Origin: Haliotis rufescens
Lineage: Eukaryota
Reading direction: 5' to 3'
Assembly: GCF_023055435.1 (NCBI RefSeq)
Contig: NW_025963779.1
Span: forward strand, 14,632,001 to 14,696,000
DNA length: 64,000 bases
Shown: one piece after another, positions 1 through 64,000 of the stretch
Position numbering within the stretch: position 1 is the stretch's first letter
How the letters are laid out: each line of letters opens with the position of its first letter
Program-made: the position numbers and the translations under genes
The notes under the pieces: model-generated
What the model was told of the DNA's origin: nothing
The model's database searches: none
Seen by the model: the letters and a program-made list of their open reading frames with translations, nothing else

Positions 1-648
1 GCACATTCATCAACGGATATTTAGTTAGGGACACTGTAGCTATTTACAAGTATATGTGTTATGATATGCATAAGAATAGGGAATTGTATTTGGCGTTCTT
101 TTGGCCATTGATACGTCAAATTTGGAAATGTCCTCCTCCACATGTCTACCATAAAAAAATGGTGTTTCTGTGGACGTTAAATTGTCTTGTAACAACACGT
201 TGACTCGATCCTGCTTCAAGCATACCAATACCTCGCAGGCGCTCATTTTCGGACAGGCGTGGCATTTCGTAATGTTGAATAATTGCGTAATGCTAAACAA
301 TGCATATGGAATCCCGTTAACGCACTTGTTTTTATACCCATTCTTTTGTTGTTGAGTATATTTGTGAATTGATAACGTGGTTCTTGACCATACCACATGA
401 ACATACACTTCCTTGATTAATCTCATTGTCCCAAAAATACGTATCGACGTGAAGATATCCTATTTATTTTCTTATTCAATAAGCTTGCAGACAGCTGTAT
501 TTGTCTCGTAACATTGTAAAGGCACGAACACAAGACAGTGTCTTCCTTATAACAAACAACATGGTTCTGTTGGATCTAAAGGGCGATGTCCTTTCTAGGA
601 TTCTATAGTTATTCAATGTCCAAATTGATTCATTTAAAAAATACTTAC

Positions 649-2492
649 GGTTCATATTTGATAGGATACCCTTCTGAGGTAAGGAGCTTCTTTTCAGTCG
701 TTGCAGTTAGCCCACCGCATTGTGTAGCTGTTATGTAAATACAAAAGAAGATAAAAGAGCTGATGTAAATAACATACCCTTATCATAGGACTACGTATCA
801 TTTACATTGTAAAAAAACCGGTAACAGTAAACCAAAAGTTGATAATTAGATATGCGACAATTTTACTTGTGAACAAAGCAACCATGTTTTTACGTTTTGA
901 TTGACAATGATGCTGCAGTGAGCGCAAATCAGCTTACTTTTTATAAGAAATCAGGTTATCACAAAAACCTATATTCACAGTCTCTTAAGCAACGAGGAAA
1001 AGAAATTTCTTTGGCTCCCACTTCAGAGAGAACATTGTATGTTTCGAGAAGTGACCGAATAGATATCCTGTCTCTAACATTAATCACAGATCCCCTCTCG
1101 AACCGAATAAAATATTGCCCCATTACATATATTGCTATAAACATAATGATGGTATGTAGAAAAGACTTGTTTATTTGTCATCGCGGTGTCATCACCGTAT
1201 TGTCAGCGTCGCCTCCATGAAGGTGTTTTGATTTCCAGTAACTGATACATATGTCCGCTGCCGATCAGACCGTGTTCTTTATGCGGAACAATAAGGTGGT
1301 CAGACTATAAATTGTTTGAATATTTTGAAATATATATTTCTCGATTATGTGTTGCAGTTGTGTATCACTTTGTACTTGATTGTGTAATTAAGGGGGAAAT
1401 AATTATTTTTCTGTAAAGTTATTTAGTTCATATAATTAATTACCCCTTTCCTGTATGTAATACTTTGAAAAATAGTATCTTAATATTGAAGGAATTTAAT
1501 ATTTAAAAGCAACATCCGCTTTTATGGAGATATTTACATATAAGTATAATCTAAGTTGAATGAATAAGCAGAGTTAAATATCGCTAAGTGGCATGTTTAT
1601 ATTAAAAAACTGCAAGTCATCATTGCACCTTCTTCCATTCAGGAATCCCAAACCATTGCATTAAATATAACCAGATGATTGTTATAATTTGCATACCGAA
1701 CCTTTGTCTGCTCACACATAGGGAATAAAAGCGACAAAACTATTCTACAATCATTGCCAAAAGGGGGTTCCATTGAACGATTTCGACTCTGTTATAAGCA
1801 TGACAATATGCTCGTGTGAGGATGAACGTTTCAACTCGTCACAAGCATATGTACAGTCAAGTATTTGAGTAAGAAGGCGTTCGGGCGTACACGAAGGGGA
1901 ACATCGCCTTGACAGTGGTATTTAACAACTAATCTATGTTGTAGGTTTCATCACAGTAGGAAAATGGTCGCATGTTGTATTTCTGCAGGAATATTGTACA
2001 ATATGATGTGTTTGATTTCATATTGAAATTATTACTTTCAGTGAATGGGACGTGAACATTATAATATGGAACGTAACAATACTTCATATTGACGATAGTT
2101 GTGAGAGAATTTACTCAATTTAAAAAATCCAAAATGTTTGGCCACAGCGAGGCACCACAACATATTGTGCTAGGCACGGTACAACTGGAATGAGGGAGGG
2201 CCGTATTCCTCCTTGTGGGTGACCTGCTTGGCAATTTCGGACGGGAAAACTNNNNNNNNNNNNNNNNNNNNNNNNNNNNNNNNNNNNNNNNNNNNNNNNN
2301 NNNNNNNNNNNNNNNNNNNNNNNNNNNNNNNNNNNNNNNNNNNNNNNNNNNNNNNNNNNNNNNNNNNNNNNNNNNNNNNNNNNNNNNNNNNNNNNNNNNN
2401 NNNNNNNNNNNNNNNNNNNNNNCTGACGTTAATGGGAGGTTGAGGAAACCCAGCATAGAGGTGAACACGAACCGCCAGTAATCTCGGCCCAT
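649..2492 (-). CDS. Gene A: 5' part of inverted paralog (exon 1 2492-2423 signal peptide; exon 2 727-649 CUB1a); presumably continues left of the window
   Basis: [23 protein letters not shown]; exon 2 [27 protein letters not shown], 79 nt with intact cag/gtaagt sites; the exon 1 donor is hidden by the N gap. Confidence 0.8.
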
Positions 2493-5089
2493 GGTAACAG
2501 GTGTGGGTCCAGCAGTATTCTGTATCAAGTGGGCTGCGCGTTTGCTTTTAGCCAGGACGTCTTGCGAAATTCGCTTTGTAAATGCGGGATAGGCGTGTTG
2601 CTTTAGGCCTTTAGGTCTTTTTTTTCATAAACACCTGAGCTGATAACGTTCAATGTCTGCCTTGCACCAGTCCTTGTACCCTGACGCGATCCTGCTTGTA
2701 CAATCAGGTGTAGAGCGAGGCGGGGCCTAATTTTCATTATCATAAAATATTTATTGAGGATTTAATGAATGCAGTGTGTAAACATACGGATAGATATTGG
2801 TGTGGCTATCTATTGACAGCCTACGTCTTTAACACGGCACTTGGAACCACTAAGACTGGGAATTGTCTACAGCAAACCAGGGAGTCTATATATAGACTCT
2901 ATCAGTGAACATATTGAGTCCGCCATCTTGGAATAGATATGTGGGTGGCGTTCTTATACATTTGCATAGGAGCTGGAATTTGACTGATGACCTTGTCTTT
3001 CTTACAGACCCCAGGTCATATATACAGTATCAAAACAGGCACCCGGATATCATATTCACAACCTACCCAGCTTTCACAGCCTATACACATCCCATTATTA
3101 TTATTATTATTATTATTATTTTAAGATTAAAAACAAAATGCAGCAAAGAGGGTTTGGGTGATAGAGGTTTTTTCGCCGGACTACCTTGCTATAGGAAGTC
3201 TTAACCAGACAATCCAGTCACACGATAAAGCATTTACTGACAATATGTTCACTTTAAATTACTTCAAATGGCGACGTTGCAGGGAATGTTTATAAAATGG
3301 TGCAAAGATGGTGCGTGGTGTCTCGTATCTGAATAAATCTACTTATATGCTCATGCATATACTTATGTAGTGGTTTGATAAATGTCACTTGACACTGGTC
3401 GATCATATCAAATGGCATATTGTACTTTGTTCACAACACATACATGTATGGAGCGACGCCCTGATAAGTGTGGCCACGCGGTTAAAGTCGATAACAATTT
3501 GAAGTGCATTACTACTACAAAACTGATTATGACATACGCATTTGCACATATGTCTCAATTCCCGTGTAGTGTATATGAAAACCTACTATTAAATATGGGT
3601 CTTTCCGTGGGTGACATGTGCTAAGTGATATAACAGTAGAACCTCAAATATTAGAAGTCAAACACGTTTTACGAATTCTGTACGGGGTATTACAATCAGA
3701 CAGACGGCCATGAAGACAGCTAAATATCTTGTAATTGTTGGAAATTAATGTGTAATGTAATTAATTGTCGTCAGTGCATCCAAGTTTCCGACACCTTGAC
3801 ATACCCTTTTAACTGCATGTTTGGTCACGTGGCCACAATGTTATAACTGATGACTTAGCTACCTGTATTGTGATATGTTTTGATTATGCAAATATATCTT
3901 TGCCGATTTTCCCAGTTTTGCCCTGTTTAGTATGATACCAGGATCAGGTTATTATACTCAGTCACACATGTCACATAACATATTTCACATATTGTCTATT
4001 AAACTGTAAACAAGGTTTAGACAAATAAACTTTGCGTTTTCTCTAGATATTTAATGCTTTTATGAATGTGTGGGGCGGTAGTTGAAGCATTATTCTGTCG
4101 CGCTAAATTGGATTTCATGTCCCATATGAGTACAATGTAAACGTGTAATCTGGTGCATCTACATGTAGACGTATTCTGTCGATATATTGCTGGCATACGT
4201 AATAACGCAGTGTTTATCCATGTCATGACAATGAAACAAAACACAGCATGACACACAGTTTCTACATTATGTTTAGAATGATCAGTTCAGTGTGGCAAAA
4301 ATAACACAATATACATGTATGATGTGAACAACTCTGAAGCGAAAATAACATATACTGATAAAAGTTAAATGTGCTAGTAAATATTGTCAGTTTGTGTTAA
4401 TTAATGAACCAGGTTTGATTGTTCTGACATTTGGTNNNNNNNNNNNNNNNNNNNNNNNNNNNNNNNNNNNNNNNNNNNNNNNNNNNNNNNNNNNNNNNNN
4501 NNNNNNNNNNNNNNNNNNNNNNNNNNNNNNNNNNNNNNNNNNNNNNNNNNNNNNNNNNNNNNNNNNNNNNNNNNNNNNACAGGCGATAACAAACTCCCAC
4601 AACATGGAGAGAGGAATTTTGAGGGGCTTTCTAATGTACCACCTTACCTTGAAGCATTGTTTGGGTGCAGGGAATGCTCGAAAATGGGTGATGTGATTTT
4701 CCAACGATTAATGAACACTTGAGGGAACATTGTGGCACGAATGTAATATTTTAAAGCCTTAATATTTTTATTTTAAATATCTTTAAAAAAATCCCATATT
4801 CTCACAAGAAGGTTATATGATGTAGGATCCAACTATATATACCCCGTCAAAAACAAATGCAAAGGTAAGTCAATTGTTCACCTGAAAAAAACCCACGGGA
4901 ACACATGGTACAAGTCAGAATAAGGAATTGCATTGGACATAATGTTTGTCACTGATGCGTCAAATTGTCCTCCAGGTCGTTACAGCGCATTCCACGAAGG
5001 TGTTCTTTCAGTTCATGAAACAGGTGGAAGTCACTTGGTCCAGGTCTGGCGAGTAAGGAGGGTGAGGAAGCTCTTCGAACCCACACTGG

Positions 5090-6864
5090 GTTATTTTAGA
5101 CCAATCGCACGAACAAGTTGTTTGGCAGAAGTATTTGAAAAATGTATCCATGAACATGTGTTTAACTTCTTCAATGACAACAGAATTCTGAGCAATCTCC
5201 AGTCAGGCTTTATACCAGGCGATTCCACAAGCTACCAATTATAAGATCTGTATAATTTATTTCAAAGGCTCTAGACAATGGAACAGAAGTAAGGGCAGTG
5301 TTTTGTGACATTAGCAAGGCCTTTGATAAAGTTTGGCATGAAGGATTACTTTATAAGTTATCTTCATGTGGAATTCGAGGAAAATTGTTGAAATGGTGTG
5401 ACAGTTATCTATCAAACAGAATACAAAAAGTGGTTATTAATGGTAAAGAATCAAGGTTAAAATCTATCACGGCAGGTATTCGACAGGGATCAGTCCGAGG
5501 ACCATTATTATTTTTTATCTCTATAAATGACCTGGTTGATACGTCACTTTATATTATTGTCGATGATCCTAACACAGCAGCGATTAATTTAAATGTTGAT
5601 CTAGGAAGGATATCCGTATGGGCGAATAAATGGCAAGTCACGTTTAATCAACACAAAACTGAAACCATAATGTTTTCAAGAAGAATTAATTCGAATAAAA
5701 CCTGTTCTCAAAATGAAAGATACTCCAATAACAGAGGTCTCATCGCACAAACACCTAGGGCTAAATTTACAGCAAGATGGCTACTGGTCAAATCATATAG
5801 ATAATATGGTAGATAAAGTAATGATTAACTGCTTTAGAACTTTCAAATACCGCCTGTCCAGGAAAACGTTATAGAATATATATTGGTATTGGAAAGGCTA
5901 AATGTTGACGCACTGAGAACAATATGTAGAGCTACTCGTGGTACCAACCACGAGTCTCTATACTCTGAAACTAACCTTACACCCTTATCCAAAAGACGGC
6001 AATCTCATAAATTAAAAACATTTTACAAAATGGTTAAGAAGTTGGCCCCTGAATATCTATGTAATCTTGTGCCTCCTAATGTCTCAGCGGGCGCACGTTA
6101 CAATTTAAGAACTTCTTCACAGCTACAGACTGTAAATGCTAGAACAGTTAACTATCACAAATCATTTTTACCCGACACAGTGCAAATGTGGAATGAATTA
6201 CTGGAAAATGTTCAGTCAAAATATACTGTAAATGACTTCACTAAATGTATCACCACGACAGAAAATCCTAAGATATTTAGTTTTAACTTAGACTATGGTA
6301 CCCGTTTCTGTCAAATTATCCATTGCAGCCTCAGATTAGGATGCAGTGATTTAAATGCACACAAATATCATAGACATATTCATGATTCTACTACCTGCTT
6401 CTGTGGATATCATTATGAGGATCCTACACATTACTTCTTTTCATGTCGCAACTACTGCAATCTTCGGAACAATATGTACTACTATATAAAGGGATATGAC
6501 TTGGATTCAGTTTTATATGGAAATGCTACAACATCTACTGATACTAACCTTGCTATTGTACAATCTGTCCATTTGTTCATTGCAAAATCTAAAAGATTAA
6601 AAATCTTAATATGTCTTCTAAACGATTACATCGATCTAATAGTTGTTTGTATGTGTGATACGCTGGTATGCTGTTTGTTTATGTACCGATATATGTATGT
6701 GTGCATTTATGTATTTGTGAGTGACTTGTATATCATCATAATATTTGCAACAGTAGGTACAATTAATCTAAATCTATTATCTTATGTACAATTTACTCTC
6801 ATTAATTGTTAAATGTCCCTTGTAGGGAGGGGTGTTTAAATAGGTTGAACCTGTTCACCGATCC
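5090..6864 (+). mobile_element. 5'-truncated, degenerate non-LTR retrotransposon (CR1/L2-group) RT C-terminal half and 3' UTR
   Basis: YFRPIARTSCLAEVFEKCI, QSGFIPGDST, FCDISKAFDKVWHEGLLYKL, GIRQGSVRGPLLF..INDL (catalytic FADD segment deleted), C-terminal CFCG..ED..HYFFSC; frameshifts. Confidence 0.9.
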
Positions 6865-6979
6865 CATTCCTTTTTCATGGAACAGGACAATCTTAAAGAA
6901 GTAAAAAGCGACGTTTCGGTATCGATACTTATACTGTTGCCAAGCAAGATTGTCCTGTTCCATGAAAAAGGAATGGGAT
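6861..6979 (-). mobile_element. Fold-back stub at the palindrome centre, Penelope-like (degenerate hammerhead motif in the loop)
   Basis: Perfect 34-bp inverted arms 6861-6894 and 6946-6979; the loop read on - is ...ttggcaac agtat aagtatcg atacc GAAACGTCGC, resembling the stubs at 9028-9177 and 22813-22892. Confidence 0.55.
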
Positions 6980-7039
6980 ACATTTTTCAAATACTTCTCC
7001 CAAACAACTTGTTCGTGCGATTGGTCTAAAATAACCCAA

Positions 7040-7215
7040 TGTGGGTTCGAGAGCTTCCTCACCCTCCTTACTCGCCAGACCTGGCACCAAGTGACTTCCA
7101 CCTGTTTCATGAACTGAAAGAACACCTTCGTGGAATGCGCTGTAACGACGTGGAGGACAATTCCAAATTTGACGCATCAGTGACAAACATTATGTCCAAT
7201 GCAATTCCCTATTCT
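7040..7215 (+). mobile_element. mariner transposase C-terminal relic (mirror copy at ~4915-5088 on -)
   Basis: ELPHPPYSPDLAPSDFHLFHELKEHLRG carries the mariner YSPDLAPxD motif; interrupted by the LINE. Confidence 0.85.
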
Positions 7216-9027
7216 GACTTGTACCATGTGTTCCCGTGGTTTTTTTTCAGGTGAACAATTGACTTACCTTTGCATTTGTTTTTGACGGGATGTATATAGT
7301 TGGATCCTACATCATATAATCTTCTTGTGAGAATATGGGATTTTTTTAAAGATATTTAAAATAAAAATATTAATGCTTTAAAATATTACATTCGTGCCAC
7401 AATGTTCCCTCAAGTGTTCATTAATCGTTGGAATATCACATCACCCATTTTCGAGCATTCCCTGCACCCAAACAATGCTTCAAGGTAAGGTGGTACATTA
7501 GAAAGCCCCTCAAAATTCCTCTCTCCATGTTGTGGGAGTTTGTTATCGCCTGTGNNNNNNNNNNNNNNNNNNNNNNNNNNNNNNNNNNNNNNNNNNNNNN
7601 NNNNNNNNNNNNNNNNNNNNNNNNNNNNNNNNNNNNNNNNNNNNNNNNNNNNNNNNNNNNNNNNNNNNNNNNNNNNNNNNNNNNNNNNNNNNNNNNNNNN
7701 NNNNNNNNNNNNNNNNNNNNNNNNNNNNNNNNNNNNNNNNNNNNNNNNNNNNNNNNNNNNNNNNNNNNNNNNNNNNNNNNNNNNNNNNNNNNNNNNNNNN
7801 NNNNNNNNNNNNNNNNNNNNNNNNNNNNNNNNNNNNNNNNNNNNNNNNNNNNNNNNNNNNNNNNNNNACCAAATGTCAGAACAAGCAAACCTGGTTCTTT
7901 AATTAACACAAACTGACAATATTTACTAGCACATTTAACTTTTATCAGTATATGTTATTTTCGCTTCAGAGTTGTTCACATCATACATGTATATTGTGTT
8001 ATTTTTGCCACACTGAACTGATCATTCTAAACATAATGTAGAAACTGTGTGTCATGCTGTGATTTGTTTCATTGTCATGATATGGATAAACACTGCGTTA
8101 TTACGTATGCCAGCAATATATCGACAGAATACGTCTACATGTAGATGCACCAGATTACACGTTTACATTGTACTGATATGGGACATAAAATCCAATTTAG
8201 CGCGACAGAATAATGCTTCAACTACCGCCCCACACATTCATAAAAGCATTCAATATCTAGAGAAAACGCAAAGTTTATTTGTCTAACCCTTGTTTACAGT
8301 TTAATAGACAATATGTGAAATATGTTATGTGAGATGTGTGACTGAGTATAATAACCTGATCCTGGTATCATACTAACAGGGCAAAACGGGGAAAATCGTA
8401 TTTGCATAATCAAAACATATCACAATACAGGTAGCTAAGTCATCAGTTATAACATTGTGGCCACGTGACCAAACATGCAGTTAAAAGGGTATGTCAAGGT
8501 GTAGGAAACCATGGATGCATTGACGATAATTAATTACATTACACATTAATTTCCAACGATTACAAGCTGTCTTCATGGCCGTCTGTCTGATTGTAATACC
8601 CCGTACAGAATGCGAAAAACGTGTTTGACTTCTAATATTTGAGGATCTACTAACACAAGGTGTCACCCACGGAAAGACCCATATTTAATAGTAGGTTTTC
8701 ATATACACTACACGGGAATTGAGGACATATGTGCAGATGCGTATGTAATAATCAGTTTTGTAGTAGTAATGCACTTCAAATTGTTGTCGACTTTAACCGC
8801 GTGGCCACACTTATCAGGGTGTCGCTCCATACATGTGTGTGTTGTGAACAAAGTACAATATGCCATTTGATATGATCGACCAGTGTCAAGTGACATTTAT
8901 CAAACCACTGCATAAGTATATGCAAGAGCATATAAGTAGATTTATTCAAGACACGAGACACCACGCAAATTAATAATAAATCCAACTTTCATAACTCCTT
9001 TGACAGGCATTTAGAAGTTGAAGTACA

Positions 9028-9177
9028 AAGTAAGGATAAGAATTTATGGATGAACAACTTCTTAATTACAATTAAGAGCGACGTTTCGGTGTAGGTTCGT
9101 CGTAGGTGTAGTGAAACGTCGCTCTTAATTGTAAATAAATAAAGAAGTTGTTCATCCATAAATTCTTTTCCTTACTT
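9028..9177. mobile_element. Inverted (tail-to-tail) Penelope-like stub
   Basis: ~60-bp inverted arms each with GAAACGTCGC followed by an AT-rich tail (AATAAA on the right arm); tccaactttcat is repeated at 8981-8992 and 9177-9188. Confidence 0.6.
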
Positions 9178-10298
9178 CCAACTTTCATGTAAAAAAAGAA
9201 TATTTAATGAGAGGATTATTGCAGCAGGAATATTTTACCAACAGGTGTTTACATGTATTTATCAAACATTACAATTTATCAATTCCTTCACACTGTAGCA
9301 TTACAGTAAAGATTGTACATTTACATGTATGAAGAGTATGGCCGCGGTGTTATAGTTCCATAAAACCTTTAATTAGTACCACAGAACAACAAAATAGTTT
9401 TAGTAGGAATCCGCGAACTTATCCGCTGATTATTCGCAGTTTTACTGCAGAACACGATAACAAACTTGTACGTTGTTGTGTAATGTCGGCGCTTTGATAT
9501 CTTTGCAAAGCATTTTAGACGGTGTCACACGATAGTGTGTGTTAGGCCTCTATTTATTGTGGAGGGTTGTTATAGGCTGCGTTCAAACTTATAGTAGGGC
9601 TCCCTACTTCATTGCAAGAACAAATTAAACCCGACAGCAGGCAATGTCAAAAGGGTTACACAACTTTACAATTGCTTACTGATTTGGGCGAATTGAGTTG
9701 TCGGGTAGACGTTGCTGTATTCTTTCGTTGATTTATATGCTCGTCTAGTAACATCGTCATTAAAGGGGTATAACCTGCTGTAAAATATCAGGATTTTCAG
9801 TGATCCATTCATATTTATTTAATCACGATTTTACCTTTCACTTAATTTTTGTGTGTCAGATACTCGAGACGTTGATGTTATAGATTTACATACATACAGT
9901 GTAAAATATGATCTTTGCACCATTTTATAAACATTCCCCGCAACGTCGCCATTTGAAGTAATTTAAAGTGAACATATTGTCAGTAAATGCTTTATCGTGT
10001 GACTAGATTGTCTGGTTAAGACTTCCTATAGCAAGGTAGTCCGGCGAAAAAACATCTATCACCCAAACCCTCTTTGCTGCATTTTGTTTTTAATCTTTAC
10101 ATAATAATAATAATAATAATAATAATAATTGGATGTGTATAGGCTGTGAAAGCTGGGTAGGGTGTGAATATGAAACCCGGGTGCCTGTTTTAATACTGTA
10201 TATATGACCTGGGGTCTGTAAGAAAGACAAGGTCTTCAGTCAAAACCCAGCTCCCATGCAAATGTATAAGAACGCCACCCACATACATGTATCTATTC

Positions 10299-10347
10299 CA
10301 AGATGGCGGACTCAATATGTTCACTGAGAGAGTCTATATATAGACTC
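10299..10347 (+). promoter_or_regulatory. Candidate promoter motifs conserved in all three paralogs: YY1-like CAAGATGGCGG and an 18-bp palindrome GAGTCTATATATAGACTC
   Basis: About 400-440 bp upstream of each ATG; copies at 2882-2930 (-) and 51911-51958 (one mismatch in the palindrome). Conservation may merely reflect recent duplication. Confidence 0.3.
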
Positions 10348-10738
10348 CCTGGTTTGCTGAAGACAGTTCCCAGTCTTAGTGGTTCCAAGTGCTGTGTTAA
10401 AGACGTAGGCTGTTACTAGATAGCCACACCAATATCTATCCGTATGTTTACACACTGCATTCATTAAATCCTCAATAAATATTTTATGATAATGAAAATT
10501 AGGCCCCGCCTCGCTCTACACCTGATTGTACGAGCAGGATCGCGCCAGGGTACAATAAAGGACTGGTGCAAGGCAGACATTGAACGTTATCAGCTCAGGT
10601 GTTTATGAAAAAAGGACCTAAAGGCCTAAAAAAAACGCCTATCCCGTATTTACAAAGCGAATTTCGCAAGAAGTTCTGGCTGAAAGCACACGCGCAGCTA
10701 ACGTGATACAGACCACTGCAGGACCAACTCCTGTCACC

Positions 10739-10808
10739 ATGGGCCGAGATTACTGGCCGTTCGTGCTCACCTGTGTGCTGGGTTTCCTCAACCTTCCATT
10801 AACGACAG
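10739..10808 (+). CDS. Gene B exon 1, signal peptide [23 protein letters not shown]
   Basis: gtcaccATGG Kozak context, hydrophobic core, donor G|gtaatc (phase 1); conserved in all three paralogs. Confidence 0.85.
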
Positions 10809-13800
10809 GTAATCTCATAATTATGATCACTATATGCCTTCTAGGACAACCTGTGTAATATGTACCGGCATGTAACCGTCTGACCGCCCATGGCGGGCTA
10901 GGTACAGGGTTTACTGGATGTACAGTCTTCGACAAACGAATAGTGAGTCTGTGGGATATTTATAAATATGTAGGTCAGGCGTAGGAGTATTGATCAATGG
11001 ATGATGTGATGCGTACAACTATGGCATCTTTTTTATGCAGGGATCTGCCTAGTGAGCGACTATAGCAGGGGATGAAACTCCCAAAAATTTCAGCCAGACC
11101 ACAGGACTGGTTAGCTGAAATACTTGCCCACTATGTTTCTCAGGATCATTTAATCAAAAATATGAAAACTGATTGCTTGTAGCATAAGCGCATCGCTAAA
11201 TGTTAGGTTGTCTAAAAGCTAACGGGGTTTCTTTTTGGTTACATTTTATCATTCATCTTTACATGTGGATTAATGCTTATCATCGGGAAATATTTAGAAT
11301 ATTTTCACCTTGAAATATAACCCGACCGTCGGGCAGGGGGATTTGAAAAACTGGCAGCCCGAGCTGAAATCAACCCGTCTCGGACGGTCGGGCAGGCAGG
11401 TATTTCGGACGCTGCTATAGTGGATTATAGTATATAGTGTGTACCGTAGTTGATGCAATTTATCCCTCTTCTACTCTAAAGCTTTAATTACAATGTATAG
11501 AATATAGTATGTTTTTTATGTATATATAATATGTCTAAGCTGTTTATATAGTGTACGCTTTAGCGTTATTTAAAGTAGTGTATGCATCAGTGTATAGATT
11601 TGTTAAGGGAAACAGTTATTGGGAAACGGGGAGAAGAGGAGAGGGGATGAAGATTTTTTGTTGGAGTCTTTATTTAACTGCTTCAAAACATCCAGTTTAT
11701 TTTTTACAACACATGTTTTCAACTGTATAGTTGTTGGCAAAATTATTTTTAGAAAATGCCCATAAATTATATANNNNNNNNNNNNNNNNNNNNNNNNNNN
11801 NNNNNNNNNNNNNNNNNNNNNNNNNNNNNNNNNNNNNNNNNNNNNNNNNNNNNNNNNNNNNNNNNNNNNNNNNNNNNNNNNNNNNNNNNNNNNNNNNNNN
11901 NNNNNNNNNNNNNNNATTAAATGTATCATCGAGTATCAGTAAGAAACTAGAAATAACTGCCTTTGTTCTGAAAATCTCACCAAGTTTCAGCTTTCGCCTC
12001 TTCCTTTGTGGAATGAGGTTTCACATTTGTAAAATGATCTCTCTTATCTGTGCTCTCACCCCCTGCAGTTTTCCCGTCCAATATTGCCAAGCAGGTCACC
12101 CACAAGGAGGAATACGGCCCTCCCTCATTCCAGTTGTACCGTGCCTAGCACAATATGTTGTGGTGCCTTGCAGTGGCCAAACATTTTGGATTTTTAAAAT
12201 TCAGTAAATTCTCTCACAACTATCGTCAATATGAAGTATGGTAACGTTCCATATTATAATGTTCACGTCCCATTCACTGAAAGTAATAATTTCAATATGA
12301 AACCAAACACATCATATTGTACAATGTTCCCGCAGAAATACAACATGCGTCCATTTTCCTACTGTGATGAAACCTACAACATAGATTAGTTGTTTAATAC
12401 CTCTGTCAAGGCGATGTTCCCCTTCATGTACGCCCGAAAGCCTTCTTACTCAAATACTTGATTGTACATATGCTTGTGACGAGTTGAAACGTTCATCCTC
12501 ACACGAGCATATTGTCATGCTTATAACAGAGTCGAAATCGTACAATGGTCCCCCCTTTTGGCAATGATTGTAAAATAGTTTTGTCGCTTTTATTCCCTAT
12601 GTGTGAGCAGACAAAGGTTCGGTATGCAACTTATAACAATCATCTTGTTATATTTAATGCAATGATTTGGGATTCCTGAATGGAAGAAGGTGCAATGATG
12701 ACTTGCAGGTTTTTTAATATAAACATGCCAATTAGCGATATTTAACTCTGCTTATTCATTCAACTTAGATTATACTTATATGTAAATATCTCCATAAAAG
12801 CGGATGTTGCTTTTAAATATTAAATTCCTTCAATATTAAGATACTATTTTTCAAAGTATTACATACAGGAAAGGGATAATTAATTATATGAACTAAATAA
12901 CTTTACAGTAAACTAATTAACTCTATTTATTACACAATCAAGTACAAAATGATACACAACTGCAACACATAATCGAGAAATATATATTTCAAAATATTCA
13001 AACAATTTATAGTTTGATGTACTATGCCCGGACAACCAATAAGCAGCTGTTAATGGGATTGTTATGCCCTTTAGTTAGTTTGTGGGAATTTATTTAACAA
13101 TATATTCCTCGATTGATATCTAACACTTGATGTGAACAGGTAAATTGGATAACTTGATCCGTTAATTAATTGTAGCCGGTGTAACCGATAGGGAAGGGCA
13201 TGCTTACCCTTTTCGGGAACAACTGGTATCATCACTGTTTCATAGATCCATTCAATATTTACCACTATTTTGCCTCCCCCCTCCCCCAATGGAATGTGTT
13301 TGGTCCGATAATCGAGACTGTTTATTCTCTTCCTTTGACGTTCTATATTCATATTGTGGGACCGTGGACATGGTAGAGGATTTCATTATTGTCGCAATAA
13401 TATGTTTTCACAATCTGTTACCCATGTGATCAGAAACAAGAGAGAATTTATTATTGAATAGGTAAACTAGTGTACATGCCACGTCAACTCAACACTAGAG
13501 AATAATCAGTCTCGATAATCTACCGAAACAGATTCCACTGGGCGTAAGAGGAAAAATAGTGGTGAAATTTATATGTATGAGTCACTGGAAATCAAAACAC
13601 CTTCATGGAGGCGACGCTGACAATACGGTGATGAAACCGCGATGACAAATAAACAAGTCTATTCTAAATACCATCATTATGTTTATAGCAATATATGTAA
13701 TGGGGCAATATTTTATGCGGTCACTTCTCGAAACATACAATGTTCTCTCTGAAGTTGGAGCCAAAGAAATTTCTTTTCCTCGTTGCTTTTTGTAATTGAC

Positions 13801-16800
13801 ACGGGTATTGATAAATTCTGTAACGGTTAAGAGACTGTGAATATAGGTTTTTGTGATAACCTGATATTTATAAAAATGTAAGCTGATTTGCGCTCACTGC
13901 AGCATCATTGTCAATCAAAACGTAAAAACATGGTTGCTATGTTCACAAGTAAAATTGTCGCATATCTAATTATCAACTTTTTGTTGACTGTTATCGATTG
14001 TTTTACAATGTAAATGATGGTAATCCTATGATAAGGGTATGTTATTTACATCAGCACTTTTATCTTCTTTTGTATTTACATAACAGCTACACCATGCGGT
14101 GGGCTAACTGCAACGACTGAAAAGAAGCTCCTTACCTCAGAAGGGTATCCTATCAAATATGAACCGTAAGTATTTTTTAAATGAATCAATTTGCACATTG
14201 AATAGCTATAGAATCCTAGAAAGGACATCGCCCTTTAGATCCAACAGAACCATGTTGTTTGTTATAAGGAAGACACTGCCTTGTGTTCGTGCCTTTACAA
14301 TGTTACGAGACAAATACTGCTGTCTGCAATCTAATTGTATAAGAAAATACACAGGATATCTTCACGTCGATACGTATTTTTGGGGACAGTGAGATTAATC
14401 AAGGAAGTGTATGTTCATGTGGTATGGTCAAGAACCACGTTATCAATTCACAAATATACTCAACAACAAAAGTTCCTGTGACACCAATATTTTAGTGTAT
14501 TTTTCAAACAAGTAAAGTTTGGTTTTCAATATTGTAGTATATGTATGGAATCAAGTCACACAAACGCAACTGCTACCGAAAAGCATGCATTCCATGCAAA
14601 AGTTTACTTTTATGCAAGCCCCATGCATTTCACTACCAAGGAATGGGTATAAAAACATGAGCGTTAACGGGATTCCATATGCATTGTTTAGCATTACGCA
14701 ATTATTCAACATTATGAAATGCCACACCTGTCCGAAAATGAGCGCCTGCGAGCCATTGGTATGCTTGAAGCAGGATCGAGTCAATGTGTTGTTGCAAGAC
14801 AATTTAACGTCCACAGAAACACCATTTTTTATGGTAGACAGGTGGAGGAGGACATTTCCAAATTTGACGTATCAATGGCCAAAAGAACGCCAAATGCAAT
14901 TCCATATTCTAATGCATATCATAACACATATACTTGTAAATAGCGAATTATGCGAACTTTACACTACACAGCATATGCACAATCATTTGCACCGTAGAGT
15001 AATAACTAAGCATGCAGGAAATAAAATATACATAATTACAAAATTATTTTAGTCACAATATCTATAAGCAAATATTCAATAAATATCGACAACATGGTAA
15101 TTCAAATGGGTCATACACAAAAGTCGCCACAATATGCTTCATTGAAAAGTCTATTCCACTAACTAATAGTTACAATTTCAGTTCACAAACATGCTCGTGG
15201 AGTCTCCAGGCATCTAACGCTACCAAGAATGTAATTCTAGAAACAGTGGACATGATGATACAACCCTCAACTGGTTGTGTTGATGATTCAGTCAGCATAT
15301 ATGACGGTAAGAACAGTATACCCCGTGGGGATCCCGGGATCCTACATGTAGTATGCTGCTCGTAAGAGGCGACCAAATGGATCGGGTGGTTAGGCTCGGT
15401 GTCCTCGTACCATGACGGCGTGGTTTGTGGGTCACGATATCGATTACTGGGTTATCTGGTCCAGACTCGCAACTTAACAGACCACCGTCAGACAGCTGGA
15501 AATTACTACACTCATATGTCTTCTATATTAGATGTCTCGTATGTGACTAAACATGAACGTAAAAACACAATTAGTATGTGCCAGAAACTGACGTCATTAC
15601 CTTTCGCTAAATTGACAAATTGACTGATAAAATTGAGCATTATGCTAAAATTAACTATTGTGTCTTTGTACCATTACCTAAGTACAGTGAATGAGTTAGC
15701 GATTGTTGATCAACAATATTACCGTCATTATACGTCGGCTTTAAACAATGATGTTTTCATCATTTTATGTGATGAATGGAAAAGTCAAAATCATGTTAAC
15801 GAAGTGTTATATAACGAGGCAGTCAGTAATATAAAAGCTATATTCTTGTTACATGTACAAATGTCTTTACACTACAAGCTCTGACTGTAGCGCATATACA
15901 TTGTTTACAGTTCTTATATGCTCTGCAATAGAGAAATCACTCCCCGCGTGTGATTCCGAAACGACGACATAAAATTAAAGCATTTATAATAATCAATATT
16001 ATAATTATGTTTTAATTGGACATCGTCGTATATATCAGCATTTTTATTAATAAATCATTGAGTACTTAGTTCTCAATATTATTTTTAAAAATGTTATTAT
16101 TGTGGTAGCTTATATTTTTTTATTCCCCCTGTGCTTCCATGTGTTATGCGTTGAAAGTAACATTATTGATTTTGAAATATGTATTATATAATTTCACTAC
16201 AGGTGACTCCAACTCTGCCACTAAGCTACACACGTTATGTGGAGTGGATAGCCTTGTGACAATAATGAATGAAGCGTGTTTACAAAATCGTATCGAAAGT
16301 ACTGTCTTGTTTTTAAATGTTCAAAAGAAGACAAACGACGACATAAAATAAAAGCATTCAATATTATAATGATGTTTTAACTGGACATCGTCGTATATTT
16401 CAACATTATTATAATCATTGTTTACTAATTTCGCACTTTTATTTTCAAAATGTTAGTATGGTTGCAGCTTGTATTTATGTATTTCCCCGATACTTCCATG
16501 TGTTATGCGTTGAAAGTAACATTATTGATATTTATATATACATATTATAATTATAATTTCACTACAGGTGACTCCAACTCTAGCACTAAGCTACACACGT
16601 TATGTGGAGACAGTCGTGTGTTTGTGACCTCATCGGGACGGAACATGTACCTTGAATTTCGTTCCAACAGTATTCTGGAGACAAGAGGCTTCCAGTTCCG
16701 ATACTACCAGGGAGACAGTATGTAATTCCAAAGTCATTATCAGCCATTAAACACACGCTTCTCAAATGTTCAGAATACCACGTCAGGTCTTATGGCAAAC

Positions 16801-19800
16801 GTTCACCCATGTATGCAGACAGTTAACTCTTGACGAATATATATTGCGTCGACTGTTGCGATCCACATTTGAACCCTTGAACAATTTATGTTATTGTTCA
16901 TGACATGGGAATCACGCAATGTATGATTAAATGCCTATTTCATTGATAAGTTAATGTTCCTTGACGATATAGTATTGATTCAATATAATCATTACGCCAG
17001 TACTTCTCTGCTCATGTAGAGAAATATAAAGATTTTTTCATGATCACAAAACCCCTTTTGGATGTAAATGAGAACTTCGGTCCCGAACAGTCTATATTTT
17101 CATTTTATCCCATTGTGATTGATTCTAAACATCAAACTCTAAATGTACCCTATTTTTCGTTGAAGCTTCAATAGTTCTGATGTTTAATATGGTTGAAAGT
17201 CCCAAACAGGCTTTCTAAGATTTTTCAAAAATCTTAATTTAAAGAAATTCACAATTTCAGAATAAAATGAATTGTTCTTCATGAAGTAAAATGAATGAGG
17301 AATTTCATTAACCATAAAAGATGAAATGCAGTTTGAAAGTGAAGGAAAATTTGACCTTGTTTGACCTGATAACCCATCAACACGGCACCAAGATACCCGG
17401 GTCTTGACAAGGTGTTTGTTGTATGTGTACAACAGTTTGAATATTGATTACTTTTTAGTCCAAGTATTACAGTCAAATTATGAATAAATTGTTAATATCA
17501 CAGTACCTGTAACAGTAGTTGTTGAATATATCTGACTTACCTTGTTTTGAATTATAATATTGGCATCAGTAGAGTTAATATAAGGAAAGTACAAGTCTAT
17601 AAATGCTTGAAGATGAATTGTTATTTTCCTCAGAAGCAACGCCTTGCACGTTCACGTTCACTGCTACACGGGATGTGAAGACCTTCAACTCACCTGGCTA
17701 CCCCATTGCATACTTCAAGTAGGTTGTACTGTCCGAGGAGCAAGCATGATTCATGCTTACTTTTATTGCAATTGTATATATTCATACATCTACTTTGTGC
17801 CTTCAATGATATACTCGTAAATGTTCTGTAAAGTAAATTTTGTTTTCTATTTTGATAATTAGATGTCTCAAATTACATCCCTGTTCTGATCAATATAACC
17901 TAGCTTTATGACACGTTGCTAGGCAACAACAGGTCAAGTCAACATTCACTCAGTCCACTATGATGTTTTCGCATGGTAGATAATCAATTTATCAATGAAA
18001 TAACTCTGATGACGTTGTGAACTGATACCAAGGGCACACAATGTACAATCATTCAACATACATAGAATGAAAATGTGTTGGTAATGGAAATGTGTAAAAC
18101 GTGAACACAATTGAATAGTTAGGTACACTGAATGAGTGATTTAATGAAGTGTTACGTCGCACAACATACATTGAGTTAATTGTTTGAACATTTAAACTCA
18201 CCTAACCTAACGTTGAATTATTATACATTCGTTTAGATTCGAGCTTTGTCATGGCTTTGCAATTTGGTTAATTTATATTTCAGAATATCATGTGATTTAT
18301 TTTACAGCGATGTATCCTGTGAATATTCAATTCAAGCGGCCGATGCGTCAGATAGTCTGCAATTGAGGTTTACAGACGTTGATGTTCAATCATCTCAAAC
18401 TTGTCGTTACGACAACATCAGCGTGGCAAATATAAGTAATGCATTCAAACATTTCCGGAACTGAACTTTTTCCTGGTACAGAACTACATGTAGTCTAACC
18501 CCCCTAATTCAGTGTAGAGATACGTGTGTCTAATTGTGTCAGGTTCCGCTGGTTACCGATTGATTCGCCCTGATTGTGATCCTTGGTTTGTCGGCACCAT
18601 CGAGGTTTTACTTGCCTTTGTCACGGGTGCCGCCGATGAGACAGGATACCTATTTACAAAACCTGTATCATCACCACTTGACGTACAATGGATTCTGCGT
18701 TTAGCATTCCCCATCGTACAATTCCCACGCCATTGAATACTGAAATATTGTCAAAGTTCCAAGTGTCAACAAAGGATAACTCATTAAAGTCGGTCATTGA
18801 CTATATCAGAATATATCACTTATGTAATCTGGAACACTTATAGTATACAATCAACGCAACCCTGATACACATGTTTGACTGCAATGTGCCGGCAATTGCA
18901 GATATAAATATATTAGCTGTGTAACAACTGAGACACAAAGCACACTATCCGACATATGCATAAGTCTATGTTGACTCAGTTTCAGGTGGAGATGACCCAG
19001 TTGCCACAATCTGTGGTATGCCGAACTCAACCTACCAAGGAGGAAACAACATGAAGGTCACATTTACCTCAGATGGGTCGAGGGTCAATAAAGGATTTTC
19101 AGTTGGATATCGGAGCGTCCCGAGTGAGACATTTATAATTCATTAAAGTAAATCAAAGTAATCATGTTTTTAAACGACACTTATGAGTGTTTTTATTATA
19201 TATGAACATTGTGCAAAGGTCTTATCATTGTAATAACTTAAAATCATTAATTCTTATAAAACAATAGTGTTTATTCATTATGTTTCTTCTTGTTTATTTA
19301 CTTATTTTCCTTTTCTATATATTCTATTACCTGTTTCCAGTCAAGTACGTACACTTATCCCTGCATGGCAACGTGATGTGGGATGGTCTTTGACATACAT
19401 TGGAAGAAAAAGCAACATTTCCAAAATTGGAAAGAACATGTATAAACTGACCTTTCTTACATTCTGTCAGGGAAAAACTGATCTGTGCAAACTTCCAAAA
19501 GTAAAACTTGGAAATATCCCCTTTCCGAGCTTTTAAATAGGGTACTTTCGTTTAGAAATCCCATATTTCCCAAGGAGGAAATGTATGGAAAGAGTGCTAT
19601 TTATGCCAGTGATGTTGCAGGGGGTGTTAACATAGTATGTAGCGATGGGAATCTATTAGACATCTCGTTTATTTTATGTCTTTCAGAGGACGAATGTTCA
19701 ATACACGCCCAGGCCACAGATATGGACGCGTTTATCCTGTCTCCAGGGTACCCGACTCAGTACTACAGGTAAATTTGTACAGTAACATTATTTGCTATGA

Positions 19801-22800
19801 TCGTTTCTTGTCATGTTACCTTCTTTGTAACACCTATATACAAGCGTGGGGAATAATAATTACATTTACATTTCGTGGTTCAGTTTATAAGTGAAAGAAC
19901 ATATGAATATTGTTTAATGCCGCAGTCACATTAGTATTCCAGCTATGTCGCGGCGGCATGTCATTAAAGAAGTCTGGGCCAGCCCAGTTAGTCCCAGAAC
20001 CACCGGGTCCTCTTTAATTGACTCTCTGTTTAATGATAATGAAGAAAGTCCTTGTGATAAACAGTGTTAGATGGTGCATGGTATACATGTAGGGTGGATA
20101 AATGATAGATGAATGGATTAAAGAGTACTTAAATTATTATCAAAGATAGGGACATGTGAACTCCAAAGTAACTGTGAATGAATTAATAACTTCTATTATG
20201 GAGTGTATGGCCTGACAGATTGCACACCTATCCCTGTACATTGAAAGAAAAACACTTGCCAAGATCAATACAGATAAATACCGATTCAATTAAAATCGTC
20301 TCTCCCTTTCAAACTTCTGTCTACACTTTAAATACAAATACCCCTGGGTTTCACAACAATTTGTGTAAACAACACAAAATCTTTAGAAAAGAGCCCATCT
20401 TCAGCCCAAATAAAACAAAAGAACATAATACATCTCACATAAACGAAATGATGTGCTTCAAGAAAAATCTCAAGTTGATGAATACGAACATGGTCACAGT
20501 TACTCTTGCCTTTGGTTACAGCTAAATAATTGTCTTTGTACCTTAAACTTAACGGGTTTACAATGGTAAATAAATACCCCTCTGTTGGGACAGGAAAAGA
20601 AATCATACGTAATCCTTAAGGGTAAGATGCATACTTAAACCAAGTCCCACATTGCGACTATATGATACCTATTTAAGCAACAAACTTTAGGTACCGAGGG
20701 ACAAAATGTATTCTGGACGGATTATATACACATAGATCAGTGGATTATTTACGCGATGGATGAAGAATAACATGGATATGTGGCGATACACCTTGATTCA
20801 ATGAGTAGGATTCAAATGTTTCTATTGATATTAATGTTTATAAAGGTCATATGCTAAATGGATAAAGGATTGTATAGCGGATAAATGTGGTGGTATCATT
20901 TGCCTTTTCCTTGCAATGTAACTTATCTTCAATTGTGTAAATATATGACACAATGAATACACAATGTCAATATAAAGTGGTCAGATGTAACAAATGTTAT
21001 ATTTGGGATAAGACTTTCTTAGTAAAGTACCGAATCTCGAACATTTGTTAGATTTGACCACTTTCCAAATGACATTGTGTATTCATAGCTTTCGGCCATG
21101 GGAGCCGTGCCAATTTCCACTTGTCTGAGGGGTACACAAAGTACGTGATCTAGACTACCAGTTGTTGGATTTTCATTTTTGTGGAAGCCTCGGTGGCTGA
21201 GTGGGTTAGATCACTGACTTTGTGTGCTGGCGAGTAGGTGCCTCACTCTGGCAAGTGTGTGTTCGAATCCTGGACGGGACTCAACCTAAGAAAGAAAGAG
21301 AATCTCTACTTTACTCAGAAAGTGTTATTCCAAATATAACATTTGTTACAATATATGACACGTTTCAATACAAGCAAGAATTACATTTTGAACTTTATGG
21401 CGAACGCGATTCCTAGAACATAATTGTCCAGCCAATGTATGAGATTCCACCATTACCTGACCATTACCTCGATTTTCATAGTTTGGGCAATGCACTAGAC
21501 ACTGAGCCACATTGTGAAGCTGATTACAAACTGTACGATTTGCAGAAGTGTCGGGGTGTGCACCAAGACCACAATGTCCGAAACGAAGTCTTCTCTTTGA
21601 TTGTCTCGAGATATTTGTTATTTATTAATAAAAAGATCGATGCCATAGAGATATTGTGTAAATATAGCTTTGCTCTTCCAGCAACATGAACTGCCGTTGG
21701 ACCATCGTGGCGACGGATAACGATGCTACGGTCGAACTGGTTGCTGTCATCTCCGACATTGCCGACACTTCCCCATCTTGCAGCAGTGACAAAGTGTCTG
21801 TGATGGACTGTACGTTTCTATGTTAATGATGTTAATGGATAATTACATTTGATAAATTTAAATTTAAAACAATATTCAAGAAAATGTCAGTTCCGTAGGT
21901 GGTGATATGATCATAAGAACAGTATCTATTCAACGATGTCACTCAGTGATTGGCTGGGCACTTGCCGCGTTTTCGGGATTTCGGAATCTTTGGTTAACTG
22001 TTAAAAAACAAATGCAGGAAGTATAAGGACGAGAGTAAAGAGGGATCTCGCAGTTTCATTCTTTACACACATACACATATTTATCATATATCGGATTTTA
22101 TGAATGCTAAAAAGAGGAAATGTGAAATGTGTTGAAATATGGTCGAAGGTTTGCACGTGTACATGTAACATTGTCTTCCCATTCCTGAGCTGATGGACAG
22201 TGGGGGCATTATAGGTTGAAACATTTTGGTCATGTCGAAAATTGTGACACACATATACGTGTATACACCATAGACCGGATTTCGTGAATGAAAAAGGTGC
22301 AACTGTCAAATGTGTGAAATGTGTTAAACAGGTTTATATTTTATTACCATCTTCAGCTGATATGACAGAACTGGGGACATTCTGTGGAACGAACAAACCT
22401 ACATATAATAGTGCAGGACCAAACATGACTGTTGTCTTCACGACTGATGGCACCAATCAGGCAACAGGATTTCGTCTGAAATACAAGCAGAAACGAGGTG
22501 CGTCATGCTTCATTGAATCTGTCACATTATAATAAGTTTTGTTTGTAAAAGAAATAAGGAAAGAATACGTAACACGTGTCATCGCGGACACTGCATATAT
22601 CCACTGTATTTCATCTGTTGAGGGATTCTTATGTAAACACAACACTTCTCAATAATTTTCCAAAGACACAATGGACAGCCCATATGTGGATTAAGAAGCC
22701 TCAATCAGATAAATTTGTAGGATGCTTTACTTTATGAATTTCAAATGTATTTACTAAAACAATTTATAAGGTAATTAAAATTCAATTCATCGTTGCGTGT

Positions 22801-25800
22801 ACATTTGGAAAATGATGAAGGAGTAAGCATATACTCCGAAACGTTGTGTTGCTCATAATAAAGAATTTGACATCAATTTATTCTCTTCCTGATGTACCAA
22901 TTTGTCAAATGCACGGCTGGTTTCTCGTTATCAAACTTGTACAGAAATAGATATAATAAGAATTTGGTTTAAATGTCAGAGCTATTTTTAGTGTAAATGT
23001 AAACCAACAGAACGCAGCAGTATTAGGGGCCCAGATGCGTAGCGTGACTATAGTAATCGTACAACAATACAGATTGTCAGACACATTAACACCTTTTCGT
23101 TTAGTTTTTTTTCATTCCTTACTGTTTTAAAGTTATTTGCTGTGTATCTCTAAATCTAAGAAACCCAACAAATTAACGTCTTCACCCAAATTATCAGCAT
23201 CCCATTCTGGTCCGGTGTAGTTATAGATTATGTGGGGACACGGATGGACTGTACATGTTGCGTACCTTTGGGGTACGAGAAACCGATTGCCATGGATTCG
23301 AGTACAATGTTCTCCCTGCTTATGTTACTAGGTTTATCACCACCAGAGCCGTGCCCGTGTGTTTAGCCATATAGATTACACTACTGATTTCACTAAGTTT
23401 ATTCCCTTTGCACGTGACGCAACCCGTGTGCTCAGTGACGTTGTACTTCGTGTTACATCTTGCGATTGACCAAATTTAATCATACCGTACTATGATGTTT
23501 GCAGCCGCACCGGCAACGTGTGGAAGGACATTAACAGCTTCAAATCCTGAGGAACTGCTTTCGCCAGGCTACCCAAGAGCATATTTGAGGTATGTTACAA
23601 GAGGTCAGTCAGGTATTCCTGTGTTGAATTGATCAGCAAATGCTGATAAATGAACGCTTTGGGAGATTATTAATTAATATTAATTCACAGGTGTTTGTTT
23701 GTGTGAGAAAGCTAGATTTAACGCCGTCTTAGCACTGGAATCGTTTTATGTTGAAGGAAAGCTCAAAATAACACGCAATTGTTTACCTCTATGGAAAACC
23801 AATGAGCAGGAGTTTGGATCTGCAAGCGGGAATCTTGGCTTTGAACCTCCTATCATAGTATCCCGACACGATCAAGGGACGCAACACTGCTACACTAATT
23901 TGCATTGGAATGTTTAACCGTCGACGGGTTTTTTCTATGTCGAGACTTGTATGTGAACAAAATGAACAAACAATTGTCCAGTAGAAGTTACTTGTCTCAA
24001 TATGATCTTCGTGTTACAGGTCACAAACATGCACATGGACAATTACGGCCTATAATGAAAGCTTCGTCAATCTCAGGCTTGTTGACATTGATGTAGAAGT
24101 TAGTGATCAGTGTCAGCCGGATAGCCTCAAAATATATGACGGTAACCATTTGCATGACTTTGCATTCTATATACTCCAAGGCAAGAGTAACTGTAATACT
24201 TTAACATTATTTTCATTAACAATGGCTTTGCCTTAATGGCTTTTTATATTATCAATGGTCTGTGTACAAGGCAAATCCCTTCATGCAGAAGTATGGAATG
24301 AACAACTCCAGTCATCGCAATATGACTTACGTACAAAACAAAAATGTAAGTTATAGGTAGGTACTTCTTAATTGTTAACAGGGGGCAATTCTACAAGTCC
24401 TCTTCTCGGAACTTGGTGTGGGCAAATGAACGGTTACAGGTTACAAAGCACAGGGAATGTGATGACTCTTGTCTTCAACACTGACGACTCCAATAACGGA
24501 AGAGGATTCAACGTCAGATATAAACAAGACTCAACTCGTAAGTTTGTTTATTTGAAATCAATCTTAGTAAATTTTACGTATGAGTTCGACAGTTCGCCAA
24601 ATGTTTACGTATCAAACATTGTGTTCATAAACAGCAATTCGAATAATTATTACAAATTCCTATTCCAAATTAGTGTTAAAAAGATACAGTTCTCTCTTTT
24701 TGCAAATGTATGAATGTCATAGAAATTAATGTAACAGTTACTTTCTTTCAATAACGGTCATTTCATGGCTGTGCGAGTCCACAAATATAATTTAGTTTTC
24801 TTGTCTTTCAAACAGGTATGGGATGCATCGATAGCTTTAAATCTACAGACACATATTCCTACATCACCTCGCCGAACTACCCGAATTCTTTCCCAGGGTT
24901 TGTAGTTTTAATCTAGAAAAAAAGACTTTACAAAGGTACTGATGTTCATTGAAACTCCGTTAGTCCGTACCCCGTTCATCCACCCGTGAAGATCCAGGGT
25001 AGAATAGGTCCTCAGCAACCCTTGCTTGCCGTAAAAGGCGATTATGCTTGTCGTAAAAGGCGACTAACGGGATCGGGTTCGGGGTAAAACTATGTGAGAA
25101 ACTATGCCATCTCAATAAAAATATATCTTAGTGGTATCTGAGCGGGCTGTGATGCTAGATATGGACATGGCATGTTGGACATTTGAAACGGAAGAGCCTG
25201 CCCATAGTGGAAGGTACTGCCATACTATCTCAGCCACATATTACACTTTACATTTCCTTTGTGAAGTCAAGATATTTACAAGGCACAGTCTGAAGTGGAA
25301 GTCGCCACTTTGAAACTACGACCGTAAAGCCCGTGAAAGCTGTCGACTTCCTGATGCCATCTCAATTAATTAGTTCATGTATTTTATTCAGATGTATATG
25401 TTGGAAATTATCCAATTTGAGAATGTTATTGATATTTTGAGTAATTACTGCTAGAAGAACAAAACGGCAAGAGTAAAGATGAAAGACGATGAGGATACAT
25501 ACCTGTGATATATAAGTTAACCAAATATAAATAGAAATCAATGTTCAGGATATCTGTCGCGAAAAATGCAAAACCATATGTATTTTGTATTTATAATTTT
25601 GAGCCTGAATGTTTTGTTGTGGAAGAAACACCTTGAACAATGTAATTGTTGTGCCAAGCAATTTCCTTTTTTCCAAAGTCTGAAGCAAAATTCTTTTATT
25701 CAGTTTTGTTTTTTATTATTTGTTTCAATAAAATCCTCCCTGACGCCCCACCTCCCTCTTCGAATAGCAAATTGTTGGTCCCTTACGTACCGAATAATAA

Positions 25801-28800
25801 TTATTTAGTTTCGTTTGTAAAACGTGTCTTGTGACTGCACTATTAAGTTCCAGTTATAGTAAATTTGTAAAGTTGAATAATCTCTGATGAAAATAGTAGT
25901 TACACTTTTGACCAAATGTTTATAAACCCTACAAATTAGTTTAAGTGTACCAAAAATAAGCTGAATCATTTGTCATTATACTTGTATGTACACCAATGTA
26001 TGTTTGGAAAACAAACGGACGGTGCGAGTTTCATCGTGTTTGCCCACACAGACACCCCACTCAGACAAAGTATAGTATACTAACCCTGAACCGACCAGCC
26101 CGTGTTTTATCCCCTTTTTTATCCCATGAATGCCGAGCCCCGGGTAACATAAAGTACCATCTTATCACGATTTTTTGGTATGACGCGACCGGGGATCGAA
26201 CCATTGACTGCCTTGAGTGAAATAGTGATCTTTCCAAAATGTCCATAAGTATACTTTAGGCAATCTTTCCAATTCTTTGGATAAGATATTATCCTTTGGA
26301 AATAACTTTTATTTCACATTCCAAGGTAATCATGAAAAAGCTTTATATAAAGTAACATTAAATATTACTTTGACTTTGCTTGACCAATAGTGTAAGCTTA
26401 GAACCAGCAATGAAAAGTAATACTTGACAATACATGATTACGAGTTATTTATTCCATATGGATCCAGGACAAGACCGAACTTATGATGTAAAATCTTTTA
26501 ATTTCAGTGTTTCTAGCTGTACGTCGTACAAAATAAGTGCAGACATTGATACCAGAAACAAGCTCGAGGTGCTGGAGTTAAATTTCCCTGAACGAGTAAA
26601 TGGCGAGTGTACGAGTGACTACATAACAGTACATGACGGTGAGTGGATTTCCTTACTTCATTTTAACCACTTCTGGTGGATCCTTTAACTCGCAATATAA
26701 CGTATGATCGTGTTATAGATTCCCGCTACTGTTTTATGCAAGGAATGTATCATATTGTTGTATTTGGCGGATTTATCTTCGTTTGACATTGTGTTGTGTG
26801 ATGTATCCTACAGTAGAACACGGATTTAACGAACACGGATAGAACGAACAAACGGATACCACGAACAGTTACATAATCCCCGATGTATCTCCTGTATATT
26901 ATCATATAAAATTTACTTACATAACGAACTCTCTACCGCGGACTAACGTATATAGCATTACATTCACACTGTCTGTCTGTCTTAGAGATCTACTACAACG
27001 TCCACAATCTGGCGTCTATATTTTTCATCTGTGAAGCTTAAGGTACATACAACTATAAACACGTAGGGTATCAGTTGGTGAATGAGTTGGGTTTGCGGCT
27101 TTGAAAAGTATTCAAGGTATATCACGGCGTGTCAGTTAGATGCAGGTGGAAAGGCCGAAGTGAAGGCCACAGACGTTTACCACTGACGTAAAACCCATGA
27201 GTGAGCGAGTGAGTGAGTGAGTTAAGTTTAACGCCGCTTTTAACAGTATTCCAGTTATATCGCGTGTCAGCTTAATGTGGGAAGACAGCCCGAAGTGATG
27301 CAGGTCTCAGACGTTTACCACTTCGGTGAAACCCACGAGCACGGGTATGGTGCTCATAAACCTGGAAACGTAATTGGGGTGAACCTGGACTCGAACCCAC
27401 AATCATAGGTTTCTGGCGTGCCCAAGGGACGCAACTCTGCACAGCGACTCGCGGCGCCTTAGACGACTGGGCCACCCGTGTCCCCGGTAAAACCCATGAC
27501 TGGGCTATAGGTTATGACGTCACATGACTAATTAATGTTGTAAGCGGTTAATTGTTCCACTGAAAACTCAACTTTGTTATTGCCTCTCTTGATGATATAC
27601 AATACAATGTAGTGCAACATGTACGAATTTGAATGTATCTACCGGAATCACAATATGATGTTATTATTCTAAAAAACAACGTTTTTCTTTAAGGTAACAA
27701 ATTGTTAATAAGAATAATAAGAATAAAATAATAATAATGATAATACTTAATACATTTATTAGTCTGATGATCCTCTTGTGAAGCATATCAAGACTCATGA
27801 TGAAAACAAGGCATTCCACAGTTTTCTTAAACGAGCCAAGGATGTGGGACATAATCTCAATGTCAGTGTTGATTTTCGTGATAGTTCTGTACTGCTGGAC
27901 GGTACAGAAATGTGTGTCGACCAGCGAAGTGTCATATCAAATCGTCCCAGACTCCAGGAGAGGCTATCTGAACGACCACTGCATCGATTTTATGTGCAGT
28001 GTGTTGAGATGATCAGGAACCCTACAGAGTCCTTCGCTTGGATGAAGTCGGCTGGCCTGAAAAGAGAAACCGAAGTCTTTCTGTTTGCTGCTCAGGACCA
28101 GTCACTTTCCACTCGAAACCGTCAATGTGTGATTTTGCATCAAAATGTAAATGTGAAATGAAGATTCTGCAATGAATTTAATGAGACTGTCCAACACATT
28201 GTCAGTGGATGTCCAGCTTTGGCACAAACACAGTAACTTAAGCGACTTGATGGTGTAGCTCGATCATTTTATTACCGTCTTCGCCATGCATGTGGTTTTG
28301 ACACACAGGTCCACCCACAGTACGACCCGGATTATGTAGAGGGCGTCATGGAAATTGATAAATACAAAATTCTTTGGAATAGGCCCGTATACAGCGTCAG
28401 ACGTGTCCAGGCCAACAAACCCGATCTGGTCCTTTTTGATAAATCCAATGAAATAAAAAAAATATATCATTGAATCTGTTGACTGCATTGGGAGAGTACC
28501 CGGGTTTGCTGCCAGGAATACAGCCCTTTTGTTAATCTGGGTAATACAGAAGGCTGCAATGTTGGGGAGTTTCACATTCTCCGAAAAGTTCTCGGTGGGT
28601 TCGACCGAGCAAGCACTTCCTTGGAGAAGTCCCCTTCGCTCTCTGGGCTTCGTGTAGAGGGGGCATGGGCGAGGAGCTGATAATGAACATACAGCCATGA
28701 TGTGCCAGGATCACCCAAACCCTCTTTGCTGTATTTATTTATTTTAATCTGAAAATAAACGTGAATGCGTGAAATACGTGAATGGATATTAACTTGTAAC

Positions 28801-31800
28801 GTTCAAGGATATGTGTCTTTAGTCTTAACTTGAACATGACAGAGTAGGAGCGGATTTGAGGAAGAGAGATCCATAGTGAACAGCGTATTGGTACGAAGGA
28901 GTAGTAATAAGACTTGAGCCTGTATGATGGGATACCGAGTAGGAGCTTATCGCGGAGTAGAATTGCACGGACACGCCATCAGATCTCGGAGATTTTACTC
29001 CGCTGACGCTGACTCACGCTCTCAAGCATTTAATTGCCTGACTCGATTACGTACAGTCTGCATGATGCACATTGCAACGTGAATGTTACTGAAAACACAA
29101 TATATCACTCACTCTATACAGATGATATCTTGCATGATTGTCTGTGTTTTATAGGGTGGTACAACACATCCATACCACTCAAGTCCATCAACACTCAAAA
29201 TTTCCGGTTCTGTGGTAAGGAACTGCCGACGTTCGTGAGCCCCAGGTTCTTCATGTTTGTCCAATTCCACAGTACACAAGCAACAACAAACAGCAGCTTC
29301 CGGATGAGATATTTGGAAGGAATATTTGCGGGTAATGTAAACCTTTCATTGCTTCAATGACTCTAACACCGAGTCCACCTCTACAGAGTATGTATTCACA
29401 GGCGATGGAAGAACGTAGTGTTGTTGAACGTATTGGAATATTGACGATGAATGGAACACTATCCATTTGGTGGGTCAATGGGAATAATTATTCCATTTGG
29501 GTGTTCCTGGGGTAGTATACAAGAAGGGCCCACATGCATGCCGTACAAATAAACTTTGACTATCAGGGTGGTTATATTAATCACTCAAGGCAAGGAATAA
29601 CTGACTATATAAAGGCCAGTCTCCACCCTTGCCGAACTAGGCTGGAAATTATGGAGTTACATATTAACTGGACTAACGAGTCTATCCATAGTCCAATCAT
29701 AATCGCGTAACGAAATCGATGAGAAGTGGAATCTGATAAGTCAATAGGAGGGACATAGAAGGGACATAACTCGTAATAGCCACTGGTGGTGCTACGATCG
29801 TGCCCAGAAATTCCAGCCTAGTTTGGCAAGGGTGGAAACTGGACTTTAAGTTAACTCCAGTGCCTCGGGAAGATGACATTGTTTGACCTGGCTGATTTTA
29901 TGGTAATGTAGTCCGACAGCTTTCCTAATGCAGCAAGTCACCACTTTGCTGCGTCTCAATCACTTACAGGTAGTCTTGTCGACTTATACATGTAGCTTTA
30001 ACATGTGGCTGATTGCGGTGTAAAACAGCATTCACTCACTTGTTCACTTACACACTCAGACCAGGAATAAGAAGTCACATAAATGAATGAATGCTCCTCT
30101 GATTTACAAAGGCAATGGCCCAGACAAAACCTTCCTATCACATTGTAATTATTGCGTCTACGTTTCTCACAAACGTTTGAAAAGTTAAAACTACACCTGA
30201 TAACATATTGTTACCGGGTCTATTAATATAACATACTAAAATTTACTGTTTTAAAGTACTGTTGTACTACAGCTTTTTTATCATATTTGAAATATCAGTG
30301 ACCGAGGAAATGAAGACTGAACGAAATCGAATCACAACATCATTTTAGCCCGAAAGTGGACATATGTATTAGAATACATGTTTTATAATAATGTATTCAA
30401 ATAAGTTTCTTTTATCAGTTGGGAGCATTTCGAACGAAGATAATGTCTAGACACAAATTAGTGACTTGCCTCAAACAGGGTCATTGCAATTGCCTATGTG
30501 TAATGTGGGTATTGCTCAGGTGATCAGTGAATGTATATGATACATTTTGAATTTACAGTGACCAAATGTTTAATCATATAGGATGGGATAGAAAATTGGA
30601 CCACTCCAGTCTCCGTTTAAACGATATATTTAATATATAATTGTTCATATATCTGCAGATTCTGTATTTATGCTATACACATATAACTGCAGCAGAAGAG
30701 TTATAAGTTTTATGTTAAAGTTATGCATACTTTAATAACTATTTGTTTTGTAATTCAGATGAATTTGTGTCTCCCTGTGGCGGGTCACTGATTGCGACTG
30801 ATGAAGTTCAGAACATTACATCACCAAGTTATCCAAACAGTTATAGAGGGTATGCCTCTTTTTTAATTATTTAAACTTCACTTGTTCCTATTGCCTTTTG
30901 GTATCTAAAGTTATAGTTTCAACTCACCAGAATGCCAAGCTTGCTTACGCTCCCCGCACATTTACTGCAATGTAAACAAATCAAGTATGGTGATGATACT
31001 TTGGTACAACACTGTAACATACTCTCCATTGACTGCTAGTGATAAAACAGTTTTGGAACCAGCACTTACGGTCCAACATACCCAAAACATTGCACATGGA
31101 TTATGCAATTCCCTCTGGTCATTCTTGATTTTGACACTTCAGTGGAAGGTGGTCAAATCGCTCTGAGCCATTAGTATTGCTAGTTTTCGTTAGTTCGCCG
31201 ACTACAACGTGAGGAACTCCAAAGGAATATTAACATTCTTCAAACTGGCATAACTCAGCAAGAGGTAGCCAATACGTTCAATGTGTCTCCGTCTGTGAAT
31301 AGGTTCCTGCGGACACAAAATGTTCCTAATCGGTCCCGCATATGGATTCCTAGGCCAACAACACAGGTCCATGATCGATTTATCAGAAATCAGGCGATAC
31401 GAAATCGAGCCCAAACAGACAATCAAAACTCAGTTCAGTGGCGCAAGGCCACCGGAGATCAAGTTACTGTCCATACGATACATGCTGCTAATCTGCAGGT
31501 TCGGCCACAACGTGTTGTAACACCGATAACAAATTGACAAATAATAGCCAGACGCCAATGGTGTTTAGAGCGTGGAAATCATCGGAATCGCCGGTGGTCT
31601 CGTGTAATGTATTCGGATGAGTCAAGATTCACTCTGGACGTTATGGAAAGGCGAGGGCGTGTTTGGATGCGTCCTTACGAACGTCAGTCGAACGTCAACA
31701 TAAGGAAACATGAAAGTAAGGGGGTGGGTCTGTAATAATATAGGCGGGATCACTCTGACTGCCAGAACGCATTGGAGAGTATTGCCGATACTGACGCCAA

Positions 31801-34800
31801 TAGTTGTTCCGTTTACGCGCCATGCTGGGCGACCTTTCGTCTCTCAAGACGATAACGCACGTGCCCACCGTACACGTATTTTAACTAACTACCTCCAGCA
31901 GCAAAACATCACCAGAATGCAATGGCCAAACATGAGTCCTGACATTTACCCCAGAGATCATGCCTGGGACATGTACGCCAAAATCTAAGGCCGACGTCGA
32001 AGGATAGCAGCGCTGCAAGAGAACAAGACTCCATCAAATTGTTTTTGGGGAGATTGATTCGGACCATGCCACGCCGTATAAACGGCGAGTCAAGTCATAA
32101 TCATTTTGCAACAATGTATTATTTGCGGCAGACAATTTCGGCTTATTTTAAAGTCCTATAGAATCTCAGTCGCGCCGCCGATCTATCCATTGTTACATAT
32201 CTTGTAAAATGTACTTTCTGTCAGTTGGTCCTCTTTCTTTCACGGTCCGAAGGCTGACAGCAACTTGACTTTTGAACTGTTAAATAACTACCTATTCCGA
32301 TGAGCTACATGTACTGTGTCGCGCCACTATTATTATTTTACAACTGCATGTTACAAGGACGTATGTAATTTTTCATGTCTAATGTTGAATGACTTTTTCA
32401 CCAGGTTCTTAGGTTGTACATGGACCATTACAGCAACAGATAGTACCAAGATGGTACGGCTCATCACAACTGACTTTCAACTGCTTGAACGTCCTTATCC
32501 TTATAGTTGTGGTCTTACTTATTTGAGAATATACGACGGTGAGTAGACATATATTTATGTGATATGTACTAGATAGATGCGAGCACGACATACTTCGGTG
32601 AGTGAGCATGGTTTTACACCGCTTTTGAAAATATTCCAGGAATATAACGGCGGTGGACATCTGAAACTGGTTTCACACATTGTATCCATGTGGCAAACCA
32701 AAATCTGTCCCATCGGCGTGTCGAGCAAATGCTTCAAACGCCGGCTACCCCGCCGGCTCTTGCACGTCCTGCCATGTCAACTTAATGAACAAATATAGTG
32801 AGTTTGGGTGAGATGCCCATCCAAGAGCGTACCCACAAAATCCCAAACACTTTCTGTATACCATTTATATTCTACTTTATGAAACAAATCAACATGTTAT
32901 AATGGTAAGCAATGCGCATACAAAATATCATCAGATGTAAAACACCCTCAGACCACCCACCCCGTCCCCCCACACCCGATCCCCTCTGGATCCACCGCTG
33001 TGCAATCAGTGCTTCATTCGGCATTTTTTCTCTGAGAGGAGGAGTCGCCTAGCATGACCATTTTACCATTTAGTTTTTACAACCTGTGAGCAAAGTAGAT
33101 TTTTTTCGAGAACAACTTTGTTAGGATTTGTTCATATTGCTTTTACACACGTATTGTGTTAATTGAGCCGCTTGTTCCAGGTGACGGCAACGGCACCAAC
33201 TACGTCGCAGAATGTGAAAAACAGGCGTTGATGCAACACCAGAGCACCCAAAACAAAATGACAGTGGTACTAGAAGCATATGGTTATGCCAATGCATTCA
33301 GTCTTCAGTACACTCAAACAGCAGGTAACTACACAAAATAATTGTTTATCATTGATAAAAGATTAAAGATTATTCAGTGTATGTGTGTTTACGCAGCAAT
33401 ATCGGAGGTTAACCCCGGCTGAATAAACGCGTAAGTGTGGCCCACTTGGAGTCGTGCCAGAACCATCCCGTAATGAATCCAAGATCATCTTCTCAAGGCA
33501 AGGGAGTTAACTGAAAGTCCAGTTTCCACCCTTGCCGAAGTAATATCCCTCTTATTGACCAATCAGATTCCACTTCTCATATCACTTGCATTTTGCTTCA
33601 AAGAAAATGGCGCCGCCAAGTCAAAACGATTTGATCGATAATCAATATCTATATTGTAATAAAACGGGTGAGCACCTTGATTAAAAACATGAACATATTT
33701 TGAAATTATATGTTGACGCCGAGTTGGCGATACACATGCTTTGCAAATCGTGCATTCGACCAAAATCTGCAAAGCCGTTTAAGAACCGGATGTCGATTTC
33801 GTTCCGAAATTATGATTGGATTATGGCTAGCCTCGTTAGTCAAGCCAATATATAACTCCATAATTCCAGCCAAGGCTGGCAACTGGTTTTATGTAGTCAG
33901 ATAACTCCTTTGCCTTGGGAAGATGTCGAAGATCCTTGCTTGGTCTGTCAAGAGGCCATACCTCGTAGGTTCATCATAAAAACGTTTTCTCTTTGGGATG
34001 TGATGTCATATTAAACTGACGCTAAGTGATACAGTAATTGTTTTATCAACTCACTCTGTAATAATACATTTCATGTACTTGTACATACACTGTGTCTCTT
34101 TACATGTACACCTTTTCAAGTTTCCTGACCATCAATGTAACGCCAGGTTCTACAAATGGCATTGATTTAGTTTTTAATTATTGTAAGACGTTGTATATTC
34201 CTCTAGGATGATCGGGTCCCTTCATTTTATATCAAGAGTGAGTGAGTTGGATTTAACGCCGCTTCGAACATTATTCCAGTTGCGATCATGGCGTGTCTGC
34301 TTGATGGGGGAGGAAAGCCCGAAATAATGCAGGTCTTAGTCGTTTACCGCTTTGGGGAAACTCACGAGCACGGGTATGGTGCTGACAAACCTAGAAACAT
34401 AATCGGACTGAACCACAGGTTTCTGTCGTGGCCAAGGGATGCAACTCTTAGCGGAGCCTTAGACCACTTGGCCACCGTGCCCCCTATATATACAAAGGAC
34501 TTTTGGTAAAGGAACGTTACGAATGATCGTAGGTCGTGGGCCACTTCATTGTACACAAAGAAGCCGAGGAACCAGCTGAATGAATACTTTACTCAAATAA
34601 CTATTACAATGGAACAGCATCAAAATATTTCACAAGATAATCACTTTCGGTTTCTGTATTCGAGTAAGACGATGTCACTTTGTGAATAAAAATACACGTG
34701 TTTCGTCGAGAATTATTATTAATAAATAACGTGTTAGTCTGAACTTCTTTTCGTGTGTATATGTATGAGTTGATGTCTTCTAGAAAAGATGATGACCACT

Positions 34801-37800
34801 AGCGATACACATATTTTTTTTCAGATCTGTTGTCATGTGATCATATAAAGGACATCGGCGATTACGGTTCAATTAAGTTTCCTGGAAGTGTGGAGGGACC
34901 AGTGCAGTAAGTATAATCTGGATAAACCGTGTTCACATCTGGGAACATAATTCCACTTCGAATATCAGTCTAATAAGTGTTTGTTCATTGTAATTCCTGA
35001 AAACTGATTTGTTGAATGGATCACAATCTTGTTATGTATTTCCCAATTGAATGAGCGAAAAACAATGCGCAGCACACACCAAAAAGGAATATTCTCCCAA
35101 CAGTGGATTGTCGGGTTATCCCAATGCAAGTTGGGGGAATTCTACTGCTGCCCCACTGTATCCTATGAGCCATAGGCCAATACCCGTGTACAACGCTTGG
35201 TATACCACACAGTTCACTTTTTCTTGTCCGACATATGTCACAATGTCAAATGTAGAAAATAGAAAACATCAGCGCCAGAGAATATTCAGTCCGGGTATCT
35301 ACCGAAACAAATTCCTTTGGGTGTTAGAGGACAAAATAACGATGAAAGATTATTTGCTGAATAATGAATGGATCACTGACAATCAACATGTGTTATCGCA
35401 AGATATGCCCTGTTGAGGGTGATACAAGACCAGGACATACATCCACGAGAGACAATTGTATGGTCGAGGTCGTGGTGATACTAGCTATTGTGAAGTGTTT
35501 ATTGTGGGCTGCACAGAGTGAGCTCAAATACATTGCAGTGTTCATGCAAAAAGATCTAATGTGTGGTGATTATGATATATTAAACTCATGATAGTACAAT
35601 GTCATATGTCAGAGCCTCGTTTAGAGGATTGACAATGTGCCAGTGGCTATCAATGGTGCCGCCCTGGTCAGTTCTCTCTCTGAAGAAAAATTAAAGTCAT
35701 TGTTTCACTCTAACCGGCATCATATTGTCAATAGACCTAAGGGTATCTTATAACATTATAAACACCATAACAATTTGCCGAAACAGATCCAGTCATGTAC
35801 CACCTACTACCTTCGTGTCACATCTGGGAGCATGGCAGAATTGCGTCTCATGCCAGAAACCTAAGATTGTGGGTTCGAATCCCGGTTCACCCCGATTATG
35901 TTTCTAGGTTTGTCAGTACCATTCCCGAGCTCGTGTGTTTTATGAAAGTGGTAAACGTCTGAGACTGGCATCACTTACGACGTTTCTCCAACAACAAGAT
36001 GACATGCTGTGATATAACATGAATACTGTTCACAGTAGCGTTTACCACATTTTACTCACTCACTCACATTTATCGAAGCTACGAGTGATGGCTTCGAGAT
36101 TAGGTACACAATGATATTCATGTAAGGTTACAAAAATGAATATCCTGTACGTAGCTGCAATCGTCATGCAGCACACTCGCAGAAGCAGAATTTGCGAGAC
36201 GTTGTCGTTGTCATTATGTTTGTGTACATCAATAGCATTATTTCTCGCGTATCTTTTGTCAGGTCGATTTCCAAAACATTGCTTCGTCAGCTAAATGATT
36301 TATGAACACATGTGACATAAACTAGCCAATGACTTGCACGTGAAAACCGATTTCTCAGTTCCCCAAGAAAACAAGCCTGCAACCGACAGTTTATCCATAT
36401 ATTTTTTGGCCAGATTTACCTTTGTAGGAGTTAACTAATTAAAATGCTTCTTCACATTCAAACTATTTCCAGAGGCCGTTCCTGCTCATGGTTGTTGAGA
36501 AGAACATCGATGAAGGACGACAGATATCTTAAACTGACGATTAATTCGACTGCTTTAATTCAAAGCCCAAATTGTACAAAGGATTACATTAGTGTATACG
36601 ATGGTATGTTTTATATATTGAACAATAATATTATACTTGAGTGAGAAGGAGGGAGAAAGAGAGAGAGAGAGTGTTTGACGCCTGAATATTTCATCCAGCT
36701 GTATCCCTGCTACATGGGAGACCAGCCTATCAATAATGAGCAACGCCAGGGTACATCTTCCCGAGGCAAAGGAGTTGACTGAAAGTTGGGCTTGATCCTA
36801 GCGCCACCAGTGGCTATTACGAGTTATGTCCCCTCTATGTCCCTCCTATTGACCAAACATATTCTCATATTACTCGCATTTGCTTCGAACAAAATGGCGG
36901 CGCCCAGTCAAGACGATTTGATCGATAATCAAGATCTATTTTGTAACAAAACGGGTTTTACTTTGCAATGTGCCTCAAATCACGTGACCACCTTGTTTAA
37001 AAAATTGAAAGGATTAGGAACATATATGTTGACGCCGTGTTGGTGGTACACATGCTTTGCAAGGCAGTTTACGAACCGGATGTCGATCTCATTACGCTAT
37101 TTTGATTGGACTTTGGACAGACTCGTTAGTCCCGTTAGGGGTGGAAACTGGCCTTATATAGTAAGTTAACTGACTTGCCTCGGGAAGATGTCAGGGTACG
37201 CCAGCACGCCGTCACCAAGCCATCACCATATCTCATGGTCATCGATCAAAAGAGAGAAAGTTCGAGAGAGAGTTGACGTTGCGACAGAGAGGTCGTTGAT
37301 GCCGAGAAAGCGAAACAGATAGACAGGGACAGACAGATTGAGAAACAACGAGGCTTTCCATACGAACGCACAGGGTCATACATGGAAACAAAATAAATGT
37401 AACATGTTTGGGATAATCTCAATAGAATAGGTTTCTTTCAGCAAAGTGGATATTTAATGTTTGTGTAATTTGTGTTTTCAGGTCAATCATCATCAAGCCC
37501 TTTAATTGGACGCTTTTGTGGTGGGAAAGAATCAGAGCTTTCTATTTTCGGAAACAATGTCTTTATCACTTCAGTCTTGTCAAGTCAAGGATTTTTTTAT
37601 ATTGACTACAATCCAGGTTGGTTAATGGAAATTTGTTTTTGTGCTGACACCTGCTATTTTTGTCATGTCATAGAAAGTAATCAGAGAAAACTGAAAAATT
37701 GTTGCTGAAGTTGATTATGTATGTTTAACCATCACCCTCTCCTGTAACAGTTTGTAAAAGGTATCTGTGGCGGGGTAATTTTGTGTAAACATAAATTAGT

Positions 37801-40800
37801 TCAGTGAATACTGGGGTAAGATATGAATTTGCAACCACATGACCCCACCATGTTTTGTGCCAATTTTCATAGATAAGATGTCTAAGGTACCCATCAGCAG
37901 TTGTGTATTAGGCGATATTTTTAAAATTTAAACAAACAAAATTTTTAATATTAAAACAAATTATATCTTGAGGACAATGTAGAAGTATTCTTTTAGTGCT
38001 GACTAATCGGCAGTACAGTTCATTTTTTCTTATAATATAGCTTACGTAAGATATTTCCAACTGAACATCAAACATGATAAAATCAATTAAGTTTCCTTTG
38101 CTCCTCATTTCATATGGCAATTGAGAGATCACTTGTCACTTTGATGATCTGATTTAACAATGTAAATGTTAAATCGAGAGATTATGATTTTTCTGCATGT
38201 CAGTCATATGACATGCATGAGCGTCATATAACTGAAATACTGTTCAAAGCACGCACTCATTTCATGGGTAAAGATTTGATATATTCATCACATAAATGTA
38301 TTTAGCATTTCTGGCCTCGTGAACAATAGCGCCAAAAAGATATAATAGTGTGCTCGGTAATTCCTTTAGACAACATGGATTTAGCATTCGTCATATACAG
38401 TATAATATATATATCATATCGGTAATTTTTTTTCAAATATAAACCAAGACCTCAAATATGTCGAGCATTATATGTTGGTAATAACTGACAAAGCCTTTCT
38501 CTGGAAAGGTAGACATACCCGTGCGGTTTTACGACTATCTTGATAATGTGAGTACGTGTGCGTGTTCGTGTTTGTGTGCTTGTGCTTTTGCTCGTACTAG
38601 TCCGGACTAATGCCAGTTTCATAGTGCTAGACTACTGAGATACCATGCTGCACTTCTACATGCCCCTGACGTAGTATACTGACTCCCGGCGGACCGGTTC
38701 TTGTTTTTATCCCCTTAATGCGAAGCGCCAGCGAAGGAAAACAATAAGTACCATATTTAAATGTCTTTTGATGTGACGCGGCCGGCATCGAACCGCCGAC
38801 CTTCCGCTCTCCGGGCAAACGCTCTCTCCACTAGGCCACGGAGGTGGTCTATAGACGAGTCATAACGGCTTTTTTTAATTATCAGCTAATGTGATAAGGA
38901 ACGAAACTGACATTTAATTTTTACAAGATCGTTTTTATGTGTGAAACTGTACATCATGACACCGTTGTACAAATTGCCAAATAAATAATGCACAGGGCCA
39001 AACTTTTGGGAAGTCCAATACGTTGATCCGTGTTGCGTCCCTAAGGCGTGCCAGAAACCCATGGTCGTGGGTTCGACTCCCAGTTCGTCCTGATTATGTT
39101 GGTTTGTCAGCACTCTACCCTCGCTCGCGGGCTTCCCCAAATTTGTGAACGTTTAAGACCTGCATCATTTCGGGCTTTCTCCAATATCAAGCTTAAATTT
39201 TGTTCAATGCAGCGGTAAAGAAACGCACTTTGTCCTTCATACACTCCACCAATGGTAAACATATACGCCTAAAAATGAATGTAACCTATACAAATAACAG
39301 ATGTTGATTTATTTTCAGGTTTTACCAGTTTCTTGGGTCAAGATGAGTACCTTTATTCCGACAGGAAAAGCATCCTAACATCTCCAAATTACCCCTTAAA
39401 TTATCCACGGTACTTACATTGTCACTCAGACTGATCTAAATTCGCTTTCTCATTCAAAATTGTTTGTAAGGTTTGAATTCTTATTGTTTAAACTGTTTCA
39501 TTATTACATGATAAAATACTTAACTTTCCGTGGGAATTCAGTGTTTCGTTGATTTGGTTTTGATCACTCACTGGTTTGCCTGGTCCAGACTCGATGTACA
39601 TTCCGCCATTATGTAGACGGAATATTGAGTGCGGCGTTAAAAAATAGTGTAATTACTTCAAATATATACGTCAACGCCAGAGAATACTTAGTCTCAATTA
39701 TCTGCCAAAACAGGTTCTATTGGGCATAAGAAGCAAAATAGTGGTGAAAACTATATGAATTGATCTCTGAAAAGCACTGATATCGCCAGGTGCACCCGCC
39801 ACTCACACACAATTTGCACAAACAAGTAAGTGTTTGTTTGTTTTTCAGGAATGCTGAATTCTCTTGGACACTAAACGCATACGGAGAAAAAATTGTCGTT
39901 GAAGTGATGTCGTCACAGATAGAGATGTCAGAAGGCTGCGTCAACGACAGAGCTGAAGCATACGATGGTAAGCACTATCTAATTATCCTTCAGGCAAATG
40001 AAGTAATGAGTAATGAGTAACGAATGAAATAAAAGCGACAAATCTTTAGAGCTACCAGTTGCAAATGAGGCTGTATCGTGATTAAACGGCGTGACCTGGA
40101 TCATATTCAATGATCACATGACTTTGGTCATCGTATCAACCACTGGTGTGTTCGACCAATTTACTTGAGTGGCTATGCCAAAGCTGGAATAAATGCTAAT
40201 TGTGGTGTAAAAAAAGCATTCACTCTCTCACACATAAATAAGAGCAGCAATATACTTGTTCCAGGTGCGTCAAAGAAAGACAAACTTCTTGGAAAGTGGT
40301 GTGGCACAGAGACGCCATCATTTGAAAGTTCTGGAGGAAAACTGACCATCGTACTGTTTAGCAACGACAACGAAATCGCTGGCAAGGGGTTTCAAATCAA
40401 GTACTACGAGAAAGGTATTTTTACTAAGTAGAAAAGGCGATGATGGGTAGTTGGGATCTCGGCACAATCTGTGAAATCTCTGAAATGGGGATTCATGCAT
40501 AGAATTGATTACATGTAATCCTATGCTTGTCGAAAGAACAACTTGAAAGTTCAGTGGCGGTGATCATAATATAAACCACTGTCTTGTCTGATACAGACTC
40601 AATTATTTACAGTCGTAAATAGCGTGAAAATTAATCGGTGTGAAATATAAGTAGCAAAGAAAGAAGGTGATGGACACCGAATGTAGGCCTTTATATATTA
40701 TCGCTTTTATTTTGTGTTGGTGTTGCTTTTCACGTGATGGAGAAACACAAATTGTTTTTCAACAGTAGAGCGTTTGTATCACCGTGAAAACAGAATATGG

Positions 40801-41753
40801 AAGTAATATTTATTGAAATATATATAACACATATGGAGAAAAGAGAGGTCTTCTCTTTGTCATATTGGCAGAATTTGTTTCATGACAGTTGACCTCTCGT
40901 ACCAGAGTTACACATTAATGGGCACAAGAAGCCTCCTTATGACCAATTACTACTACTACTTTTCACATAACCCTTACCCAATCACGCTATTTAACACGGT
41001 CATGCATAGTCAGGTCTCTGCTGGATGCTTTCCGGGATACTATGTTTCTAGGATATAATGATAAATAACCTGGACCCATTTTTTTCCTCATTCGACTTGA
41101 TATATCGAGAACTCGCTTTCAGAAGAGTAATTTTGATTGGTTGTTGATTTCAAGCGCATGCGCAAGAGCAAGTATGCGCTAAGATGATAGTGGAGAGATA
41201 GAGAATGTGACGTAACTTCCAAAACGAAGCTATGTGACAAATAGGTCCAGGGTATTTAACATAATAGAATGGAGATACACTACACTGGATAATCGTGGGT
41301 GCTTTAAGGCCTTAACCCCAAACCCCTTTCAGACATTAACGTTTGGATAGACGAAGGGCGGTCGGTAGCCTAGTGGTTAAAGCGTTCGCTGGTCACGCCG
41401 AAGACCCAGGTTCGATTCCCGACATGGGTACAACGTGGGAAGCCCATTTCTGGTGTCCCCCGCCATAGTAATGCTGAAATATTGCTGAAAGCGGCGTAAA
41501 ACCATATTCACTCACTTTGATAGACGACCTGAGGGGATAACAAATACGACGAAAACACGCCATGGTATGAGTACTACTTGTATTTCATTTGGATATTTCA
41601 GAATCAAATCTTGGATACATCATTGGAGGTGTAGTTGGCGGTGTACTGGTGATTTTAGTGATTGGAGCAGCTGTATTCATCAGTGTTAAAAGACCGTTTA
41701 AATCTCGAAATAACAACGCGAATGTTCAAGCAAAGTATGTGAACAAACATTGA
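10739..41753 (+). CDS. Gene B: complete 26-exon gene for a type I membrane protein, signal peptide + 8 CUB domains + TM + short tail (~1035 aa; cubilin-like CUB repeats, no EGF or protease domain)
   Basis: Hand-spliced exons, all AG/GT bounded and phase-compatible: 10739-10808, 14087-14165, 15182-15306, 16568-16717, 17634-17718, 18308-18435, 18986-19123, 19687-19768, 21682-21809, 22357-22497, 23505-23589, 24020-24141, 24382-24537, 24816-24897, 26508-26638, 29155-29331, 30759-30849, 32405-32538, 33181-33324, 34825-34906, 36473-36603, 37482-37616, 39319-39409, 39849-39967, 40265-40414, 41602-41753. Sum is 3108 nt = 1036 codons with no internal stop. Repeated CUB motifs: C..SP[GN]YP..Y / C.W.I..C..D...YDG / CG..F.[ST]D..GF...Y. 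The 3' end is uncertain (possible donor at 41735). Confidence 0.88.
11066..11414. mobile_element. Non-autonomous DNA element, CAG...CTG ends
   Basis: Flanked by a ctatag direct repeat (11060-11065, 11415-11420); imperfect TIRs; empty site in gene C intron 1 (~52665). Confidence 0.55.
14087..16717 (+). CDS. Gene B CUB1 (exons 14087-14165, 15182-15306, 16568-16717)
   Basis: [27 protein letters not shown] / [42 protein letters not shown] / [49 protein letters not shown]. Confidence 0.9.
14455..14830 (+). mobile_element. Tc1-like transposon 5' relic with HTH (mirror copy ~150-360 on -, internally deleted)
   Basis: [36 protein letters not shown] is a paired-like HTH typical of Tc1 transposase N-termini. 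Confidence 0.8.
15320..15510 (+). mobile_element. Interspersed SINE-like family (cccgtgaagatcc...cgtaagaggcgactaacgggatcgggtggtcagg); other copies ~24983-25078, 39555-39640, 51640-51878 (-), 56434-56620
   Basis: Multiple diverged copies within the window in both orientations. Confidence 0.65.
15958..16608 (+). repeat. Local ~365-bp-offset tandem duplication of intron end plus first 41 nt of the CUB1c exon
   Basis: 15958-16243 is repeated at ~16332-16608; only one copy in gene C. Confidence 0.85.
17634..19123 (+). CDS. Gene B CUB2 (exons 17634-17718, 18308-18435, 18986-19123)
   Basis: [28 protein letters not shown] / [42 protein letters not shown] / [46 protein letters not shown]; an in-frame alternative acceptor lies 6 nt upstream of 18986. 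Confidence 0.9.
19687..22497 (+). CDS. Gene B CUB3 (exons 19687-19768, 21682-21809, 22357-22497)
   Basis: [27 protein letters not shown] / [42 protein letters not shown] / [47 protein letters not shown]. Confidence 0.92.
20953..21086. repeat. Fold-back hairpin / MITE, ~46-bp imperfect arms
   Basis: atgaatacacaatgtca...caaatgtt / aacatttg...tgacattgtgtattcat. Confidence 0.75.
22813..22892 (+). mobile_element. Penelope-like 3' stub with truncated minimal hammerhead core
   Basis: TGATGA-A-GGAGTA-agcata-TACTCC-GAAAC-gttg then AATAAA; absent at the paralogous site of gene C (~63215). Confidence 0.6.
23505..24537 (+). CDS. Gene B CUB4 (exons 23505-23589, 24020-24141, 24382-24537)
   Basis: [28 protein letters not shown] / [41 protein letters not shown] / [51 protein letters not shown]; the most canonical CUB of the eight. 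Confidence 0.93.
24816..29331 (+). CDS. Gene B CUB5 (exons 24816-24897, 26508-26638, 29155-29331)
   Basis: [27 protein letters not shown] / [44 protein letters not shown] / [58 protein letters not shown]. Confidence 0.88.
27201..27486 (-). mobile_element. Full-length tRNA-derived SINE (Leu-like head, (ACTC)n tail); other copies ~27078-27187, 34236-34485 (-), 35830-36066, 39030-39195, 47815-47940
   Basis: 13-bp TSD gtaaaacccatga (27188-27200, 27487-27499); A box tggcccagtcgtctaaggcg, B box ggttcgagtcc. Confidence 0.85.
27750..28470 (+). mobile_element. Degenerate REL-endonuclease non-LTR retrotransposon fragment (R4/Dong-like)
   Basis: [27 protein letters not shown], then the zinc knuckle [18 protein letters not shown] and ..KILWN..ANKPDLV.FDK endonuclease motif; stops and frameshifts; abuts a degenerate (TAA)n at 27706-27745. 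Confidence 0.8.
29581..29875 (-). mobile_element. MITE of CATCTTCCCGAGGCAA-TIR family, internally deleted copy
   Basis: Ends tgcctcgggaagatg; shares internal blocks with the 33486, 36754 and 41897 copies. Confidence 0.75.
30759..33324 (+). CDS. Gene B CUB6 (exons 30759-30849, 32405-32538, 33181-33324)
   Basis: [30 protein letters not shown] / [45 protein letters not shown] / [47 protein letters not shown]. Confidence 0.88.
31190..32100 (+). mobile_element. Degenerate Tc1 (DD34E-type) transposase
   Basis: HTH ([19 protein letters not shown]), [41 protein letters not shown]; multiple frameshifts. Confidence 0.88.
33486..33925 (+). mobile_element. MITE of CATCTTCCCGAGGCAA-TIR family
   Basis: TIRs catcttctcaaggcaagggagtt / aactcctttgccttgggaagatg; 8-bp TSD tccaagat / tcgaagat. 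Confidence 0.85.
34825..37616 (+). CDS. Gene B CUB7, divergent (exons 34825-34906, 36473-36603, 37482-37616)
   Basis: [27 protein letters not shown] / [44 protein letters not shown] / [44 protein letters not shown]; the first exon is supported by strong splice sites, phase 1-2 and Cys position rather than by SPGYP. Confidence 0.82.
36754..37190 (+). mobile_element. MITE of CATCTTCCCGAGGCAA-TIR family
   Basis: TIRs catcttcccgaggcaa / ttgcctcgggaagatg; 8-bp TSD ccagggta / tcagggta. Confidence 0.85.
38625..38849 (-). mobile_element. tRNA-derived SINE with a conserved central domain (V/Meta-like, unassigned); related partial copy ~26040-26215
   Basis: On -: A box tggcctagtgg, B box ggttcgatgcc, then taaatatggtacttattgttttccttcgctggcgcttcgcattaagggg. 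Confidence 0.75.
39319..40414 (+). CDS. Gene B CUB8 (exons 39319-39409, 39849-39967, 40265-40414)
   Basis: [30 protein letters not shown] / [40 protein letters not shown] / [49 protein letters not shown]. Confidence 0.9.
41069..41251. mobile_element. Small MITE
   Basis: Imperfect TIRs cctggacccattt / aaataggtccagg. Confidence 0.5.
41354..41516 (+). mobile_element. tRNA-derived SINE (~165 bp, actc tail)
   Basis: A box tagcctagtgg, B box ggttcgattcc; gatagacga is repeated on both flanks. Confidence 0.88.
41602..41753 (+). CDS. Gene B transmembrane/cytoplasmic exon
   Basis: tttcag| phase 1; [29 protein letters not shown] followed by stop-transfer KRPFKSR then [14 protein letters not shown]. 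Confidence 0.85.
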
Positions 41754-41895
41754 GTAACTAATAAGGTACATGTCTTTCAGATATGACCAATGCGAGAGAA
41801 TACGGAGAACAGTTTAAATCTTAAAGCACAATGTGCATACGTTTACATCTTGTTTAATATTGAAATAATAGAGAGAGCAATTGTAAATTGAAGGA

Positions 41896-42300
41896 CATCT
41901 TCCGAGGCAAGGATGTTTCCACCCTTGCCGAAATAGGCCTGAATTCCGGAGTTAAATTTGGCTGGACTAACGGCGCATAGTCTGATCAAAATCGCGAACT
42001 AGACATCCGGTTCGTAAACCACATGGATTTCAAAATGCAGACTGTCGATTGCATTATTTGAAAAGCATGTGTACCGCCAACCGGGCGTCGACAGATATTT
42101 AGCAAACCTTCTCATGTTCTTAATGGAGGTGCTCAAGTGATGTGATGCACTTCGCGGGGTAAGATTCGTTTTATAATAATATAGATCTTGATTATCAATC
42201 AGATCGTCTTGACTGAGCGCCATTTTGTTTGACGCAAATGCAAGTGATATGAGACGGACCTAGAAGGGACATAACTCATTGGTGGCGCTACGATCGAGCC
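41896..42300 (-). mobile_element. MITE of CATCTTCCCGAGGCAA-TIR family, one end lost
   Basis: catcttccgaggcaagg start; internal region is the reverse complement of 36790-37130 (shared pseudo-ORF [11 protein letters not shown]). Confidence 0.8.
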
Positions 42301-42301
42301 T

Positions 42302-42685
42302 TAGTGGACGTTACACGAACGTTCTGAGAACATCCCATTACAGGTCTCGTCTCGTGACCTTTCGCGAACCAACCAAAGAAATGACTAACACTAAGTCGAC
42401 AGTAGCCAATCAGAAAGCAGCTCTCTTGATCTTAAGGCGCTAGTTTCGACATGGCGATTTCCATTTCAGACCACATCCTGAAAGATATTTCCACAAAGTT
42501 CTCAATTCAAAATTTGAAAACTGAACAACAGAATATTGTGGAATGTCTAATTGGGGGCCGCGATTGTACGGCAGTACATCCCGCGGGTTGTGGAAAGTTT
42601 TGTCCGTTGCAGCCCGTAACTGTCGTACTGAATGTCCATGTTACCTTTTTTGAGGTTGCATGACGAGACCTTTAATGAGACGTCT
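42302..42685 (+). mobile_element. Internally deleted Academ(H)-like DNA transposon carrying a RecQ-type helicase N-terminus
   Basis: ORF 42451-42663 LKTEQQNIVECLIGGRDCTAVHPAGCGK resembles the RecQ Q-motif plus Walker A; starts TAG; subterminal inverted repeat cccattacaggtctcgtc / gacgagacctttaatgag. Confidence 0.6.
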
Positions 42686-42982
42686 TTTAAATTGTATAGC
42701 GGCTGCGCTGACTTAGATCTGATTTTAATGAGTTTGGTATTTTAGACAGGTACATTATTCCATTGCAGGTGAAATCATAGACTATTAGTGTGAAGTCGTG
42801 GACGGTCACAGCAACATTTTGTTTTGAGATGGATCGTGCTGAAAGACTCACACCAATAAGTAGATTACACATTTTCATCGTTGTCGAACAGGAACAGTTC
42901 GGGACCATTAATAGATAATATGGTAAGGGGCGTATTGATTTCAAATGGTATATATGGAAGGGAATCCAGTGCTGAATTTGTC

Positions 42983-43841
42983 AGGAGAGACGTGAACATC
43001 AGATGCGACACTTGTCTGTGAAGATGTGGACACCTACAGCTACATTTGTCTGTGGAAACGTGAACACCTGATGCTACACTTGTCTGTAGTAGCGTGAACA
43101 CCTGATGCTACACTTGTCTGTAAAAACGTGGACACCTACAGCTACATTTGTCTGTGGAAACGTGAACACCTGATGCTACACTTGTCTGTAGTAGCGTGAA
43201 CACCTGATGCTACACTTGTCTGTAAAAACGTGGACACCTACAGCTACATTTGTCTGTGGAAACGTGAACACCTGATGCTACACTTGTCTGTAAAGAAGTG
43301 GACACCTACAGCTACATTTGTCTGTGGAAACGTGAACACCTGGTGCTACACTTGTCGAACGAGACGTGAACTCCTGATGCCCGATGTGTGTGGAGAGACG
43401 TGAACACCTGGTGCTACACTTGTCTGCGAAGACGTGAACACCTGATGCTACACTTGTCTGTAGTAGCGTGAACACCTGATGCTACACTTGTCTGTGGTAG
43501 CGTGAACAACTGGTGCTACACTTGTCTGTAAAGTCGCGGACACCTACAGCTACATTTGTCTGTAGTAGCGTGAACACCTGGTGCTACACTTGTCTATGAA
43601 GACGTGAACACCAGATACTACACTTGTCTGTAAAGTCGTGGACACCTACAGCTACATTTGTCTGTAGTAGCGTGAACACCTGGTGCTACACTTGTCTATG
43701 AAGACGTGAACACCAGATACTACACTTGTCTGTGAAGACGTGAACACCAGCTGTTAATCTTGTCTGTAAAGACGTGGACACCAACAACTACATTTGTCTG
43801 TAGAAACGAGAACACCTGATGCTACACTTGTCGAACGAGAC
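42983..43841. repeat. 34-bp minisatellite, ~25 units, partly organised as a 102-bp higher-order repeat
   Basis: Unit cgtgaacacctgatgctacacttgtctgtagtag; the variant gtggacacctacagctacatttg recurs at 43026, 43128, 43230. Confidence 0.95.
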
Positions 43842-44729
43842 CAGAGACTTGTATTTTCGCTATTTAGAGAGATCGATTAATCATAATGTATATCTATGTC
43901 AAAGAACAATATCTGATTTCAAGATTTTGTTACGTCCATTTGATGTATTTGAAGAAGTCGATCATTATAACTTCTGAAATATATTTACCTTTGTTATGTT
44001 CTGCGATTGACTGTGAATTTTTAGATGCTGGTAGATCTCTCTTACTGTCCACCAGCTGTCGGGCATAAAGGTGTTTTGAATGTCAACACACATTTACGCG
44101 TATGAGTGAGTCATCATTCATGACGCCCTCAACATGTTCAATGGACTAATGATTTACAGCTTGAGACAGGTTGAAGTGTAAGTGATCAAAGAAAGAATTT
44201 GTTTGAGGGGAACTGCAATCGCTTGTTTTGAAAATGGATCGACTGAAATTATAACAGACCTCCAGGTAATATACGTATTTGCGTAAGCTGTGCACAACAC
44301 TTCACCATAACCAAATTAAAGTACGCAAAGTAAAGTCAAAACAATGGTATAACGACACAGTGTAATTACCCAATGTAGTCTTTTTAACTTGGGTACCTGT
44401 ATGTATTTGCAAATATATTATAATATATACTTTTAAATCTTGCAACAATGTATTTCGTTTTTATTTCAACAGTCTGAAGCATAGTTATTTCATTACAGGC
44501 AATTTCTGCAAAAACATTTTTTTTCGAAAAAATCCCAGGTCCCCGTCCCATTCTTTTCAACTCAGCCTGTACATAATCAAGTCTGGAGTAGACAAACCAA
44601 TGGTTGACTTATGTGCAACGTTCCACGCCGTCGGAACACGATAAAACACGCACGTCATCGAACCTGGGCACAAGATCCAATTATTTGTCGTCTCTTTACG
44701 AAATTACGTCCTAGAGTTATAGAATAAAG

Positions 44730-44958
44730 GGTAAACTCGCGACCAAGAAATAATATTTAAAGGAAATGGGATTCGAATTCACGTCCATGAATTATAAAAA
44801 ATAAGAATGGGAATCGAACTCATGACCAAGAAGTATATTCAAAATTAATATTGGATTCGAACTCACGACCAAGAATTAAGATAAAAAGGATATTGGATTC
44901 GATCTCACGACAATTGGGAAGCGGCGCCTTACGTATAGACAGACCACTGGGCCACACA
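44730..44958 (-). repeat. tRNA/SINE head with tandemly amplified B-box unit (~40 bp x 4-5)
   Basis: On -: tggcccagtggtct A box, followed by repeated ggtcgtgagttcgaatcc-like units separated by T-rich linkers. Confidence 0.7.
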
Positions 44959-45114
44959 GCATGGAAGAAAACAGACATTTCTTAATTAATCCCATTATGC
45001 ATCCCTCTCACATAGCTGACGATTAAATTCCTTGTGTTTTAATTAGGATAATGTACACATATACTTTGGGAGGTTATCCTCTGTGAAAATGACATTCTTA
45101 AATACTGGGTAAGT

Positions 45115-45280
45115 GTGAGTGATCGAGTATGGTTTTACGCCGCTTTTAGCAATATTCCAGCAATATCACGACGGGGGACATCAGAAATGGGCTTCACACA
45201 ATGTACCCATGTCGGAAATCGAACCCGGGTCTTCGGCGTGACGAATGAACGCTTTAACCACTAGGCTACCCGACCGCCCC
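45115..45280 (-). mobile_element. Same SINE family as 41354-41516; degenerate third copy ~32598-32755
   Basis: Perfect 12-bp TSD tactgggtaagt (45103-45114, 45281-45292). Confidence 0.9.
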
Positions 45281-48200
45281 TACTGGGTAAGTAAGTGAGT
45301 TTGAATCTGCGATGTCATCAGCTGTTAGTGAAAAGTGTCAGCATTTCCTGGTTGTGCACGCGTGTGCAGTGGTGTCATGCTGACGAACACCAAAACAACA
45401 TTATCGGGGCGCATCTGGGATCATAGGCTTCCGACACGCACAAGGGACGCAACTTTACACCAGGCCCTCAGACACTGAGCCATATGGGGATTCTCAAAAC
45501 CTCAAAGAATGTGCTTGACTGTTTGCAATCTCAGAAAAAAAACAAGTTTAATTCTGTCAAAATATTTAATTTTCATCTTTTTAAACACTATCCCATACAA
45601 CAAACTTCAGGAGAAACATCCTTCCTTCATCCAGGGCTATTTGTTACTGAACGTGGTGACAATAGGTATAGTTACAACTCTATTTTCTGAGGTTCGTGCC
45701 AATTTGTCAAAGAAGAAAGCAAATGTCAGCTGAAGCTGGACTTCCTAATCTATAATTAACATATATGTGAAATGTGGCGGTAAGACATCAGCAATAGTGT
45801 GTGAGTGAGTGAATTGTGTTTAACGCCACTTTTAACAGTATTCCAGTTATATCACGGCGTTCATCAGCAATAAATAAATAGGGATCCTAATGGACACTAA
45901 CTGTATTTCCCTCCTTGTAGGTCTGTTTCGTTTTGACTATTATTCAGAATTTCTTCTCGGATTGGCAAAGTCAATACAAGGGAATTTGGGCAAAGAAGTT
46001 TAACTTGAGCTTGAGGTATATCGATTATCGTATGTCGTTCAATAAGGGTCTGATTAACACTGATTTACGCAACTGAACTAAAAGAATATAGGAGACCAGT
46101 GAGCCCGTCTCATATTTAGACCTATGCATAAAAGTTAATTTTCAGTGACAAAAAACTCTCCTCAAGACGTATGTGTGACACCATCGATGACTCCACCTTT
46201 CAGTATTCAACGTTAACGTTATGTTGAGCAAATTCCTAGCAGTTCAAGTTTACATTTCACAATTTGTCAGGTGCAACCGAGCATTCTTTCGACGAATATT
46301 TCAAAGAGCGTCATACGACTCTCGATCCAAAGTTGTGTTGCATTACTGACAAAACTTGATACCTGTGCCACATGTTCCTGGTGAACAATTTACCTCCATT
46401 TGCATGTGTTTGTGACGGGTGGATACATTCACCTTTTCGCGAGCACCTTGTATCATCCCTATTTGATAATGATTCATAAACACCTGCTTATGACATAGCC
46501 AGAATCGAACAATTGGCTCTGCTTTCAGTAGGATAAGGATAAGGATAAGTTTTATTCCACACTGAAAGGCCTCAGGCCCATAGTACAATTCTGTTTTCGG
46601 GAGTGGTTACAGATCCGTCAAACAGGTCATATTCTAATTAACATAGTATGATAAGTGTTTTCCTGCTACTTGTGACTGCAGATACAAACAGTTGCACCGA
46701 GCATACCATAAGGCTCTTTGGACATTCAGACAAATGCAGGAAATGTGATGTAACAATTCTTTGTCCCGTTATTAACAGTTGTGCGTCCTGAGGTAAGTTA
46801 TGTACATATCTACAACACATACACACACGAACGGACGCACGCACGCACTATTAATCAAAGCTCTCAATAAAATGCCAACTTTGTCTATCGGAGACACCCC
46901 CAAGTAACTTTGAGCTATTCATTGTATTGTATTTACTACAAAAGCAAATACTTAAGTGTTACATGTTTCATAGGAAGGGGCATACACACAATATTCATAC
47001 TGCGTCCGCGTGTGAATATACGTAACCCTTGGATTCTCGGTTTCATCATTTTTCACACAAGTGGTACATTTCAATTGGTTATATGGATAATGAAGCATAG
47101 GTATGACATGAAAAACACAATTCGTCAGTCCACAACAACTCCAATCAGTCAATCTGTATTGTTCATACAATATCATATCCCTGGACATAAAACTTTTTCA
47201 GCTTTTCCTCTACCCTTTAGTGGTATCTGTACCCTTTGTGCATTATCGTATTGCTCATGTCAGTGACTGAATTTAACCACATGTTTGGTTAAAAAACATA
47301 AAAACACTTAAACATTTCTGACGTCATAACATATGAGATGATAACCATCATTCAATGCACCACCCTCAAAACCCTTGTGTACATGATGTTGGAGTTTTGT
47401 ATCGCCTGTGTCTGTGACTCGGTTACATATGATTATAATACAACTTTCCCAGCAAAATTTGAAACATGGATGGAAATCAAATGTGCATTATATGTGAGAT
47501 GATGATAACTGAATCACAAAACAACTTCAATGGCGTATCCCAACTCGAAATATGAATGAGGGGATTGCGAACATTTAGATTTGTTACTAGAGTGTAATCA
47601 TTACATGTATTTTCTGTATACACTATATGCAAATGACAAACTTCAGAACGATCAAACCTGGTAAATTAATTACCATAAAATAACAATATTTACACACACA
47701 TTCCAACTGAATCATTTTACAGTTTTTTCGCTTGAAAGTTGTCCACATGATACGTGTACATTGTGTTGTTTTGCCACACTGAACAGATCATTCTAAACAT
47801 AATGTAGAAACTATTGTGGTAAACGTCTAAGACCTGCATCACTTCGGGCTTCCTCCCACATTAAGCTGACACGCTGCGATACAACTGTAATATTGTTAAA
47901 AGCGGCGTGAAACCCAACTCACTTACTCACTCACTCACTCAAACCCAATTTAGCATGACAAAACCATACTTTAACTACCACTTCTTACTTTTTCAGTTTG
48001 TAAACAGTAATAAGCAGCTGCAGTGTCTTAAGTGTAAAAAGAACTGCATCAGCTTCAGAAGCAGAGCCATTAGTGATGTCATTTGATTGTGACGTTACGG
48101 TAACCAATGACGTCACAATGGTCTGCAAAGCATTGTGATGCAATTTCGTTGCAGCGATATCTACAATGTACATATCGCTTGATCTCACCCAAGCGATATC

Positions 48201-48510
48201 TCCAGTTATAGCTAAAATTGATAGAATTACCATTAAACAGTCCGTATGTTATCAGAAATGAGCGGGCCACTGTAACTTGATAATGCCCTCATATTGGTTG
48301 ACGATGGGCCATTATCACGCCCGTTGTTAGGTGACGTCATATTGATGTTCAATAGTGACGTCAACTGGTTTGTTCTATGACGTTTTCATATTTGTAAAAC
48401 TGGGTCAGTGACATTCGTTGTGTGTTGATTACAGTAAACGTTTCAAAAGCGATATATATTGTTGTTTATTTTCATTCGCTAACAAATTATATCCATTTTA
48501 ACTATAATAA

Positions 48511-48640
48511 CGGTAACTCTATGTTTCAGGGCATTATCATTTCCAGAAGCCGTCGGACCTTTCAACTGCCCTCCTCCGGGCAGTTAATGGAAGACCTCGG
48601 GCTTCTGCAAATGATAATGCCCTGAAAAATAGCGTTACCG
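48511..48640. repeat. Fold-back hairpin, ~41-bp arms with nested inner stem
   Basis: cggtaactctatgtttcagggcattatcatttccagaagcc / ggcttctgcaaatgataatgccctgaaaaatagcgttaccg; inner aactgccc / gggcagtt. Confidence 0.8.
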
Positions 48641-48869
48641 GGGTACCCTTATGTGAGTGCCATTTTTGGATGATAAATTTGGATGTTCTGACGACAATTG
48701 ATGTACATGTACATAAAACATACATTTCAAACTATTACACAATATTTAGCTGTGTTAATGGCCTTCTGTCTGGTTGTAATACCTTCTACGGAATGTATAA
48801 AACGTGTTTTACCCTTATTTAATAGCTGGTTTTCATATACATATTAAACGAGAGTTGGGGAATTAGCTC

Positions 48870-49409
48870 GCTTAGCAGAGGTACCACTGTACACGACCAA
48901 CCCACACAACAACACAAGGCCAGGGTGAATAAGCAGTCAGTTTATTAGACAGCCACGGAACCTTACAAATAATCAGTCAAATAGAAATGTTTACAATCAA
49001 TTATTAGAGCATGTTGACAATCAGTTGTAGAAGTACATATATGTGAAGAACATTAGGTGAACATGATATAGAATCATTACATGAGATACATGCTATATTA
49101 TTTACGATACATATTCTAAGGTACTCAACGTAATACAACAGTTTACATATGATTGAATATAGTATACCCGACACACTCTAACTAATACATTACCCGAGCG
49201 GGCATTCACACCAGATACATTCTATTCAGCCACAATACATATTCCAAAAGGTAAACAGCGCAATACATTGGCATAATCTATACACAGAAGTAGTACAATG
49301 GGAATATCTAAGATACACACACAAGTATGACACCTTCAGTTACCAATTAACTTGTAGGTATTGCCAAGGATAATAGCATATAGTTAAGATTTAACATAGT
49401 TACTGTACA
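48870..49409 (-). mobile_element. Possible LTR (48888-49409) with adjacent PBS-like TGGTACC
   Basis: TGTACA...TGTACA termini, AATAAA plus GT-rich tract near the 3' end on -, TGG one nt beyond; not present in the gene B upstream homolog. Confidence 0.4.
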
Positions 49410-50485
49410 AGATAGTAACGTTTTGTAATTGAGTGAATAAACAGTCAGTTAATAAGACAGCCGCAGAATGATTTGTGACTGTCTGTCGTCCGTATTTATA
49501 CCTATTCTAGCTACTACAGATAATCTCATTTACTGATTGAACTGACGATAAAGTTGTATTGTGAACTTTAGTGGCCGCTATCTATTCGAACTTATCCACG
49601 GATTATCCGCGTATTATTCGCAATAATACTCAGAACACGACAACAAACTTTTACGTTGCAGTGAAATGTCAGCCCTTTGATATCTTTGCAAAGCATTTTA
49701 GACGTTTTCAGAAAGCCTTCACGTTAGTGTGTGTAACTGTAAGGCCTTTATTTATTGTGGTGGGTTGTTAAGGGCTGCGTTCAAACTTATAGTTGGGTTC
49801 CCGACTTCACTGCAGAAACAAATTAAACCGGCAATCGCGTCACTGGTCCACACGGTAACAACACTTGCCCATTGCTTACTGTTGTGGGCAAATTGAGTTG
49901 CCGGGTAGACGTAGCTGTATTCTCTCGTGGATTTATTTGCTCGTTTTGTATCCCCATCATAAAGGGTGATGCACTTCAGTGATCCATTCATATAATTTTT
50001 AGTCACGATTTTTCCTTTCACTTCAATTTTATTGCGGCAGATACTTGAGAGGTTGACGTTCTAGATTTACATACACACAGTGTGAAATACGATCTTACAA
50101 CATTTTTTATATATTCTCTGCAACGTGACCATTTGAAGTAATTGTATTGTTTATAGTTTAAACAAAATCAATAATTGCCCTATCGTGTCTAGTCAAAACT
50201 TAATTGTTTACAGGCCACACAACATATAATGAAATAAATGATAAAAGTGACATGATGTTTTAATATTTATTTGCAATTGTGAAATACGCAAATGTTTGGG
50301 CTAACATAAATGTAAATATGAACTTATTGTTTTATTGTCTTGATAGATAGATCAGCATTTGTAATGTCAGCAAGGACCGCATTCCACGCTCGAAATACCT
50401 CTGCAAACGTGACAAAACGTTTCAAATAGTAGGCATTCCAATATGGAAATATGGAAAATCATCCTTTGAAAAATGAATACAATTA

Positions 50486-50656
50486 GGAGATAAACAAACT
50501 GTGTTTTCAACGTAGAGCTAGGTTACCTGTAGATTTAACCGCGCTAAATTGAATTTGGACCCGAACGTGCAGCGTGAGGTTTCAAATGTTTAATTTAGCG
50601 CGGTTAAATCTACAGGAAACCTAGCTCTACATTGAAAACACAATATGTTTATCTCC
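50486..50656. repeat. Fold-back hairpin / MITE, ~65-bp arms
   Basis: ggagataaaca...gtagagctaggttacctgtagatttaaccgcgctaaatt / aatttagcgcggttaaatctacaggaaacctagctctac...tgtttatctcc. Confidence 0.85.
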
Positions 50657-53101
50657 ATTCTACCATGACTAAATAAAACGCGAACTCTTTGGTGTTAGCA
50701 AGTATACTGAGTGAAGCGGCATTGGTTGAGTCCAGTGTTTTGAGTGGGTTATGAATCACCGAACAAAATATCGCGCTGTATATACTCAAGCAGTTTGTTT
50801 ACACCGTAATACTTCACTCGAATACATGACAGGCATACAAGCACGGCAAGTTGGTAAGTAAACATGATGTGAGCAAAGATTTGCAAGCTTTGCAAGGCTT
50901 TCGCTCTACATCGCGCGTCACTATTATGACGTCATATCGCTCATTGTGACGCAAAAGATATGACGTCACAGTCGTATATAGAAAAGCGCCAAAATTCCAA
51001 GTTCTCTGTTGTCTCCAAAATGTAAAAACATTCCCTTTGTAGATTTCTATGGTGTTTTCTGTGTCAACAGTCAAGACAATCAACAATTATTTGCAAAGTT
51101 TAGTTATTGGATTTCCATTTTCATTAGCTTCAATGTCGCTGTATTAACTTACAACACTCGTTACGTCGAGACACATAAACCACCTCAACATCATCTGGTT
51201 TAAAAAAACAAGTAGGTTTCCTCCTAAATGTTTTTTGTCGTCGTGATCCAAATCTGTGTGCACCTATCAGGATTCTAACGCCCACTATGTACAGTTTGAG
51301 ACGAGCCCCATGCCAAACCAAGCATTGGTACATTACCTGTTGGAGGTGCTGGACGACACCCGGGTACACTGGGCCATCGGTAAAGACTCACATATATTCC
51401 CCGAATATAGTTATTATATACAAGCTTAAATAATAATAATAATAATAATATGTGTTAAGTTTCTTATGTTTCTTAATTCCACGCTTAGAGCTGAAAAGGG
51501 AATGTGTATAGGCTGCTAAAGCTGGGAAGGGTGCGAATATGAAATAGGGGTGAATGTTTTAATATTGTATGTATGATCTGGGGTCTGTAAGAAAGTCATC
51601 AGTCAAAACCGAGCTCCCATACACATATAGGGCAATGATTAAATTGTTTTTTTGTTGTTAAAGGCCGCAATGAGCAGCTATATGTCGGCGGTCTGTAACT
51701 AATCGAGTCTTTACCAAACAATCCCGTGATTGACATCATGAGCATCGATATACGCAATTGGGTTAGAATGACATGCATCAACCAAGTCAGCGTGCCTGAC
51801 CACCTGATTCCGTTAGTCGCCTTTTACGAAAAGCATGGGCTCCTGAAGACATATTCTAACTCGGATCTTCACGGGTCTATCGTACAAGAACGCCAACCAC
51901 ATATTGATTCCAAGATGGCGGACTAATATGTTCTCTCACAGAGTCAATATATAGACTCCCTGGTTTGCTGGAGACAATTCCCAGTTTAAGATGTTACCAA
52001 GTGCTGTGTTAAAGACGTATGCTATTAAGAAATAGTCACACCGATATTTATCCGTATTCTACACACTACATTCATTGAATCCTATACAAATCTATGATAA
52101 TGCAAATTAGGCCCCACCAAGCTCCACACCTGAGTGTACAAGCAGGGTCGCGCCATGTTACAATGAAGGACTGGTGCAAGGCAGAACATTGAACCCTCCC
52201 TATTCAGGTGTTTGTGAAAGGGTCCTTGTCGGGCCTAATGTTACACGACTATCACTCATTTACAAAGCGAATTTCCCCAGAGGCCCTGGCTCAAAGCACA
52301 CGAGCAGCCCACGAAATACAGAGTACTGCAGGACCGACTCCTGTCACCATGGGCCGAGATTACTGGCGGTTCATGTTCACATGTGTGCTGGGTTTCCTCA
52401 ACCCTTCACTAACGACAGGTAACCTCATCTTTATTATCACTATCTGCATTGCTTGACAACCGGTGTAATATGTACCGGCATGTGACAGTCTGTTTTGTTC
52501 ACTAAGTCGGGTTAGGTACAGGGTTTACTGGATGTACAGTCTTCCACAAAGGAATAGCGAGTCTGTGGGACGTTTACATGAAGGTCAGTCGTAGGAGTGA
52601 TGATCAGTGCATGATGTGATGCGTACAACTATAGCATCTTTTTTATGAAGGAATCTGACAAGAGAGCCGCTCCAAGTGTATCATAGTATACCGTAGTGGA
52701 TATTGTGCTTTCTGTAGTTGATGCAATTTATCTTTCTTCTACTCCATTGCTCACAATATATAGATAATACACAACGTAACCTCAGCATACATTTTAATTC
52801 TTTCAAAAAGGATATGAGTAGTATATTATACGTTTGTATTTGAAGTAGTATATGCAATAGTGTATACATTTGTTAAGGGATATTTAATATGCAGTGATGG
52901 GGAACGGGAAGCGGAGGAGAGGGGATGAGAAATTTTTGTTGGAGTCTTAATTTAACTGCTTCAAAACAACTAGTTTTGTGGAAGCCAAACAACTTGTTTT
53001 CACCATATATTTTTCCAGGACATCCAGCATGTTCAGCGAACTTTTTAGTTGTTGGCAAAATATATACAATTGCCATAAATCATATGTCAAGATCAAATGC
53101 T

Positions 53102-53191
53102 CATACATACATACATACATACATACATACATACATACATACATACATACATACATACATACATACATACATACATACATACATACATACA
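53102..53191. repeat. (CATA)n microsatellite
   Basis: About 22 perfect units. Confidence 0.98.
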
Positions 53192-53329
53192 TGCTTATGA
53201 TATAGTCGAAATCATATAATGGACTCTGCTTTACGCAGGTATTTCCTATGATTATGGAAACGTTTTGTCGCTTTCATTCCCTACATGTCAGCAAACAATT
53301 ACATTTAGTACTAACGACTAAATGACTTT

Positions 53330-54452
53330 ATCGCGCGTATCCAAACCATGGGCTAATTACGTCTGTAACCCAATCACCCCCCGTAACCCAATCACCCCGG
53401 GCCACCACTCGGCACCGTGCCCGGGGAATAATCCCGCGCAAGCATCATCCCGCCCTTTGTTAGTCCGTCATTCGCGAGCAACCCTTCCCCAAGTACACAC
53501 GTGTGTCACTGTATCTAATCGCTTTCCCACCCACCCACCCACTCAGCTTGCCACTCCCTTTTCTTTCCTTTTCAGCCTGACGTGTCTTCTTCACCTGGAA
53601 TGCTAATCACTTCTTTTTCAGCGTTTATTCTATTACAAGTACCAGCAGAGCGGATTGTATATATGTAAATAAACCTGTACATATGTAAAATAGGTTTTCA
53701 GAGCGCTTGTATATATGTACATACTTTTAAATGATTCTGATATATGTAAATAAACATGACTTCTTAATAGCTGTATATATGTATATATGCAATACCTGTC
53801 TCAACAATAAACTGTGTCGAGGTGTGCGGGGTTCTTGTGGGCTACACTGCTAGTAACAAATTAACTTGCTTCCAAATTAATACTCGTGCTTAAGGCTACC
53901 TGCTTTTCAGCGGGAACCTTTCCGGGGTTACCTGCTTCTCAGTGGGAACCTTGTCTTTCCCGACTTTTCAGCCGGGGAATCGTAAAATAACATACGTTGG
54001 GGCAAACAATTGCCACGTATATGGGCCCGGCGGCGGAAGTCGTCTTGTCAAGCGGTAGCTGACAGTTAGGTCCGCGGGGGGGCCGCACAATGGTTTTGCT
54101 AATGGGGCCGGGCAGTGTGATCTGCTTTGGCCGGCTGCCTGGGGCCGGGCAGCGGTAGTCTGACTTAGGCCAGCAGCGTGGAGCTGCTTTTGGCAGCGTG
54201 GGAGTTGCCAAGCAATGGTAGCGTTTAAATATGCTACCGTGGGGGGCGGACAGCGGTAGCAGTCTCAGGCCAGCAGCGCTAGCTGCAATCGCCGTTGGCC
54301 ACGCGCGTGGCCATGGCAACGGTAGCATTTTGGTATACACAATTAGCAGCTAAGTAGCCCACTGGTACCTGCACACCCTCGGCCATTTAACCCAACCTCA
54401 TCTTCTGTTTTTATTATAGGCACGGGCACCCACGGCTCGGTGGCCCGTGCCT
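53330..54452. mobile_element. GC-rich insertion specific to gene C intron 1, ending in a GC hairpin (unclassified; Helitron/Helentron-like end possible)
   Basis: Sharp GC rise at 53330-53560 and 53900-54450; ttttattata ggcacgggc...gcccgtgcc hairpin at ~54419-54451; no counterpart in gene B. Confidence 0.35.
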
Positions 54453-57400
54453 CTCCTTGGCATATCGCGGGATAAAGGTTCAGTATGCCGATTATCCGCC
54501 GAAACAGATTCCATTGGACGTAAATGGAAACATAGTGGTCAAAGTGGGTCACTGGAAATCTAAACACCTTTATGCAGGCGACGCCGAATATACGGTGGAT
54601 GCGATGACATATGAACAAGTCTATTCTACATAGCAGCATTATATTTAGAGCGATATTTAGAAAGGGGCCATACATTATTCGGTTCGGGAGGGGATCTGTG
54701 ATTAATGTTAGAGACAGGATATCTATTCGGTCACTTCCCGAAACATGCAATGTTCTTTCTGAAGTGGAAGACAAAGACATTTCTCTTTCTCTTTGCTTTT
54801 TTTAATTGACACGGGTATGGATAAATAACTTAACGTTTTGGAGAATGTGCATATATGTTTCTATCAACGCGGGGGAATCCAGATTTCTTATGGAACAAAA
54901 GCTGATTTGAGCTCACTTTAGCATCATTGTCAATCAAAACGTAAAAACATGTATGTGGTTGCTATGTTCACAAGTAAAATTGCCGCATATCTAATTATCA
55001 ACTTTTGGTTGATAGTTATCGTTATTTACAATGTAAATGATGGTAATCCTATGATAAGGTACTTTTATTTACATCAGCACTTTTATCTTATTTTGTATTT
55101 ACATAACAGCTAACTGCGACGACTGAAAAGAAGCTCCTTACCTCAGAAGGGTATCCTATCAAATATGAACCGTAAGTATATATTTTTAATGAATCAGTTT
55201 GCACACTGTATAGCTATGGAATACTAGAAGGGACATTTCGCGTTTACGCCTTTACAAAACCAAGCACATAATGACCGACTTAACCAAAGCGTGACATCGC
55301 AATAACGAGACAGCGCTTTCATTTGAGTAATTGCATAATATGAATAACACAGTTATTTCACCAAAACACTCTAAATTACTAGTTCGAAATACAAAAGGGG
55401 TTAATATTTGTGTCCTCAGACTAAATTGGTTAGTTACTTAATCAGAGCATGATTATATACTGTAGTATCTTGAAGGAGATGTTCTATCACCCTTAAAACT
55501 TAGGAAGATAGTATGGCTATCCTCGAGCTCATGACTGTATGACAAGAAGGGTGTCTTTTACTGTCCAGTTTTCAACTTTCGCTTCATGTCGCAATATCCC
55601 AACAGCTCAAGCCTTTGGTGTCATTTCACATTTCACACTTTTGGAGGTGCAATCGAGCACGCTTCTTCTAAGAAGAGTTTCAAGCGACTCTTGCTACTGT
55701 TTGATCAAAATTACAACAGTAAAGGCCTCAGTAAAGCTATGGCTGCTATGGCAGGCACGTGGAGCAGATTTCCAAATTTACGTATCAATGACCAAAATTA
55801 TGTCCAATGCAATTTCCTGTGTTGACTTTTACCAGAGACCATATAATAGATGGTCTCTGGCTTTTACGCAACATATAAACTCAATAAATAATATTCAATA
55901 CATGTACGTTCATTAAAGTGATTCTCTGTATCGCTGCCCACCTCTCGTTGGCGGCATGGTCATTTCATAACACACATACATGTAAATAGTGGATGTGTAA
56001 TTCAAATTCGGATTGGTTGCGAAAAATGCGAACTTCACACGACAAACATAATAACAAACTTTTGCATCGCAGATTACTAACTAAGCATGTAGGAAATATA
56101 ACATACATAATTATGTATTAGTTGCATACTATACAAATAAAAGTTTTTTTCAACCAAGCTATCAATATTCAATAAATATTGACTTTATGGCAATTCAAAT
56201 CGGTCTCACACAGAAAACGTCACACTATATTCCATTTATTTGTCTATTCCACTTGTTTGTGAGTACTAACTAATACTAGTAGTTAATATTTCAGTTCACA
56301 AACATGCTCGTGGAGTCTTCAGGCATCTGACGCTTCCAAGAATGTAATTCTAGAAACAGTGGACATGATGATACAACCCTCAACTGGTTGTGTTGATGAT
56401 TCAGTCAGCATACATGACGGTAAGATCAGTATACCCCGTGGGGATCCCGGGATCCTACAAGTAGTACGCTGGTCGTAAGAGGTGACCAAATGGGTCGGGT
56501 GGTTAGGCTCGGTGTCCTCGTACCATGATGGCGTGGTTTGTGGCTCACAATATCGACCACTGTCTTGTCTGGTCATGACCCGACTATCTACATACCGCCG
56601 TCAGACAGCTGGAGATTACTACACACATATGTCTTAAAGATTAGATGTCTCGTATATATCTAAACACGAGCGTAAATGACACAATTAGTATGTGCCAGAA
56701 ACTGACGCCGGTACATTTCGCTAAATTGACAAACTTACTGATAAAATTGTACATTATACATAAATGAACTGTTGTGTCTTTGTACCATTACCCAAGTACA
56801 GTGAATGACTCAGCGATTGTTTATCAACAATTTAACCTTCATATTACGTCGGCTGTAAACAATGATATTTTAATTATTTTATGTGTGTATGGGTAAGTCA
56901 AAATCATAGAAGACAACAACGGAGTATATACAGTGAGTGTTTAAGAAGTGTTATTATATAACTAGGCAATCAGTAGACTAGTATAAATGCCATATCCCAA
57001 TAACATGTTCAAATGCCTTTACGCTACAAGCTCTAACTGTAGCCAATATACATTCTTTACAGTTCTTTTATGCTCACTGGACAAATCACTCGCCTCTGTT
57101 GATTCCGGAAGTTTGAAACCAATAACCATTGCAGATTCTACTTCCTGAATCATCAGATTCGAGTGATATATCTGATATTTAATTTCTTTATAATTCTGTA
57201 TAATAACCTACAGTTGCGTCAGTTTTACTTGCACAAACTGCACGCTCAAAATGGCCAGTGAATTCCTTGTCAAGAACAATCTGCAACAACAATAGCGTGG
57301 CATCATTGTATGTATGTATTCCCCCTATGCTTCCATGTGTTATGCGTTGAAAGTAACATTATTGATATTTATATATACATATTATATATGTTAACTACAG

Positions 57401-60400
57401 GTGACTCCAACTCTTCCACTAGGCTACACACGTTATGTCGAGACACTCGTGTGTTTGTGACCTCATCTGGACGGAACATGTACCTTGAATTTCGTTCCAA
57501 CAGTATTCTTGAGACGAGAGGCTTCCAGTTCCGATACTACCAGGGAGACAGTATGTAATTCCAAAGTCATTATCAGCCATTAAATATACGCTGCTCAATT
57601 GTTCAGAATATCACGTCAGGTCTTATGGCAAACGTTCACCCATGTATGCATACAGTTAACTCTTGACATATTGCACAGTTTCGACTATAGCTGTCCAACT
57701 TTGAATCCTTGAACAAAATATGTTATTGTTCGTGACTTGGGAATGCACGAAATGTATGGTTGAGTGCATATTTCATTAATAGGTACCTACCGTTCCATTG
57801 ACGATCCTAGGGGATTATTCAATCAAATTATTACGCCAGTACTTCCTTGTACCTGTTTGGAAATATGAAGATGTTTTCATGATCACAAAACCCCTTGTGG
57901 ATTTAAGTGAGAACATAGATCCCCAACTACCCATGTGTTCATTCATCCAATTGTAATTGATTCGAAGCATACAACTCCAAAAGAGCCCTATTTATGGTTC
58001 AAGCTTCAAGAGCTCTGGTGTTTATTAGTGTTGAAAACCCAAATAGGCTTGCCAAAGATTTGAACGCAATGTGATTGTTCTTCGCGAAGTAAAGTGAATG
58101 GTCATTAAAATGGTCAGTTGTGCAGTCCATGTATGAATAAAGTTGGTAATGCCACAGTAACTGTAACAGTTTAATTGTTATATATCTAATATACCATATG
58201 TACTTATGCGTATATATTGAATTATAATCTCGTCATCAGTAGAGTTAATCAGGAAAGTACAAGTCGATAAATGCGTCGTGAAGGTGAATTATTATTTTCC
58301 TCAGAAGCTAGGCCTTGCACGTTCACGTTTACTGCTACTCGGGATGTGAAGACCTTCAACTCACCTGGCTACCCCATTGCATACTTCAAGTAGGTTGTAC
58401 TGTCCGAGGACCAAGCATGATTCATACTTGCTTTTATTGCAGTTGCATTCGTCCATTCATTAGCTTGGTGCCTTCAATGATACACTTGTTAAAGTTCTGT
58501 TCTGGTATATATTTTGATAATTATATGTCTCCAATTACTTCCCCGTTCTGATCAATATAACCTCGTTTGTATGACACGTTGCTGGGCAAAAACAGGTCAA
58601 GTCAACACTCATGTCTGTACAAAAAGATGTTTGTCCTTGGTAGATAACCAGTTTATCAATGAACTAACTCTTATGACGCTGTGAACTGATACCGATGGCA
58701 CAAAATGTACAATAACTCAACGTACATAGAATGAAAATGTGTACAACATGAACACAGTTGTATAGTTACGTATATTCAATGAGTGATTTAATGTAGTGCA
58801 TACATACATTGACGTGATCATTTATTCTAATTTAACGTTGAATTATTATACAGCCATTTAGATTAGAACTTTTGTATTTCAGAATATCATATTATTTGTT
58901 TTCCAGCGGTTTATCCTGTGAATATTCAATTCAAGCGGCCGATGCATCATATAGTCTGCAATTGGAGTTTACAGACGTTGATGTTCAATCATCTCAAACT
59001 TGTCGTGACGACAACATCAGCGTGGCAAATATAAGTAATGAATTACAATATTACCTGAACTTAACTTTTACCGGGTACAGAACTACATGTAGTCTAACCC
59101 TCCTAATTCAGTGTGGAGATACGTGTGTCTAATTGTGTCAGGTCCCGCTGGTTACCGACTGATTCGCCCTGATTGTGATCCGTGGTTTGTCGGCACCATC
59201 GAGATTTTTACTTGCCTTTGTCACGGGTGCCGCCGGTGAGACAGGATAACCTTACCTAGTCGTGAACACCTGTATCATCACCACCTGACGTACAATGGAT
59301 TCTGCGTTTAGCAGATATTTCTTCTATGTGGTTCGTCGTTTTCCCCATCGTACATTTCCCACGCCATTGAATAACTGAAATATTGTCAAAGTTCCAAGTG
59401 GCAACAAAGGAGAAGTCATTAAAGTCGCTCATTGTATATATCATTAAAGTCGCTCAGAATATATCACTTATGGAATCTGGAACACTTATAGTAATACTAT
59501 ACAATCAAAGCAAACCCGATACATATGTTTGACTACAATGTGCCGACAATTGCAGCTATAGATATATTGGCTGTGTAACAACTGAGACACAAAGCACACT
59601 ATCCGATATATGCATAAGTCTATGTTGACTTAGTTTCAGGTGGAGATGACCCAGTTGCCACAATCTGTGGTATGCCGACCTCCTCTTATCAAGGAGGAAA
59701 CAACATGAAGGTCACATTCACCTCAGATGGGTCGAAGGTCAATAAAGGATTTTCAGTTGGATATCGGAGCGTCCCGAGTGAGACATTATTAATTCATTAG
59801 AGTAAATCATAGTTATCATGTTTTTTAAACGACACTTATGAGGGTTTTTTATATTAAAAAATGTGCCGTAAAAATGTCTTATCATTGCCATACCATAAAA
59901 TCATTAATTCTTATGAAACATTAGTTGTATTCATTATGCATTTTCTTTGAACACACTATGTCATTTAGAATGTGGTCTAATGTAACAAATGTTATTGGTG
60001 GCGTGAAACCTTCTGAGAAAAGTAACAATTATCTTACTTCCGTCCTGGATTCGAACCCATACTGCCAGACCGAGGCACCTAATCGCGGGCACACAAAGTC
60101 AGCGATGCTTTTTCTTGTTTATTTACTTGTTTTCCTTTTCCATAAATTACATTACATAAAGTACATGTTACCTGGTAAGTCTTTGGCATGGTACACCTGA
60201 AGAAAAAGAAACATTTCCAAAATTGGAAAGAACATGGACAAAATGACCTTTCCATCATTCAATCTGTGAAAATGTGTGCAAACTTCCAAAAGTAAAATTT
60301 AGAAATATCACCTTTCCGAGCTTTTGAATAGGGTCTTTTCCCTTATTACAATAGGAGGAAATGTTTGGAAAGAGATGTTACAGAAGGTGTTAACATTGTA

Positions 60401-63400
60401 CATAGCAATGGAAATCTATAATACATCACGTTTATTTGATATGCTTCAGAGGAAGAATGTTCAATACACGTGGAGGCCACAGATATGGACTCGTTTATCA
60501 TGTCCCCAGGGTACCCGAATCAGTACTTCAGGTAAATATTGTACAGGAACATTATTTCCCATGATCGTTTCTTGTCATGTTACCTTCTTTATAACACCTT
60601 CATACAAGCGTGGGGAATAATAATAAAACTTACATTTCGTGGTTCAACTTATAAGTGAAGGAACGTATGAATATTGTTTAACACCGCAGTCACATTAGTA
60701 TTCCAGCTATGTCGCGGCGGTATGTCATAAATGGAGTCTGGACCAACCCAATTAGTGCCAGAACCACCGGTCCCTCCTTAATTGATTCAAAAATACTTGT
60801 GGAAGGACCACAAACACTGTTAAGAATAATTTGCATGTGTTTAAATACTACTGTCTTACATTCTTTTGGAAATCTTCAGAAAATAGCCAATCTTCAGCCA
60901 AACGAAAACAAAAGAACATAATACATCTAACAAAAACGAAACGATGTGCTTCAAGAAAAATAAAATTGATAAATAAGATACTCTTACATGTGGTTACAGC
61001 TAAATCATAGTATAGGGTTTACAATGGTGCAGATGCTATGGTCTAGGGGAGATAATTCCAGAAGTGCATCAACATGGAAAAGATCAATCAGGAATATCCC
61101 AGTGTTGGTATAGGAAAAGAAATCATACGTAATTTTAACACGCAGCTATGTACACCGTCAACAAGATAGATACAGTTCTCAGTACATGTATGTCAGTTAC
61201 CATGGAACCTAGAATATACAAGGCGAGTTTATAACATTTGTAATTGGGGGACTATTTTCATCAGCATGAGCAACGACCAATCCTTAAACCAAGTCCCACA
61301 TTGCAACTGTATGATACCTATTTAAGTAACAAACCTGAGGTACCGATGGACAAAATGCATTCGGCCCTGGGGTTCCCAGGTGAATACTTACGGGAATATA
61401 GACGAAAGATTAATTTAGAGAAATGTGAAATTACTCTTTTCCGTAAATGGCATATGAATGTCCATGAGAATGAATACGAGTTCTTCTGGACGGATTATCT
61501 ACAGATAGATCAGTGGATGATTTACGCGATGGATGAAGAATAACATGTGGCGATACACCTCGATTCAATAAGTAGGATTCAAATTTTTCTGTTTATATAA
61601 AAATGTATAAAGGTCATATGCTACATGAATGAAGGATTTTATAGATCGGTGGATACATGTGGTGGTAACTTATCTTCCCTTATGTGAGTAAATGATTGAT
61701 CTTTAAACGTTTTATAGGCGTTCCCGCAACTAGGCCCTTTTATACCTTGCCCACGATAAAGGTTTTCTAAATTCCTATATAAATATTATAAAGTCGAGAA
61801 ACTGCCTCAAGCTATAATATAAGCAAGAATTACATTTTGAACTTCATGGCGAATGATAGTCCTAGAACATAATTGTCCAGCCAATGGGAAATCAATATTG
61901 AGAACTGTATGAGACGCCACCATTTTTATATTTTTAGCAATGCAGTAAATACTGAGCCACATTGTGAAGCTGATTACAAACTGTACGATTTGCAGAAATG
62001 TCGAGGTATGCACCATTAATTAATAAAAAGCTCGATGCCATAGAGATATTGTGTAAATGAAGCTTTGCTCCTCCAGCAACATGAACTGCCGCTGGACCAT
62101 CGTGGCGACGGATAACGATGCTACGGTCGAACTGGTTGCTGTCATCTCCGACATTGCCGACACTTCCCCATCTTGCAGCAGTGACAGAGTGTCTGTGACG
62201 GACTGTAAGCTTCTATGTTAATGACGTTAATGGATAATTAGATTTGATAAATTTAAATTTAAAACAATATTCAAGAAAATGTCAGTTCCGTAGGTGGTAA
62301 TATGAACATAAGAACATAAGATCAGTATCGGTTTTCTATTCAACGATGTCACTCAATGGTTGGCTGGGTACTTGCCGCGTTCTCAGGAGTTCGTAATTTT
62401 TGGCTAACTGTGACAAAACAAATGCACGATGCATAAAGACGAGAGAAACGAGGGATCTCGCAGTTTCGTTCTTCACACACATACACATATTCATTATATA
62501 CCGGATTTTGTGAATGCTAAAAAGAAGAAATGTGAAATGTGTTGAACTATGTTGAAAGCTTGGCACATGTACATGTGGCATTGTCTTCCCATGAACAGTT
62601 CAGCTGATGAACAGTGGGGTCATTTGGTTGAAACATTTTGGTCATGTCGAAAATTGTGACACACATATACGTGTAAACACGTTCCACCGGATTTCATGAA
62701 TGAAAAAAGTGCAACTGTCAAATGTGTGAAATGTATTAAACAAGTTTTTATTGTATTACCATCTTCAGCTGATATGACAGAACTGGGGATATTCTGTGGA
62801 ACGAACAAACCTACATATAATAGTACAGGACCAAACGTGACTGTTGTCTTCACGACTGATGGCACCAATCAGGCAACAGGATTTCGTCTGAAATACAAGC
62901 AGAAACGAGGTAAGTCGTTTTTCATGGGTTACACCACATTATTATAAGGTCTACTCCGTTCTGTTAGTGAGAAGAACAAGGAAAGAATGAGTAGAACGTG
63001 TTCAAGTTATCACAGACTGTATACATCCACTGCATTTCATCTGTTGAGAGATTCTTATGTATGTGAAAACAAGACACGATGGACAGCGCAAGTGCTCTAT
63101 GAAATCTCAATCAGATATGTTTGTAGAATGCTTTTGCAAGGTTCAAATGTATTTACTAAAACAATTTATAAAGTAATTAAGATTCCAATCATCGTTGCCT
63201 GCATATTCGGACAATGGTGTACTCTTGCGATATTGTAAAGGAAAAACGAGTGCAGCAATGTGTCAAATGCAGGACTGGTTTCGCGTTATTTAATTTATAT
63301 ATTTGTATTAGAAATATAATACGATTTTGGTTTAAATGTCAGATTATTTCTTGTGCAAATGTGAACCAAGAGAACGTAGTTGCTAGTATAAGGGGTGGAG

Positions 63401-64000
63401 ATACGTACTGTGACTATGGTCCGTTTACAGCAATACAGATTGTCAGACACATTCATTCCTTACTTTTTTAAAGTTTTTGGCCGTGCATCTTCTAAATTTA
63501 AGAAACCCAACAAATTAACGTCTTCTCCCAAATTATCAACATCCCAATTCTGGTCCAGTATAGTTATATATTATACGGGGACCTGGATGGACTGTTGCAT
63601 TCCTTTGGGGTACGAGAACCGATTGCCGTTGATTCGAGTACAATATTCTCTCTGCTTATGTTACCAGGTTTGTCACCACCAGAGTCGTGCCCGTGTGTTT
63701 TGCCATATAGATTACACTAGTGATTTCACTATGTTTAATCCCCTTGTGTTACACGCATACTTGGCGCAAACCGTGTGCCTCCCGTTGGTCACTCGTGTGG
63801 AACACGTGTGCAACGCCAATGATGTTACAAAATCATGACCCACGCACATCGGAGGGGACCAACTTTTGACACTGTTGACCCATGTTTGGCTGATAGAGGG
63901 AGTAGTGATTGCTGTATTCCTGAAACGAATGGTATCAGGTGTATTTGCTGATGCCTCCATTGTAGATGAGATGTAGTGTATTTGGCGTTATTTGGTTTTG

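Follow-up and report, generated by a model that had tools for sequence, protein, structure and literature searches.

Sex-chromosome ampliconic palindromes have arms that are kept more than 99.9% identical through arm-to-arm gene conversion. Long palindromes are also said, in work by Cunningham et al. from 2003, to be stabilized by a rearrangement at their centre. Fold-back inverted duplications contain a single-copy spacer and show microhomology or insertions at their junctions (Hermetz et al., 2014; PMC3907307), and fold-back makes short templated inverted insertions (PMC11724301). Inverted triplications, too, are structural changes of a known type; the human form termed DUP-TRP/INV-DUP arises by two template switches (PMC9851044).

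The window analysed here is a stretch of 64,000 nucleotides from Haliotis rufescens (assembly GCF_023055435.1, contig NW_025963779.1, 14,632,001–14,696,000); positions are counted from its first letter, and negative values lie to its left. An earlier note on this DNA had described a palindrome of approximately 15 kb with homology stopping at position 38, while suspecting that it might extend further left. The inverted homology between 39–5149 and 6976–14944 is indeed 94–97% identical, but it resumes beyond both 38 and 14944, and the palindrome has arms of approximately 34–35 kb each, the left running from −27,537 to 6,894 and the right from 6,946 to 42,254. The suspicion of a leftward continuation was thus correct and the extent was not. 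Within the window, the left inverted arm L (1–5089, minus strand) matches 6976–42254 colinearly in inverted orientation at 91–98% identity, and the right arm R (6946–42254, plus strand) has a substitution distance to L of 3.6–3.75%. The apparent end at position 38 is only a site at which 55–60 nt are missing from R (between 14944 and 14945, with 2 nt of microhomology); the counterpart is kept in L (1–38 plus 15 nt leftward) and in a third copy, U, which lies 100 kb upstream in direct orientation.

The 15 kb palindrome is the centre of a rearrangement of approximately 100 kb that contains three copies of a 35 kb multi-CUB gene block. The order in window coordinates is U–V1 in direct orientation (−92,792 to −38,054), X1–L inverted (−38,053 to 6,894), a 51 nt centre and R–V2...X2 in direct orientation (6,946 to 103,995). 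The 35 kb block 6,946–42,254 has a copy number of three with the middle copy inverted, and 42,254–69,711 and 93,690–103,995 have a copy number of two. The unit tail that follows R (42255–46657, plus strand) is common to U only; at this point the left arm changes to a copy of 93,690–103,995. Beyond the tail lies V2 (47600–64000, plus strand), a direct paralogue that is older than the unit copies and 80–89% identical to R; it was duplicated together with R, and its copy V1 lies behind U. A search of the whole 1.33 Gb assembly found exactly three copies at an identity of at least 98%, all of them in this region, and one diverged copy. A segment present three times, with its middle copy inverted and its flanks present twice, resembles DUP-TRP/INV-DUP (PMC9851044), and like it is explicable by replication template switches. 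It differs from the human rearrangements in lying in an invertebrate gene cluster, where it may be fixed or segregating, and not in a disease allele.

Three sharp junctions define this inverted triplication flanked by duplications. At J1 the equivalent of 69,711 is joined to an inverted end at 103,995 with a microhomology of 0–1 nt; this junction is sharp to the base and lies in gap-free sequence. J2 is a switch from R-like to X2-like sequence within a paralogous stretch of approximately 1.1 kb; this third switch uses direct paralogous sequence, unlike DUP-TRP/INV-DUP (PMC9851044). J3 is the palindrome axis itself, where the inverted copy is joined to the direct copy through an insertion of 6–7 nt and a single-copy loop of 44–45 nt. 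The inserted aaagaa (6895–6900, plus strand; possibly with the g at 6901) is an inverted copy of cttcttt, a sequence located a further 7 nt outward in U, where the stub is unrearranged, and the switches share 1–2 nt of letters around this templated insert. J3, including the loop (6901–6945, plus strand), is colinear with U and continues into the right arm as it does there; the loop is single copy between inverted and direct copies and is absent from L, as in a fold-back. The likeness to fold-back inverted duplications (PMC3907307) thus comprises an inverted and a direct copy around a short single-copy stretch, little microhomology with a small insertion, and a germline setting. The differences are a loop of 44–45 nt compared with human loops of 766 nt to 70 kb, an interstitial position without a terminal deletion, an extra direct copy with two more junctions, and an age reflected in 3–4.6% divergence where the human cases are de novo. 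Most human DUP-TRP/INV-DUP cases have a pre-existing inverted repeat pair, whereas none was found here at J1 or J3.

The earlier note had placed the axis at 6895–6945 and not in the neighbouring LINE, and this holds. The stems (6861–6894 and 6946–6979, both given on the plus strand) are perfect 34 nt complements that flank the 51 nt spacer, and the hairpin folded as DNA has an energy of −40 kcal/mol (z = −10.6). The stems are not host DNA: the left stem consists of 22 nt of LINE tail and a link of 12 nt, so that 22 of the 34 stem nucleotides belong to a LINE 3′ tail (6861–6882) found in all three copies, and the right stem is its reverse complement. Nor are these 34 bp arms a primary short inverted repeat; they are the remnant of longer arms after a deletion of 1,711 nt in the right-arm LINE. 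The element is a 5′-truncated LINE (5090–6882, plus strand) with a reverse-transcriptase domain (RVT_1, E = 4e-14), a C-terminal CCHC motif and the 3′ tail already mentioned; both L and U contain it. Other genomic copies of the LINE align from 5090 across 5149/5150, and through 6882. The right arm has lost the part equivalent to 5150–6860 (plus strand), in a deletion bounded by a 4 nt repeat (atcc), and keeps the 5′-most 60 nt or so at 6980–7037 (minus strand), which encode ..FRPIARTSCLGEVFEKCI on the minus strand. Since R retains both ends of the LINE, what it lacks was deleted from within the element, and the site is not one that the LINE never entered; the joint at 6979/6980 is present in contigs of sequencing runs X1 and X5. 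The LINE was inserted into a high-copy relic resembling Tc1/mariner, the left-arm copy of which (4976–5088, minus strand) spans precisely the range to which many genomic copies align. The right-arm copy (7038–7283, plus strand; ..HPPYSPDLAPSDFHLF..) is a very high-copy repeat with a word depth of 10^4–10^5 in all four runs, and a Pfam search of the relic gave no match in either arm copy. An asymmetric, microhomology-bounded deletion that starts 34 nt from the centre, together with very long arms and a tiny spacer, is reminiscent of the stabilized long palindromes attributed to Cunningham et al. (2003), although here it is seen only as a historical footprint.

The spacer loop derives, with mutations, from a high-copy foldback repeat: it is a truncated arm, and similarity to the family extends to approximately 6954. 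The sequence GAAACGTCGC is present, as had been claimed, on the minus strand of the spacer and at two other places in the window. A second copy of the repeat (9028–9177) has it on both strands, and lies inside 8967–9911, a stretch kept in R and U and missing in L. Penelope minimal hammerheads have been described as having a U3–A8 (or C3–G8) core, an extra nucleotide after A9, G10.1–C11.1, GAAA and a palindromic ACGU at 15.2–16.2 (PMC4209133). As judged by sequence pattern, intact family copies fit the U3–A8 type: they have UUGACAA, an extra C, a helix II of 6 bp with G10.1–C11.1, and GAAACGUC with the palindromic ACGU, and their two motifs on opposite strands reproduce the published dual-motif arrangement (PMC4209133). 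The exact pattern TTGACAAC-GGTATA-N(4-8)-TATACC-GAAACGTC occurs in L007, L008 (on both strands) and L009. The family differs from the published hammerheads (PMC4209133) in that no Rfam model reports its motif, and the spacer copy differs in consisting of one truncated arm altered at two core positions. Its minus strand at 6901–6945 reads TTGGCAAC-AGTATA.., with A6>G and G10.1>A, so that the core is broken and helix II is weakened. The Rfam covariance models gave nothing at gathering score across the window, and at E ≤ 10 a search of 6600–7300 and of one full family copy gave no hammerhead, only sub-threshold generic hairpin and miRNA matches. The reading of the spacer as a Penelope-type stub therefore stands for the repeat family, which matches the minimal-hammerhead description, and falls for an active motif.

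Eight family copies show that the family ends within approximately 130 nt per arm, with flanks that differ. Intact copies are 97–99% alike, which suggests that the foldback family was active recently. The stub in the spacer was already one-armed before the rearrangement, as the LINE that replaces its second arm is present in all three copies, and the same stub is found unrearranged in U. No Penelope RT/GIY-YIG frame occurs among the open reading frames of 1–16,500, which contain only the LINE reverse transcriptase (RVT_1) with its CCHC tail and HTH/transposase relics; GIY-YIG reading frames occur elsewhere in the genome. A Penelope-type stub is present at only one of the three junctions, with none within reach of the other two. 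J3 lies inside a decayed, one-armed Penelope-type minimal-hammerhead foldback stub, and no step ties its placement there to Penelope enzymes.

Pairwise distances are 3.6–3.75% for L–R, 3.6–3.8% for U–R, 3.2–3.5% for U–L, 3.9% for V1–V2, 4.6% for X1–X2 and 3.0% for the unit tails. All duplicated pairs therefore fall within 3.0–4.6%, and U, L and R are equidistant. A homogenized ampliconic palindrome was considered and rejected on these distances: the locus shares with those of sex chromosomes arms of tens of kilobases and gene copies facing away from a short spacer, but its arms are 96.3% identical and show no greater likeness to one another than to the third copy. U, L and R form a mosaic in which the closest pair varies by block (U and L, U and R, or L and R), which requires later exchange by gene conversion or recombination. 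The equal distances could mirror population diversity instead of one age. Each copy also bears private microhomology-bounded deletions; a gap of 895 nt in U cuts through a dispersed repeat, and is thus a private deletion of U.

The genes in the block encode a signal peptide followed by multiple CUB domains, and there are three close copies of this type together with further diverged ones. The first-exon ATGs at 2492 (minus strand) and 10739 (plus strand) diverge, 8,247 nt apart, as previously proposed. The first exon of the left copy (2423–2492, minus strand; MGRDYWRFVFTS...) is signal-peptide-like and has its donor exactly at the edge of a run of N (2252–2422), whereas that of the right copy (10739–10807, plus strand) is followed by a GT donor. 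CUB exons were found on the plus strand of the right arm at 15168–15317 (N-terminal half of the domain, E = 1.2e-5), 16558–16704 (C-terminal half, a weak match), 22332–22484 (E = 1.8e-6), 24378–24521 (E = 8.8e-8) and 40261–40404 (E = 1.3e-5), the last found within the arm. The left, inverted copy has an in-frame stop inside a CUB exon (TAG for CAC at the equivalent of 16594), and its intron 1 starts in the N run. The proposal that the palindrome created a new receptor gene finds no support in these observations, as the multi-CUB gene already exists in close and diverged copies, and no sign of a working new gene from the rearrangement was seen.

The 227 kb examined contain four N runs, none of them further than 5 kb from the axis. 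Two are in L (2252–2422 and 4436–4578) and two in R (7555–7867 and 11774–11915). The flanks of 4436–4578 and 7555–7867 align mirror-wise (4435 with 7868, and 4579 with 7553); the interruption thus falls at one homologous position in the two arms, inside a stretch that U lacks. The flanks of 2252–2422 align to right-arm positions 12067 and 10808, between which the right arm has 1,258 positions; its N run at 11774–11915 is counted among these. As a consequence of these four runs, the contig that contains J3 (4579–7554) is tied to the outer arms by scaffolding only. The read evidence consists of short Logan contigs. Run X7, from another study, provides a contig of 145 nt over 6848–6979 with 2 differences at a depth of 47; its non-reference letters elsewhere indicate that X7 is not the assembled individual. 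The 13 letters of this contig past 6979 misfit the right arm. X7 also hints that the LINE deletion is younger than the junction. Contigs with zero differences cover 6950–7029 in run X1 and 6950–7141 in run X5. In run X5, and by length also in run X1, a contig is identical to 6901–6979 but has TTAATACT ahead of it and so shows the stub in its unrearranged state; a polymorphic junction would account for this, as would an allele of U.

The palindrome probably forms the core of a more extensive germline rearrangement of the multi-CUB gene cluster, an inverted triplication produced by template switching or fold-back in a single event or a tight series. We infer a replicative mechanism, in which replication-based template switching or fold-back repair would leave the signature of J1–J3; the copies later diverged by 3–4.6%, each acquiring its private deletions, and the 1,711 nt LINE deletion in R broke the symmetry 34 nt from the centre. 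By analogy with palindromes studied elsewhere, this break may have made the structure more stable. Directly observed are the layout, the sequences of the junctions, the equal distances, the deletions and one junction contig from an independent run; the replicative mechanism, its single event and a stabilizing effect of the deletion are deduced from them. The same layout could have been built from two or more separate events, beginning with an older direct duplication of U–V1 against R–V2, followed by a classical double-strand break in the stub, intrastrand fold-back and inverted duplication of R...X2, and then by unequal recombination that removed 50 kb from the inverted copy. Such a history, which we regard as rather unlikely, would predict a J2 in paralogous sequence through ordinary non-allelic recombination and a J3 of the fold-back type (PMC3907307), both as found, and would accommodate the unequal distances of X1–X2 and the R–U tails; set against this are the narrow band that holds all pairs, the equidistance of U, L and R, and an interstitial position in which U–V1 ends exactly where the inverted part starts, where simple fold-back at a break gives a dicentric or terminal structure.

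Misassembly would explain the locus if L (with the segment X1) were a second haplotype of R or U from a highly heterozygous genome, set upside down alongside. The arms diverge by approximately 3.6%, about as much as alleles do in many marine invertebrates; the mosaic of the copies is like that of recombining alleles, and the clustering of the N runs by the axis, two of them mirrored, and the unrearranged stub joined to right-arm-identical sequence in runs X1 and X5 point the same way. J1 and J3, however, fall in uninterrupted sequence, where there are hardly any shared letters to mislead an assembler, J3 has a templated insertion and recurs exactly in a contig of an independent run at ordinary depth, and L has deletions of its own as well as a separate outer junction. 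Nor can a diploid accommodate all three copies as alleles, and there are no spare haplotig copies elsewhere in the assembly; misassembly is accordingly improbable. A still less credible account is that a Penelope-like element broke the DNA, by a GIY-YIG cut or through its habit of inverted-terminal replication, or primed the fold-back, with the palindrome as a by-product. The family makes up roughly 0.01–0.3% of the DNA, so that a breakpoint inside the stub is unlikely by chance, and both the GIY-YIG frames in the genome and the recent activity of the family, whose intact copies fit the hammerhead description, would be in keeping with such an origin. Opposed to it are a stub that was one-armed at the time of the event, carries both core changes and persists unrearranged in U, two other junctions out of reach of any stub, and a junction that gained no new Penelope sequence. 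The earlier suggestion that a Penelope cut or fold-back priming seeded the duplication is therefore retained for an event of fold-back type, which fits the junction, and given up for the Penelope cut, as there is no Penelope frame at or near the axis and the sole reverse transcriptase there is that of the LINE.

The inverted triplication favoured here carries a caution for similar work: a palindrome seen in one window may be a small part of something far larger, and what look like its stems may be transposon ends. The locus provides a natural, base-resolved inverted triplication with flanking duplications outside human disease genetics. All three junctions can be read, and the decay that followed is visible in the private microhomology deletions, the symmetry-breaking deletion by the centre and the stop codon of the inverted gene copy. 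The locus also raises the question of whether very abundant Penelope-type foldback stubs act as breakpoint hotspots. It is a speculative thought, which we would not expect to hold, that fold-back template switching in this genome favours decayed minimal-hammerhead stubs, with relics of the repeat seeding inverted segmental duplications again and again and thereby enlarging clusters of genes like the multi-CUB cluster. For this cluster itself, the rearrangement shows a way in which secreted multi-CUB genes gain copies.

The local description of the palindrome holds: inverted homology joins 39–5149 to 6976–14,944 at 94–97% identity, and a perfect 34-nt pair (6861–6894 and 6946–6979) flanks the 51-nt spacer. 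Folded as single-stranded DNA, the centre yields −40 kcal/mol (z = −10.6). The central hairpin (6864–6976, minus strand) also matches Rfam mir-3718 (37.8 bits, E = 6e-7), under the threshold of 78, and the match probably reflects only the hairpin shape. The stretch 5150–6860, which is without a partner in the right arm (R), codes for the reverse transcriptase of a LINE (RVT_1, E = 4e-14). In more than ten further copies of the LINE, similarity extends through 6882 and is lost beyond it, so that the LINE 3′ tail makes up 22 of the 34 nucleotides in the stem; other copies run from 5090 uninterrupted over 5149/5150, and the minus strand of R at 6980–7037 codes for LINE sequence (..FRPIARTSCLGEVFEKCI). 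R therefore retains both ends of the LINE, and the reading of R as the empty site of a LINE insertion was dropped; what R has lost is the 1,711 nt between these ends, at a 4-nt repeat (atcc). This deletion begins 34 nt from the palindrome centre and would, by analogy, be the kind of asymmetric central change by which long palindromes are reportedly stabilized.

The LINE is inserted in a very high-copy relic bearing the transposase motif HPPYSPDLAPSDFHLF (7038–7283 and 4976–5088), which on the basis of this motif and its very high copy number we take to be Tc1/mariner-derived. The relic is part of a repeat that ranks among the most abundant in the genome, with a word depth of 10^4–10^5 in four sequencing runs compared with tens for the neighbouring DNA; a Pfam search of it gave no match even at E ≤ 10.

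The extent of ~15 kb in the earlier note proved to be too small. Inverted homology to 14,943–34,864 spans the 20 kb that adjoin the window on its left, and the homology does not stop at 38/14,944: R is just without 55–60 nt that are present in the left arm (L) and in a third copy (U), and 2 nt of shared letters lie at the edges of this gap. The sequence at 14,719–14,944 (39–260 minus strand) is an internally deleted Tc1-like element in which an N-terminal helix–turn–helix (weak HTH_23/HTH_38 matches) is fused directly to the C-terminal tail, and its TACAGTG-type end falls in the 55–60 nt lost from R.

The block layout was obtained from a self-comparison of 227 kb in window coordinates, in which position 1 corresponds to C1:14,632,001 and position 64,000 to C1:14,696,000, and negative values lie to the left of the window and values above 64,000 to its right. 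L (−27,537 to 6,894) is inverted relative to R (6,946 to 42,254) with 91–98% identity, and U (−92,792 to −54,266) is a direct copy of R (6,946 to 46,657) with 93–98% identity. Behind U and R lies an older direct paralogue, V1 (−48,255 to −38,980) and V2 (55,858 to 68,915; 92–96% identity), and an outer inverted pair is formed by blocks X1 (−38,053 to −27,480) and X2 (93,689 to 103,995; 91–94% identity). At ≥98% identity, a segment of the arm has exactly three copies in the whole 1.33-Gb assembly, all of them in this region, and there is one diverged copy at 89–93 kb. At 42,978–43,832, a 34-nt unit (a period of 102 nt is an alternative reading) is repeated 25 times in tandem; the unit contains CTGATG... 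and ...GAAACGTG, a hammerhead-like box pair, and is too short for the usual ribozyme. Related arrays are present at ~95.2 kb and, within the left arm, close to −29,000.

Three junctions delimit these blocks. At J1 (−38,053; C1:14,593,947), homology between V1 and V2 stops at the position equivalent to 69,711, and from the same base the inverted homology to X2 starts, at 103,995; the two sides have at most one letter in common. At J2, close to −27,500 (about C1:14,604,500), the left arm ceases to match R best (42,254) and becomes closest to X2 (93,690), and the switch falls inside ~1.1 kb of paralogy between R and X2 (84–92%). The paralogous sequence used at J2 came from another, older and incomplete copy of the unit's 3′ portion (34.5–44.2 kb), located at 85,100–93,700 (contig C1:14,717,100–14,725,700; 72–92% identity). 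J3 is the palindrome axis. The unrearranged order is seen in U: a full foldback-repeat arm of ~115 nt is followed by the stem sequence of 34 nt, then by the reversed LINE and then by the arm itself. The stretch 6901–6945 together with R is colinear with U. The left arm stops at 6894, and the 6–7 nt that separate it from the loop (aaagaa, possibly followed by g) repeat, in inverted form, the cttcttt that sits 7 nt further out in U. This colinearity and the inverted-copy insert identify J3 as a fold-back junction that has a single-copy loop of 44–45 nt plus a short templated insertion.

The head-to-head gene pair described previously is present, as mirror copies in L and R. The first exon of the R gene (10,739–10,807, plus strand) is signal-peptide-like and is followed by a GT donor, and the mirror copy in L has its ATG at 2492. 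Scanning of long open reading frames, with exons taken singly and not as a spliced model, located CUB exons of R at ~15.2, 16.6, 22.4, 24.4, 29.2 (weak) and 40.3 kb, all on the plus strand, and the arms contain every CUB exon found. A search for exons by excess third-codon changes gave ten candidates, none of which had a Pfam match. In the L copy, two adjacent substitutions at −2004 to −2006 (C1:14,629,994–14,629,996) convert a CAC codon, retained in U and R, to a TAG stop in the 16.6-kb CUB exon, and intron 1 begins in a run of N. No receptor marker, such as a membrane-spanning segment, was found in the gene. Its third copy lies in U, and older ones lie in V1/V2 and in the unit at 85–93 kb. 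With a stop in a CUB exon of L, no receptor mark and older copies elsewhere, nothing supports the proposal that the inversion created a new functional receptor gene.

The assembly was considered as a source of the structure. All four N runs in the window lie inside the palindrome, and none occurs in the other 163 kb fetched around the window. The flanks of two of them, 4436–4578 and 7555–7867, are mirror images (4435 with 7868 and 4579 with 7553), and both runs are within a stretch that is missing from U. The flanks of a third, 2252–2422, align to 12,067 and 10,808, between which R has 1,258 positions, its own N run included. The N runs were left unfilled in all comparisons, and the contig that bears the axis (4579–7554) is tied to the outer arms by scaffolding only. 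Logan contigs, which show presence and not absence, were compared over 6300–7500 for four sequencing runs from four studies. In run X7, a 145-nt contig (depth 47) covers 6848–6979 with two differences and spans both spacer edges, with 47/85 and 98/34 letters on either side. This run has U-type letters at 7292, 7320, 7327 and 7354 and is therefore not from the assembled individual, which places J3 in at least two animals; the simplest reading of the 13 further letters of the contig, which do not match R, is a candidate undeleted LINE. Contigs of run X1 (distinct from block X1) and run X5 over 6950–7029 and 6950–7141 are without a difference and confirm the deletion joint at 6979/6980. Run X5 (and, by its length, run X1) also has a contig identical to 6901–6979 preceded by TTAATACT, the unrearranged stub. 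Sequence of right-arm type therefore also occurs in unrearranged form, which would reflect either an allele of U or polymorphism of J3. We regard a misplaced haplotype as improbable.

The substitution distances are 3.6–3.75% for L–R, 3.6–3.8% for U–R and 3.2–3.5% for U–L, making the three copies equidistant from one another, with a block-wise mosaic in which the closest pair is U and L, U and R or L and R. The distances for V1–V2 (3.9%), blocks X1–X2 (4.6%) and the unit tails (3.0%) are similar. Private gaps occur in R (the LINE deletion and the 55–60-nt gap) and in L (8967–9911 and most of 13,017–13,571). U is without 25,204–26,098 (895 nt; compared at C1:14,558,714–14,558,716), with a 4-nt repeat at the edges, and as this gap cuts through a dispersed repeat it is a deletion. 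L and R were considered as sister copies, since they share stretches absent from U; for the 895-nt stretch this was rejected because the gap severs the dispersed repeat and because an older paralogue has some of the stretch. The 895-nt, 1,711-nt and 55–60-nt gaps show that these copies have decayed structurally mainly by small deletions bounded by microhomology.

A break made by a Penelope-like element had been proposed from the spacer. Positions 6901–6957 match a repeat for which a first look gave at least 568 candidates genome-wide. Intact copies (for example L007:1472–1682, L008:1455–1690 and L009:1413–1636, on other chromosomes) are foldbacks of ~230–250 nt that are 97–99% alike and end within ~130 nt per arm, with unrelated flanks; a copy also lies at 9028–9177 in the window. 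On each strand the intact copies have UUGACAA, C, GGUAUA..UAUACC and GAAACGUC (the exact pattern in L007–L009). Penelope-like minimal hammerheads have a U3–A8 variant, an extra nucleotide separating A9 from 10.1, a G10.1–C11.1 pair, a long helix II, a palindromic 15.2–16.2 and motif pairs on opposite strands (Cervera and de la Pena, PMC4209133), and by sequence comparison the intact foldbacks fit these features. Rfam gave no hammerhead at the gathering score over the whole window, and at E ≤ 10 over the palindrome centre and a full family copy it gave no hammerhead, just sub-threshold hairpin/miRNA matches that reflect hairpin shape. Of the repeat, the spacer holds one truncated arm, changed by A6>G and G10.1>A, and no Penelope reading frame was found near it. 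The family occurs at only five places in the 227 kb, with J1 and J2 near none of them, and it is unlikely that a breakpoint would fall by chance inside a family filling ~0.01–0.3% of the DNA. All three copies carry the LINE that replaces the second arm, which means that the stub had only one arm left by the time of the event, so that neither breakage driven by a hairpin nor cutting by Penelope is supported. A Penelope-made break is a very unlikely origin.

The structure reads U–V1, then X1–L inverted, then R–V2 to X2, with junctions of three types: one blunt, one in paralogous sequence and one fold-back with a templated insert. J3 matches fold-back inverted duplication (PMC3907307), its insert matches short templated inverted insertions (PMC11724301) and the triplicated layout matches the DUP-TRP/INV-DUP pattern (PMC9851044). 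Separate events could also have assembled the blocks, an origin that we consider unlikely; all duplicated pairs are similarly diverged. On balance we favour template switching during replication or break repair as the origin of the structure. The palindrome is real, much larger than first reported and of a known kind, and the Penelope link at its axis is limited to the identity of the decayed stub.

Follow-up and report, generated by a model that had tools for sequence, protein, structure and literature searches.

CUB-array proteins and the abalone locus

CUB arrays are classic ligand-capture modules. The vertebrate endocytic receptor cubilin carries 8 EGF and 27 CUB domains; it lacks a membrane helix and relies on amnionless (PMC5368703). 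SOL-1 of C. elegans is a type I membrane protein with an ectodomain of four CUB domains only, and it acts through this ectodomain, together with partner proteins (PMC9083331). Proteins of the NETO/LEV-10/LRP3-12 type have LDLa beside CUB. CDCP1 is a vertebrate single-pass protein with CUB-type domains only on the outside and a long, tyrosine-phosphorylated tail.

The window, a 64,000-nt stretch of Haliotis rufescens DNA in whose numbering coordinates are given, is part of a genuine, transcribed CUB-receptor gene cluster of this abalone. The cluster proteins share with cubilin the long tandem CUB array, and some of their domains have residues of a putative calcium site; the closest solved structure is cubilin CUB5-8 (3KQ4, E = 2e-48). 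Unlike cubilin, they have eight CUB domains, no EGF and a membrane helix of their own. The abalone proteins of 1035-1038 residues differ from cubilin in two features, the EGF plus 27-CUB composition and the lack of a transmembrane segment. A separate cubilin-sized CUB array is located elsewhere in the abalone genome (C334).

The layout of SOL-1 (signal peptide, CUB-only ectodomain, one helix, short tail) is that of the abalone proteins, with eight CUB domains instead of four; this is a likeness of layout only. The preliminary description had recognized no known protein matching a CUB-only eight-domain ectodomain on a membrane helix; for a CUB-only ectodomain anchored in this way, SOL-1 is a studied precedent. 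The LDLa of the NETO/LEV-10/LRP3-12 type is absent from the abalone RefSeq proteins. Pfam models of the CDCP1 CUB domains gave weak hits, at or below their curated cut-offs and overlapping PF00431; in contrast to CDCP1, the abalone tail has 21 residues and no conserved motif.

The 'CUBN' cluster protein P0009 of a cuttlefish (Acanthosepion/Sepia pharaonis; 1084 aa) also consists of a signal peptide, eight CUB domains, a transmembrane helix and a short tail. It is collinear with abalone gene E over 995 residues (28% identity, E = 2e-92), differing by this low identity and by a tail of 47 residues. The same architecture was seen in further mollusc proteins. The architecture is therefore old, and of the lineage-specific, expanding family proposed previously, only the recent copy burst looks lineage-specific. 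A literature search on eight CUB domains and on cubilin with Haliotis yielded no study of this family; the molluscan group common to abalone and cuttlefish is without a studied member.

Structure of gene B

Gene B was assembled by chaining AG/GT sites by phase. It has 26 mini-exons with a uniform phase pattern and encodes 1035 codons plus stop, with no in-frame stops. From its N-terminus, the protein consists of a signal peptide, eight CUB domains (each encoded by three exons in a strict pattern, as shown by a local CUB profile), a single membrane helix and a tail of 21 residues. Both the domain order and the 1035-aa model given in the preliminary description were reproduced exactly, and its outer limits, 649 and 62909, are the ends of exon 1a of gene A and exon 3c of gene C.

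10739..41753, + strand: gene B, complete; phase-consistent AG/GT chain, open frame; 3' junctions by RNA contigs
10739..10808, +: signal-peptide exon; start codon, ends in phase 1, GT donor; conserved in A, C and E
14087..14165, +: exon 1a (first third of CUB1); AACAG acceptor, phase 1; RefSeq residues 23-50 match at 100%
15182..15306, +: exon 1b; Pfam CUB positions 20-67, junction scoring
16568..16717, +: exon 1c; Pfam CUB 67-110; most conserved exon of the family
17634..17718, +: exon 2a; CUB profile, junction scoring
18308..18435, +: exon 2b; Pfam CUB 23-63, junction scoring
18986..19123, +: exon 2c; CUB profile, junction scoring
19687..19768, +: exon 3a; CUB profile, junction scoring
21682..21809, +: exon 3b; CUB profile, junction scoring, Pfam
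22357..22497, +: exon 3c; Pfam CUB 59-110, junction scoring
23505..23589, +: exon 4a; CUB profile, junction scoring
24020..24141, +: exon 4b; Pfam CUB 23-88
24382..24537, +: exon 4c; Pfam CUB 63-110
24816..24897, +: exon 5a; CUB profile, junction scoring
26508..26638, +: exon 5b; CUB profile, junction scoring
29155..29331, +: exon 5c; junction scoring; conversion patch, only 1.1% different from C
30759..30849, +: exon 6a; CUB profile, junction scoring
32405..32538, +: exon 6b; CUB profile, phase chain
33181..33324, +: exon 6c (divergent CUB third); profile built on family exons; also kept in A and C
34825..34906, +: exon 7a; family-exon profile, phase chain
36473..36603, +: exon 7b; RNA contigs begin or join exactly here; joint 36603/37482
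37482..37616, +: exon 7c; RNA joints at both sides
39319..39409, +: exon 8a; RNA joint 39409/39849
39849..39967, +: exon 8b; RNA joint 39967/40265
40265..40414, +: exon 8c; Pfam CUB 63-110; RNA joint 40414/41602
41602..41753, +: last coding exon; membrane helix, 21-residue tail, stop; RNA-contig coverage

The signal peptide and the membrane helix of B were called by hydropathy only. The last coding exon codes for a helix of hydropathy 2.89-3.06 (2.89 over 19 residues in B), followed by basic residues. The 3' UTR reaches at least 42188, as seen in an RNA contig of gene E. Exon 1c keeps 94% amino-acid identity even with the divergent gene F.

Several candidate exons were rejected. A hydrophobic ATG frame at 13930-14009, joined through a 45-nt intron to 14055 and giving 1049 codons, was discarded as the signal-peptide exon for two reasons: small indels shift its phase between copies, and the N-terminal residues of the RefSeq model align to 10739-10807, followed by the AACAG acceptor at 14087. 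An in-frame rescue of gene C through a phase-0 donor/acceptor pair fell together with this first exon. The frames 36039-36122 ('GFEIRY'), 33685-33852 and 35754-35861, tried as exons 6c and 7a, are conserved in neither A nor C; the true exons are 33181-33324 (6c) and 34825-34906 (7a).

Against Pfam PF00431 (curated cut-off 21.4 bits), open frames of the + strand matched as thirds of a domain; of ten exon frames in B and C, nine scored 22.5-36.3 bits. Domain content was read from the RefSeq proteins of E (P0147) and of the B/C model (P0001) as proxies for spliced B. They contain eight CUB stretches with 446 and 431 bits, respectively, and nothing but CUB above cut-off in Pfam: EGF, ZP, protease and LDLa domains are absent from both, as are SRCR+ZP, Sushi, astacin and FA58C/MAM, which accompany CUB in DMBT1, CSMD, tolloid and neuropilin, respectively. 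Extra domains that would have placed B in a known family were thus not found in these proteins. A CUB domain typically has four conserved cysteines, forming two disulfides. In B, cysteines number four in each of CUB1-7 and two in CUB8, in which the first pair is absent. Some known CUB domains likewise lack the first Cys pair. The B protein carries 14 N-glycosylation sequons.

Layout of the cluster and the other copies

Six cluster loci (F, E, G, A, B and C) are found within 230 kb, more than the preliminary description had noted. Gene E, to the left of B, is intact and expressed, its model being identical to RefSeq XP_046376086.2 at 1034 of 1035 residues, and F is an old divergent member. The three others besides B are broken: A by a premature stop, C by a frameshift, and G by truncation to its 5' half. 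The membrane-helix exon has only five copies in the genome, all on C1 at 14.526-14.725 Mb. In a whole-genome Pfam CUB scan, the cluster exons were too weak for the best 150 of 873 candidates. Within the window, an inverted match joins 39-5149 and 6976-14944 (87-97% identity), and a direct match joins 7870-23410 and 47637-63746 (71-85% identity). The blocks E-G and B-C align collinearly, with 3-5% mismatch.

39..5149, - strand: window part of the inverted block carrying gene A; mirror of 6976-14944
649..727, -: gene A exon 1a; remaining 24 exons beyond the left edge, as far as window coordinate -27021
2423..2492, -: gene A signal-peptide exon; donor site adjoins the N run 2252-2422
5150..6975, no strand: asymmetric centre; far-upstream sequence of A's copy, homologous to E upstream, missing from B's arm
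42978..43832, no strand: 34/102-bp tandem array in the B-C spacer; array also downstream of E and A
52349..52418, +: gene C signal-peptide exon; conserved among copies
55110..55171, +: gene C exon 1a; 17-bp deletion, first Cys of CUB1 lost, frame shifted
56295-56419, +: gene C exon 1b; projected, AG/GT kept
57401-57550, +: gene C exon 1c; projected, AG/GT kept
58305-58389, +: gene C exon 2a; projected, AG/GT kept
58907-59034, +: gene C exon 2b; projected, AG/GT kept
59640-59777, +: gene C exon 2c; projected, AG/GT kept
60450-60531, +: gene C exon 3a; projected, AG/GT kept
62077-62204, +: gene C exon 3b; projected, AG/GT kept
62769-62909, +: gene C exon 3c; projected, AG/GT kept

Three paralogs with one exon architecture are thus present at the places described previously, as found by window self-matches, Pfam CUB and the local profile. 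C is the older direct copy and A the young inverted one, in agreement with the preliminary description. Gene A is a full inverted copy, mostly to the left of the window; it retains all 26 exon lengths and has one premature stop, in exon 1c outside the window. The frameshift caused by the 17-bp deletion in C leads to a stop at codon 29. The exons of C from 4a to the membrane helix lie right of the window, to 93282, so that the gene runs 29 kb past the right edge.

The window contains N runs, none of which falls within an exon; all were left unfilled. The run 11774-11915 is inside intron 1 of B, across which RefSeq splices the signal-peptide exon to exon 1a, and its flanks are collinear with the gap-free gene E. 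The run 2252-2422 begins at the first intron base after the signal-peptide exon of A, and the donor site of this exon is therefore unreadable. The runs 4436-4578 and 7555-7867 are in mirrored upstream positions.

Gene A with its inverted block could arise from the assembly, as an alternative haplotype placed head-to-head with B, in which case there would be fewer true genes. In the 284 kb examined there are four N runs, and all of them fall, in mirrored positions, no more than 6 kb away from the palindrome centre. At sites on which A, C and E are in accord, the alleles of B seen in RNA and DNA depart from the reference, so that local polymorphism is high, which also suits this explanation. However, the introns of A are closer to E (3.3%) than to B (4.2%), unlike those of an allele of B, and the downstream flank of A matches that of C and not that of B. 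Furthermore, the centre and the inner ends of both arms are covered by sequence free of N (4579-7554). An artefact of this kind is considered improbable for A. For C, the duplicate status that the preliminary description had named as a refutation is excluded, since 22% intron divergence is too much for a copy created by assembly.

Transcription and annotation

B and E are intact 1035-codon genes that are transcribed and spliced as predicted. RNA contigs show the B joints 36603/37482, 39409/39849, 39967/40265 and 40414/41602 (GT..AG), and the joint 37616/39319 is implied by contig pieces. The contigs for these 3' junctions, including that from CUB8 to the membrane exon, come from three studies. 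The joint 39967/40265 is missing from run X17, and none of the five was found in the DNA run X1. No additional exon was seen between 7b and the last exon in the RNA contigs. The X17 contigs agree with B. The X15 contig was considered as a polymorphic B allele and rejected; it agrees with E at every listed variant site and is derived from gene E. Of the 25 junctions predicted earlier, the five 3' ones were thus matched exactly by RNA, and for those from the signal-peptide exon/1a up to 7a/7b the basis is exon conservation together with the RefSeq models.

The genes are not hidden, as had been supposed: RefSeq already lists them as 'cubilin-like', which is an automatic name. The RefSeq models represent the same genes, and the exons had therefore already been found by automatic annotation. 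XP_046376086.2 is gene E, for which a soluble isoform without the membrane exon is also predicted, and XP_048245456.1 is gene A from exon 2a on. XP_048245272.1 and XP_048245301.1 are the 5' exons of B fused to the body of C; the N-terminus of the latter matches the B signal-peptide exon at 100% (tblastn), and it uses C exons 1b-3c (56295..62909). No stand-alone RefSeq protein was found for intact gene B, and its exons from 3b to the membrane helix are in no RefSeq protein model found, though RNA shows those from 7b onward to be spliced. In practical terms, the RefSeq models of B and C are merged. The chimeric models would allow the headless, open body of C to be possibly expressed by splicing from the 5' exons of B.

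Copy turnover, conversion and selection

The cluster grew in three steps: an old split of F, an old X/Y tandem duplication (about 22% intron divergence) and a recent burst of block copying (3-4%), with one block inverted. With six loci, of which three are broken, birth-and-death turnover is stronger than was claimed initially. Exon 8b of A differs from C by 0.8%, while the flanking introns are 14-21% apart, and exon 5c of B is similarly close to C. Patches of exon size have passed between copies by gene conversion.

The dN/dS ratio between copies is 0.75-1.11. Values near 1 are as compatible with relaxed constraint as with diversifying selection, and gene conversion confounds them. They could be read as relaxed constraint on redundant, drifting recent copies in a mostly decaying cluster. 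The stop in A, the frameshift in C and the reduction of G to a 5' half are in line with such decay, as is the density of singleton differences in the young trio, equal in exons (5.6%) and introns (5.8%). However, B and E keep transcribed 1035-codon frames, and in the body of C none of 1007 codons is a stop, although its exons show 187 differences from those of B; an open frame would be kept with P = 0.0003 under neutral substitution, which points to selection for it. No frame-breaking indel was found in any exon except exon 1a of C. In fixed differences between C and the trio, exons (3.6%) are about five times more conserved than introns (19%). General decay is thus regarded as unlikely, though it deserves somewhat more weight than an artefactual gene A.

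Two expressed intact genes, three copies broken recently, a block duplicated in inverted orientation, conversion patches of exon size and protein change at the silent rate are combined in this small cluster, and such a combination is rarely met at this resolution. If the diversification is adaptive, the cluster would be a candidate locus for the recognition of pathogens, gametes or self in a farmed, conservation-relevant animal; if it is not, it illustrates the birth and death of genes cleanly. Rather than being mere debris, the broken copies A, C and G might serve as donor cassettes for exon-sized conversion into the expressed genes B and E, producing highly polymorphic mosaic CUB arrays, which is held improbable. 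Such germline patchwork diversification of a recognition receptor would have its analogue in other families of variable receptors, in which pseudogenes act as conversion templates.

Possible function of the proteins

The cluster probably encodes type I membrane glycoproteins with a bare eight-CUB ectodomain for ligand capture at the cell surface. Immune, allorecognition, gamete and uptake roles, as proposed previously, are candidate functions. The proteins would bind their ligands through the CUB modules, and the rapid protein change together with copy turnover would suggest that these ligands are variable. Since the 21-residue tail is without a conserved motif, uptake or signalling would need a partner, as in cubilin/amnionless or SOL-1/NETO.

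Alternatively, the proteins could be synaptic, acting not in recognition or uptake but with ionotropic neurotransmitter receptors, as their auxiliary or clustering subunits in the manner of SOL-1, LEV-10 and NETO. The type I bare CUB array with a short tail is as in SOL-1 (PMC9083331), and a NETO2 structure is among the sequence matches. The collinear cuttlefish protein implies an old conserved role, and the soluble E isoform recalls soluble SOL-1, which is partly functional. However, SOL-1 is a conserved neuronal gene, whereas the abalone genes form a fast-turning tandem cluster; dN/dS near 1, copy bursts and broken copies are unusual for such subunits, and the sequence tie to SOL-1 considered here is that of the CUB fold. 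A synaptic role is accordingly given little probability.

Ligand capture, the preferred reading, can be set beside the residues of the Glu/Asp/Asp triad at three conserved loop positions, which we take to be the calcium site of ligand-binding CUBs of the cubilin, C1r/C1s and MASP type. Aligned to canonical CUB domains from the abalone genome, only CUB4 and CUB8 have the complete triad, and CUB2 and CUB3 retain its two Asp.

Organization of the CUB gene cluster

The assembly holding the window comprises 1.33 Gb in 615 contigs, and the analysis took in 140 kb of left flank and 80 kb of right flank as well (negative coordinates and those above 64000). The best protein match on this contig is named 'cubilin-like [Haliotis rufescens]'. 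Three paralogs with a shared exon architecture (A, B and C) had been proposed; these are present in a cluster larger than three genes. The membrane-helix (TM) exon has five copies genome-wide, all on the same contig at 14.526-14.725 Mb. Exon-wise tblastn places the genes in the order F, E, G, an inverted block with D' and A, then B, C and D, the cluster being flanked by D and D'. The flanks show A and C to be whole genes extending beyond the window edges.

Features of the cluster (window coordinates, strand, description)
Gene F, plus strand: divergent, 45-94% identity per exon (exon-wise tblastn)
Gene E, plus strand (exon-wise tblastn)
-49011 to -39920 (L020 and neighbouring loci), plus strand: gene G, exons SP (signal peptide) to 5a only, 2.5-5% mismatch to C
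-38053 to about 6894: inverted block carrying D' and A (exon-wise tblastn)
-36262 to -33960: D', inverted partial copy of D, 87-93% identity
2492 down to -27021, minus strand: gene A (flank sequence)
10739-10808, plus strand: signal-peptide exon of B, placed by the N-terminus of the RefSeq protein; A, C and E conserve it
52349 to 93282, plus strand: gene C (flank sequence)
100242-104048, right of the window: D, a different CUB gene

G is truncated in intron 5 at -38053, the exact start of the inverted D'-A block. The downstream flank of A resembles that of C, not that of B, and the E-G and B-C blocks are collinear, with 3-5% mismatch. Within the window, 39-5149 matches 6976-14944 in inverted orientation at 87-97% identity, and 7870-23410 matches 47637-63746 in direct orientation at 71-85%. 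The palindrome has an asymmetric 'centre' (5150-6894), made up of far-upstream sequence from the copy of A that also occurs upstream of E.

Four N runs occur in the window (2252-2422, 4436-4578, 7555-7867 and 11774-11915), and the exons of all gene models are free of them. The run 11774-11915 falls within intron 1 of B; both its flanks are collinear with the gap-free paralog E in order and orientation, and RefSeq joins coding exons 1 and 2 of B across it. The first donor of gene A is unreadable because the run 2252-2422 starts at the first intron base after its signal-peptide exon. The runs 4436-4578 and 7555-7867 occupy mirrored sites upstream of A and B. A (CATA)n microsatellite in intron 1 of C (53102-53192, within a larger repetitive patch at 52898-53273) lies at about the same place as the N run in the homologous B intron. 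Just past the 3' UTR of B, 42978-43832 is a tandem array with a 34-bp unit (~25 copies) and a 102-bp higher-order unit (~8 copies); homologous arrays occur downstream of E and A.

Gene B and its splicing

Plus-strand open frames match Pfam CUB (PF00431) above the cut-off, each covering about one third of the domain. A CUB profile derived from this genome's single-exon CUBs shows every domain split over three exons (profile positions a 1-23, b 24-66, c 66-110) with uniform phases across domains (a 1 to 2, b 2 to 1, c 1 to 1). Exons 6c and 7a, whose divergence put them beyond the reach of this profile, were found via family-exon profiles and conservation in A and C. In the final model, 26 AG/GT exons give an open frame of 1035 codons, equal in length to the 1035-aa model proposed earlier. 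A exon 1a ends at 649 and C exon 3c at 62909, which are the limits of the preliminary description. The protein consists of a hydrophobic signal peptide, eight CUB domains, a hydrophobic helix and a 21-residue basic tail, with 14 N-glycosylation sequons and four cysteines per CUB in seven domains, two in CUB8. A Pfam scan of the near-identical RefSeq proteins of E and the B/C model, used as proxies for B, recognized eight CUB stretches; no further domain passed the cut-off.

The probable-RNA runs contain 0.17-0.19 of the words sampled from 23400-25000, approximately the exon share of that stretch. The region 36400-42390 was compared with contigs of three RNA runs and one DNA run. Spliced contigs carry the joints 36603/37482, 39409/39849, 39967/40265 and 40414/41602, all GT..AG and exactly as predicted; all four are present in two RNA runs and three in the small run X17. 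The joint 37616/39319 is also implied by contig pieces, allowing a 3-nt repeat at the junction. DNA run X1 showed none of the RNA joints over this region. Of the 25 junctions proposed for B, spliced RNA bears out the five 3' ones from exon 7b onwards, 37616/39319 by implication. The CUB8 exon is spliced to the membrane-helix exon, since RNA contigs carry that joint, and these contigs (36400-42390) show no extra exon between 7b and the gene end. Comparison of variant letters with each paralog assigned the X15 contig to gene E, with agreement at every listed variant site, the X17 contigs to gene B, and the X16 contig, of a different organism label, to an ortholog from a close relative. One contig extends the 3' UTR of E to at least 435 nt beyond the stop codon; the gene-B contig of X17 was traced only 66 nt beyond it.

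The last intron of B contains a 160-bp dispersed repeat (41356-41516) whose summed depth is very high in all runs: 7,000-130,000 in RNA runs and about 270,000-470,000 in the DNA run. It has many neighbourhood copies at 73-92% identity, occurs in RNA contigs too and looks like a SINE-type element. A second high-copy repeat (36800-36999, intron 7b; depth 458-96,000) is related to 33543-33927 and 41941-42254.

State and divergence of the copies

Both B and E are intact, and the E model shares 1034 of its 1035 residues with RefSeq XP_046376086.2. In A all exon lengths and splice sites are preserved, but codon 101, in exon 1c, is a stop; the RefSeq model of A (920 residues) starts downstream of this stop. 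C was described as a direct copy with a frameshift, and a 17-bp deletion was indeed found in its exon 1a, which removes the first cysteine of CUB1, shifts the frame and leads to a stop at codon 29. The rest of C is open (1007 codons). No stand-alone protein for B was among the RefSeq models found. The RefSeq isoforms X1 and X2, XP_048245272.1 (B exons SP-3a, then C 3b-TM) and XP_048245301.1 (SP-1b, then 1c-TM), are B/C chimeras skipping up to about 40 kb (window 10739-62909 and beyond). Either the annotation has merged two genes, or the isoforms reflect genuine read-through splicing, by which the frameshifted C would be rescued. A predicted isoform of E (XP_046376088.2, 993 aa) lacks the membrane-helix exon and stops a few residues past CUB8; it would yield a secreted protein with eight CUBs.

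The introns of A, B and E differ from one another by 3.3-4.2%, and those of C from each of the three by about 22%. The history of the cluster is therefore an old split of F, an old X/Y tandem duplication and then a recent burst of block copying, with one copy inverted. The inverted copy A could instead be a simple haplotype of B, misassembled; its introns being nearer to E than to B argues against this. The birth-and-death turnover postulated from the sequence is real and stronger than had been perceived.

Among A, B and E, exons are as different as introns (3.5-4.5% vs 3.3-4.2%), with singleton densities of 5.6% and 5.8%, respectively. Fixed differences between C and this trio amount to 3.6% in exons and 19% in introns, the exons being ~5x better conserved. 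Exon length differences between copies are all multiples of three, except in C exon 1a. Neutral drift alone does not fit, because 187 random substitutions in the B frame gave a mean of 7.2 stops and P(no stop) = 0.0003. Exon 8b of A is 0.8% from C, with flanking introns 14-21% apart, and has the base of C at 5 of 6 A-specific sites; B exon 5c is 1.1% from C. These comparisons show exchange of some exons between copies as exon-sized conversion patches. The dN/dS values (0.75-1.11 for all pairs) are confounded by gene conversion because of such patches. Differences are densest in the CUB7 exons (36473-37616), at 4-8% in exons of 130 nt, both among paralogs and when RNA/DNA alleles are set against the reference. 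The CUB8 exons of B and E are identical. The cluster is best read as now diversifying or decaying.

Relatives and architecture

A full HMMER search with exon 1c returned 133 proteins, headed by the RefSeq model itself. In a word search with the RefSeq model, close relatives were confined to Haliotis: H. asinina matched at 68% and 52%, H. rubra at 52%, and H. cracherodii fell within 90% clusters. Identity dropped to 33% or less beyond the genus. In other molluscs, too, many proteins named 'cubilin-like' combine a CUB array with a membrane helix at the C-terminus. The collinear alignment of E with one cuttlefish protein, made up of signal peptide, eight CUBs and TM, spans 995 residues at 28% identity (E = 2e-92). 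The nearest solved structure to the family is CUB5-8 of cubilin. SOL-1 of C. elegans, a type I protein that has been studied, consists outside the membrane of four CUB domains alone (PMC9083331); the abalone proteins are likewise CUB-only there, with eight CUBs instead of four.

The earlier interpretation accordingly stands as to turnover and falls as to architecture. The architecture had been said to match no recognized protein; the family is already 'cubilin-like' in RefSeq, and SOL-1 is a CUB-only type I protein (PMC9083331). The collinear cuttlefish protein contradicts its being lineage-specific. The best reading of the eight-CUB protein is a putative surface CUB-array binding receptor that would need a partner for uptake or signalling. 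No paper on the eight-CUB abalone family was found in the literature; an abalone Iso-Seq study does no more than mention duplicated 'cubilin-like' genes with many isoforms (PMC5368703). Another contig of the same genome (C334, 44.57-44.64 Mb) has dense, strong CUB exon matches on one strand over about 65 kb; this run is probably the abalone's true cubilin ortholog.
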